64,000 nt of DNA. Origin: Okamejei kenojei (taxonomy: Eukaryota). The notes under the pieces were generated by a model that ran no database searches, had not been told where the DNA came from, and saw only the letters and a program-made list of their open reading frames with translations. The stretch covers positions 29,574,001 to 29,638,000 of the forward strand of contig CM069157.1 of the NCBI GenBank assembly GCA_035221665.1, read 5' to 3'. The position numbers and the translations under genes were made by a program. Shown piece after piece: positions 1-64,000 of this stretch (positions are counted from its first letter, which is position 1; the number at the start of each line of letters is the position of its first letter).

Positions 1-632
1 TTCCAAACACAAGGCTCCAACAAGCTCAAGAGATAAGTCCAAGTGTGACAGGTTACGTTAAGAAAAACGGTGAACACCACTTCTGAGTCAAGACCTGTAT
101 TTGAGAACCTACAATCACACCATCTTCTGATGCAGTGTTAACTGGCCAGCAAAAGTCAAGAATTAGTTCAACAAACCTCATGTCACGTTTATAAAGCTAC
201 CTTGGCCTTAAAAGACCAATTCATTAATTTTAATATAAGAAAGACCTTCTATACTTTAACCCACGCATTCTCGAGTTTCATCAGAAATTGCTACTTTATG
301 TTCCATTAAATTAGCTCAGATAATATGGGATCTATCCCTCAGCTGTGGATCCCAGGCTGATCTTTGTGAGCCACAATGAAAACTTGTCTCACCAATACAG
401 GAAGACCTCCACACAGCAGGGTTGAGCATTTGCAACCCTGCGCACGTACCTTGTGTGTCGCATAATGGTGGGGAATAGGAAAGCATCTACATAGCACACT
501 AATCCCACAACACTAATCCCTGAGGGGCCCCCAAAAGATCTTCAGACTGTCGCAAATCTTCAATCCAAACTTGTCGCCACCCACCCACCTTGCCTTACCA
601 ACACAAACACAAGTACATTGGTATAGTCAGAG

Positions 633-660
633 ACACACACACACACACACAGACACACAC
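633..660. repeat. (CA)n microsatellite
   Basis: acacacacacacacacacagacacacac. Confidence 0.95.
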
Positions 661-679
661 AGCATAACAGCTTGAGGGA

Positions 680-3267
680 AAATCACAAACTTATTAAAAA
701 GAACTTTCAATTGCATGAATCTTCTTTTGTACAAGACGTCAATCACAAGATCACACTGGCCAATGGTGGCAAATTCCCTGTACAATATCATGCAAAGACC
801 CAAGTATTTCCATAATACATGACAAACTGAAAATAAAAGCATTTGAATCTGCTCGATTCCTTCTATACAGCTCTACCCTAGTCAGTGAATATATACTTAC
901 CAAATCTTCATGACAAAGTTTAATTACATTTTTGTATAACATAGGCTTTGTTCACTGCAACAAAGGGTAGGAACACATTTGGAGACCTTTGTTCAATCAC
1001 AGGTCTGAGAAAGCTAAAGCGTTTAGCAGACTTTTGAGATTGGACCAAAGGAAAGGAGTTTGCAAAATAATAAAGTCATTAAAAATGGGAAAAATCCTGA
1101 ATACCTGCGCTCTTCCAGCTGGCAACAATCTCCACTGGATGAGTGACGAACTTGTTTGCTTCAGTTCCTCAGAACTATTTCGATCTGCTTTTGATTCAGC
1201 ACAAGCTTACAGGTAGGACAACGACTAGCTTTTGACTTGAACTATTCAAAGCAACTGATCTTGCCCACGAAGGTTCAAGGTTTACTGTACCTCCTGCGAC
1301 ACGGATCTTTGTGCAACAAAAGATTATTTAGGAACCTAAGCCTTCCACTAAATAGTGGAGAGCTGTATTTTCACAGGTTAAGTATATTTAGGCAAGACAG
1401 GCATTTTATTTAGGGTATTAATATCAAATGAATTTCTCAACAATTTTGGAGTCCAATGAAGCCCAAAACCTACCACATAAAAAAATATGTACACAAGACC
1501 TCTATATCATTGGTGACCACATCAGAATCATTTTATATACCCTATTAGGCCTAAGATAACCCAAAGCCACACTGAAGTCACTGAGGCAATAACTGGCTGA
1601 CATGATTGTGCTACAGTTAAACAACTCTCTGAAGACCTCTTAAAATAAGTGTCAGATAATCAGACAGCATCCACATCTTGGTCTTGGGAGGGTGAGCAAT
1701 ATTTAACAGTCTCAACTGTCTATCAAAAATGGTGGAGAATCCCATGTAGGATGGAATCTATTGCCCAAGTCTTAGAGTCAATGGATATTCGTCACCGGTG
1801 AAGAATTTGGATCTAGCTGGTGAAGCTTATATACCTATACCGCTGGCACGACATGTTGCCAGATCACAAGTGAGTTTGATATATCCACAACTAACCAGGA
1901 GGGAAGCATTGTATTTAACCCAGACCAATGAGGCAGGTAACTGTTCCCTAACGAGGTTTCAAGAGGGGGGTGTGATTGACCCTGGCTATTGCCAGCACTC
2001 ACTCACCACCTTTATATTTCGAGATTAACAAATCTCTTGCTGCAGGAAAAAAAAACTGTTCCACCAAAGGAAAAGGTACAAATGAAATGTGCTACAGTAT
2101 ATGATCAGCACAATGATCATAATCAGGCAAGACTCTGCCACCACCCATATTACACCTCCTTGCTTCATCGGTGAAATACAATTTGCAGTTGCAAAAATTT
2201 AGAAGCGTGGTGGCATAACTGAAGGGGTTAATGGACTCAATTGCAGCAAAGTTATTGATGGCCCTGGACCAAGTTAATCAGGTGCTACACTGGTACACTG
2301 GGAACCATCATGGTCAATTCACCTCAAATTTCTGCCAGCATCAACATTGGGTCTTCAAACACTATTGTTGGATAATTCAGACACTCACTCCACACGAAAG
2401 TGATGCATTGTCGAGCATAGGAACACCAACATATATTTTGTGCTTCACTGAAATCCAACGAAGACACTAAATGTTCTCCCTGAGCTTGTTTAAAAGTATA
2501 GAAATGACACTAGTGTTCTGCAGCTCAGTGAACTGAAAATTCAAGTGGCCTTGGAACACAAACCACTGGTGAAGCATCGTAGTTTTAAAAAAGAAAATCA
2601 AGCTCCAAGATGAAAGCTTTAAATTTAAAAAAAAAACAAAAAAAAACAAAAAAAAAACAGGGAAAGGTTCACTAAACCAATCATTGCAGATGCACGCATT
2701 ATAAACGTTTCTGGGAATCACATTGGTTTTCTTTCCTTCACATTTTCTCTTGATGAACATTTTGTACCACATTGAATTTGGCAAAAAAAAAATCACATGG
2801 GGATGTGTGGGGAGGTAACAAAAAAAAAAGCCTACATGTTGCACTATTAGTTGATGGGTAATGCGGGCACATTGGAACTCCATAGCAATGAACTCGGCCA
2901 ATTCTTAATGCTGTTAAATCCCTTACAGTACAAGATCTTATCAGAGCCAAAACAGAGGACGAATACCTCAGCCCAGTCTCTCAATATACAGTTCTGAGAA
3001 GTGTCTTGATTAAATGAATAAAGAGGTAGATTATATAAAGTAAAACTACACATCTACAACTATCCCAGAAGATGCGGCAATATTGTCCTTTTTAAAGAGC
3101 CATCTTCAGTTGTCTCAAAACTACAGCTAACCATTTGAAGAGATTCTGTCCAATGCTACATATCTGTCACAGAATACTGTATTGCTCCGGATTGGTAGTA
3201 TGTGGCACGATGAGTTTTACTGTGCTGCGAACTTGGCACATGGAGATTCCTGTCCCGTTTCTGCCCG
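680..3267 (-). other. STK40: Probable STK40 3' UTR (distal end uncertain)
   Basis: Follows the stop codon and has no recognisable interspersed repeats. It has U-rich tracts on the mRNA strand (2626-2660, 2783-2830). Candidate poly(A) signals are AATAAA (1405-1410), ATTAAA (919-924) and AATAAG (about 690-695), the last followed by a GT-rich tract. Confidence 0.6.
1405..1410 (-). terminator. Candidate polyadenylation signal AATAAA
   Basis: tttatt on the plus strand; the only canonical hexamer I found between the stop codon and the window start. Confidence 0.4.
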
Positions 3268-3483
3268 TCATTTCCGCAAATAGCGCTGAGCAAGGATTGC
3301 TGCATCGAGAGGATTTATGGGCTGGGCATCATGGCCCAGTCGCCGTACTGGCGGGATGTTACTAAACTGTCTCTTCTGTGCAAAACTCTTCACCTCGTGC
3401 ATAGTGTTTCCCTCAGCCAGCATTAACTGCTGCCGCATGTAGTTTTCAAATTCATACTGTGACGATTCTTCGGTGACTTTTGC
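3268..3483 (-). CDS. STK40: STK40 last coding exon, with TGA stop
   Basis: AKVTEESSQYEFENYMRQQLMLAEG...PPVRRLGHDAQPINPLDAAILAQRYLRK*; acceptor tttctcgctcag; 216 nt. The ten exons sum to 1296 nt = 431 aa plus stop. Confidence 0.97.
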   Translation of the reverse strand, partial: AKVTEESSQYEFENYMRQQLMLAEGNTMHEVKSFAQKRQFSNIPPVRRLGHDAQPINPLDAAILAQRYLRK

Positions 3484-4044
3484 CTGAGCGAGAAAGAGAA
3501 TGCTGTTAAAGAGATACACTACATTTGACTTTAATTACAGAGAAATAATGACATTTGTTTCAATGTAATTCAAAATTAATGGCCCAAACCAAAAAAGCCA
3601 GTACAGTGTGGATAGGGTGAAGGAGTAAATATTATATTATCAGCTTTTTAAATGAAATGGTTACTTTATATTGCTGCAGACAACAGGAAATTTCATCAGA
3701 ATACAACTTAGGACCCATTCAGGACCCCCCCCGGATTTGGAACTAAATACTCCAAATAGGCTGCTGCACACTTCTTTAAATGGGCTTTATAAAAACATGC
3801 AACTGAAATAACCTTCCTCCAGAGGGCACTTCAGAATACAATTTTAACCGCAACCACAGCTCTTCGTAGTAAGAGTCGGTCATTCAGCTCCAGGGTTTGT
3901 CACTAGGCCAGCTGCCTGGCAAAAACAGTTGTTTGGTGAATTTTCTTCTCATAGCAATTTCAGGCTTGTAAGTAGAACCCCTTCTCTATTTCCATGACTC
4001 AATTATCCCTACCAGGTACAATTGAGGTTGGTATAGATGGAGTA

Positions 4045-5220
4045 GAGTCGGTGTTATGCAGTGTGGAAACAGGTCCTTCAGCCCAACCTGCCCACACCGT
4101 CCAGCATGCCCCATCTATACCAGTCCCAGCTGTCTGCATTTGGCCAATATCCCTTTGAACTTATCTTATTCCATGTTCCTGTCCAAATGTTTTAAAAATG
4201 TTCTGATAAAACCTGTCTCAACTTCCTACTCTGGTAGCTTGTCCATATATTACCACCCTTCGTGTAAAAACATTGCCCCAAGGTTCCTAACAAGTCTTTC
4301 CCACCTCATCTTAAACCTCTGGTCCTCGATTCCCCTACCCTGGGTAGAAGAGACTGTGCTTTTACCCTATCTATTCCTCCAAGATCACGCTTCATCCTCC
4401 CGTGCCTCAAAAAATAAAGTCTTAGCCTGCTCAACCTCTCCTTACAATTCAGGCACTCGACTCCTGGCAACATCCTTGAAAATCTTCTCTGCACCCTTTC
4501 CAGCTTAACACCATTTTTCCTCTAACAGGGTAACCAAAACTGAACACAATACTCTAAATGCGGCTTCACCAATGTCTTGTACAATTTTAACATTACCTCC
4601 CAACTCTAGTCTGCCCAAATAGTAACCTAAAAAAATGTACGATCGCTTGCTTAATGGACCAGTCCCACTTAGATGACTCTTTAGGCGACAGCCAGGGACG
4701 AATTGTATTGGAATTCACCTATGACACTTGCCAGTAATCTACGACAACAAAAATTGTTGCCACTGTTGCCGAAAAATTTTCAACGTTGAAAATTTTGTGG
4801 CAGTCACCATAGTCACCCCAAAAAATCGCCTAAGTGGGACAGGCCCATTAGACTCCTGTGCCCTGGAGAAAAACTGACCATCCCCTAATTTATGCTCCTC
4901 ATGATTTCATTTACATGAAATATTGCCCAAGCTCCAGGGAAAAAAAAAATCTCCAGCCTATCCAGTCTCTCGTTATAACTGGAGCCCTTCAGTTCTGGGC
5001 GCATTCTCAGGATTTTTTTTCTACTCCCTTTTCCGCTTAATGACATCCTTGCTATACTTTGATGGCCAGAACGGCACATAATACACCCAAGTGTGTTCTC
5101 ACGACATCTTGAACAGTTGAAACTTGACGTCCCAATTCTTGCACACAATATCCTGACTGATGAACACAAACCAACAAAATGCCTTCACCACCATCACCAC
5201 TTTCAGAGAACTACAGACAG
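4045..5220 (-). mobile_element. Two decayed CR1-type LINE 3' fragments, separated by a MITE
   Basis: Minus-strand peptides QRRFSRMLPG..KERLSRL and RMRPELKGSSYNERLDRL resemble the CR1 ORF2 C-terminus. A CR1 3'-UTR-like end (ggaaacaggtccttcagcccaac) lies near 4065. Confidence 0.8.
4654..4848. mobile_element. MITE (non-autonomous DNA transposon)
   Basis: Terminal inverted repeats ATGGACCAGTCCCACTTAG / CTAAGTGGGACAGGCCCAT, flanked by TA on both sides. A perfect 24-bp internal palindrome lies at 4773-4796. Confidence 0.8.
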
Positions 5221-5640
5221 GCACCTTGCATTTTGTGTCTTTGATTTGTGCGTTTTTATAAATAAAGCACGTATTAATTTAATGCCAAAGCTTGATTTAC
5301 ACGCTTGTATTTTTGGAGTAACGCGCTTAAATTTCCACCTGGCAAAGTAGTTGCAAATGTGTTTTTGAATTACACGCTGCTTTTCAAGAAAGCGACCCTG
5401 TGGAAAACGCGAAGTGCTGCTATGTATCTATTTTATGAGTCCCTAGGATCTTGCCATTACTCTGCAAGTCTAGCCCTGCATTAATTTACAAATATGAAAC
5501 ACTACATTTGTCAGTGATAAATTTCTTATGGCCCACTTTCTCAAAATCTACGATAACCTTCCTCACTATCCACTATCCCAACAATTTGGAGTAATCCACA
5601 AACATACTAACCATGACAACTACATTCTCATACAAATCAA

Positions 5641-5664
5641 TATATATATATATATATATATATA
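5641..5664. repeat. (TA)n microsatellite within a decayed CR1 fragment (about 5520-5810)
   Basis: tatatatatatatatatatatata. Confidence 0.9.
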
Positions 5665-7269
5665 ACGAAGAACAGTGGGAGCAGGACTGATTTCTGTGGC
5701 ACACCACAGATCACAGACCTCCAGTCTAAAAAAACAAACCATCCACTACTACACTCAGCCTCCTAGGCTAGGGTAACTCATCATGGATCCCACATGATCT
5801 AACCTTACTGGTTATTCTAAGGATAGCCACTTAAAAAAACAGCAAGTCAAGATCATGACTGGTGCCTCGAGTCTGGTTTCATAAATTTTCTGTGGTTAAA
5901 ATCTAAAATGGCAATTTCAATAACAGTTCCACACTGAACAACCAACTCTGACACTTCCATTACACAAAAAACTCCAACAAATGACTGTTATGCCATGCGT
6001 CAAGCATAAATGCATAACACGAGTTCAAATACCTTTGAAAGATAAACATCAATTCAATAATAATAAATAATCCTCTTCCCCATAAAAAAATCTTATGATC
6101 TGTGTGGGGCCCAGCATTACACAATATGCACTAAATGCTTGAAGAAACCGAATTCCAGATATGCTTGCAGATGTCACTGGGTCAAGAGTCATGTCACTTC
6201 AGTCGTTACTTCAAGAGGTTTGGAAATGCAAGGTCAAAAGGCAAATTCAATGTGTCAAGAACAAATACCATCTGGAGTACCAAACTCAATTTAACCACTG
6301 ATTCACTGAAATGTATTGGTCATGGAGGGGGAAAAAAAAATTCACCCAATAATGCCGGTGCTTCATGTTGTGAGCAGGTACAAACTACTCAAGTAGGTAC
6401 CAATTTGGCACAGAGGTTAGTGCTGCTGCTTCAAAACTGTAGGGGACCTGAATGCTGTCTGTATGGAGGTTGTAAAGAGTTACGAGTGTTTTATCGCCAT
6501 ATGTACCAAAATGGAACAATTAAATTGTTACTTGCATGTTTTTCCCGACTGTGTAGGTTTTCTCTGGGTTCTCCAGTTAAGTAATTCGATTAGTAATCTG
6601 ATCTAAATTATTTTATTAATTAATTACTTGTATAATTAACTTATGCCAATTAATTAGCCTAGATAAACTATTCTTTGCTTCAGTTAATAGGGGAAAAAAT
6701 TGAAGGGTTGCTGATGAATATGTATGAAAGAGGAAGTCAGAAGGGTACAAAGAAATAAGGAGGGGGATATGAAATTAATTGGCCTGCTACTCCAAGTCAG
6801 AATGAATCAAAAAGTATTTTTGTGTGTCATGCAAGATAAGTTGAGTTGAAGGGAGTGAATTACATTAGAATAGGAGTGACCTCTAAAACCTTTTATTTGT
6901 TTAACTAGATTCAACTGTTCTGTAACTCTGCTCCATTTTCCTGCCTTGCCCACTGCCAAAACAATATTTCTCCCACATTGATCCCGATGCACCATAGCCT
7001 GATAAAATCAGGATAAATACAGATAAACTATTTTCTCTGGTGAGAGCATTTTCCAGAATAATGGGGTATAGAATATTATAATTAGAACTAGGCTACTTGA
7101 GAGTGAAGTTGCAAGAGTAACAAACTCTAAATTGTTGTGGATTACCTAACACCAATTCAAGATTGAGATTAGAATTTTACTTGGACAAGGGTACAGATGA
7201 TAAAATGAGGTATGGAACACACAAAGGGATATATAGATCACTCTTAATGTTCTTCATTCCATTCAACTA

Positions 7270-7520
7270 AATGGTTGGTGCAGCAGAGGTGGTGCCTCAC
7301 AGCACCAGAGACCCAGGTTCAATCCGCACCTCGGCCATAGCCCACACGTTCTTTGTCAAATGCCTTTCGTCGCACATCCCAAAGACACACGGATTGGTAA
7401 ATAAACTGGCCACCGCAAGTTGCCGTTGGTGTGTACATGAAGAGGTAGAAACAGGGTTTGTTTTGGATGGAGTTGATAGGGATATATGGAGAATTAAACA
7501 GGATCAATGTAATGATGGTA
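7270..7520 (+). mobile_element. Decayed tRNA-derived SINE (HE1-like)
   Basis: B-box-like gacccaggttcaatcc and body cacatcccaaagac, shared with the other SINE copies. Confidence 0.65.
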
Positions 7521-8444
7521 GCCCATGTTATACCTCTTAAGACTTCTGAGTTTCTTGAATGACTAAATGTTTACAGAATAATAGTCAAGGACATCAGGAA
7601 CTGGGTAAGATATGGCCAGAAGGATCAAACAAACTAGATGTTCTTTTTGGTCTCTGTTGAATTGAGGCGCCATCATTAGCCTGACTATGTGACTTAACAT
7701 GGAAGGAAAACACTCCCACTCATAGGTGCTTGTTAAAAAGGATGTGCACATGATTTTGAGATAACATTAGCACTGGCTTGATTACAATATTGTTATTCAC
7801 ACCCTGGGATTGGTAGTCAAAGCCTGAGGACAACAGTATTTTGAACAGATTGTCCGAGAAAAAAGTGCTTCCAGGGGATGTAAAAACAAAAATGTCAGCA
7901 GCCATCTTATGAAGCAATCATATCAAAACATCAACTCCACAGTCAAAGCTGATTGCCTAAGAGATACTGCAAGACAGACTGGCTACACAATAATTCTGGT
8001 GCACATGCTGGCTAATTCCCAGTGCCTGGAAGCTTGCATGATTCATTATAACTGAGGCCAGGCGTGCAATGTCAAATTAATAGTTGAAACATCAGAATAA
8101 TTAGTGGAAGGCACAAGAGTGATGAGTTTGAGAGCAAGTGAGTCACTTTCCCCCACTGTTGCTTCATTAAGCTTACACGTTTCATTTGGTTAGCAAACCC
8201 AAATAAAACACTTGGACTCTTGCACAAATATGGGGTGGGTGCTCTGGAACAATATCATTACGTCGCTGAGTTGCAAAGATGAGGTCGCTATTTGTTTACA
8301 CAACAGTACCAACCCAAACCAGACAACTCCCTGCTATGGAATTAAACCCGACACACCAAAATTATTGCATTTAGGCAATCTGGATTTTAATCGCATTGAT
8401 TAATGTTTCAGTGCACAGGATCATTGGACATCAAGCTTTCATAC

Positions 8445-8529
8445 CTCTTGTAAGATTTCTGGATTATTGACTTGGTCATCAATATCTGGCACCACTTGCA
8501 AAGGACCACTAAGCGATGAAAGAGACTGC
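8445..8529 (-). CDS. STK40: STK40 coding exon 9 (COP1-binding VP motif)
   Basis: (W)QSLSSLSGPLQVVPDIDDQVNNPEILQE; acceptor tttttgcag, donor GTATGA; 85 nt. Confidence 0.96.
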
Positions 8530-8889
8530 CTGCAAAAAAAAAATCAGGAAGTATTTTGTCAAAACAAAAACACGTACTTCATATACGTATTCTTAAACAA
8601 TACAAGACTCTTATTTAGCTGAGATCATGGGAATATACTGGGAAACAATTGCATCTTGAGTCTCAATGTAAGCCCTCACCAGAAAAAAAGGATTTAATTC
8701 ACTTTTTCTCAGTCTGCATCAGAACTATCCAGCTCTGCTGCTGTGCCCATTTGTAGAACTTAACTTAGTTTTTTCTGTCCACGGACATGTTGGCCGTTGT
8801 TGGGCATTTCCTACAGCCATTGACCTGCATTTCACAGCTTTTAAAAGGTTGTTTTCTAACAGTACTCATTAATTTATTAACAAGGTGAT

Positions 8890-9480
8890 TTAGAATCAGT
8901 CATTTAGCACGGAAACGGGCCCTTCAGCCCAACGTGTCCGTGTCGACCAAGATGCTCTATCTAATGCAAGTCCCACCCACTCATGGAACCCACACCACCA
9001 TCACCTTGAATCTATGTCTTCTGGTTCTTGATTCCCCTATTCTGTGTAAAAGACTGTGCACTCATCCCATCTATTCTCCTCATGATTTTATACACCTCAA
9101 AATTATCATCCCTCAGCCTCCTGTGCTCCAAGGAATAAAGTCTAGCCTGTCCAACCCATCCTGTGTAACTCAGGCTCTTGAATCCTGGCAACGTGCTTGC
9201 AAATCATCTCTGCACTCTTTCTAGCTTAATGACGTCCTTCCTAAACTGAACGCAATACTCCAAATGCTGCCTTACCAACATATTATACAATGTAAGTGAA
9301 CATCCCAACTTACCCAACACCCTGACTGATGAAAGCCTTCTTGACCTGTGAAGCCACTTTCAGGGAACAATGTAGATCCCTCTGCTCCCTAGCGCCCCAT
9401 CATTCACTGTGAAGGTCCTGCTCTGGTTTAACTTTCCAAATTGTAACACCTGCTCTCACTTATCTGCATTAAACTCCAAC
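8890..9480 (-). mobile_element. CR1-type LINE 3' fragment
   Basis: Collinear similarity to 4045-4610 (ggaaacgggcccttcagcccaac ... tctctgcactctttctagcttaat). Confidence 0.75.
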
Positions 9481-10079
9481 TGGGTCACAATGTCAATCCC
9501 AATCCGAGAAACACCTTTTGTTTTTACCAATCCCTCCCCTGTCCGCCAGAAACTTATTTTCTTTCTTTCCAAATTCCGATGAAGGGTCTTTGACCTGAAA
9601 CATGGGCTATCTCCACAGATACTACCTGACCTGTTAAGTGTTTCCAGCATGTTCTGTTGTTTTTTTTTTTTTTAATTTTGGAGTTCCAGCAGCTGTAGTA
9701 GATTTCCAGGATTTTAAAATGATATGGCCTGGGGCAAGAGGCAGGGCAGAGCATTTCCCTCTCATTGAGTCATCACGAAGACTGTGAATCATGTGCAATA
9801 AATAGATTCCCATGGCAACAAGATCCCTTTGAAGGAAGAAAAGCAACTAAGCAATCAATACTTTGTGAAGGGGAATAGCTGGAATTGAAATGGCGAAGTG
9901 TTGTTCAGCTCAGACGATGTCATCTTATATCTGCATGGATTATTCCTGCTTGTAAATAAGCATAATCCAACTTGCCATGGTTATAACAAGATTCTTGAAA
10001 AAATGTTCATTAGAATATTTAAGTATGGAAATAACCAGGGACAGGAGTAGCATCTTTGAAAGTGTGCAAGAACTTTTAA

Positions 10080-10390
10080 ACAGTAGAGCTGCTGTCTCTC
10101 AGCGCTAAAGTGTCGGGTTCGAGCTTGACGTTGGGTTCGAGCTTGACGTTGGGTGCTCTGTGTGGAGTTTGCATGCTCTCTCTGTGACCACATTTCCTTC
10201 GGGTGCTCCAGTTGCCTCCCTCATCCCAAAGACGTGCGGGTTTGTTGGTAAATTGGCCTCTAAATTGCCCCTTGTGTGTAGGGATGGATGTGAAAGTGGG
10301 CAAACAGTATGTGTGTGAATTGGTGCTCAATGGATGGCTTGGACTCAGTGGGATATGGGGCCAGTTTCCACGCTGTACCTTTCAATTAAA
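10080..10390 (+). mobile_element. tRNA-derived SINE (HE1-like) with a tandem duplication of the B box
   Basis: gtagagctgctg...; the 18-mer gggttcgagcttgacgtt occurs twice (10115-10150); conserved body ggagtttgcatg...ccgggtgctccagtt...taaattgccc. Confidence 0.8.
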
Positions 10391-11499
10391 TCAGTTTGTA
10401 CCACAGGTAACTGAAGAGTGGGCAAACCTGTTTCCAACCTATCCAAGACAGTGGATGATATCAACATCAATATTGAGGAAGAATGCAATAAACAGATGTC
10501 TAACATTTTTTATCATTAATGTTTTATCATCATTAATGTTTAGTGTTTTCTGAGTCATGCGTAACTGTCACTGTATGTCATGTTGTTAAGTGGGTGGAGC
10601 ACCAAGGCAAATTCCTTGTATGTGAATACTTGGCCAATAAACTTACTTATAAAAGTGGAAAAGAACAGGCAAGTAAGCGAGGAAACAACTCACAATCTGA
10701 TCATTTGTCCAGTCTTCAATGTCGTGTATAATGCTGAGGGGAGACAGCTAATGTGTAGTGCTGTTTATAAAATAGGAAATAGTCCATGTTGCTGCTGGGC
10801 AGCCAGCCCAAAATGAATAATGAACATATTATTGTTATTAAAGTTGAGGCACAGAAATGACAATGTTGTGAGGACATTAAGGCTTGTCAGCATTAATTTG
10901 TTATGGTGAGATCAAGTTTGATTGATGGTTGTTTTTCCTAAACCAGAGATTAACATGGAGAATAATCAGATAGCAGAATTGAACTTTGGCTAGATATTTC
11001 ACCAGGCCCACCTTAAGCAAAGGTTTAAAGCCCATGAGAGGCTTGAGTAAGATCAGTGGAAGCAATAGCTATCAGGCTTTGGGAGTTTTAGGAGTGGGGG
11101 CTCCCGTGCTGTGGAGACCTTCGGGATTCAATACAAGGTCCCTTGCTTTTCAGGTTATAGATTAATGACTTGCGTTTTATAACCAGGATTTACCAATAAT
11201 ACTACAATCAACGGTGCAGTTGTTTGTGAGTAAGAAAGTTCTAGGCCACAGGAAGACACCAAAAAAGTAATTAGATGTTGTGCTAAAATGGTCAGGTAAT
11301 TAATCTGGGGAGGGAAAACAAGGATTGGGTATGAATGCATGATACTAAGGAGCATGATGAACTGGGGGTGTGGCAACGTTTTCAGGTCATGACACAAACA
11401 GATAGCCAGTTATGACAGCATACTTACCTTTATTAGAATTAATGGAAGGGAGGGCAGAAATGTTTCCACACATCTCTACCCTACACAGCTTACCCCTTG

Positions 11500-11595
11500 A
11501 TATAACACAAAGTGCAGGAGTAACTCAGCAGGCCAGGCAGCATCCATGAAGGGAATGGGCAGACGACGTTTTGGGTTGGGACCCTTCATCAGACA
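11500..11595 (-). mobile_element. Penelope-derived short element with a hammerhead-like motif
   Basis: Minus strand reads gtCTGATGAagggtcccaacccAAAAcGTC, followed by the family tail gatgctgcctg...gctgagttactcc. Confidence 0.7.
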
Positions 11596-12044
11596 ATAAC
11601 CCAGGGGTGATCCCAGTAGGCCTTGCACAATAGTAAAACAACTCTCTCACGCCTACAAGCAAATACACTGGAATATAGAATAACATACTATTTTTCACTC
11701 AATCGCTTGCTTCACCTGAATATTAGCTTCAGTGACTTGCTTCGAAGCACACTACCTTTTGAAGATCAACGTTACCCACATTGTTGCCATTTAACAAATA
11801 CTCTTCTTCTGTAATGTGCAGCAATGCGGATGATCTCTTATTTTTCTACATTATATTCATTTCGCAACGTTGTCACCCCCTCAGTTTGTCGGTATGACTT
11901 AGAAGTCATCTCACATCTTCCTCTGCACTCATATCCCACCTAGTTTTTTTTATCATTAGCAAATGTGAGAATTTGACTTTTCAACCACCCAGCATTGACA
12001 CAGATAGTGCATAGCTGAGACCCCACTGGTGTTCACCTTCCAGC

Positions 12045-12780
12045 AGGGGCGCCGGGGAGATGGCTGCCCTGCCGGCAGTCTATTTGTATTTTCTTTCTTT
12101 TTGTTATCTTTTAGTGTTAAAAGTTTGTTTTAATGTTCTTCGGTTTGTTTTATGTGGGGGGAGGGGGGAGGGGATCGGGGGAAACTTTTTTTCAAGCTCT
12201 TACCTTCCCGGAGATGTGATCAATTTTCGGATCACATTCTCCGGGCTCTGCGGCCTACCATCGATGGAGCTGGAAGCCTCCTCAGACTGTCGTGAGCCCC
12301 ACCGCGGGCTGCGGACTTAACATCGCAGCTGAACCCTTGCCTGGGATCGCTCCCTCTGGGACCACCGCGGGATCACCATCAAGGGCTCGCAGTCTCGAGT
12401 GAGGCTCCAACGCCGTGGAAGGTTTGACCAGCCCCGCCGCGAGGTTCGATCGCCCGGCGCGGGGGAGCTGACATCCCCCCCGTGATGCGGGAGCTTGATC
12501 GCCTCGACGCGGAGGGCATGAACGCCGCCAGCTACGGGAGTCAAGATCATCCCGTCCACGGGGGCTCGAGGCCCACGACCGAGGAAGAACAAAAGGAAGT
12601 GACTTGAACTTTATTTCACCTTCCATCACAATGAGTGACGGAATCACTGTGGTGGATGTTCACGTTATAATGTGTTTTTTGAGTGATCTGTTGCTTTTAA
12701 TTGTATGACTGACCTGGCCAATGAAATTCCTCGTATGTTACAAAACATACTTGCCAAATAAAGCGTGATTCTGATTCTGT
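12045..12780 (+). mobile_element. GC/CpG-rich non-autonomous retroelement with a LINE-like 3' tail
   Basis: CpG-rich body ending aaataaagcgtgattctgattctg. It shares its architecture and a hairpin with 17546-18365. Confidence 0.65.
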
Positions 12781-13109
12781 TAACGGTAACTTTATTCCCA
12801 CTGTCTAACGAATCATTCTCTATCCATCATCACATTACTCCCGTGTGGGAGGGCGACTGACAAGACTGCAGTTGTTCTCGCCTTTAAAAATAAAACTCCT
12901 ATTTCCTTTAACAGGAAAGAAACTGGGTGAACATAAATGATCTATTTCCTCTGGCAGATTGATAACTAGGGGCATATATTTAAACTAATTAATAAAAAGC
13001 TGAGGAGGAGGGTTGATTAAAAAAATAAATGACACTTAGTACTCAGGGTCTGGAACTCTCTGCCTGATAAGATGCCAGAGGCAATGGTGGAGCTTTGCCA
13101 GAGGCAATG

Positions 13110-15870
13110 GCAAGGCTGCTTTATCAAAGGGAGCTGAGGGAATGCTGTGTTCACAGAGACATGGCTCATCCCCAGCTCCCCAGACTCAGCGGTCCAGTCT
13201 GAAGGGTTCTCCATCCACCGCATGGACCTTACACTGGCATCTGGGAAAGGGAGAGGAGGGGGCGTCTGCCTCATGGTCAACTCTGCGTGGTGCTCAGACG
13301 TGGCAGTCCTGTCCAACTCCTGCTCTCCACACCTCGAACATCTGGCGGTGAAGTGCCGTCCCTTCTACCTTCCGAGGGTATTCACCTCCATCATCCTGAC
13401 CTCGGTCTACATCCCATCCCAGGCAGACGTCCGTCTGGCACTGTAGGAGCTGCATGCTGTGTCAACAAACACCAGACGTCTTACCCCGAGGCATTTGCCA
13501 CCATTGCTGGGGACCTCAATAAGGCAAACCTCAAAGAATCACTCCCCAACTTCAACCAACATGTCTCCTGCTGCACCAGGGGACCAAACACCCTCGACCA
13601 CTGCTACACCACCATCAAGAATGCCTACCACTCTATCCCTCGCCCTCACATCGGTAAATCCGACCATACCGCGGTGCTGCTTCTTCCTGCCTACAGGCAG
13701 CAATTAAAGAGCGCACCCCCAGAGGTGAGGACAGTACAGAGCTGGTCGGGGGGGGGGGGGGGGGGGGGGGGGCGGGGAGCAAAGGAACAACTACAGGACT
13801 GTTTGGAGTCTGTAGACTGGGCAATGTTCAAGGACTCGGCAACGGGCTTGAACGAATACGCCACAGTCGTTACAGACTTCATTAAAAAAATGTGTAGAGG
13901 ACTGCATCCCCACAAAAACCTTCCGAGTGTTTCCCAATCAGACACCTTGGATCAACTTTGAGATCCGCACTCTTCGGAAGACCAGACATCGAGCATTCAT
14001 GTCTGATGATACAGTGGTCTACAAGAAGTCCTGATACGACCTTGGTAAGGCCATCAAAAAGGCCAAAAGGGACTTCTGCTCCAAGCTGGAGGATGAGACA
14101 GATGCTCGGCAGCTGTGGCAGGGCCTGAATTCAATCACCTCCTACAAGGCGAAATCAGGAGGCAGCTCGAATGTCGGCGAAACATTACTCCCTGATGAGC
14201 TCAATGCGTTTTTCGCACGCTTTGATAGGGAGAACACCGATGTGCCTTCCCAAGCCCCCATTCGCTGTGATAGCATTTCAGTCTCAGTCACAGAGGGCAA
14301 CGTCAGAAAATCCTTCAGAAGGGTGAACCCTCGAAAAGCGCCTGGACCTGATGGTATACCTGGTCGTGTTCTAAAAACCTATGCGGACCAACTGGCTGGA
14401 GTTTTTACGGACATTTTCAACCTCTCACTTCTGAGGTCTGAGGTTCCCACCTGCTTCAAAAGGGCATCAATTATACTAGTGCCGATGAAGAGCAAGGTGA
14501 CGTGCCTCAATGACTATCGACCTGTGGCACTAACGCCTGTGGTGATGAAGTGCTTCGAGAGGTTGATCATGGTGAAAATCAACTCCTACCTCGACAAAAA
14601 CCTAGACCCACTGCAGTCCGCTTACCGCCACAACAGATCAACGGTGGATGCAATCTCGCTGGCCCTCCACTCCGCTCTGGACCACTTGGACAACAAAAAC
14701 TCATGTCAGGCTGGTATTCATCGATTACAGCTCGGCATTTAATACTATCATCCCCTCCAAGCTGGTTACCAAACTCGTAGAACTGGGTCTCTGCGCATCC
14801 CTCTGCAACTGGATCCTCGACTTCCTCATTCACAGACCACAGTCTGTTTGTATTGGTGGAAATGTGTCAGACTCGATAACAATCAGCATGGGAGCACCTC
14901 AAGGCTGCGTGCTCAGCCCCCTGTTGTACTCACTCTATACTCATGACTGCGTAGCCGGTCATAGTGCAAACTCCATCATCAGGTTCGCTGACGACACCAC
15001 TGTTGTAGGACGTATCACTGATGGGGATGAGTTGGAGTATAGAAGAGAGATCGAGCGACTGTCCATATGGTGCCAGCACAATAACCTGGCCCTCAACACC
15101 AGCAAAACCAAGGAACTGATTATGGACTTTGGAAGGAGTAGGATGGGGACCCACAGTCCCGTTTATATCAACGGTTCGATGGTTGAAAGGGTCAAGAGCT
15201 TCAAATTCCTGGGCGTGCACATCTCTGAAGATCTTTCTTGGTCCGAGAACACTGATGCAATTATCAAGAAAGCACATCAACGCCTTTACTTCCTGAGAAG
15301 ATTACAGAGAGTTGGTCTGTCAAGGAGGACTCTCTCTAACTTCTACAGGTGCACAGTAGAGAGCATGCTGACCGGTTGCATCGAGGCTTGTTTCGACAAC
15401 TTGAGCGCCCTGGAGAGGAAAAGACTACAAAAAGTAGTAAGCACTGGCCAGTCCATCATCGGCTCTGACCTTCCTTCCATCGAGGGGATTTATCGCAGTC
15501 GCTGCCTCAAAAAGGCTGGCAGTATCATTAAGAACCCACACCATCCTGGCCACACACTCATCTCCCTGCTACCTTCAGGTAGAAGGTACAGGAGCCTGAA
15601 GACTGCAATGACCAGGTTCAGGAATAGCTACTTCCCCACAGCCATCAGGCTATTTAACCTAGCTCAGACAAAACTCTGAACATTAATAACCCTTTCTGTT
15701 ATTTGCACTTTATCAGTTTATTTATTCATGTTTGTATATATTTATAGAACGGTATATGGACACACTGATCTGTTTTGTAGTAAATGCCTACTATGTTCTG
15801 TTGTGCTGAAGCAAAGCAAGAATTTCATTGTCCTATCAGGGACATGACAATAAACTCACTTGAACTTGAG
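13110..15870 (+). mobile_element. Rex1/Babar-like non-LTR retrotransposon, 5'-truncated and frameshifted (APE endonuclease + RT)
   Basis: APE motifs FTETWL, GGGVCL, AGDLN, TLDHCY, SDH. RT motifs [36 protein letters not shown]. Contains in-frame stops and frameshifts; 3' end aataaactcacttgaacttga. Inserted into an older CR1 remnant (about 12900-13090 and 15870-16020). Confidence 0.9.
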
Positions 15871-16434
15871 CGACACATTTTGAAAAGGTACCTGGTTGAA
15901 CACCTGTGAGGACCTCAACCTACACATCTATGACCAGAGAGCTGGTAAACGGGAGCAACCCAATAGTTCAATTTTTGGCCAGCATCAACACAGTGGGACA
16001 AATGGCCACTCCAGTGTGACAAGGTTTTTATGAAAATATTGTTACTCACAGTCACTCACTTATTTTCTGGTCCTGACTTTGTATGGGGTTATCTTGGAGT
16101 GACTAAGTGTAAAAGGCCTGTTTGGAATTTGACAGAATTCACAGTTCAAAGACAAATGAGGCATGGCTTTTTATAAGGGTAGAGGAAAACAGGAATCAAA
16201 TGTTCTTTTCTCGCCAAGATGACACATCTCTTGCTGACCATGTGAAAGCACAGTGTCAGTTACGGTTACAGCAACAGATGGGCAAGAGAAGTGCTCAAGA
16301 GGAACTTTGATCCAAAGATTAAAGTATGTGATGGTGATGGCGACGTAAAGAAGGAACGGGAAGTCTGAAGCTTGATAGGCTTGAGTGTGGGGGAGGCAGG
16401 TATGAAGCAATGCTTTACTGAACGGCAGACCTAC

Positions 16435-16554
16435 CACGTAGCGATGATGGAGCTCAATGAATCCAACACTTCAGTTGCTGTCAGCCTTTGCTGTGGATCC
16501 AGAAGTAACAACTTCTGAATCAAACAAACTGTGTTTTCTGATACACGGCAGTCT
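16435..16554 (-). CDS. STK40: STK40 coding exon 8
   Basis: (E)DCRVSENTVCLIQKLLLLDPQQRLTATEVLDSLSSIIAT(W); acceptor ctttgacag, donor GTAGGT; 120 nt. Confidence 0.96.
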
Positions 16555-17364
16555 CTGTCAAAGAGGAAAGATATAAAATAATTAATATTGCTGAACGGCA
16601 CCTTTACAAAAACACTCTGAGCCTACAACATTATGCCAGCTGCACAATAAAAGTCTTGAATCTATTTGACACAAAGCTATGTAAACCATGAGTCATATAG
16701 CAGCACACCCAATACCTTAGGCATAACACAAGCAACGAAACCAGTGAGTAATGCTCACATAAAATCCACCTCCCAAAATAAAACTAATCCGACAGATCTG
16801 AGCTGCAGCAACACTCAAAAACAAACACTGGCGAGATCAATGTTATATTGTTAATGGAAACTAATTCTCCAACGAAAAATGTTATTCTTTGCAAAGCAAT
16901 TTATGCAATATGAACAGGGCTGAAAAGGAAGCTTTGGACAACTTTGAAATTCTGTTAAATGTACCACAGCATCAAACACTCGTTTAAAACATTGAGGGAG
17001 TTTAAAACATACTCAACTGAATATAGATTGGTGACATTTTGGATGGGGACAGTTTTTCAGGCTTATGGGGGGAGGGGGGTTTGGAGGGGAGAGCAAAAAA
17101 AAAAGCTGGAAGAGATGAGGGGCAGGACAAAGCACGGCAGGTAATAGGTGAACACAGACGAGGACCATCAGAGCTCTCCAGATACAGAATCCAAAGATTC
17201 ACCACCCTTTCAGTGAAGACATTTATCCTCATCTCAGTTCTAAATGGGAAATCCCTTAATCACTAGCCCAAAACCCCAAGGTTAGGGATACATCCTCCAC
17301 CCACTTTTCTCAAGATGTGCAAGAACTTTGTAGGTTTCAAGAAGATCACCTAAACGCATGCAAA

Positions 17365-17540
17365 AAAAGGCCACAAAGGGCTGGAGCACCTCAGCAGGCC
17401 AGGAAACATCTCTAGGGAACATGGATAGGTGACGTTTCGGGTCTGAGGAAGGGTCAGCTGATCTATGTTCTCCATATCTATGTGACCCGCTGAGTTCCTC
17501 CTGCACTGACGTTTGGAAAAGCAGCATCTGCAGTTCCTTG
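17365..17540. mobile_element. Penelope-derived short element with inverted halves
   Basis: gctggagcacctcagcagg...ggtgacgtttcgggtc followed by tgacccgctgagttcctcc...gcatctgcagttcct. Confidence 0.65.
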
Positions 17541-17545
17541 CATAA

Positions 17546-18365
17546 GTGGGCGGCGCGACCCACGTCGCAGCAGCCTCTGCAGTCCGTCTGTCTTTTTTTA
17601 TTTTTATTGTCTCGTTTGAGTGTAGTTATAGTGTTTTTTTTAAACTGGGTATGTGTGGGGGGGTGGGGAAACTTGAAAAAATATTTTCCCTGTACGGAGG
17701 ACCCGACCTTTTCTCTGCCGGGTCTCTGTTGTCGTTGGGGCCTAGAACCGTGGAGCGGCCTCCAACCGGAACGACCTGGGGCTCCAGTTGTGGAGCCTGC
17801 GGACTACTTACTGGCCAAGTTCGGAACGGGAGGAGCTGTGGTGGCGCGCTACTGCGTCCCGACCCTGGAGATTCGGAGGCTCCAGCCGCCGGCCCAGTGG
17901 ACGGTGACATCGGGAGATCGTGGGTCCCTGGTGGGATACCGCTTTTCGGAGCATCCGCAACGGCAACTTCCCCCGCCCGAGTTGCGGGGTTGAAGATGAC
18001 CTGGAGCGGGGTCTTACATCGCCCGGCGCGGCTTTAATGGCCGCGGGACTTGCTAGCGCTAGCCGGGGGGCTCCAACATCAAAACCTGGAGTGCGGCATT
18101 GCATCACCCGGCTCGGCTTTAATAGCCGCACGACTTATTTACCATCGCCCGCCGGGGGGCTTTGACTTTGACATCGGGAGGAGAATGGGGAGAGCAGGGG
18201 AGAGATAAGACTTTGCCTTCCATCACAGTGAGGAGGAGATTCGCTGTGATGGATGTTTGTGTCAATTGTCTTGTGTCTTGGTTCTTTTTATTGTTTGTAT
18301 GACTGCAGAAAACAAATTTCATTTGAACTTCAATGAGGTTCGAATGACAACAAATACATTTCCAA
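17546..18365 (+). mobile_element. GC/CpG-rich non-autonomous retroelement related to 12045-12780
   Basis: Same order of parts: GC-rich head, T-rich tract, G-run, CpG-rich body, ccttccatcaca..tga hairpin, gtatgact...aaatt tail. Confidence 0.65.
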
Positions 18366-18369
18366 ATCA

Positions 18370-19505
18370 TTAATATATATTGTAATAGCTGGGGTCTGAG
18401 CCTTGCGGTACCCCACTAGTCACTGCCTGCCATTCTGAAAAGGACCCGTTTACTCCTACCCTTTGCTTCCTGTTTGCCAGCCAGTTCTCTATCCACATCA
18501 ATACTGAACCCCCAATACCGTGTGCTTTAAGAGATTAGTATACAAACTTAAAGCACACGGTATTGGGGGGGTTCAGTATGACACTAAGCTGGGGGGTAGT
18601 GTTAGGTGTGAGGAAGATGCTAGGAGGCTGCAAGGTGACGGATAGGCTAGGTAAGTGGGCAAATGCATGGCAGATGCAGTATAATGTGGATAAATGTGAG
18701 GTTATCCACTTTGGTGGCAAAAATAGGAGGGTAGGTTATCTTAATGGTGGCAAATTAGGAAAAGGGGAGAGGCAACGAGAACTGGGTGTCATGGTACATC
18801 AATCATTGAAAGTAAGCATGCAGGTGCAGCAGGCAGTGAAGAAAGCAAATGGTATGTTAGCATTCAAAGCAAAAGGATTTGAGTATAGGAGCAGGGAGGT
18901 TCTACTGCAGTTGTACAGGGTTTTGGTGAGACCACACCTGGAGTATTGCGTACAGTTTTGGTCTTCAAATCTGAGAAAATACATTCTTACCATAGAGGGG
19001 GTACAGAGAAGGTTCACCAGACTGATTCCTGGGATGCCAGCACTTTCATTTGAGAAAAGACTGGATAGACTTGGCTTGTACTCGCTAGAATTTAGAAGAC
19101 TGAGGGGGGATCTTATAGAAACTTACAAAATTCTTAAGGGGTTGGATAGGCTAGATGCAGGAAGATTGTTTCCGATGTTGGGGAGGTCCATAACAAGGGC
19201 TCACAGTCTAAGGATAAGGGGGAATTCCTTTAGGACCGAGATGAGGAAAACATTTTTCACATAGAGAGTGGTGAGTCTCTGGAATTATCTGCCACAGAAG
19301 GTAGTTGAGGCCAGTTCATTGGCTATATTTAAGAGGGAGTTAGATGTGGCCCTTGTGGCTAAAGGGATCAGGGGGTATGGAGAAAAGGATACCGAGTTGG
19401 ATGATCAGCCATGATCATATTGAATGGCGGTGCAGGTTCGAAGGGCCGAATGACCTACTCCTGCACCTATTTTCTATGTTTCTATGTATTGTATTGTATT
19501 GTACT
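18370..19505 (+). mobile_element. CR1 LINE 3' portion with an inverted 5' segment
   Basis: Minus-strand ORF-track label notwithstanding, the ORF at 18563..19264 (+) reads WQMQYNVDKCEVIHFG...LVRPHLEYCVQFW...LRGDLIETYKILKG, the CR1 RT C-terminus. Tail is (tttctatg)2(tattg)n. Bases 18370-18531 are CR1 sequence in minus orientation. Confidence 0.9.
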
Positions 19506-20429
19506 CTAGAAAATGGAGCTTAGCATATTTCTCCTTATATCATTGATCTCCCATCCCCAAAACAAATCTGGTTAGTTTTGTTGCACTCCCTCAAAAGTAA
19601 ATACATGCTTGATTGGATGAGACTACTCAGACTGTGCTCTCAGTAAGACTATTCCAGCTATGATCCCAGTAAGGTTCCATACAACAATAGTGCAATATCT
19701 TCACTGTTGTGCTCAAATCCTCTTGCAATAAAGCCCATGCATCACATGCATGTGGCATCAGCCTGCAAGCTTTCAGTGATTTATTAGAGGAACATCCAGA
19801 CCTCTTTGAACATCAACATTCTCCAATTTATTAACATTTAAAAATTACTTTGTGTTCTGTTTCTACTAGTGGATAATATCCTATTGATCCACATGGGACT
19901 CCATTTATCCACTCACTCAGTTCAGCTTTTTGTCCTTCACAGCAAAATTATAAATAATTAGAGATCAAAGTACCTATCCTTATGATATCACATTGTCACA
20001 GGCTGCCAATCCGGGAAAGACCTATTTACTCCTAGTTTTATTTAACCTGTTGACCAACTCTTGGTCCACTTAAGCAAACTACTCCCAGTTTCATATGCTT
20101 TAACTTTGATCCTCACCCCTTCTCCTGTTTTTGAAGGAAACGGGGCTTATTCCAGTGCCCTGCTTGCCTGCCTGCCCTGAGCCACATTGCCTGTGGCAGC
20201 AGACCCACTCGAGTAGTCTTTTGTTGGGAGCCCATTAGTACAGCACAGTTGACTGTGATAGGACTGATGTCTCGACACAGGAGCCTCACTAGACTCTCTA
20301 GATTTACCAGCAATCAAAGCTGCCAATGTGGCCAGAGCTATTCAACTTATGTAACATTTGAGTAACACCGGGAAAGTCTTGTTTTAAAAAATATTTTCAA
20401 ATAGTATAAAAAATACCCATGTATACAAT

Positions 20430-20900
20430 TTAAAATATAGAACATAGAACATCACAGCCCCTCACCCCCAAGATTTGTGCCGAAAATGATGCCTGGTTAC
20501 ACTGATCTTATCTGCCTGTACTTGATCCATATCCCTCTATTCCTTGCACATCCGCGTTCCTATCCAAAAGCCTCAAATGCCACTATCGTATCTGCCGCCA
20601 TCATCACCGCTGGCAATGTGTTCCAGGCCCCCACTACTTTGTAAACAAAAAAAACTAGCCCCGCACATCTGCATTAAACATTCCCCCTCTCACGTTATAG
20701 CTATGTCCTCTAATGTTGGACATTTCCACCGGGAATATGGTTCACTGTCTACGACTCATAGTTTTATATACCGGTACTTCCATCAAGTCTCCCCTCTACC
20801 TCTCTTGCTCCAGAAAAAACCCAATAAATTCCACCTAAAACAAATGTCTATCCAATCTCTTCTTGCAGTTGAGACCCTCTAACCAAGGCAGCATTCCGGT
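20430..20900 (-). mobile_element. Decayed CR1 3' fragment
   Basis: atagaacatagaac tail and ccatatccctctattcc...tatccaaaagcctc, typical of reverse-oriented CR1 3' ends seen elsewhere in this window. Confidence 0.6.
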
Positions 20901-21249
20901 AAAAACATCAAAACTATAAATTAAATAACTTTTCCTCACAGCAGCCAACTGCTCACATTTATTTGAAGGGGACTGCGGCACTTGCACCCTGACCTGCCAC
21001 ACACACAGTTGGCAGGTTCCTCAACATGGGAGCTGGCAGCCTGTGGAAGATCACCCACAGGAGCAGCTAGCAAAGTATGGGCAAAGGATGCCATTGTCAC
21101 CATGGAAGTGGCCATCACTGGTAATGGAAAGTGGGAATTCTGTGGCAATACACGGATGAAGTTCCAATACAAGGGCTGGCATGCAGTGTCTCTGGCGTAA
21201 ATTATTTGCCATCCTTCTGGAGCAGACATGCCATCCTTCTAAACAGAGG

Positions 21250-21420
21250 TGCGAAGGAATGGGCGACGTTTCGGGTCGAGTCCCTTCTTCAGTCTGAAGA
21301 AGGTTCTCAACTCGAAACGTCACCCATTCCTTCACTCCATAGATGCTGCCTCACCCGCTGAGTTTCTCCAGCATTGTTGTCTACCTTCTATTGTTCCAGC
21401 ATCTGCAGTTCCTTTTTTAA
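21250..21420. mobile_element. Penelope-derived short element with back-to-back hammerhead motifs
   Basis: An 81-bp imperfect palindrome (21253-21333) centred on 21293; each arm carries CTGAAGA..GAAACGTC. Confidence 0.8.
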
Positions 21421-22489
21421 AAACATTATGGTAGTTAATCACTCCCAACCATTACTTCTAAAAAATATTGGTATTTTTATCTTTAATAATGGAAGCAGAT
21501 TTTAAATTTAAGCAGCTTTCTTCGTATTTGACTTCATGTATGTTAGTTTCAAAGCTGAATCATAAACAGAAAGCTGACAATGACTGCTCGAGAGCCCCGC
21601 ACATGTGAGCCGCCAATTCACCAGGACAAGCTGCAGTCAGCAACTCAACTCTCAGATAATGCAGCAACTTTGCTCACTTCAACTCCCTCATAATGGCATG
21701 TTCAGCAAAAATCCCCACTACATTATAAATCAACATTCCACCTCATTAAAATATTCAAACCATGAGTATGTTTAATAAAAACAAACATTGAAAAGGGAAG
21801 AGTCCAAATGCTCTGTTCTTGCAAACGATGCTGACTCAGTGGTTGATCAATGGAATGAACAATGCACGAGCTGGACACACAATAAGTAAAATGACAATGG
21901 GCTGAATCACAAGATCAAGGAACTTTAGTGGACATGCAACTGAGTAATTTTCAAATGCAACAAAGTACAAACCAATCTCGTACTGAAATCACAGATTCTC
22001 TGTTCAGACTGTGCCTGAAATACTACACCCAGTTTTGGACAATAATGTATTTCAATTCTGGATATGTTACGACAGTTCTCCAGCTCAACCAAACTCTCAC
22101 ATCTTGGTTTGATATCCACAAAAAGAATCACCTCTCATGTCCTCAACTTTGCTTTCAAGTCCAAGGTACAAAAACTCGAACCGTTGTGGCAAACAGCCAG
22201 TTTACTCATTCACCACCTGTTCTGCCGCCATATTGTTCCAATTGTGTCCCACATTCCAAAGAGGTGCTGCTTGGTTGGTTAACTGGCACTGTAAATTAGC
22301 GCCAAGCGAGATGGGTGGCAGAACAGTGGGAGGTGAGAGAAAGTAAGTGACAGGAAAAGAAGTGAGCGAGTAAGAAAGATGCAATTGCTCACAGCTGTAA
22401 TAGACTCGAAGGGCTGTGGCCTTCAATGTCATATGGAAATGTGAAATGAGAAAACTCCCTCTCCAAAATATTTGAGCACACACATCAGC

Positions 22490-22765
22490 TGAGGTTGAAT
22501 TGCTGCCTTACAGCGCCAGAGACCCGGGCTCGATTCTGACCAGGGGTGCTGTCTGTATGGAGTTTGTACCTTCTCCCCATGAGCACGTGGGCTTTCTCCG
22601 AGATCTTCGGTTTTCTCCCACACTCCAAAGACGTACAGGTATGTAGGTAAATTGGCTTGGAACAAGTGTAAATTGTCCCTAGTACGTGTAGGATACTGTT
22701 AACGTGCGGGGATCACTGGTCAGCGTGGGCTCGGTGGGCCAAAGGGTCTGTATCTCTAAACTAAT
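22490..22765 (+). mobile_element. tRNA-derived SINE (HE1-like)
   Basis: ttgctgccttacagcgccagagacccgggctcgatt ... gtgggccaaaggg..tatctctaaactaa tail. Confidence 0.85.
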
Positions 22766-23626
22766 CCCAAATATGTGCTCATCCCTCCTGGAACTATTAA
22801 TAAAATCAAGTTGCCACCACTGATAAGTCAAAGTCACAAACGGCATACAGTCAAACTGATCGTTAAATCCGTTTTTTCTCCCTTTACACAGAACAGAGAT
22901 AACTTAGCCATTCAGATCAGAGTTTCCCAACTATTTATATCTTTATCAATTTGTAGAGAGAATCAAGAACACTAGCTTCAAAATTACCACTGATGTCATG
23001 AATAATTTAATATTGAGCTCCTTGTATCCATCACACACACACACACTGCAGCTAATTCCATGTGTAAGCCTATGAAACTGAGCAAAGTCTCAGCACCACC
23101 TCCCTCAAAATCCACATCACCCCCACTGACTTCACCCGCCAACTATTTCTGAAATGTAACAATACTCGTCTGACTGCAAGTACCAGATGAGCAGAAATTT
23201 CCTCCTACTGAATAAAGAAGAAAAGATCGACTAAAATTTCCTGCAACTCAATACAGGAAAGTCTAAAAAGCTCCATTGTTTGGAGTTCTGACCACAGACT
23301 ACTTTTCCGAGCCATTGACACAATCCCTCTCCCTAGTAACTGGCAGAGGCGGTGCACTCTGCTGCCAATGCTCCGAGCTCTGGAATTCCTTCCCCAAACT
23401 TCTCTACTATTTCCATTTTAAAAGTCACTAAGCCACTATCAATTTAAGCAAGATTCTGGTCATCTGTCTTAATACTGATCTTCTACTGATATGCAGAGTG
23501 AGCAGACACACCCATAACTGTGCAATTTCAGCACACAGGCTGCAGCCTAACAGAGTGGTGGCCATAGAAGTTCTGTGCTGCCATTCAATCTCCTCATGGC
23601 AAACCTGCACTGATTTCCCAATTCTA

Positions 23627-23957
23627 ATAACACAGTTCCACGGTGCAAGTTCATTCCAAGAGCTCTCCCGAGTTTGCCCTGATTCGAACTGGGGGATTTA
23701 CGGCAATGGCCACTCGTCGGTACTTGGGGCTCTCGTGGACATTTTTCAACATGTTGAAAAATCTTCATGAGTCTTCCCGTGCTTACCTGCCGTTAGCGAG
23801 TCTTCCCGAGTACCTGCCGTTAGCGTTACAAGCCGCTAAGAGACGTCCCCGAGCTCCGACGTACCCGCTACGTTAAATCTCCGTGCTTACCACGAGTTAG
23901 ATTTTTTTTAAACTCGGGAGAGCACTTGAATGAACTCGCACCGAGGGACAGGGCTAT
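23627..23957. mobile_element. MITE with approximately 48-bp terminal inverted repeats
   Basis: Left ATAACACAGTTCCACGGTGCAAGTTCATTCCAAGAGCTCTCCCGAGTTT matches the reverse complement of the right end (ATAGCCCTGTCCCTCGGTGCGAGTTCATTCAAGTGCTCTCCCGAGTTT). TA on both flanks; internal palindrome at 23741-23762; tandem tacctgccgttagcg repeats. Confidence 0.85.
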
Positions 23958-24234
23958 TAGTGTGAGAAACGCACACACTGGACCCTTGACAAGACAACAT
24001 GGCAAAAAATACAGAGTTACATTGAAAGTAATGGGGGGGCGGAAAAAAATTACAAAAAATAAAATAAATCAGCTGCCAGGAACAAAGTGAATGTTTCCAT
24101 CCAATTCAGTTTAAATGTTTAATTGTGGGTGTGTGAGCATGTTTTTCTGCAACCTTTTTGATAGATCCAGAGTCAACGAGATTTGTAAACGTATTTAAAA
24201 GATTGATATAGCACTGCACAACTGGAATCTTGAG

Positions 24235-24410
24235 TAAAACAAAGTGCTGGAATAACTTGCGGGTCAGGTAGCTGGAGGAAATGGATCAACACCCCTCTCC
24301 CACCCCTACCCTCCTTTGGAGGAGGGCCCCGACCCGACATGCTGCGTTTCCTGTTCCCTCCAGAGATGCTGTCTGAGTCGCGGAGTTACTCCAGCACTCT
24401 GTTTATTTAA
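24235..24410. mobile_element. Penelope-derived short element with inverted halves, decayed
   Basis: aagtgctggaataact... / ...gagatgctgtctgagtcgcggagttactccagcact. Confidence 0.6.
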
Positions 24411-25009
24411 ATAGCAGGATTGAGAGTCAGGAAGTTGGAGCTCTTGACTCTAAATGCAGCCATGTGCTCTCATTAGTATACTGGGAGCTGACCTCCCAAT
24501 ATAAGACGTGGGACCACACAGAAAGAAATCATGGACCAGGGAGTAGATAACCAGCAATCTCAAGGCAGCGGCAGATTTTCCCCAATGTCCCTGTGGCCAC
24601 CGAATTTTGCCAACACGCATGTGAAGTACCCAATAAAATATTTTACTACATTAACTAAGTTATTGTTGGCCGCAGTAAGCACAAGGCAGCACAAGGCCTC
24701 TTACAAAAAAAATGTTTTCTCTTCAGTTTTGAAGTAGTATCACAAATATGGTATTTTAAAGCAGAGATATGCAACAGTTCAAGAGTTGAAATTCAGAAAA
24801 TTACTTTAAATTCAAAGCACAACTGTAGAGTTAAATTAGTGGATGGAAAGTGTAACATTGATTTGGGAGTGATTGGGAGGCACTCCTACACAAAGCTGAA
24901 GTTGCAAGAGTTCTTGAATCATGTAAATTGAATTTCACACAGTGAGCCTTAAGGTCTGTCTTCATTAGTTTACCATAGTGAAAGTGCTCTGAGGTGATGG
25001 GCAGCTGAA

Positions 25010-25320
25010 GGATAGCACAATGGTACAGTTGAGAGAACTGCCTCCGACTCACAGCACCAGAGACCCGGGTTCAATCCTGACCTCGGGTGCTGTCTCCATG
25101 GTGTTTGCAGGTTCTCCCTGTGACTGCATGGGTTTTCACCGGGTGCTCCAGTTCCCTCCCACATCAGTGACATGCACATTTGTAGGTTAATTGGCCTCTG
25201 TAAATTGCCCCCAGTGTGTAGGGGATGGGAAAATGTGATAACATAGAACTAGTATGAATGGGTGATCAATGGACTGAGTGGGCCGAAGGGCCTGTTTCCA
25301 TGCCATATCTCAAAACTAAA
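25010..25320 (+). mobile_element. tRNA-derived SINE (HE1-like)
   Basis: gagacccgggttcaatcctgacctcgggtgctgtc ... gtgggccgaagggcctgtttcc...aaaactaaa. Confidence 0.85.
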
Positions 25321-25603
25321 GAAGAATTGTCACCTATATTTAAAAGCAAGGATCCAATAGTTACATTTAGTGAAGTCGCCTTCATTTTGAATTTACCAAT
25401 CCTGATTAATTTTCAATAAATAAGTTGCAACAGTTAGAACCAACATTTGAATGCATTGGTAAATATAAAGAAATACAGTGAAAGATTTCCATGATTAATT
25501 GATAGCCAAGGAGTCAAAAAGGCAAAGAGTTAAACACTATACAAACACGTCTCAAAACAAATGTTAAGGCAAGGATGAATCTGCCAAAGAAACACAAACT
25601 TAC

Positions 25604-25748
25604 TCAGGGATGGTGTACTCTGCTGCTTTGATTTTCCTGAAAAGCTCCTGAGGTATGCTGTCATAAAATGGGAATTGCCCATAAAGCATTGTGAAGAGCA
25701 CCACACCCAATGCCCACATGTCACTTGGTTTGCCCCTATACGGCCGGC
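25604..25748 (-). CDS. STK40: STK40 coding exon 7
   Basis: (G)RPYRGKPSDMWALGVVLFTMLYGQFPFYDSIPQELFRKIKAAEYTIP(E); acceptor ttttccag, donor GTAAGT; 145 nt. Confidence 0.97.
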
Positions 25749-28159
25749 CTGGAAAACAAAACATTCTATTTTAGCCATTGTTTCAAACGGTTTAAATGCC
25801 GACTGATTAAACCAATACATTAAAAGAGTTCCTGCGTAATCAACCTAGGGATTCAGATTGACAAGATTTCTGCAATTGCAATTCTAGCATTTGAGGTTGC
25901 AAAAGGCAGAGAACAATTTTCCAAAAGATAATAAAAAGGAACGGAAGATGCTGACCCCAACCAGAAATGTCACCTATCTATATTCCCGAGATGCTGCCTG
26001 ACCCGTTGAGTTACTCCAGCAGTGTCCACTTTTCCCGACGTTTTGGCTTCCCTCTTTGAAACATCTTCAATTCCACCTCATCCCAGATTTGTCCAATAAA
26101 ATCAGTGCAGCCACAAACATATCTCATCAGCTCTCAGCGCAAAGCTCAGTTTAAAATTCCACACTATTCACTGCATTGTGACCTATCCTTATTTATACAG
26201 CTCGAATGGAGTGCTACATGAAAACATATATGCCATACACCCTCACAATATTTACATGTGCACTGTATTTTATTACAATATCAAATAGTCTCAAAGTACT
26301 TCACGCTTTATTCAGGAATATATGGAAGAAGATACTACATTTCCCCAACATTGGACAATCACACCCATGAGCAACGTTGCCAGAATAGTTTTGTTGTTTA
26401 GGCAAAGAGCCAAAGCCAACGTGCAAGAAACCAGTGAAGCTGGAAACTGGACAAATCAATTTGCGGTCAGACAGCCTCAAACTATAGAACAACAGGTTGA
26501 CAGGTGCAAGAAATCCCAGAATGTTAAAGACCTGGGAAAAAGTCTGAGCTGACGTTATAAGTCTTGGTTAACAGATGAGTAAATAGTAATAGAGCAAGTA
26601 GGACTGCATTTTTTCATCTTATGTGTAACAAGTTAATACTGAAAACAATTGTGAAACTTAAGGCAAGGCACCAAAGGTGAACAATCAACCCATCACATCA
26701 GTGCCAGCCCAAAAAACAAAAGCTATTCGGGCAAATTTAAATTTCGAACTAAGTCCATAAACTTACAAATGTAAGCATTTCAAATGTCAGTGCAATGAAG
26801 ACTTCTGTTGCTTCTAAACTTACAGCTAGCCAGTTTCAGAGCATCGCAATCCTCTGGATGCAGAAACATTTCAATGTCAACTTTCTACACGTCACTTCAA
26901 ATCTATGTTGTATGGTTACAGGCCCTGCAGTTAATATACATTGGTCCTCCCTATTACACTATTTCAACATCTCGATTATATAAATCTTGAAGCTCCCTAA
27001 CATTTACTGTTTCAAAGGAAAAAACAACCCAACCTCAAAATTACTGCATAACCTCTGTTTTTAAATTGATGAAATATTTCTTAAACACATTATATGCCTG
27101 TCTTGTTTCTTTAGTGATCTATGGATCTGTGCTCCAGGTTCTGTCCAATCCTCAACTCTTGGCTTCCTACTATTTGTTGTATATTCCTACCATTTACTGT
27201 ACATTCCCACAATTTCTCTACATTGCAGTCTAGTGGTGATATAAAGGAGGAAGATCAACAAAAGTCACACAAGTGAAAGTTGAAAAGTCTATATAACTCC
27301 TGCCACATAAATACCTGAGTACTTCATCAGCACATCACACACACACATACACTTAGACACACACTTAAACCAAACAAAAGTATAATAAAATATAATTGGC
27401 TTTTGACCAGGCCCTCCTGAGATGCACACCAGTCTTAAGGAGCCAGTCTTCAATTCAATACACGGTTAAGGTAGCTTAAAATTGGGCCTTCATAAGGCTC
27501 TGTTGATCATTAGTAACAGAAATATTTGATACCTGTAATCTCACGGCCTGGGAGATCCTTCAGTTACTATTATAATCAAGTTAGGGGACAGATGTTGATT
27601 TAATGAAGACTGCAGAATAGCATGGCCGAGTACCATTGGGTATATTTAAAAGTGGCAAAATGGTAAAGTTGCAACACTGGACTACATGTACGCTGAGCAG
27701 CACACTAGAAGCTGAACGATCCCACAAATAACTCAGATCAAAGGTCTCAAATCCAGCTACATCTAGACATGAACGGCCGTGGACAATTAAACAGCTAAAC
27801 TGCAGGTGGGGTGAAAAGCAAATTCCATCTACAACGATGGTATGGAATGGCACATGTTGCGAAGGCAAGGTTTAAGCGCTCTCCATCATTTTCAATGAGC
27901 TAACTCGGTGATTCAGCTCTACACCCACTTGACACACACACCATTAAGGTGCAAGTCTTCAATCAATTCAATTTACTCCGCGTGCTCTACAGAAATAGCT
28001 AACACTGGATACAGCAGAGGATGAGACTAAACAATATCTCAACTGTCATATTGAAAATCTGCATTCTAACATTTCTAGTACCACGGAAGCATCTAACTAA
28101 TAATGTTGAAATTGCCCAAGATGGGCCCGATCACAAAAAGTAGGGGAAATTTAACCCAA

Positions 28160-29090
28160 TTCAGTTGCCAGTTCAGAGTACTTCTTCAACACCATCTTCC
28201 CATGGAACTGTCAATTCCACAACGTATGCCAACTTGGCTGTTGTGGACCACATGACCATGTCTGGCCGGAGTGTTGTAGCCACAATGTCTGGGGGAAACG
28301 CAAGCTTTTTTTCCCAAGTCCACTGCCATTTTCCAATCCCGAGCAGGCAGCAGAATACTTGCTGTTATCTGGTGCTCTGAAGGTACAAATGTTGTGAAGT
28401 GGACATTTCCTGCCGATGTTTGTGGGGAAGCATTTGTGATCTTACGCCTCTGTTCCAGGATTGATGGCTGAGGCTCGTAGTGCATCCTGTTAAAATGTGC
28501 CTTAGTGATGCAGGTGCTTGGCAAAGGGAGCAAGCGGGGTCTTCTCCGAACCACTGCTTCAGGTTCTGGGGTGATGGTAGAACATCATAAGTGGCTCTGA
28601 TGACAAAACTTAGCCGAGATCTTTCCATTTGCTAAATGTCATGCCAGCCGAGTTTCCTCTTTTCCAGGCTCTTCCAGTTAGTTTATTGGCCCTGCTTGGC
28701 CATTGAGATGGCCATGGCGTGTCGCTCTGCCTCCTCCCGTCTTCTCACCTCCTCCACCACGAGCCGTGTCTTCTGCACTGATGTTGCCTTGTGCCATTGA
28801 GGAGCTTTTGGGACGAACCCGAGCCCCGTTCTCCCGTGTTGGACTTGGCCAACCACATCCCGGAAATGAAGAGCAGACTTAGCACTCTGTACGGCTTCAG
28901 ATGGGGTCCACTTCCTCCCCACATGGGGGGGCCGTACAGTCCGACAGCACTTAAGCATCGTGGAAGTCCAAGCCACTGTTTCACATGTGTGCTGATCATT
29001 CTTTCCAGCTTTTGCACTTTGTTGATGTGGATTTCATGTTTCAATGTTATAACAAGCTGATCCCTGTGACAATCCACTGGCCACAAGCCT
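28160..29090 (-). mobile_element. Fragment of an R2-group (HERO-like) restriction-like-endonuclease non-LTR retrotransposon, internally deleted
   Basis: Minus-strand peptides KQWLGLPRCLS.VGLYG, GRKWTPSEAV...GQVQHGRTGLG, RLSFVIRATYDVLPSPQNLKQW, the zinc knuckle C.LC...LRHIL..C, and the RLE motif RPDMVMW...VVELTVPWE (about 28195-28270). Confidence 0.8.
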
Positions 29091-30260
29091 CCAATCAGAC
29101 AAACCCTCGATAACTACCCTCCGACTCCTTCCTCCAAGTCAATTTTGAATCCAATTGGCTAGCTCAACTTGGATTCAATGTCCTCTAACTTGCCATACTA
29201 GCTTACCATATGGGACATTGTCAAAGACCTTGCTAAAGTCCACATAGCCAACGTCCATTACCCTGCCCCCATCGTGTCCTATCGGTGACCTCTTCAAAAA
29301 ATGATTTGAAAAATGATTTGCCACACAAAGCAACGATAACTATGCCTAATCATTCTGTGCCTATGCAAATGCTGGTAGATCCTATCCCTCAGAAACCGCT
29401 CCAACAACCTTTCTACCGCTGACGCAGGGCCTGCCAACCAACCTACAGTTCCCTGGCTTGTCCTTGCTGCCCTTCTTAACTAACAGTGCAACACTGGCCA
29501 AACTCCAGTTTTCCAGACCTGCACTGGTTAAAGATCTCTGCAAGACCTCGCAATTTTCTCCCAAGCTTCCCAAATGGTCAGAGGTTACACTTGGTCAGGC
29601 ACTGTGGATTTATCCAACTCAGTATGCTTTAAAACCACAATTACCAACTCTTTGGTAATTCATATGATCTAAGACAGTACAACACCCATGCCTCAATTCC
29701 TTATCTTCCATGATCTTCTTTGTAAAAACAGATGAGAAGTAGTAATTTCATATATCCCCTACGTCTTGTGGTTTAACACAAAGATGGCCAGGTTGATCTT
29801 TAAGGGAAGCTATCCTTTCCATAGCTACCCTTTTACTCTTAATATACCTATAGAATCTATTTGAACATAATGCCAGCTCTATTTAATTTCCACTTCTTGC
29901 CCTCCTGATATACTTGCAAAGGATTCACTTGATCCTAACTGCCTAAATGTGACCTTTCACTCCCTCTTTTACCTGACCAGAGCCTCAACATCAATCAACC
30001 ACCAGGGTTCTCTAAACCTACCAGCTTTCACTTCACCCTGACGGGACCCTGCTGCCCCTTCACTCTTGCTACCTCACCTTTGAAAGCCTACCACTTGCCA
30101 ACCATCCCCTTACCTGCAAACGCTCTACCAATCCACCTTTACAAGTTCCCGCTTAATGCCTGAAAAAAATCAGCTTTGGCCCAATTTAGGACCAACGTGA
30201 GCCAGTCTTATCCTCCATAACTACTTTGAAATTCACAGAATTATGGTCACTGGATGGTTA
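29090..30260 (-). mobile_element. Decayed CR1 LINE, RT N-terminal region
   Basis: ORF 29382..29573 ENWSLASVALLVKKGSKDKPGNCRLV resembles the CR1 motif W..ANV.P.FKKG....PGNYRPV. Confidence 0.75.
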
Positions 30261-30644
30261 ATGGTGGTTCATTGTTGAGGCTCATCACTATTTCAAGGGT
30301 GAATTGATAGGCAAAATATGCTTGCTTTCCTGAGGTGACCAGATCTCAAAAAACTTATTGAAGGGAACAATATTTAAGGTTTACGCAAAGCATTAGGCAT
30401 TTAAATCAAAATTCCATTGAGAGATTTTGTTTGTGTGCAATAGGGAAAGATTCTCATGTCTGACAAGAATTTTTAAGTAGCAACTCTTATTATTTCTGAT
30501 GGAAACTGTAGAGTCTCATTCATTCCACTACTACCCCATCTTCTATGGGTAAATTCTCAATCCAAGCCATGACCATGGATCTCATTTAGCATAATCTTCC
30601 GGGAAAGCTTACCATAAGGAACTTGATTAAATGCCTTATTAAAA

Positions 30645-30745
30645 AGATAGACATTAAATGCTGGAGTAACTCAGCGGGTCAGACAGCATCTCTGGAGTAA
30701 GGGAATAGGTGACCTTTCGGGTCAAGACCCTTCTTCAGACTGAGG
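30645..30745 (-). mobile_element. Penelope-derived short element with a hammerhead-like motif
   Basis: Minus strand reads tcagtCTGAAGAagggtcttgacccGAAAgGTCacc (30707-30743), then the family tail. Confidence 0.75.
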
Positions 30746-31834
30746 GTCAAGGGAGAAGGAAACTAGAAGTGTGCAAAGGTACAAAGAACAAATTAATGAA
30801 AGGCATGAAAAGAACAAATCAAAGCCGTTCAGAACCAAATCAAAACCAAGAGAAAGGTGGAGCCCACGATGGTCGGAGTAATTCATAGTACTCTTTCAAA
30901 TCCATGAGCCATATCATAATCAGCTTCAAGATCCACATGCTTCAAAGCTTCACTTCTTGATGTGGGAAGTTTGAATCAAGACGTTGAAAATTGGGCTGGA
31001 AAAAACATGGGAGGGGAAAATGGATATTGGTTCTTGGGCAAGTTGGAAAAGTAAGGTTAGGCGACAGGCAGGAGAGGAAAAATATTCAGCTGGATTAATA
31101 AATAAGTTATAATAATATTGATGAGCCATGATGTAATTCAAATTAAAGGAGAGAAATAAATATTGGGGTCAGAGGTCACTTAACTATCTTCATGAGCTTT
31201 CACTAAAGATGGCAAAAAAGGAGAGAAAAGTACCGAAGGCAAAGAAACTTGGATGTCTTGATGCAATTTGCACACACAGTGGAAAGGCTGCAATATCAGC
31301 TTAATATTGAACTGAAACAACTTGAGAAGTCAAGTCTTCGCTTTAACAGGAAATTTATCATTGAAAAACCAAGGCAGGAATAAATGACTGCAATTTATCA
31401 ATGCTATATGATGCAAATTAATTCCGAAAGTTATGGGAGAGCTGGGGGTTTGTGGTTTATATGGTCCCAATCATCAACTTGAGATAGCACGTGAATCACA
31501 ACTCATTTCTGGAGTTATAGAGAAATAAAACAGGAACATCAAAACAGGGTAACTTTTTTTTGTCGTGTGAATATGTATTTCACAACTTCAAATTTCACTG
31601 AATAGAAGGAAGGGGAACACACCGCACTATGGGTGAAGATTATCCCTCATCTGATGTTAATGTTAGTTTCAGTTCAAAGTAGCCATTCAAGAGAACAAAC
31701 ACAATTGATACCTCTGCATATTGTATTCATGGTGGAGACAAATGACAAGGGAACCCAGTGGAAGCTGGAGAATGCTGTTTCCCAAAGATTAACCCACATC
31801 TAGGAGGTAAATCAAAGTTGAATATAACAGAAAG

Positions 31835-32000
31835 AAGACACTGCAGATGCTAGTTTACAAAGGAAAGACAAAATGCTGGAGGAACTCAGCGAGTCAGGCA
31901 GCATCCCTGGAGAGCGGGACCTGAAACATCACCTATCCATGTTCTCCAGGGATACCGCTTGACCCACTGAGTTAAGTCAGCATTTTGCATCTTTCCTTGT
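31835..32000. mobile_element. Penelope-derived short element with inverted halves, decayed
   Basis: ctgcagatgct...aaatgctggaggaactcagcg / cctgaaacatcacctatcc...gacccactgagtt. Confidence 0.6.
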
Positions 32001-33594
32001 AAATATTGAATATCACTGTACCTTAACTGGTACATGTGACAATAAAAGACCTTGGACCTTTGAAACCTTCGAAATAACATTACTTTTCACCAGAGAAGCT
32101 AGCCAGAGGTATAATTCCTTGCTTCATTGTGGTCTCTGGAGTGGCTGTGGACCTCCGATAATAAGCCTCGTTTCTGCAGCACTGCTACAAAAATTACCCT
32201 GTTCTTTTTAACCAGAGGAGCAAAACTTGATCCGTAGCTTGCAGACGGTCCATTTGCTTGCCAACAGAATCCAATAATTAGGACTAACGTTCACTCCAGC
32301 CCATAAGCATGACATCCTAACTTGCACCTTAGCTGATATCAATTAAGCACAGAGATCAAGACTGAATCAGGGGTTTACAGGGTTTTTAACTTCCAAAGTA
32401 TTTATCTACCCAGAAGATGCACATTAAGTAAGAAAGCTATTTTACATAAGCATTTGCTAATTCAATACTTTGTCAAAATGCACAAGGGGTTGGGGGCAGA
32501 GGGAGAGAGAGGGGAGAAGAGAACACTTAGTAGCTTTGTCATGTCAGATCTGCAGGGGACCTTTTTCAGCTACATTTTTATGCTCTGTGTCAGTTAATTT
32601 TTGTTAAGTCCTAAGATGTAAAGTCCCAAATCAAAATAGTGCAGGTTTTTGTTTAAGGGTTTTGATGAAATATCATCAACTCAATCTGTAACAGTTTCTA
32701 TCCACAAATGTTGTCTAACCTGCTGAATATTTCATGTACTTTTCATGTGCAATGATGCATGGAATGATTAATAGAGATCAATGATTATTTCCACATGCTT
32801 GCATACCGCTGAGTAAGTGACTTGGATTATTCAGAGTTTGCTACATTCCAACTTCCAAGGATAAATAACTAAACTGGTTCCAGTTAGACTATCCAGTTAG
32901 CCAAGATCTTTTCTATAACCAACATTCAGTTGGTTCTATACTTCAATTAAATTTTCCATCATAAATCAAGAGACCAGGTTGGGAAACCAAGGTCTATTTT
33001 GCAACCATGTAACTGAACAAGACAGATGAGAAAAACAACCAGTGAGCATGTGCATGGTGCTCATGCTGCACATTTTCCATCACAGGCCAAGTTCTCGCTC
33101 TGACAATCAAGAACAGATATCAGGAAGTATGACAGCATAAACAGCACATTTCCACAAATCACTTCTGTTGAGAGGGGTAGTTGTGTTTTTTTGTTTTTTA
33201 AAAGCTTCTTCATTTCATGCATTTTAATTGCAGATTCAAAGCACAAAAAATAAATTACAAAGTACTCGACCTATAACTTGGTGTCCCTATGGCTGGCTCA
33301 GCCAACCTAGACAATAGTGTCCTACACGACATGGAAATATAGGGGACCCTGTTCTGTGCCACTGAAGTTGAGGGAGTCTTTTTGTTGTTGGAGATTGTTA
33401 CTGGCCAGTTTCTGTTTATTTTTCTGCAGATGTTGACATGGCAGATTTCAGAATCTGAATTTCAAAGAATCATAAGTAATCGCACTTGCATAGAACAGTT
33501 ACAGCACAGGAAGTGGTTATTCAGCACATTGTATCTGCGCCATCTCTCCATTAGAGCAATTTAACTATTCCATCTCTTGAACATTACTCTGTTC

Positions 33595-34005
33595 TGCGAA
33601 ATAGACTACAAAAAGTTGTGACCACTGCCCCATCCATCACCAGCTTTGACCTCCCCACCATCGACAGGATCTATCGTAGTCACTGCCTCAAAAATGCAGC
33701 CAACATCACCAAGGACTCACACCATCCTGGCCACACACTCATCTCACCACTGCCATCAGGAAGAAGGTACAGGAGCCTGAAGATTGTAACGTCCAGGTTC
33801 AGGAACAGCTTCTTCCCCACAGCCATCAGGCTATTAAACACAACAAATAAGCTATGAGCTCTGAACTGCAAAAGACTATATTGTTATTTGTACTATATTT
33901 GTTATTTGTTCTTTTTCTTTTTTTTCCCTGTTATGTACAATGTTTACATATTCACATATTCTGTTGTGCTGCATCAAGTAAGAATGACAATAAAACACTC
34001 TTGAT
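33595..34005 (+). mobile_element. Rex1/Babar-like LINE 3' fragment
   Basis: [37 protein letters not shown], the same C-terminus as 15540-15680; tail gacaataaaacactcttga. Confidence 0.88.
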
Positions 34006-34489
34006 TCTTTAATTTATTTCACCAAAAACTCATCCAATTCCCTCTTGGATGCCAAAATGGCAGCCGCCATGTCTCCAGCCAACTTGCAGGCAGTGCAATC
34101 CATATTCCAACCAATGTAAAATGTTTTTTCCTTTTGTCATGACTTTCTTTCACTTTATTTTGTACCCGTGACTTAATCTGCTCGAAGACTCCAAAGAGAA
34201 CAGCCTCCCACCATTCATTGTTCAGAATCATAATATATACATTTATTAAATCTCCCCTCAGCCAATACTCACTCCAAAGAAAACAGTTCCCTTCCGACTA
34301 ATCTATCCTTGCAACGACCACCCCTCATTTAGGAATTATTGTCATAAGATCTTAAGTATTCAAGACTGAAAGATTTCAGAAAGAGCTGAACAAAATGGAC
34401 AATGCAAGAACAAACACAAGAGCAGAGAAACTAGAAGTGTTCCTGTCTCACAGTTATGTGCTCAGCAAGAACACAGTTAGCCTTGGTGA

Positions 34490-34790
34490 TCTAGGAGAAT
34501 CAAGAACCATAGGTTTAAGGTGAGGGGGAAAAGATTTAATAGGAACGAGGGGTAACTTTTTCACAGTGGTAAAAGAGTGGTGGATGTATAGATCAAGCTG
34601 CCAGGGGAGGTAGGTGAGGCGGGGACTATTCCAACATTTAAGAAATAGTTAGATAGCTACATGGACAGGTTTGGAGGGATATGGAGCAAATGTGGGCAGG
34701 TGGGACGGGTGTAGCTGGGACATGTTGGCGGTGTTGGCAAGTTGGGCCGATTGGCCTGTTTCCACACTGTTTCACTCTAGGACTCTATGA
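34490..34790 (+). mobile_element. CR1 3' end lying about 50 bp from STK40 coding exon 6
   Basis: gtttaaggtgagggggaaaagatttaatagg ... gttgggccgattggcctgtttccacactg...ctctatga. Confidence 0.75.
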
Positions 34791-34842
34791 TTTCACCCAT
34801 TCCCTCTTCAACAGTCTGAAATAATCAGAATTGGGAGCTCAC

Positions 34843-34958
34843 CACTCAATACATCAGGGCTGATGTAGGCAGGACTCCCTCGCTGATCTTTGAGTAAATC
34901 ATCCTCACTAACTAGATGCTTTCCAAGACAGAAGTTTGTGATGGTGATTCTATGGGTC
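34843..34958 (-). CDS. STK40: STK40 coding exon 6 (NFC in place of DFG, activation segment)
   Basis: (R)THRITITNFCLGKHLVSEDDLLKDQRGSPAYISPDVLS(G); acceptor cttgcag, donor GTGAGC; 116 nt. Confidence 0.97.
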
Positions 34959-35434
34959 CTGCAAGCAAGAACAAAACAAATTAGTGTGCATATCAATACT
35001 CGTCAGGCATTTTGGGTGGAGAAAAAGAGCGGTAAAAAAAATATTACATATTAAAAGTTGCTACATATGTACAATTAATCCATTAATTTCTAACTAGAAT
35101 TTTAATTCAGTAAACTGGATCATTAAACAATGTAACAAAGCCACTCTGCTGATAGAGAAGCAGCTTCCTATGATATTATGCACATATTTACCCTTGTTTC
35201 TGGAGAACACAAGTTAAGAATTGAAAAGCTGAGAAGTTGCTGAATTGATGAAGCTCCTAAATTAATAATACTACTTTCAGTTCGAGCCAACACCTTCCCA
35301 AAAGTGTCAAAAACACAACTTTCCCCTGTTGTTTTTAGACTTGTTTCTATTTCTTGTCCATTTCCTGCCACAGATACTGCTTGCCCATAAAGTTCCATCA
35401 GCAGTTTGTTTTTAACACAGCAAAATCTGAAGAG

Positions 35435-36705
35435 CCCATTTGCTTGACAAATTTGCTGGAATTCTTTGAAGTAAATAGCGGAACGGACAAAGGAGAGTTA
35501 GTGGATGCTGTTTACTTAGATTTTCCGAAAGCCTTCGATAAGGTGCCACATGTTAGGCTGCTTAGGAAGATGAGAGCCCATAGGTATCAAAGGACAAACA
35601 CTAGCATGGATAGCAGGTTGGCTGGATGACAGAAGACAAAGAGTGGCAATAAGGAGGGCTTTTGCTGGTTGGCTGCCAGTAACTAGTGGAGTCCCGCAAG
35701 GGTCAGTGCTGGAGTCGCTACTCTTCACGTTGTATATTAATGATTGGGATGAGGGGATTAAAGGCTTTGTGGCAAAGTGTGCAGTTGATACGGAAATAGG
35801 TGGAGGGGCAGGTAGTGTAGAGAAATTAGGGACTCTGCAGAAGGACAGGTTGGCAGAGAAGTGGCAGATGGAATATAGTGTAGTAAAGTGTGGAGTCATG
35901 CATTTTGGTAATAGGAATAAAGGCATAGACTATTTTCCAAATGGGTTGAGAATCCAGAAATGGGAGGTGCAGAGGGACTTGGGAGAGCTGGTGCAGGATT
36001 CCGCAAAAGATAATCTGCAAGTTGAATCGGTAGTAAAGAACGCAAACTCATTGCTCGCATTTATTTCAAGAGGGCTTGTATACAAAAATAGCGATGTAAT
36101 GTTGAGGCTCTATAAGGCGTTGGTAAGGCCGCATTTGGAATATTGTGAGCAATTTTGGGCACCATATCAGAGGAAGGACGTGCTGGCTCTGGAGAGGGTT
36201 CCAGAGGAGGTTTACAAGAATGATCCCAGGAATTAGTAGGTTAGCCTATGATGAATGTTTGTCAGCACTGGGCCTGTACTCGCTGGAGTTTACATGAATG
36301 AGGGGGGACCTCATTGAAATATACAGAATAGAGAAAGGGTTGGATAGGGTGGATGCGGAGAGGATGTTTCCACTAGTGGGAGAGTCTAGGATTAGAGGAC
36401 ATAGTCTCTGAATTAAAGGAAGCTAGTATTCTTTTAGGAAGGAGATGAGGAGAAATGTATTTAGTCAGAATGTGGGGAATCTGTGGAATTCTTTGCCACA
36501 GAAGGTTGTGGAGACCAAGTCAGTGGATATTTTTAAGGTAGAGATAGGTAGATTCTTGATTAGTACAGGTGTCAGAGGTTATGGTACCTGAGGCACCTAA
36601 GGCAAGAGAATGGGGTGAGGAGGGAGAGTTAGATCAGCCATGATTGAATGGTGGAATAGACTTGATGGGCCAAATGGCCTAATTCTATTCCTATTCCTTA
36701 CAACC
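35435..36705 (+). mobile_element. CR1 LINE, RT domain and 3' end, decayed
   Basis: CLTNLLEFFE...VDAVYLDFPKAFDKVPH; VTSGVPQGSVL; LVRPHLEYCEQFWAP; tail cctaattctattcctattcct. Confidence 0.9.
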
Positions 36706-37949
36706 ATACGAATATCCATTTACTGGGATTCCTCAATTTATGAAAGGTTTGCATTCCTCGAAAACATTTTAAGATGAACATTCCTAAAAGGTTTGTACCA
36801 TTAGTTTCTAAGAAAAAAATCTGCTTGCATTCCAGAGCTCAATGCTTATCATGAAAACAAACTAAATATACGAATTATATCAAAGTATCTGAAATAAGAG
36901 TATTTTATTAACAGAATTTGAAAATCAACATGATAAAAATGTAAAGAATGTAGCTTTACAGGGAGGGGGGTGAGGGGGGGTGGGTCGCAAAGTGAGACAA
37001 GATCCCAAGTGTCATAGTAGGAAGGAGGATTTTGAATTAAAGGACTTTAAAATTAATAGTGGCCCATTTAGGTAGAGAAGTAATATTTTATCCTTCAATG
37101 GATGTCCTTAGAAAGCTCTTCCTCAAAAATGACCTTTTTAAATATTTTTTTTAAGGCAGCGATAAGTAGATTATTGACAAGTAAACAGGCAGAAAGGTGA
37201 GCATGGGTAGGCGGGCATATGGAGCTGAGATGCAATTGGATCAGCCATCTTAATGAATGCCAGAAGGCCAGCTTCTTTGTCCTATTTCATATTATCAAAT
37301 CCAAATGATAGCAGTAGCTTTGCGTGAATAGGCGGCGGTGGGGAGAACAAGATGTGGTTACTGGTGTTCAGAAGATGGAGATTTAAATCTGAGTATAAAG
37401 CAGCTCGCAATGTTGATAGCGAGACTGCTTTCTGGGTGGCCGATGAATAAGAATGAAAGATACTGTAACTGGAAATATGGACGCCATCTCTTCTTATAAT
37501 TTCTTGGAGCATTTTCCATCATTCACACTGTGCCAATATCGGGATCATTATCTTTAAATGAAAACAGTGCTGGAAAAATACTGCACATCAATAAAAGATT
37601 CGACTTAAAGCAATAATCTGGTTCTCTTTTTCAGGCGTTGCGTGGTTTGCAACGGGTTCCAGAATTTTCTGTTTCCATTTTGGATTGCCTGCATTTGCCT
37701 ACAATTTTTTTCATCTTTAGAAATAGCTACCATTTGCTCAAAATGAGAAAAAATATCTCCAAAGCCTTTCCTCCGTAACCCCTTTTTGTGCAGCTTTGCA
37801 CAAACTATTTTTTCTCTATGATCTCAAGTTACTCAAGTTCCAACAGATCTTCCTTTGGTACGGGACTCCAGTAACATTTCCCTGGTCTATTTCTTCATCT
37901 AGACCAAAGATCACTCCATCTCTCGCCCTCACTTTGGGAAATCTGACAA

Positions 37950-39365
37950 CTTGGCTGTGCTCCTTCTTGGTTTGGGCACAAACTGAAGAGCAGAGCTCCA
38001 GCAGTGAAGACCATGTCAGGGAAGGCAGTGGAACAACTGCGATTACTTAGAGTTGGAAGACTGGGTGATGTTCCAGGAGGCGGCCACTGACATCAACAAA
38101 TACACCATGGTTATCTCCGACTTCACTGGGAAGTGTGCGGTAAAGTGTTCCCGCCAAATCAATGAGCGTTCCCCAACCAAAAATCTTGAATGAACTAAGA
38201 AGTTAGCAATCTTCTGAAGATCAGATCTCGGGCACTGAAGTCTGGCTATGCAGGTTCATACAGGAAGTTCATGTAAAGCTATCAGAAAGGCAAAAATACA
38301 TTTTTGCTCTAAATTGGAGGATGAGGCATCCTCTAATTTCAGCAGCCATGGTGGAGCTTGCATGCCATCACTTCCTACAACTGGAAACCGCATGGCAGCT
38401 CAGGTGAAAGTGAGGCATCACTCCTGATGAACTCAATGCATTCTATGACACTCGGAAAGGATAAACACTGATGTGGCTTCTCGGGCCCCATAGCATAGTA
38501 ATCTCAGTCACCGAAGCCGACATACAAAGATCCTTCATGTGGACGAATCCGCAGAAAGTGCCTGGACCCAATGATGTACCTTGCCGCATTCTCGCTTCCT
38601 GCATGAACAATCTAGCAAGAATTTTTGCAGACATCTTCAACCTCTATTGAGGTCTGAGGTTCCCACCTGCTTTAAAAAGGCATCAGTAATACTGGTGCCC
38701 AAGAATAACAAGGTGATAAGCCACAATGACTATCAACTGGTGACATTGACATCTGTGGTGAAAAATGCTTTGAGGCTCGTTAATGGCACATATCAGCTCC
38801 TACCTTAGCAAGAACTTGGACCACTTAGACAATAAGAACACTTACATCAGGCTCTTGTTTATTGACAACAACTCGGCATTCAACACCATCACTCCTTCCA
38901 AACCCGTTATAAAGCTCAGAACTGGGTGTCTGCACATTCCTATGCAATTGGATCGTTGGCTTCCCCAACAGACCATAATTGGTACGAATTGACAACACTT
39001 CCTCCTCAATCACCATTGCACGGGAGCACCTCAAGGCAGCATCATCAAGGACCCACACCAACCCAGCCACGCTTTAATTTCACTCCGACTATGGGGACGT
39101 GGTCTTGGAGTCTGAAAATCGTGACCCCCCAGATTCAAGAACAGCTTCTTCCCAACACCATCAGGCTCAACAACAGTACAAACTATGAACTGTCACAGTC
39201 GCACTATAGATTCAGGCTTTTGGCACGAATACTGGAAATTTTAATTTACTTAATTCTTTGTTTATAATGTTATGAGTACTGTTTGCAGGTCTGTTATGCC
39301 GCTGCAAAAAATAATTTTATTGTTCCCTTATCTGTACATGTTAACAATTAAACACTCCTGACTCA
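37950..39365 (+). mobile_element. Older Rex1/Babar-like LINE copy, heavily deleted
   Basis: RSEVPTCFKKASVILVPK..NDYQLVTLT and IRLLFIDNNSAFNTITPSK; collinear with 13700-15860. Confidence 0.82.
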
Positions 39366-40024
39366 TACCCAACAACATCTGCCAACCCGACAATTGGTTT
39401 TCTAAAATGTTTCCAATTCATAAACGTAGGAGCCATGTATGTACACACTGCCCAAAATGTCCTTCATATACTATTCATTGTTGCATTGATCACTTTATTC
39501 TAAGAGGCATTATATAGTTATATGGCTTTCATATTATACCTCATCCAAATTTCTGAAATGCTGTTTGCCTCAAAAATGACACATCACGGGTTGCAAGTCC
39601 TAAATGCAGCAACAGTATCCTGGTCCCTGAGTGTAACAATGAAGTGTTGCAAGTAAAAATGCTGGGTTGGTGTTGGCTGAAACTTCTTTGAAGTTAACTT
39701 TATGTCCAGGAGTATTGTCAACGGAGGAGGGTCCTTACCCACTTTAAACTTTACACAATATTGTTCAATAAAAAGAAACAAAATAATGTGACCGTGGGAG
39801 AGCTGGGGCAACACACCAGGAGTTTTGATAGATTTCCAGGTCATTAAAGAATGGTCATTAAATCTATCCTGCGACTCAGCAGATTCTACAAATAAAAGAT
39901 TAATAGCGATTCAACTTCAGTCATTATCTGAAAGCAGAAAAACAAAGTGATGTTTAGCTGACGAAGCCTTGAGCAGCTTTAACATCCTTTGCGATAAACA
40001 ATGGTGAGGATATCCGGCCATCAG

Positions 40025-40340
40025 CAGGGGCGCAGTGGTAGAGTTGCTGCCTGACCTAACCAGAGTTCAGGGTTCGATCCCGACTATCCCGATCCGAGTG
40101 CTGTCAGTACGGAGTTTGTACGTTCTCCCTGTGACTGTGTGGGTTTTCTCCGGGTGCTCCGGTTTCCTCCCACACTCCAAAGATGTACAGGTTTGTAGGC
40201 TAATTGGCTTTGGTAGAAAAATTGTAAATTGTCCCCAGTGTGTAGGACAGTGCTAGCGTAGGGGGAGACTGCTGACCGACGTGGACTCGGCGGGTCGAAG
40301 GGCCTGTTTCCACAATGTATCTTTAAAAGTCTAAAAGTCA
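40025..40340 (+). mobile_element. tRNA-derived SINE (HE1-like)
   Basis: ggcgcagtggtagagttgctgcct...gggttcgatccc; ccgggtgctccggtttcctcccacactccaaaga. Confidence 0.88.
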
Positions 40341-40899
40341 AAAGAGCCCCAGCTCATTTACATCGAATGTTTCAGAGACTATTTTCTGCCACCATATTTC
40401 TTGTATTTACTGCCTCCCTGCAAGGTGATTATGCAGGTTTCTCATTCTCCAAACATATTAAAAATGAGCCACGGCTGGCCTCGAAGATTCCAGCATTTAC
40501 AGCAGACTCATCACCCTACTCCTTGTCCTGCCAAAATGATCACTCATTTTCCTGGACCATTATCAAACTCAGCATGTGTCCCTAATCTTCTCACTACACA
40601 CTTAACACTTTCCCCATTCTTTCCATTACAATCTGATGTAACATACAATCCACCTCCAGCTGTAACGGTTTGGGTAGTACATTTATTTTATCTACATTAA
40701 AGATTGTTCATTGATACAGGAGGATTTAATTGATGGCCAATGTCTGAACATTCACCTGTTTTAACTTTCATTAAATGTATACACTTTACTAATAGATATA
40801 GCTTGCCATAATTGCTTGGGGGACCTGTAATATTTACTACTGCTAGACAGCTTTCACACAAACCTATTTTGCACAAAATAATGCCATATAACAACAGCA

Positions 40900-41730
40900 A
40901 TCTCCAAGATGGTAATATGGAACATGGAGAATATGGTGCTTACGCTCTGGTGAAAAATAACTTGGTAACTTGATCACAAGTACAAATGGCAATGGAATTA
41001 TAGTGGAAATTAAACTTTTTAAGTGAAGGAATTACAGGAATGCATTGATTAGGACCATTCCTCAATTAACATGTTCCAGTAAGGAGGAGGGATAAAGATG
41101 GTAAAGTAAGGATACCTTGAATCACCAAAGTGGTTGTAAATTTGGACCAGACTAATTATAAAATTGGTATCAGACAGGGCCTTTGCGTAATATATAGAAA
41201 GGAGGAAAGAACTCATGTGAGCGATATGGAGGGCTAAAGGGGCCTCAAAATGACTTGTGAGTCGGCATAAAGAAATTCCCAAAGTTTATTAAAACAAGAG
41301 AATAACCAGAGAGAAGGTAGGACACAAGGATAAATGAGGGAAGAAGGCTGGTGGGGGTGGAGGCGAGGTATTATACTTTCCATCTGTTTTCACCAAGGAC
41401 ATGGAGGTCAGTGAGATCAGGGGGAATACCTGCAAGGACAGTTAGAGATAAAGGAGGAGATAGTGTTGTGAATTTAAGTGCATGAACGTAGATAAATCTG
41501 CAGGAGCTGATGGGAAACATCCCAGGTTATTGAGAAGGAAGGGTAAGAGACGAGACTGTGGGAGACTTGACTCATATTTTTGTGTCTGCTCTAACAACAG
41601 GTGAGGTCACAGAGAACTGGATAGTAGCTAATTTTATTCCTTTAAGAAGGGAAGTAAAGTGAATCCATGGAATTATTGGCCGGTGAGCCTTACGTCAGTG
41701 GTAGGGAAGCTACGGGAGAGGATTCTTCGA
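40900..41730 (+). mobile_element. Old decayed CR1 fragment
   Basis: tctgttttcaccaagga..., gataaatctgcaggagctgatgg, tttaagaagggaagtaaag..aattattggccggtgagccttacgtcagtggtagggaagc (a KKG..NYRPVSLTSVVGK-like region). Confidence 0.65.
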
Positions 41731-44700
41731 CCCACACACTTGAGTTTGCTCAAAACATGTCCAACTTCATTACTCCAAACTTCTCTTTTGGACTGGGATT
41801 CAGGTTACTTGTGCTAATCTCACATCAGCTCATCAAATTTTGCCAATGAAACTTACTGAAGAATCCTGGAGTGTTTAATTATATACAAGACACTATAAAT
41901 ACATATTGTTACAAAGTGACTTTTCAAGATGAATAGGTGAGCAAAGTGGAAAATGTAGGCAGAAGCGTCCATAGTGCAAGAGGTAGCTGAAGTTTCTGTC
42001 ATTCGATGAGGGCTTGGAAACTGAGGATAAGATGGAAAAAGTAGAAGACACCACTTTGGGAGAGGGAAACAATGCCAAAGAGCATTTCTAAATCAGGAGG
42101 ATGATGATCCTGAAATCAACATGTTGAGAACAGGATCTTATTCTCCTTAGGCATTCATCCAGGACTGAGAATCATTTACTTCTGATGTGAGTAATGAGAC
42201 CAATGTGCCAATGACAGATGGAGCAGATGGTGAAAGGAAATCAGAAAAGGAAAGAAAATGTACTAAAAGATGGTAACCAAACATGTTTTAAGCTTTAGAA
42301 AAGTGTGAAGGGTGGCAAGAACAAACGAAATGTCTGCAGTGTGGAGAAGAGCCAGGACGACAAAATGTTTGAACAGGCAATCTGCTGGAGGAACTCAGCA
42401 GTTCATGCAACATCTGTGGGCAGGGAGTGAAAGAGGAATTATCAATTGTAAATGTTAAATAAAAACCCCGAATCAAAGATATGCGGAGAGGGAATATTTA
42501 GCCAGTATAACAAGAAGAGGGGAAGTACTGAGACCGGGCCAGTAGGAGGGGAGGGTGAAAGTAGAGGTAGCTAGGTAGTTAAGCAGGAACACAAAGACGA
42601 CCAGTGATGCAACTTGATAAGTAAGGAAATTCATAGTGAGAACTTTTAGGGGAGCAGCAAATGGTACATAAAACCCAAAGTTGGCGAGGAAGGAGCAGCG
42701 GAGCCAGTTAGTGAAATGCATGTGAAGGAGGTGGATAGAACCAAGATGCAGAGAGAAATGAAAAAAAGGAGTGGGTGTGAGAAAGTAAGAGAGGAAAGAG
42801 TAGAAATATGTATGCTTTCATATTTCCCTCACTTCAAGAACAAGAATGCAAATGTAGAATGTTTTTTTGTCTCTAATCTTTCTCACTTTACTCCACATAA
42901 GTGCAAAACATTCTGCAAAGAGTCTTTAATCTGGTGACTCTTGCACAGCCCATTTACGTTAATATATTTGGAACAGCATTCATTAACTGAAAACAGTAAA
43001 TAATGCAAGTTAAATAGAATGCTTTCACATTGAAAGTCTAGTTTGCTGGAACTTTGCTAACCAACATTTGAGAGCTGGCATTTTGGATATTAGGTACATG
43101 TCAAACAACAGTTTTTATAACACATTGTAAAGAAGCAGTATTTGCAGAAATTCAAAGATTCAGCATTAAGCCAATGTTCCACTTCAGAAATTGGCTGCTT
43201 CCAACACACCATTAAAAACTTTAAGTTCCCTATTCACAAAATAAATCCATTGGGAACATTTTAATTACCAGGCCAGATGAAAGACAGAATCAAAACCAAT
43301 GCAGAAAAAATTGGAGAAAATTAAAATTCACCCATGAAATTTTATAGATGCTTCAATTATAAAATGTGAATAACATTTTTTTTTTAAACCCAGACACATA
43401 ATGACCACTTTGGAAAATGCTGGCATAATAGATGTGCTTTTGGGATCCATCCAGATTCAAGAGTTTAAATCCCACCAAGGCAGCTGAGGAATTTAAAGTA
43501 GCTAAATATGGAGTTAAATACCTGGCAGCAGCAATGATAACCCCAAAACTTCCTTTAGAGAAGATTTTTTTTAAATCTGGTCTGGCCTCTTGAATAAGTT
43601 CCAGTAATGCAGTTAATTCAAACTGCCTCTGAAAATACCTTGGAAACCATCCAATTTAATGACAATTAAGGATGACATATATAAACTTTGCAAATACTGG
43701 TCACAGTTTAAAATAATTTTTAGAATCCATTCATATCGGTTGTAGTCACGGGTGTAGTCCAAGCTGTGCATTCTGGAGTACTGATGATTATGGATATAGA
43801 GCCTTCCACAGGTATAGAGCCTCCATGCGAAAGAGAATCAGTAATCATAATCTTATACTATCTTACCCTACTGACACCAGTCCTATATTACACACAAGAT
43901 ATATTTTGTTAGATGCTTGCGATTGAAGGATAAACTTTATCCAACATATACACCAACATGTTAAAGCAGGAGACCAGCATCTACCAAATATTATCTGAGC
44001 ATCAACGCTGCAAGTACCTGGTAACCCTCATTAGGAGAATTGCATTGCTAGAAAAATGTATTGTGATCTTCCGCAAAATCATATTTGTCATTGAATTCCA
44101 TGTACAAGTAGGGATGTGTTCCTATGGGATGATATTCTCTTGTGTGGAAGATCACCTAAGAGATTGTCTTGTCAGATTGCAAAGCAAATCTCTCACAGCT
44201 GCATTTGAAGACACGAGTAAGTAACTGCAGGTGCTCATCACCTTACAGCCTTCAGTTGGAATAGGGACATACACTTTTAAATGCATGTCAGAACAGTGGT
44301 TGTTTAGGCGTACAGCTTGCACTTAAACTTGCTGGCGCTGTTTCAAACATCGTAAGCATAAATAACATGGGACAAAACTGTTAAACAAAGTGAACCTATC
44401 ATTCTAAAATAAACCCACATTATGAGTGCATTCTTCAAGTAGAAAGTTAAAAAGTACAAAAATGAAATGTTTGCTTTGCATTTTTCCCCACAGAATTTTG
44501 GGTAGTGATTGGTGACTTTCCATAACACGAACAGCTTTAAAGTGGGGGTTTGCCTGCATTACTTTGCACCATGCCCAGACGACCAATGTATTGCAACATT
44601 TTCTATGAGAGGAGAAATTTACTGAACTATTCTACACTGTTTTTTCCAAATATCTCCAACCCCACCCAAAGGCTGGAATAGGTAGGTTAAAATTACGAAG

Positions 44701-45169
44701 GAACTGAACCCACAGATGGCTGTAATTAAATATGATTCACCTTTGAGCACAATAGTAACTTGCACCAAATATAGAGCATTGGCCTTAAGCTAAATTCATA
44801 TTTCCACAAGATTCTGGTACAGATGGGAAATTGAGGAATAATTTACGAGAAATTTCAGAGAACCTGTATTAGATTACACCATCTAAAATATGCACATACG
44901 TGCCATAGACTAATCAAGAGGAAAAATAACTAGATCTACTCCCTCCACCTATTTATATGTGTTTTTGCAGTTAAAAAATGCACTGCTGATCCATGTGAGT
45001 TAGTTACGATACGATAGAACTTTATTTGTCCCAGGAGGGAAATTACATGATAAATCAAGAGGCAATGGCAATGCGAGTACCATAGTAAACTAACGTTAGT
45101 AAATAAACAAAGTTAGTTACTTTTGTAAGTGTATTTTGCCCACTTACTTGCCTATCTGTCCACTGCCTA

Positions 45170-46090
45170 TCTAACACATTGCCTCATTTGTACCATGGAC
45201 ATCCAGTCCCTTTACACCTCCACCCCCGACCTGAAGGCCCTCCAGTTCTTCCTGAACCAGAGACCTAATCAGATTCCCCCGATTAACACTCTACTTTGCT
45301 TGGTGGAATTTGTTCTCAGCCTCAACAACTACTCGGATTTCTCTCACTTTCTTCAAGTTAAATATGTTGTTATGGGCACTTGCATGGGTCCCAGCTATAT
45401 CTGACTTTTTGTTGGTTATCTCGAACAGTCCTTGTACAAAAGTACATTGGCACCATCCCCCAACACTTTCTCCACTACATTGCTGACTGCATTGGGCTAC
45501 CTCCAGCACCCGTGCAGAACTCAATGATATATTTAATTTTATCACTAACTTTCACCCTGCACTCAAGTTCACTTGGACTATCTGACAACAAGCTCCCATT
45601 TCTTGATCTGTCTCCATCACGGCGGTGAGACTATCCACTGATGTCTACCAACTCCCAGTTATCTGGGCTCCACCTCTTCCCACCCGGCCTCTTGCAAAGA
45701 CGCTATCTCCTATTCTCAAATTCTCAGTTCCTGCCACATCTGCTCCCACAATGAGGCTATCCCGTCTAAGACATCCAAGATGTCCTCTTTCTTTAGTAAA
45801 AATGGATTCCCCTGCTCTCATAGATGGAACACTCACCAGTGTCTCCTGTGTCCTGTAGTTCTCCTCTCCCTCCCAGATATAACATGATAAGAGTTCCCAT
45901 GGTCCTCATCTTTCATCCGACCAGCCTCCATATTCAACACATCATCCTCCGACATTCCTGCCACCTTCAACGCAATCACACCACCACCCAGTTGAAGAAG
46001 GGTCTCGAGCCACAATGTCCCCCATCCATATTTTCCAGAGATGCTGCCTGACCTGCTCAGTTACTCCAGCAGTTTGTGTCTTATTTTGTA
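45170..46090 (+). mobile_element. Penelope-like element (PLE): decayed RT fragment plus terminal repeat
   Basis: TMDIQSLYTS, FLQVKYVVMGTCMGPSY, LFVGYLEQSL, YIADCIG and LPFLDLS match PLE RT motifs (MDV.SLYT; GVAMG..MGPSYA; YIDD; LPFLD). It ends in the gaagaagggtctcga...gatgctgcctgacctgctcagttactccagc terminal repeat. Confidence 0.82.
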
Positions 46091-46373
46091 TCTTCAAGGT
46101 AGGTTTAATTGGCAAACAAATCAAAACTATATATTTTTTAAATTAAAGAGATAAACAGAAAAAGCTTAAGCAGAAAACAGTAAATATTTAGAATTTCTGC
46201 ACACATGGACTTTCCAAAAAATTGATTCAACAATACATGCCAAACATGAAAATGTTTGAGGCACCCAGACAAACTCCACATCAAATCCAAATCAAACAAT
46301 GGGATGTGCATGAAGCCAGAGTTACAAGAGAAGGGCGCAGAATTTATAACATGCACGCAATTCATTTAAGGTT

Positions 46374-46670
46374 GAAGGTAGACACAAAACGCTGGAATAA
46401 CTCAGGACAGACAGTATCTCTGGAGAGAAGGAATGGGTGACCTTGAAGAAGGGCCTCGACCCGAAAAGTTCAGTCTGAAGAAGGGTCTCGACCCAAAACG
46501 TTACCCATTCCTTCTCTCCAGAGATCACACCACCAGCCAGTTGAAGAAGGGTCTCGAGCCACAATGTCACCCATCCATATTTTGCAGAGATGCTGCCTGT
46601 CCCACTGAGTTACTCCAGTATTTTGTGTCTACCTTCGATTTAAACCAGCATCTGCAGTTCTTTCCTACAC
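46374..46670. mobile_element. Composite Penelope-derived insertion with tandem hammerhead-like units and a 14-bp TSD
   Basis: Flanked by attcatttaaggtt at 46360-46373 and 46671-46684; contains three TGAAGAAGGG.CTCGA units. Confidence 0.82.
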
Positions 46671-48549
46671 ATTCATTTAAGGTTCATTGTTTCCAGATAC
46701 ATAGACTACAAAATTTACAACTTAAAAAAGAATATTCATGTATGCATGCAAGATGGGGAGAATTCACACACACACACTGAACTTTGTTTAAATAGGTCAG
46801 CAAATTCTCTCTTGGGGGCGAATGCGGGGGAAGGGAACAGTTTGGACAGGAAGGAAAGAACTAGACGTAATTACATCACTCAGTGCAGTCACATTTTAGT
46901 CACTATTTGTTTCACATTTAAAACAAAGTGAAACATTATACCGAGCCATAGATTCTAGGTTTGATCAATGGGTGATGCAGATGAGTCATGTAGTGGAGCT
47001 ATCAGAATAGGTCCATTTCCTCCGATAATAAGATGGCAGTACTACCACACAAGCTCCCTGATCACATAACCTTGATCCAAGCAGCCATGGGGTTTAACAC
47101 AATCACTGGATTATTACTCCACATCTCTACACCCACGCTGCTCTTTCTCCCAACCTCACAACACCAACTCCATTCCATTAAGTATCCATTGTTTAGAGGC
47201 AGCCCAGAAAAAAAAACACTGTTAAATACTTTTTCTGTGATGTCAATGCCACTTATAGTTTTAATAACTACATTGAGGGGTAGGAGATAGGGAAATGGAG
47301 ACAATATATACCGATAAGTGTGGTATTAAAATTGATTTTCAACAACGAACAGCCAAATGTCACCGTGTTGGACCTACTTTCTTTAGAGCAAGCATTTTTC
47401 CAAAGTTAATTTAAATTTCACACTTTCCAGATTAAAAATAAATCTTTAATTGCCTTCAGAAGGGGGACAGAGATCCCATGTTGTTATTCAGTTAACTAAA
47501 AATAATAGATTACCGCTCTTTCAGATATACTCCACCACTTCAAAGTTTCCATCAGTAAAAGTAGAACTTTGGGGAAAATCCAAGCAGTCAGGGGACAGAG
47601 AGGGAGTAAAGAAAGTAAAATAACAGGAAACATTTCCCAGCAAAGAGCTCAGTCTGAAGACATTGTTTGTCTACATCAAAGTCACGGAGTCACATTCAGT
47701 GTGTGAACTGCTTTGAAATATTTCAACAAGGCTTTGACAGGAAGCTTCAAGTTCATGGGCCCACCCAAAAAAACCACAGCAGAAATATGTTTGACAAAAT
47801 TTGCTGTGTCAAGAAAAAAAAAAGTGCATTACTGGGGGGAACAAGGCAAATCATTGTTGGGAACAGGACCTTTCTACTTTTATACCAAAGAATCTTCAAA
47901 GTTTTAATGGAAATAAATCAAAGCAATAATTCAATTCCGGGCCCAGAAGACCATCCTGAAGCCCTTGTAGCTATTCCTGACATACCTCTGGCTGTTGGTG
48001 CTACACATGCACTGAGGAATAGTATGAGCCAGAAGTCTTGTTGACAACTATGGTCATGTCTGCCAACACTTTTGCATAAGGAGTTTCCTTATCAAAGCAC
48101 TAGCAAACAAGAACGGGCATCTAATTGCTCATCTTCTGATCAGCTTGTTGGCAATATCACCAATTCTACCAAGACACACTGCTGAGATTGGCAGCAAAAA
48201 TCTGAAACAGAGCACTTGGTGTCTGAGATAGGTGGGAGCATGCATTTGGTGTTCATAGTGCCACAAATGTTACCAGTTAATAAGTTCCTGGTTTCCCCAT
48301 CTCAGGCACTTTGCCGAGACGGAATCCTGTCGTTAATTAATACGAGCCATACCATATTTTTCAAATAGTCCTGTTGGCTATGTTGCAATTTTCCTTAACT
48401 TAATGCCGATGATCTAAGCATGCAACAAGAAACCAGAGTTGGGAAAAGTGTTTATATATCTTTTTTACCCCCCACATAAAGTTTGTAAGAGCTAATGTGT
48501 TTAGTCTGTATCTCAGATTTATGCATAGTGAATTCTGTAAGGGTGAATT

Positions 48550-48920
48550 TCCATTACGCAAACAGCCAAGAGAGACTAAATAGTTTGGGCCTTTATCCCT
48601 TTGAGTTTAGAAGATGGAGGGCTGACTTTGTTCAAACACGAGGGAGGTGTTTTACTAGTGAAGTAGACTCGAACAAGGGGCAGATCCTTTAAAAATGTTT
48701 ATTGAAATTTATTTTCACAGGAGGAGTGAATATCTGGAATGTTCTGTCCCAGCAGGTGATGCACCAGAAGTATTTGAAGTCGAGGTGGATAAATGTTCGA
48801 CAGGCCGAGGAACAGAAGAACAATGGGAAATGGTACAGAAGAGGAGTCAAGTTTACCACTGATCGGCTAGGAACAGATTAAATGGTGGGGCAGACTTGAA
48901 GGCCAACCTTGTGTTCTCGT
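48550..48920 (+). mobile_element. Old CR1 3' remnant
   Basis: QERLNSLGLYPFEFRRWRADFVQT resembles CR1 ERL..LGLYSLEFRR.RGDLIET. Confidence 0.65.
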
Positions 48921-49609
48921 GTACACTGCAACAAGAGATTCTCACTTCGATCCCAACTTGCTTAAATTAATCTCGACATTGAGAACTCGGATTACTTCCC
49001 TTTCCCTCACAGCAATAATGTACACACAGTGCGCATAGGACATTCACGAACACTTTATCAAAAATTACAAAGTATGAGCAGGCCTTGTCATATTACACAC
49101 TTTACTCAACATGAATCACAAAAATATGGTTTCATCAAATTACATTGTCTGTTTATAATGAATACTGGAAGAGACACGCCCTTTGGATGACAACATAAAC
49201 TTTAACCTTACAACTTCCTCATTAAAGCAGCACTCCCTTTTCCCGACTTTCTCCAGCCTCTCGCTACATACAAGAATGCAAATCAGTAACCTGCAATTGC
49301 ACTCTGACAATTCATGTTTTTAGTGCTTTCTTCCAGGATCCAACCCCCCCCCCCCCACCATGATCAGTCCGAAGGGAAATGACCAAACATCATCTATCCA
49401 TGTTTTCCAGGGATGTTGCCTGACCCACGGAGTTACTCCAGCACTTAACCTTTTTTGTAAATCAGTATTTGCAATTACTTGCGTCGAGACGTTTTTAAAT
49501 TCATGCTTTCAAAAGATCACTTGCATGCTTCAATACTAAGATTTTTAATGAAGCATTACTAAATTAAAATGGTTTGCATTAACCCATTTAAATGGTTGTG
49601 GTTAGAAGC

Positions 49610-50060
49610 AAAGTAACACAGTGGGCATCACTGTGGTGCAACTATAGAGCTGTTACCTCATCGCGCCAGACCTCAGGTGCGGTCTGTGTGGAGTTTATAC
49701 TCACTCCCTGTGACTGTGTGGGTTTCCTCAAATGCTCCAGTTTCCTCCCATATCCCAAAGACATGCAGGTTTGTAGGCCAATTGGTCTCTGTAAATTGCC
49801 ACAAGTGTGCAAGGAGTGGACGCAAAATGGGGCAACACAGAACTAACGTGGGTACACAAAATGCTGGAGAAACTCAGCGGGTGCAGCAGCATCTATGGAG
49901 CGAAGGAGATAGGCAACGTTTCGGGCCGAAATCCTTCTTCAGACCCTTCTTCTTCAGCATTTTGCGTACTCTCGATTTTCCAGCAACTGCAGTTCCTTCT
50001 TTAACATAGAACTAACGTGAACAGGTGGTTTTGGTGGCCAAGGGACACTTCCATGCCCTC
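49610..50060 (+). mobile_element. tRNA-derived SINE interrupted by a Penelope-derived insertion (49851-50002)
   Basis: SINE body gtgtggagttt...ctccagtttcctcccatatcccaaagac. The insertion is flanked by the 17-bp duplication aaca(c/t)agaactaacgtg (49834-49850 and 50003-50019). Confidence 0.82.
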
Positions 50061-50304
50061 TCCTTCAATCAATCAATCTATCATTGAATCAATTCAATAC
50101 TTCATCTCTCTGCATACACTGATTTCAATCTTTGTGAATAAGACATTTATTCTGTGTTAGACAGGACAGCGGGTTTCACAGCAAGCAATTATCATTCATG
50201 TCGAAGTGTGAAAATCTGATCTGTTTAAAGCAACATTATAAATGACAGAATAGGTAGGAGCACAAATTTTGAAATGGCAGATAGTGCTTAAAATCAGTTA
50301 TGGT

Positions 50305-50925
50305 CAACAGTCAAGAGTGTTTTATTGTCATATGTCCCAGATAGAACAATGAAATTTTTACTTGCTGCAGCACAACAGAATATGTAAACAGAGTACACTG
50401 TGAACAATATAATACGAGAGANNNNNNNNNNNNNNNNNNNNNNNNNNNNNNNNNNNNNNNNNNNNNNNNNNNNNNNNNNNNNNNNNNNNNNNNNNNNNNN
50501 NNNNNNNNNNNNNNNNNNNNNNNNNNNNNNNNNNNNNNNNNNNNNNNNNNNNNNNNNNNNNNNNNNNNNNNNNNNNNNNNNNNNNNNNNNNNNNNNNNNN
50601 NNNNNNNNNNNNNNNNNNNNNNNNNNNNNNNNACAATAGTGGTATTATAATAATAATAATCTATTGTAGTTCAGAGCTTATTTGGGGTTGTAGTGTTTAA
50701 AAGCCTGAAGGCTGTAGTGAAGCTGTTCCTGAACCTGGATGTCACAGTTCTCAGGCTCCCGTACCTTCTTCCTGATGGCAGGGATGAAATGAGTGTGTGG
50801 CCAGGATGGTGTGGGTCTCTGATGATGTTGGGTGTCTTTTTGAGCAAGCAACTCCGGTAAGTCCCTGCGATGGTGGGTATGTCAGAGCCGGTGATGGACT
50901 GGGCAGTGTTCATAACTTTTTGCAT
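50305..50925 (-). mobile_element. Rex1/Babar-like LINE 3' fragment spanning an assembly gap
   Basis: ORF 50671..50925 [33 protein letters not shown]; reverse tail caagagtgttttattgtca at about 50312. Confidence 0.85.
50422..50632. other. Assembly gap (211 N)
   Basis: Run of N. Confidence 0.99.
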
Positions 50926-52676
50926 GCAATAAAGATTTAAGAATGGGAAGTGTCATCAATATTCCAAGAGCACACTAACCTGTTCCAAGCAAATTCTCCT
51001 CTCCAAACAAATTGAATAACCACAGTGAGTAAGCTCCAAGTTTTAATAAAATATTGAAGCTATTTGGACCTTCCTGCATGACCCACAACATCTAGTCTTA
51101 CTCGTTGTTACACTATTCCCATTCACCTTAACATCTAAAAATGTATCCAATTCAGAGCCATAAAAGATTCCCATTGTTCAGTTCAATGAGTTTCAACCAC
51201 ACCACAGATACCGGCCCCCAAAGTTGGCCTTGGAAGTCCGCTATGGGAACAGATCCACCAGCTCTAACTGCGCCAGAGTTCCAGAGTCCCAGCTGCAGGG
51301 AGCAAATTCAGCCCGCTGATCGGAAGTTGAAATGAGGATCCAAATGAGGTTGAGATTGGCTGTCACATTTTTGAGGGGACGTGGGGATTCAAAGTGCACA
51401 ATCGTAATTTTGTCCCAATAAAGGGAGGTGATGGATCACCAGTTGCTAGAAAATTGGTGGTGGAGCGGTACTAACTCAACCACTAAAAGGACATGTTCTT
51501 AATAGACTGGTTATGCAGTATCTGCGGAGATATACAGATAGCATTTCAGATCAAGGAATGCATGGATTAAATTCCTTCTATCAACGTTAAGTAGGATGTA
51601 CTGCAATGTGAGAACATCCATCTTATTTTACGGCGATAAGGTGCCTTTACTTTCTCACCAACCCCAGACTGAGCCTCTGGGACTGATCAGGTGCAAAGAA
51701 TATTCTTGGCAAAACCTCGACTTCCGAGGGGAAAGTTACCCGTCAGCACCTAGGACAAGAGTTTCAGCTCCTAGCAGTGGAGCCAGTGGGTGGATGGTGA
51801 TTCAACTGCCGGGTAACTCCATGGTTTGTCTGCACAATCTGGCCTAATATTCCCACTGTAAAGCTATAATGCATACTCTTCGAATGGTAGTGGGTGAAGG
51901 TAGGTACGTAGCATTTTAAATGAAAAATGATGGGACTGCATAATATGATTGTAGATACAGGAGAAGCGTCTCTTCCTTTCACTGACCACAGATGCATGTG
52001 CAGCACCTGGTTGAACTGGAGATTTCTAGCTCTCAGGTTTCCTACTGTAATCTCAAAAATCCTTTAGCTACATACAAGCTGATGAAATTGGCACACAAAG
52101 TTATGCTTCCAAGGTTATGTTTGCTGCTTGATTATCAGGAAGCGTATCACTGCCAAGGTGATGAGTTACTAATGCCTCCTGGATGACTCAAACCGATTCT
52201 GACGCAACTGGTTATTTCAGTCTGTAGAAAAATAAAGCTTTAAATAGCCAAATAATAAAAGCAGTGAATTGCACTGTGTACATTACATTGGGGCCAGGTT
52301 AATAGAATCAAAACCTGCTTTAGACTACTGTTGTTATTAAATAGGTATTATTTTAAGTAATATTGTCCCCAGAGAGCTTGGTGTGTAGGCCTGTATTACA
52401 AAGCTATCCCAATCTATTATTAAATTGATGATAACAAATAGAAAGGCTATGGGTACTATTGAAAGTAAATATAAATTCAGTGGGGATGAGATCGGAGACA
52501 ATGCAAATTGGTAGAAACGATGTATTAGCATGGTCCTATAATTACTCAAGAACATTAATATTGACATTAATTTCTCAAACAGGTATACGTCCCAGGCCTC
52601 TGCATTAATACTCATCTATTGAGAACAGAATAGTATAATAACACAACTTCAAAAATCAAGAGAAAAATCAGTTTAC

Positions 52677-52729
52677 CTTTTATTTAGCACCATGTTCCCC
52701 AGCTTCAGATCCCTATGCACAATGTTCTT
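52677..52729 (-). CDS. STK40: STK40 coding exon 5 (catalytic loop HRDLKLGN)
   Basis: KNIVHRDLKLGNMVLNK(R); acceptor tttctgtag, donor GTAAAC; 53 nt. Too short to appear in the ORF track. Confidence 0.97.
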
Positions 52730-55100
52730 CTACAGAAACAGAAAAGGAAAAAAGTAGATTACTTTCTGTGAGAGAGCTGCCTTCTATAGGCCAGAGAACT
52801 AAAGATAATGACTGACAATAGGTCGAGATTCATAAGCAAAAAGGACTATTGGAGGTACGATATTTTTTAATATTACTTTGTCAAAATATTCCAAGAACAT
52901 TTGGTATGCTTTCAAGGCCGTTCTAGACTACACACCGTTTCGGTGGAGATGTGGTTATGCCCATGGGGTGGGTGGACACAATGAGAAGGAATTTCAAGAG
53001 TAGCAAGTTGGGAAAAATCATAAACCAAATTCCAACGACAGTGAAAATATAAGCAACAGCATATTTATTTTTAACAGAATTATTATTGATCCTTTCTCAT
53101 TTATTCTGGAGAAGTTGAGAAGCAAATCGGCAGGTAATGAGATCAAACACCGCATCCCAGTTTCCGTTTGCTTAAACTGGATTATTTGTGCAACTCATAA
53201 GACCCAAGCTACTTTACCTAGTGTAACATCAACTGTCTGCAATAATGACCTTTGCCAGAGTCTCTGCTAATCGCTGGTTTACAGCCTTTGAGAGACTTAA
53301 AATTAAGCTTAATAGGAATTTTAAAAAGCTGTTATGACAACATTATTTCCAGTTACAGATGTTCGAGTCAATGTGTGGCTACCACTCACTATAAATGACA
53401 GGGAGATCATGTGCATTTGAGATAACAATCCTCTCACTGTTATTCTGTAGAAATAATCTCTCTTTCCTCAGGTCATTTAGTAGTCTTTTTGCTCAGAATC
53501 TAGATATACACCTTACCAGCTTCCAACAATTGAAAACTACATGTATTATGTCAGTAATTCAGTTCACCAAGTAGCTGGCTTCTGACTCCAAATATAGCAA
53601 CATCCCACATAATTTAAGCACTTTATAATTATAGCAAAAGTAAGGTTATTTTGCCCTTGCCAGCAGAATTGTGTTTACTCTTAGTTATAAGGTAACTGCT
53701 CCCTCTCAAGTGCAAGTCAAGTAATAAGAAATTAATAAGAAAGATTTGAATGATCCGTTAAGTCCTATAGTGGAGTTAAATAAAGTGTGCTCGTGGAATG
53801 CAGGAAATGCAGCTTAAACCGGATAAAATGGCAGGCTGAATTTGATAGACCAAATATTACTTTCCAATGCCATTCTTATGATAAGCTTCAGCAATTGATA
53901 ACCATATAAAGCTGATTAAGTCAGTAAAAAGTTGGGAAGTTAAATTACTGCCATTAAATCCTGACTCTGCATCTGGACAACCATTACTCAAAAGATGCAC
54001 CTAACGGACTCCCAAACAACCTTTAAAAGCTGCACCTATTTACCGCAGCGTCCAATGGGTTTTAAATTAGATTAATAAATGCTCCACAATAGCTACCTTC
54101 GATAAACTGGATCACTAGTTTTTCTTTGTTTAAAACTTTGTGTTAAATTGCATTATGTAAAAGAATGCAAGATATAACATGTATTCCCTCTACTGATAGG
54201 GTCCCGAAAAGGGGAGATATTAAAATTAAAACTGGACATTTGCCAATTAATTCAGGAAACAATATTTACATGCAAAGCAATGGAAATTCCTGCCAATGTT
54301 GTAGATATTATTGAAACACTGACATTTTAGACATCAGATAGCGAAGGAAAGCTTCTTATTTTACCTTCTTAACGTTGACTATCCCTTCCTGATTATACAC
54401 ATACTCCTTGTCTATCTATTAATTTTTTTTCTATTTATCTTACCATTCACTGTTTGCCTTTGTTGCATTCCTTTATGCTTGCCTAAACAAGATCCTACGG
54501 GACACCAGGCTGCACACCCGTAAAGTGATATGGACAACGGTGATGGCAGAGTCAATCTTCAATTATATTTCACACACTTAAATGCAAATAATTGATATTT
54601 ACAACGAAGAGAATCTCATTGCAAACAATAAGTCACTAAATGTTCTTCCTATCGTCAGTTAAATTAACACGACTTTACTTCAATTTCCATTTATTTTTAT
54701 TTTCCAGAAAATCTATCCTGTGGAATCTTTGCAACCGCTCAGTCCTCCACAAAACATTCTATTATTAGTGGACCAAAATCCATGCCAAATTTCTCAGTTA
54801 ATCTATGCTTTTCTAAATAATTATTTATATTGGTTCCTTTTTATCTAAGTTTGACCATGACTGACGCAAGGCTGTCTGCCCTGAAATTACTTGATCTAGC
54901 CTTTCAATCTAAAATAACTACCAAATTAGCAGCCTACCAGCCTACCCCCCAAGCCCAGCCCAATACTACACCGGTAGTCCGAGGATTGCATTCTTGAGGA
55001 CCTTGCTCGGAGTGCCACAGACATACACCAATGAAAATTTGCCCTCTCCAACAAATATCACCACCGCAAATTTTTTTTTTAAATGCCAACGTCCCCTTAC

Positions 55101-55322
55101 CTTGTGTAAAGCTTCCACTACCCGTACCACATCATAAAATATTGCAATTGTTTCACGTTCACTCAGCCTCTTCTCTTTAATGACATAATGCTGTAGATTG
55201 ATGAGATCAGCGGTTTTGTCACTGAAGTCATGGGCGCAGAGGCAGTCCAGAACTAAACAGATTCTTTTCTTCATCCGCCTTATAATTTTGTTTGATTCCA
55301 ACTCTTCCACAACAGCCCTGTC
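55101..55322 (-). CDS. STK40: STK40 coding exon 4
   Basis: DRAVVEELESNKIIRRMKKRICLVLDCLCAHDFSDKTADLINLQHYVIKEKRLSERETIAIFYDVVRVVEALHK; acceptor ttttacag, donor GTAAGG; 222 nt. Confidence 0.97.
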
Positions 55323-56721
55323 CTGTAAAAGGGTAAATGCACAGAAATAGCACATGTAATTTAACTTATTCTGAAACACTGGGTCTCTCTCTACTTATAT
55401 CTGTGAATAAAAATAGACTTTACAATTGTAAACTGGTAAGGAACACCTAGGTTTCATTTACTGAAAAAACACAAATGTACTTTCCTTCCACTTTTTGACG
55501 CACATGGGCTCACCGTGTAAGTGAACAAACTCTGCTTTCCAGGCTGCAAATACTTTTACACAGTTATTTATGAAACTGCTGTCCTTCCAGTTAACAGTAT
55601 TACTTTACGATTGAAGTAATGGTAAAAATGCCTTGACTGGAATGTTATAGAAGTTCTGATACTGTTGCTAGTTGACAAAAATGAAAGTGATCGATGGCAA
55701 GATGGCACCAGTGACTCTTTGTGTGCTGGTCCCAGAAGAGGACCTCCTATCATCCCAACACAATCCCCCCCCCACTCTTTAGAAACTCAGTATTGCCAGC
55801 TGTACTGACAATATTCAATTTTTCTCTTCACTCTACCTATTATACTTGCATACGGTTTAATTGTATTCATGTATAAGGATGTCTGATTTAATTGGATAGC
55901 AACCAAAAGATTTTCACCACACCTCAGTTTAAAAGTTACAATAATGAACCGACAATTTAAAATCCCCAAGTTTTCACCCTTGTCCATTTATATCTGCACA
56001 CAATTGATATACATTATACTCTTTTGTATGGCATGTGGATAAGATCACCTCTGCTTTAAGTGTAGAAGATGATAAACTACCAGTAGACATTTTACTTTTA
56101 CTTTTTTGACATGGCTTATCAGCTCCACTTTGCTTTGGTTCATGTTTATGTTTCCATGTGTTTACTAGAAACCAGGGAAGTCACAGAAATTAACATTAAC
56201 TAAATCTGCTCCCAGATCCCTCATCATAGTAAACAAGAATCAGATGGAACCTGCCGAATCGAGAAAATAATCATTTGAAGAAAACATCGATTTAGTTTCC
56301 AAGGAAATGTGCCCTTAAGCATTAATTTCCCTGACTAACATAGATTAGAGTATGTCAAATTTGCATTCCTGACAAATTCAGTTCATAATTTGTGAACTAG
56401 CAATAGTTAATTGCTTGACTAGGCTGATGCCCACATAATAAACGTTTGCCACAAGAAGAGATTTGGGAGTAGATGGATTTAAAATTAATTTCTGCATCCT
56501 GCCTGGTTTCTTGGAAGCATAGACTTGGAAGCATACACATAAACATGAACCAATGCTCGCACTTAATATTTTACTGCATGATGGAACTTTGTCAAATTTA
56601 TACTGGCTTAAACAAATAAAAAGGGTTTGCAAGATAATTTTAAAAAGGCAACAGGCGATATTGCCAGAAGCATTTGAATGATCAACAAGTCTACTGTGGG
56701 TGCTCTTGCACTGTGCTTTAC

Positions 56722-56862
56722 CTGAAATAGCCCATGGTGATGCACCACTCCATCTTGACTGTGAAGCAGGGACAGAAGGGAGTACTCTGTATGTAAAAGC
56801 ATCTTTCCTTGTCTTTCTTCCTGAGTTTCCATTCCTTCACCTCTGTCCTCAAGAGTCAGAAT
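56722..56862 (-). CDS. STK40: STK40 coding exon 3
   Basis: ILTLEDRGEGMETQEERQGKMLLHTEYSLLSLLHSQDGVVHHHGLFQ; acceptor cactttag, donor GTAAAG; 141 nt. Confidence 0.97.
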
Positions 56863-58088
56863 CTAAAGTGGAAGCGAAGGTTGAGCAAAGCATTCGCAAA
56901 AATCAGAATCCAATCAATTCATCATTCAGAGTGTATTAATTTATGTATACCTAGACATCTTGCAAAAGTATTTACTAAACAAACGCTCACTAGGTTTGCC
57001 AGTCAGATATAAGGGGAAAACAAATCACAAGGCTATTAACATTAAAAAAACAAGCTCATTGACTCGAGGCAACAACTTTTTGTCACTCCACATATCTATC
57101 AAAACAGTCATAAATTCTGCAGTGTGTGACCTTTGGAATCAAACTTGTGCCAACAATATTGAAGTCATCAGCATTAATGTTATTCCCCAGCTTTCTCCAT
57201 TTACTATCCCTTAAAAAACTGGTAATCCCATGCGGAAAACTGTCCAACTTTTTCACCGTTTGTTTCTATCAAAATGTTTTCTATAGAAAAACGCAAGTAA
57301 ACCTTAGGGGCATTTGAGCTCCTTCAATCAATAAAAACATGACTGTTTCAAAGTCACCAATCAGCTTTCCAGCCTAATTGCCAAGTCAACATTTACCTGT
57401 GCACTTGTTATCTCACAAGTTCTTAAAAGGTTTTGTAAACCAGTTGATTGAAGAAGCCGACATGATAATCATGGAAGAAAGCTTAATACACATTGCTGTA
57501 GAAAGGAAAACTTGAGCATGACTTGGATGAAATGAAATGCAATGAAAACTGGAATTTTCAGGCGAGGAAATTGAAATTGGGAGACCAAATTAAGTGCAAA
57601 TGAAGTCCAATAATAACATGCTTTTAAAACTGCAATCACATTTATAGATTTCCTACAAGACCCTACATTACTGCGCTTTAAATGACACGGCCTCTTTATC
57701 TCACTTCTCTAGTGAGTCATTCTATAGGATCTAGACAACAGATCTGCGCATGTTGACTGTTGGCAGCACCAAGTGCAAGCTCAGTTGCATTCTTCAATCC
57801 TCAACTATGTATACTTTCAATGTTTGTAGAGGTGGGAGTGAGGAGATGGTGGAGCGAAGAAAGTAGTAGTACAGAAATTGTACACAAGAGCTTATGAATA
57901 AGTTGAATCTGTTGGCTAAATGACAAACAAATGCCAGTGATTGAAGTGAAGCCTCCCATGACTATCCCTTCTGGTTAGGGATTATAAAGGTCTAGTTGTT
58001 AAAAAAATGCCGTGTGCTTTAATGTTAGCCTCACTGGACCATTTTGCTTTGAAGCAAATTAACAATACTGTTAATTTACTTCCAAAAT

Positions 58089-58222
58089 GGGGTGGAAGAT
58101 TGCAACCTTCACGTGGACCGCCATGTTTCGAAGAATGCAATCAACCCGGCGTGCACAATCAAATAGAACAAGTTGTCCTACAACTTTAGGCTGTGCACGC
58201 CATATGCAAGAAGAAGAAGACG
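58089..58222 (+). mobile_element. Short retro-insertion with an (AAG)n tail and an 11-bp TSD
   Basis: acttccaaaat at 58078-58088 and 58223-58233; tail caagaagaagaagacg; internal inverted repeats. Confidence 0.75.
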
Positions 58223-58496
58223 ACTTCCAAAATTATTAGTGCCAGTGACAGTGACAAATGTGTAATACTTAATTCCCAAAGCACCTATTAAGATACATTT
58301 AAAAGTCTTGACACTCCGGTTGTGCAGTTAGCCATTTTCAGTTCAGGTGAATGCAGTTTAAGAAAATCACTTTTTTGCAACACAATTGAAAATACTGGTC
58401 TGAATCAATTTTAATAAAGAGCTCTTTTAATGCAAGTATATCCTTCAGTTTATTGTGTAATATTTTGTAAAATGTTACCAGGCAAGTTTTACTCAC

Positions 58497-58582
58497 TTTT
58501 AATTGATAGAAGTCATCTGTTCCATCTTTCCTCGCCAAACACTGAACAATGCTTTGAACAGGTGAATTTCCTAAACGAGGAC
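58497..58582 (-). CDS. STK40: STK40 coding exon 2
   Basis: (G)PRLGNSPVQSIVQCLARKDGTDDFYQLK; acceptor ttgatcag, donor GTGAGT; 86 nt. Confidence 0.97.
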
Positions 58583-60204
58583 CTGATCAAGAAAATAAAA
58601 CGATTTAAAAAGAAAAAAGCATTCCCTGGAGATTCTTTTCAATTTAGTGGAAGACCTATGACTAACAATTGCATAAAAGACTTCCCTAATGTGTAGGACA
58701 TATTAAAAATCAAGGTTATTTTGTACTGCTGGGAACAGCTCAGTATGACTAATCACTTGAATCACTGAATAAAACCATAAAAACATGTAGCTGAGACCAA
58801 AGCCCAATTTCCAATCCTCAACACAAGGCAAAGTGCGTCATTTATTTCAAACATTCCTGGAAAAATATCAGTGCAGTGTTTAAATAACTAATCACGATAC
58901 ATTTTCTTTCCCCCACTCTTGAAAGCAATCAGTTTCTCAGACAACAGGGCTGTCCTCAAATTCTGTGACACCTCAGGTTTTGCAAACTGCATTACTACAT
59001 TTGATAATCAACCTGACAAAATCTCTATCAGTGGCCAATGGCAAGATGATTTTCTCCTCCCTATCCCAGGAGCTACAGATGGTATAGATTTACAACTATT
59101 CTGCTAATAAATGGAGGGGCAAATTCAGCCATTTTCAGTCAAATGAGATCTGTAATTTCCACAAGGAAAATTGATTATTATTCTTTATTCGAGTCACAAG
59201 ACGTGCAGGGATCGGTAATTACCACAAACCAAATATACCCTCTTGAATGACACACCACCTCAAACAATAAATTCCTTCTGGTGATTGAGGTCAAATGTTG
59301 GTGCAAGCTTGGGAGCTCCAGGACTTAGATCACACTAATGAAAGAACTGCAATGCATTTCCAAATCAAGAAATGGAGGTGTACCAGTTTACAAGTGGCAA
59401 TGTGCCCATTCCTTGACTATCCTTGACCTTCTTTCTGTGAGCGTTGAAGTAATTGGCTTGAATATCTGTTGTGTGATTTGCTGTTGGGGTCACATTGCAG
59501 TTTTTACACTCTGGTGGTAGAATTATTGAATGTTTAGGTTGAGTGATTGGATTTAAATCAAGCAGCCTGCTTGTTACTGGAAGTTTTCAAGCTACATGCG
59601 TTGTCATAGCTGCACTCATCTGAACTAGGAGTTTATTTTTAATAACACTCCTGCCCAGAAATTTGTAGATGGTGGCAAATTTTGACTTTGGGACGTAAAT
59701 CACCTGCAATGCTGCAGGCTTGGGAAGTTCTGTCCGAGTTACTCAACGCCTGACCAAACAATTTAACTATAGAATTTATGTGCATATCCCAGTGACATTC
59801 TTGTCAATTATAACCCGAGCCAGATAATGCATTTGAATGGCAAAGCAAAGTAATTGTTGACATAGTGATTGCCTAGGACTTGCACAATATCAATGTAACT
59901 TACTATTCACTATCAATCTATGTCTAAATACAGTCTACATCTGACTGCAAGCAGGCATGGGCTATTTCACATCTGAGGAATGATGCCTGGAAATCAATAT
60001 TGTGCCAGCTTCTACACTATTTAACTTACGACGGGGGAAGTTCATTGAAGTACCAGTTAAACATAGCAGGAAAATGCCAAGGAATTTGCAGTGAATGGCT
60101 TGGAGATGGGATGATAGTCCTCCACTTAAGTATGCTTCCAACTGTGAGACTTTCTACTCTTGATCTACATTGATCCTTGGTCAAATGCTGCAATGTTATC
60201 ATGG

Positions 60205-60510
60205 ACGGTAGGGCAGTCACGGTAGAGTTTCTGCCTTACAGCCGAATGCAGCGCAGGGGTCCCGGTTTTGACCCCGACTACAGGTGCTGTTTGTACGTTC
60301 TCCCCGTGACCGCATGGGCTTTCTCCGAGAACTTCGGTTTTCTTCCACACTCCAAAGAAGCTCAGGTTTGTAGGTTAATTGGCTTGGTAAATGTAAAATT
60401 TGTTCCTAGTGGGTGTAGGGTAGTGCTAATGTGAGGGCATCACGGGTCAGTGCTGACCCGGTGGGCCGAAGGACCCGTTTCTGTGTTGTATCTCTAAACT
60501 AAACTAAAGT
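60205..60510 (+). mobile_element. tRNA-derived SINE (HE1-like)
   Basis: ggtagagtttctgccttacagc ... cacactccaaaga ... gtatctctaaactaaactaaa tail. Confidence 0.85.
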
Positions 60511-60969
60511 GCCTCTCAATTTATTTTGAGAATTTAGACTTTGTCAATATTTAGACCCAGGCTACAATAATGCTTGAAGCTAGGCAATCCTGATAAAATC
60601 TGAACCCTGTGAATAGTGAGTTAGTCCTACTTGATAACAGTATCAAACAACTACTTCCACGATTAAGATGTTAATTAACCAGATTGGCTTTGTTCTGCTT
60701 TTTGCAGCCAGCATACATCTGGGCAATCTTCCATACTGGATGGAAGCCAATGTTGTAACTGTACAGGAATTGCTCAGCAGGAGGCAAAGTTTGGCTGAAA
60801 CAAATATTCAGCACAACAGCTGGGATGTAGCTTGGTGCCATATTCTTTTGTTGTACCAGTGGACTCTGCTGTTTCCTGCTGTTTACATAGATCAAATCAA
60901 ATGGTTTGTAAATTGGCTTTTGAGATGAGAATCTCAGTTTGCTCAGGAGGAGGACAAGATGGCTGCTTC

Positions 60970-61445
60970 GGAGAGGGTACAGGTTTACCAGAAAACTGCC
61001 TGAATTAGAGGGTATTCCCCAGAAGGGGAGGTTAGACCAGCTTCCATTGATTTCTCTGGTGCATCAGAGGCTGAAGGAATACCTAATAGAAGTATATAAA
61101 ATGATTAGAGATAGATGGGGTTGATAGTCATAACCTTCTTCCAGGTAGAAGTCAACGACGAGAACGCAATGCTTTAAGGTCAGGGAGGGGGATATTTAAG
61201 GAGACATGCGAGGCAAGTTTTTTTTTAAAAAGATCGGTGAAATGCCTAAATTGCGCTGCCAGGCGTTGTGGTGAAAGCAGATGCAATTGTGGCATTTTAA
61301 AGGATTTTTAGATACGTTCCTTGATATGCATTGAATAGAGGGATATGGATCACTTGCAGGCAGAGATTAGTTTAACTTGGCATCATGTTCAGCACAGACA
61401 TGGTGGGCCTAAGGGTCTGTTCCTATGCTGTACCATTCTATGCAT
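60970..61445 (+). mobile_element. CR1 3' fragment
   Basis: RFTRKLPELEG...RLKEYLIEVYKMIR; 3' end gtgggcctaagggtctgttcctatgctgtaccattctatg. Confidence 0.75.
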
Positions 61446-62102
61446 AAACATCATACTTCTGGCTGAAGATGGATGCAAATGCCTTATCACGAGATGCAGC
61501 AAGCATTATTATCCATATTGTCCACTGTTTTGGAAGGAGCATTCAGCTGAAGCAATTCCCCCTGCTGAACTGAAAAGCATCTGTACAAAGATATAATTTC
61601 ATTTCCCCCCCCAGCTCAAGAGGTTGGAGAGAGGGTGCTTTCAGTAATTTTCCCACATCAGCCTCTGGGTAAAATTCAGGAGTAAAAATGCTTGTCAATT
61701 TTCGCATTAGCTTCTGAAATGATAAAAACTGTTTGGTCACCCAGCCACAGAAACAAAAGTTGCAGATTTAATGCCCTGAATCTTAACCAGGTATGATTAG
61801 TTTCAGTGCATCAGGTTGCAAATGGAATCTGCCATGAACTACTGAATACGACAAGATCCTATTCCTCATTGCAATCCAACTCCCGAAAGTACCCAGGGCA
61901 GGTGAATGCACGATTGAACGAAACACAAGAGGATGAATTTGCTAACATCCACCACCTAGCATCAGAGGAGGTACAAAGCAAGAGAAGTACCTCTTGAATT
62001 TAGCCATACACAAGCTCATAATGAGAGAAGTGGTACAAATAAATATTCACTGGCTAAAGAGCATTTCCCCCTCATGGAAGGTTTCTAACTGAAGGAACTC
62101 AC

Positions 62103-62214
62103 CGAGGATGAAAGGCCCAGCCCTTTTACTGTTGGTCCCAGCGATCCCTGTGCAAAGAGCTTTGGACTGTGCTGAAGATTCGCCGGCTCCTCTGTCTAGC
62201 GCTTGCCTCTTCAT
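62103..62214 (-). CDS. STK40: STK40 coding exon 1 (ATG exon; the exon starts at about 62229 with 15 nt of 5' UTR)
   Basis: Reverse complement reads ATG AAG AGG CAA... = MKRQALDRGAGESSAQSKALCTGIAGTNSKRAGPFIL(G), matching the STK40 N-terminus (human MKRRASDRGAGETS...KRAGPFILG). Acceptor ttttctctag at 62230-62231, donor GTGAGT; 112 nt, phase 1. Confidence 0.96.
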
Positions 62215-62804
62215 CTTCCTCCTCCAATTCTAGAGAAAACAGGCAGCCATTTACTGGTCAAGAACCAACTAATCAATCAACATTTTTAGACAACTAACCA
62301 GTTGAGCTACTCAGGAGCTTATAGATATTGTGTAATTATTCCCCACTCAAAAGGAATGTTGTTAGTTACCAGCTTCTAAAAGTAGAGGGTGTGAGACGTG
62401 ATGTTAGTGTGCATGAAAAAAAAAAACATTCCCAGATATGGAAAACAAGTGAGTAATCAGTTTAGAATCTCCTTAATTTTAATGTGCCCAAAGCACTTTA
62501 CATAGATTTTTTTTTTAAAGTCCTGAGAAACGAGTTGTGTCACTGTAAATTCAGTGGGAGGAAAACACTAGCTTTCAGTAAAGAAATCTAAAAAGCTACT
62601 GAGAGGCTTGCCTTCTACAAATATGTATTTATGCCAAAGCGCTTTTCTTTCACACGCAAGCTTCTTGCTTTCTTAAATCATATTGTGCATCTCGCTGTTC
62701 TTTCTTTACCATTAACAGGCAGCTTATTACAAAGATAAAGACAAAATATAAGCAGATAATTTACCTCACTAAGAAATTTCGAGTTTTAAAAAAGCTTTAA
62801 AAGT

Positions 62805-63115
62805 GCAGCATGGTGGATCAGCAGTAGAGTTGCTGCCTTACATTGCTTACAGCACCGGAGACCCGGGTTCAATCCTGACTACAGGTGCTGTCTGCACAGA
62901 GTTGTACGTTCTCCCCGTGTCCACATGGGTTTTCTTCAAGATCTTTGGTTTCCTTCCACACTCCAAAGACGTACAGGAATGTAGGTAAATTGCCTGGGTA
63001 TGCGTGTAATTTGTCCCTAATGTGTGTAGGATAGCGTTAATGTGCGGGGATCGCTGGTCGGTGCAGACTAGGTGGGACAAAGGGCCTGTTCCGCGCTGTA
63101 ACTCTAAACTAAACC
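62805..63115 (+). mobile_element. tRNA-derived SINE (HE1-like)
   Basis: gtagagttgctgcctta...gagacccgggttcaatcctgactacaggtgctgtc ... ctctaaactaaa tail. Confidence 0.87.
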
Positions 63116-64000
63116 TTTGTAAGCAATCAAATGTTTACCATATTTGTGTATGTCCCCATTTCTGACAAAACATTTGAGTTCAGTGATGATTTTAAGAATC
63201 TACATTGCATCTTAAAATAAAGTGGAGAGAGAGCGAGAGAGAGACATAGGAAGAATGAGGAGGTTGTTGAAGACAAAAAGGAAGTAGAAGGAAGATGGGA
63301 AGAACAAATTGGCACTGAATTATTTCCCCCTTCTCCTCGGAGGTGGATTAAGATATTATTTCCACCATTTTACTGTGGAAAAGATGGTACAGCTCAATGG
63401 AAATATGTCCTATCTTGCAACTTTAATATTTCAGTGGGGAAGGCAACAAATGTCAAGTATAGTAATTTAATAATACAAACAGAACACGCTGGAACCATTC
63501 ATTAGGTCAGGAGAACAGTGACAAACGAATAAGCTAATATATCAGGTCAAAGACAAAGGGTCTTAATGTTTCCAGTCGAAGACTCTTCGCATTCACCTGG
63601 AATGTAAACTCCATTTCTCTTTCTGACTTTGACCATCTGCAGTTTTGATTTACATTAATTCTGTGCCTTTTGTGTGATCAATGATTCAATTAAAATATTC
63701 CAAGACTGACATGCAATTATATAAACAGAAAATGTTGAAAGTAGAAATGTCTGACAATGTCTTTGTAGAGTGGGGGAGACCGTTAACATTTCAGCATGAT
63801 AACCTATCGGAACTCAAAAGTTAGAAATGCAACAGAATCTAATTGTTTTAAATATGAGCAGAGGAGAGAACAAAACGGGTCAGTGGTAGGACAGACACTA
63901 GTTTAAACTGAGTAATATGGTGATACCAGCTGAAATTAAAAAAAATAAAACTGCCATTGTCACACAGTGGATTGAGCAGCATCTGTGAAGGGAATGGAAT

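Follow-up and report, generated by a model that had tools for sequence, protein, structure and literature searches.

The occurrence of hammerhead ribozymes in the ends of Penelope-like elements (PLEs) is already known; their role there is not. Neptune and Poseidon are PLE clades reported in vertebrates. In Anolis, the reverse transcriptase (RT) begins at two internal sites, which delimit the tail, and takes uncut RNA as its template (PMC11167929). Penelope of D. virilis has an internal TATA-less promoter in its pLTR, and its transcription begins 46 nt upstream of an intron whose end lies at the hammerhead (PMC2377424). Target-site duplications (TSDs), two 3' ends (the PLE 'tail') and head-to-head hairpins are likewise all known for PLEs. 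Here we describe a family of short repeats from Okamejei kenojei, which are ordinary in kind, being decayed end pieces of a known element type, and large in number. No description of this family was found in the part of the literature on sharks, skates and rays that was covered; it may be catalogued in Repbase, Dfam or the supplements of bioRxiv 10.64898/2026.07.22.740005.

The window, i.e. the whole stretch of DNA analysed, is 64 kb long. A profile search, for which reversed sequences served as control and gave 0 matches, located 19 segments of a 100-130-nt repeat in 13 insertions. The earlier note had listed about a dozen copies; all 12 were recovered, and one fragment that it had overlooked (42373-42419) was added. 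Every copy lies in an intron of STK40, whose coding exons are on the minus strand, from about 62118 to 3270. Ten segments are on the plus strand and nine on the minus strand, showing no bias. The features of the window are as follows.

3270..62150, minus strand: host gene STK40; ends approximate.
Near 62118, 58571, 56799, 55095-55325 and 52717, minus strand: STK40 coding exons.
Near 34939, 25722, 16502, 8495 and 3450, minus strand: further STK40 coding exons.
9571..9699, plus strand: old solo copy with damaged core (U4 and G12 lost).
11503..11596, minus strand: solo copy on the STK40 sense strand; motif 11592-11565, G12 changed to A.
17364..17540, no single strand: head-to-head pair; whole core in neither arm.
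21248..21415, no single strand: head-to-head pair; cores 21292-21265 (minus) and 21294-21321 (plus), core bases kept, stem II mismatched.
24200..24403, no single strand: decayed head-to-head pair; possible 8-bp TSD, 24192-24199 / 24404-24411.
25933..26025, plus strand: copy without CUGA box, preceded by an inverted tail piece.
30644..30743, minus strand: STK40-sense copy with upstream continuation into the PLE 3' UTR; motif 30738-30711, core and stem II kept, palindrome broken.
31829..32005, no single strand: core-less head-to-head pair; 11-bp TSD with one mismatch, 31818-31828 / 32006-32016.
42373..42419, minus strand: fragment, 3' half of the repeat.
45170..45985, plus strand: broken piece of a PLE reverse-transcriptase region; DNA identity of 70-74% with 39 other copies in the genome.
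45986..46088, plus strand: terminal repeat of this RT fragment; core damaged.
46374..46670, no single strand: composite insertion, one inverted arm with direct pieces after it; perfect 14-bp TSD, 46360-46373 / 46671-46684.
49361..49480, plus strand: old solo copy; part of core deleted.
49851..50002, minus strand: STK40-sense copy and inverted tail piece; motif about 49942-49915, core and palindrome kept, stem II mismatch; 17-bp TSD with one mismatch, 49834-49850 / 50003-50019.

The motif stands at the start of the repeat and has the anatomy of a minimal type I hammerhead, as had been proposed. The proposed consensus also held overall, except in the loop, where CTCG or CCCG predominates and one subfamily has TTCG. 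Structurally intact cores, defined by CUGANGA, an extra base, G10.1-C11.1, GAAA, the palindrome and NUH, number 80,316 in the genome (control 0), and exact 28-nt cores 48,215; one motif variant preserves its pairs via G-U. A canonical type I motif, with helix III and loop-loop contacts, is absent, there being no helix III loop, and helix I is not of 4-5 bp: it has just two pairs (-1/+28 and -2/+29), the third position being A-C in 158 of the scored copies. The predicted dimer hammerhead fold (-12.7 kcal/mol without stem I) is worse than a rival fold (-19.7 kcal/mol). An Rfam scan reported no hammerhead in the window or at 8 loci with perfect cores, and the blank is uninformative because those loci gave none either.

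The placement of four motifs on the STK40 sense strand (11592-11565, 21292-21265, 30738-30711 and about 49942-49915, all minus) was borne out, as was the statement that each copy carries at least one substitution: core, stem II and palindrome are jointly intact in 0 of the 12 core-covering segments, and the 11 core bases plus H17 are retained in 4 of them. The doubt expressed about present activity of the window copies is supported. On the minus strand of 21248..21415, both arms are predicted to form one long hairpin (-85 kcal/mol) in which the core is buried. No sign of a function of the repeats for STK40 itself was seen, and the intronic copies are likely inert passengers.

The earlier note had looked to core conservation above the flanking sequence and to covariation in the stems for support, and at the copy level neither was found. 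Over invariant columns, 7.1% of core and 7.9% of flank positions are substituted (p=0.12). An initial comparison (core 7.7%, tail 12.7%, p=6e-10) was rejected; it had counted subfamily-variable columns and gaps, and the difference vanished when restricted to invariant columns. Compensatory change in stem II is lacking, double changes among copies being not above decay. In the majority sequences of the subfamilies, 1 of 11 core positions and 1 of 8 in stem II are variable (CpG decay), compared with 22 of 68 downstream. The copies decay neutrally.

The repeat is the terminal repeat of an endonuclease-bearing (EN+) PLE and corresponds to the initial ~130 nt of that element's 5' UTR. The element is about 3.8 kb long and has a single ORF, which starts ~163 nt downstream of core base C3 and encodes an RT with YIDD, a CX4CxxC linker (present in P0001) and, at the C terminus, a GIY-YIG endonuclease; the domain matches (GIY-YIG, E 4.5e-4; RVT_1, E 0.062) are both under Pfam's curated cut-off. 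The linker matches the Neptune/Nematis CX2-5CxxC between RT and EN. An open frame of 1,197 aa is found in 2 of 98 scored copies. The repeat lies immediately 3' of the ORF in 29 of 30 long copies, and partial tandems with the repeat at both ends occur at L193, L192 and L194 among 20 long loci. The element displays the pseudo-LTR partial tandems, inverted 5'-truncated copies, optional 30-40-nt tail and TSDs of EN+ PLEs. The suggested Penelope origin is supported by the identity of the repeat with the ends of this element and by its RT/GIY-YIG ORF. An RT fragment at 45170-46090 had been offered as the link to an autonomous partner; a link to such a partner is supported, and it comes from other genomic copies. 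RT fragment 45170-45985 meets its repeat at motif position -4, and the junction bridges a gap of ~610 nt, with the endonuclease part and the 3' UTR missing.

Sampling gives an estimate of ~0.9 million insertions genome-wide, with ~330 repeat segments per Mb against 1-2 copies of the RT region. Single segments account for 252 of 340 insertions and simple head-to-head pairs for 63. An inverted neighbour lies upstream of 184 of 458 segments, and in the 1 Mb sample 34 of 458 follow another copy head-to-tail, the long arrays observed there being without CUGA box. TSDs of 10-17 bp flank 30 of 98 solo insertions and 25 of 62 hairpins, versus 3 and 3 when mismatched flanks were used as control. Solo copies (n=181) have two alternative 3' ends (83 short, 85 long, 13 other); 45 of 84 hairpins combine one long and one short end, and arm lengths differ between copies. 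A coarse clustering (~80 columns) gave 7 subfamilies, each with 1 to 13 members that continue into the PLE 3' UTR. The short copies hold no private sequence.

The one unusual trait of the family is the clustering of 5' ends at the motif edge. Among 216 solo copies, 63 stop at +4..+82, 105 at the edge and 48 run on; 105 of the 153 that reach the motif end within ~12 nt of its 5' edge, a stop rate 22 times background. TSD-defined 5' ends fall at -6..+2 in 18 of 23 cases, and starts around the cleavage site, at +25..+31, are seen in only 6 of 181 host-flanked copies. Rather than being fixed at one base, the boundary extends over ~8 nt, and it sits on TCAGT, an initiator-like word; by eye, no downstream promoter element fitted at the usual spacing from -3. 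About half of the youngest subfamily continues upstream, and of the intact-core copies in C1:0-3 Mb (n=84), 43 extend into the 3' UTR and only 15 border on host DNA. Young copies show just a weak step at -3 because, of 32,931 exact cores preceded by AGT genome-wide, 27,125 also have C at -4. The run-on share differs among subfamilies (p=0.023). Of 30 internal deletions, 5 end at the motif edge (0.7 expected); they are not counted as separate evidence, because at least one of them is a short copy that landed in an old ORF and carries a TSD of its own.

On balance we think it probable that the repeats are PLE terminal repeats of which most short copies are run-off cDNAs, primed near the 5' end of uncut RNA. 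The observations behind this are the identity of the ends, the two 3' ends, the TSDs, the 5' cluster at -6..+2 and the neutral decay. The element RT would prime at a start site near the 5' end of uncut element RNA and copy the short distance to the RNA 5' end, yielding a short insertion. The 3' ends of the repeat would then be RT start sites, by analogy with Anolis Poseidon, the 5' cluster on the initiator-like TCAGT would be the transcription start, and hairpins would be two such cDNAs joined. Any relevance of the hammerhead would be confined to the master element, where it would probably act as a dimer with help from protein. Counting against the run-off model are the spread of the boundary over several bases, the many young copies that run on, the weak step at -3 in them, the differing run-on share of the subfamilies, a stem I of only 2 bp with a predicted rival fold outcompeting the dimer fold, and the D. 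virilis layout, which would place the start upstream and not at the motif. Whether PLEs make this second product class by design could go either way: priming in the 5' copy would give a 100-130-nt run-off insertion ending at the RNA start, and ~1 million stubs would map the transcription start and both RT start sites, show an uncut template and have seeded the 80,000 intact cores.

Ordinary 5' truncation with a strong stall, in which the RT is primed in the 3' repeat copy and stops at the pyrimidine-rich 3' UTR or at a bound protein, would leave the 5' cluster without information on the transcription start. Most PLE insertions are known to lack their 5' part and to have a single terminal repeat, long copies here show staggered 5' truncation, half of the young intact-core copies continue upstream, and pyrimidine tracts occur in all upstream UTRs. 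We nevertheless regard a stall as rather unlikely: the stop point lies beyond stem II, which the RT has already unwound, its position is constant though the subfamily UTRs differ in sequence and length, and the stop rate far exceeds background. It is quite improbable that a true SINE-like family, with short masters transcribed independently and mobilised in trans by the PLE protein, produced the copies. The near-fixed 5' end, the TSDs and the excess of repeat segments over RT-region copies would suit such a family; rotifer pLTR sequences can act in trans (PMC3846280), and non-autonomous PLE derivatives are described for Chlamydomonas (PMC8557442). It is opposed by the lack of private sequence, by the UTR-linked members in 7 of 7 subfamilies, and by hairpin arm lengths, which vary copy by copy, so that hairpins were not copied from one master.

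Very doubtful, in our view, is an RNA 5' end created by processing at the 3' splice-site-like CAG ahead of the motif, even with the D. virilis intron in the same position, a pyrimidine tract and CAG at -4..-2 in every upstream family seen, and, in some subfamilies, a donor-like GT where the ORF stops. That donor-like site is absent from the youngest subfamily, the joined form matches 2 places in the genome, which probably go back to a single duplicated event, and -2 and -3 are still present in ~70% of host-flanked copies. The retrozyme-like, separate non-autonomous family of the earlier note is not supported, given no sequence of its own, UTR links in all subfamilies and, in the 1 Mb sample, few tandem segments and arrays without CUGA box. 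Non-LTR retrozymes, replicating via ribozyme-cut circular RNA, are reported (bioRxiv 10.64898/2026.07.22.740005) as derived from PLE pLTRs and present in one cartilaginous fish sampled; such an origin is hardly credible here, where copies are dispersed and mostly single or simple pairs, the motif is minimal rather than canonical, and the ends are unpermuted and do not start at the cleavage site. Recombination between two pLTRs as a source of solo repeats was also rejected: per Mb, coverage is 0-1 for the ORF's 5' part and ~330 for the repeat, and hairpins cannot form that way.

The family supplies in vivo statistics on the role of hammerheads in PLE ends. That few copies start at the cleavage site, and many just in front of the motif, agrees with the uncut template found in vitro for Anolis. 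If the cluster is the transcription start, SINE-like stubs are explained without a SINE master. The intact cores are dense enough for a test of selection against sense-strand ribozymes in introns.

With the metazoan PLE minimal type I hammerheads (PMC4209133) the motif shares the core boxes, the extra base between 9 and 10.1, the G10.1-C11.1 pair, a palindrome in place of helix III, and occurrence mostly as dispersed single truncated PLE pieces. It differs in a helix II of 4 bp and a helix I of only 2 bp (also 2 bp in D. virilis), in one dominant sequence where many are described there, and in number, 80,316 intact motifs here comparing with ~4,000 given there for coelacanth and ~9,000 for Xenopus. 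By its features the element resembles EN+ Neptune/Nematis PLEs (PMC8557442): it has the RT, the CX2-5CxxC linker and a GIY-YIG at the C terminus, forms partial tandems, and leaves truncated copies in inverted orientation and an optional tail of 30-40 nt; unlike them, it has a very high share of repeat-only insertions and clustered 5' ends. Like Poseidon PAc of Anolis carolinensis (PMC11167929), it has a hammerhead at the element 5' end, AT-rich targets, a probably uncut RNA template and two 3' ends ~30 nt apart, ~100-130 nt downstream. PAc belongs to a different clade, its ORF starts in stem II rather than ~163 nt downstream, and no clustered 5' ends are described for it in the part of the paper that was covered. 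Non-LTR retrozymes (PMC7229834; bioRxiv 10.64898/2026.07.22.740005) also carry a type I hammerhead, in a short repeat that is non-coding and akin to a PLE pLTR; they come as tandem units of 150-450 bp, with motifs that are canonical under the 2020 definition, and are expressed as circles, whereas the copies here are dispersed, minimal and TSD-flanked.

The repeat is carried by a member of the endonuclease-bearing (EN+) Penelope-like elements (PLEs), and its family is a real, new member of this known kind of element. The ORF stop is followed by about 100 nt and then by the repeat in 29 of 30 long copies. The ORF holds YIDD, a CX4CxxC linker and a GIY-YIG domain, which is the layout (RT, CX4CxxC-type linker, GIY-YIG) ascribed to the Neptune and Nematis clades in the available text of PMC8557442. 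Partial tandems upstream of long copies show a ~3.5-3.8-kb unit with a repeat at each end. Positions were numbered with core base C3 as 0, whereby the cleavage site would fall between +27 and +28. Sequence continuing past the 5' repeat reaches the ORF start at ~+163, and the repeat therefore forms the first part of the 5' UTR. An open frame of 1,197 aa survives in 2 of 98 scored element copies, so the family was recently active. A literature search turned up no description of it in cartilaginous fishes.

The window (G000:C27:29574001-29638000; genome total 2.76 Gb) was searched with a profile derived from 172 copies in the genome, with the reversed sequence as control. Nineteen repeat segments were detected, against none in the control, and collapse to 13 insertions, four of which carry a target-site duplication (TSD). 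All 12 copies listed in the earlier note were recovered among them, the extra one being a fragment. Since the coding exons of STK40 run from ~62118 down to ~3270 on the minus strand of the window (human STK40 match for one exon, E 1.5e-36), all copies are intronic. For abundance, 100 stretches of 10 kb were taken at round coordinates on contigs C1-C35 (999,500 non-N bases); they hold 458 segments, equal to 340 insertions, which extrapolates to ~0.9 million insertions genome-wide. The density in the window, 0.30 segments/kb, is below the sample mean of 0.46, and STK40 is thus not enriched for the repeat. The RT fragment said to end in the repeat does join it, across a gap of ~610 nt. Other features of the window are:

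46524-46630, right arm of the TSD-flanked insertion 46374-46670; 92% identical to 45975-46081, the neighbouring copy 550 bp upstream, with which it shares the RT-to-motif junction and private changes, a likeness that may have arisen by local gene conversion or by a template jump as it inserted
18494-18585, near-perfect hairpin, each arm ~40 bp long, possibly a MITE-like element; weak miRNA-model matches, far below gathering scores
7296-63113, second abundant short repeat family (families D1-D3, D8-D11), presumably SINE-like
13203-15679, 18539-19264 and 35574-36236, among several LINE reverse-transcriptase remnants

The 3' ends fall into two groups, near +95-100 (83 of 181 host-flanked copies) and +122-125 (85), and 45 of 84 hairpins, or head-to-head pairs, have one end of each. 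The segment between the groups is an optional PLE tail, which in Anolis is bounded by two internal RT start sites (PMC11167929, available text). TSDs of 10-17 bp accompany 30 of the 98 solo insertions and 25 of the 62 hairpins (controls, 3 and 3). A conserved 8-bp pairing of ~+47..+54 with ~+102..+110 closes a domain between body and tail and may position both sites at which RT starts; covariation in support of this pairing was not found. Short copies also sit inside older PLE ORFs at two loci (L092 and L334), one with a 14-bp TSD, and a 61-bp minisatellite derived from +20..+80, without the CUGA box, occurs at four loci that are not linked (L100, L214, L216 and L227), in arrays of no more than 8 units.

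The 5' ends of solo copies show no smooth gradient: of 216, 63 end between +4 and +82, 105 end no more than ~12 nt from the motif edge, where the stop rate is 22-fold higher, and 48 continue into the 3' UTR. Element bases are kept in 76%, 70% and 68% of 103 host-flanked copies at -1, -2 and -3, and in 42-47% from -4 to -6; farther upstream, retention is at background. As judged from TSDs, 18 of 23 edges fall at -6..+2 (102 copies examined), and only 6 of 181 host-flanked copies start at +25..+31. Two counts tell against a boundary that is sharp and universal: in C1:0-3 Mb, upstream sequence continues in 43 of the 84 copies whose core is intact, and C occupies -4 in 82% of those exact cores that carry AGT. 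The 3' UTRs differ among subfamilies (~100 to 240 nt), and every upstream family ends in a pyrimidine tract and CAG directly ahead of the motif (e.g. 30744-30790, minus strand), resembling the end of the Penelope intron of D. virilis; an intron-like joined form was found twice only (L251, L252). At L257, a single case judged by eye, a piece like the element's own +220..+270 abuts the motif at -5, forming a permuted junction.

This 5'-end pattern offers one testable hint on mechanism. Element RNA would start at or near -3, on TCAGT, an initiator-like sequence. The element protein would nick AT-rich DNA and prime from one of two positions, +97 and +125. From the 3' repeat this would yield truncated or full copies of the ordinary sort; from the 5' repeat, synthesis would run off after 100-130 nt, and hairpins would be two primings joined head to head. 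An internal TATA-less promoter in D. virilis Penelope (PMC2377424) and an Inr-like TCACT in a rotifer pLTR (PMC3846280) have been reported. The template RNA would stay uncut, as in Anolis, where the ribozyme depends on protein and can be dispensed with in vitro (PMC11167929). In the main rival reading, RT stalls where the pyrimidine-rich UTR begins, which would produce the 5'-end cluster. A separate non-autonomous master giving rise to the short copies is less likely, because UTR-linked copies occur in all 7 subfamilies and a PLE ORF lies within 900 nt upstream in 20 of 168 edge-reaching copies.

The motif matches the minimal hammerhead class in all but helix I, which is short, with two pairs. 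Of 258 sampled segments that cover the core, the core bases are intact in 87, stem II too in 56, and the palindrome as well in 37. None of 12 window segments keeps all three, in agreement with the earlier observation that every copy departs at least once from the consensus. Core conservation above the flank, named there as a check, was not found: 207 of 2,927 cells (7.1%) are substituted in 10 non-CpG core columns versus 1,057 of 13,315 (7.9%) in 34 invariant downstream columns (p=0.12). An apparent constraint in a cruder test (7.7% vs 12.7%) was set aside, as subfamily-variable columns had been counted. Catalytic G12 is part of a CpG, and 51 of 198 copies have lost it. In subfamily majorities the core and stem II are nearly fixed and 22 of 68 downstream columns vary; this near-fixation suggests constraint on master elements, and could also stem from promoter or protein binding. 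The three STK40-strand copies with whole core boxes lie in three introns, 9-19 kb apart; their activity as ribozymes is unlikely given this spacing, a stem defect in each and the burial of the core at 21.3 kb in a long hairpin. The window copies are likely inert.

The family had been called retrozyme-like; retrozymes are defined as tandem units in the available texts (PMC7229834; bioRxiv 10.64898/2026.07.22.740005), and the repeat falls outside that definition. It shares with metazoan PLE hammerheads the extra base before stem II, G10.1-C11.1 and the palindrome in place of helix III, as given in the accessible part of PMC4209133. Whole-genome pattern counts returned 48,215 exact 28-nt cores and 80,316 with core bases, paired stem II and palindrome, with 0 for the reversed patterns. 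Canonical hammerhead motifs reach up to 120,000 in axolotl (PMC7229834, available text). Dispersed single motifs from truncated PLEs have been known since 2014, at up to 9,000 per genome in the part of PMC4209133 available, versus 80,316 intact ones here.
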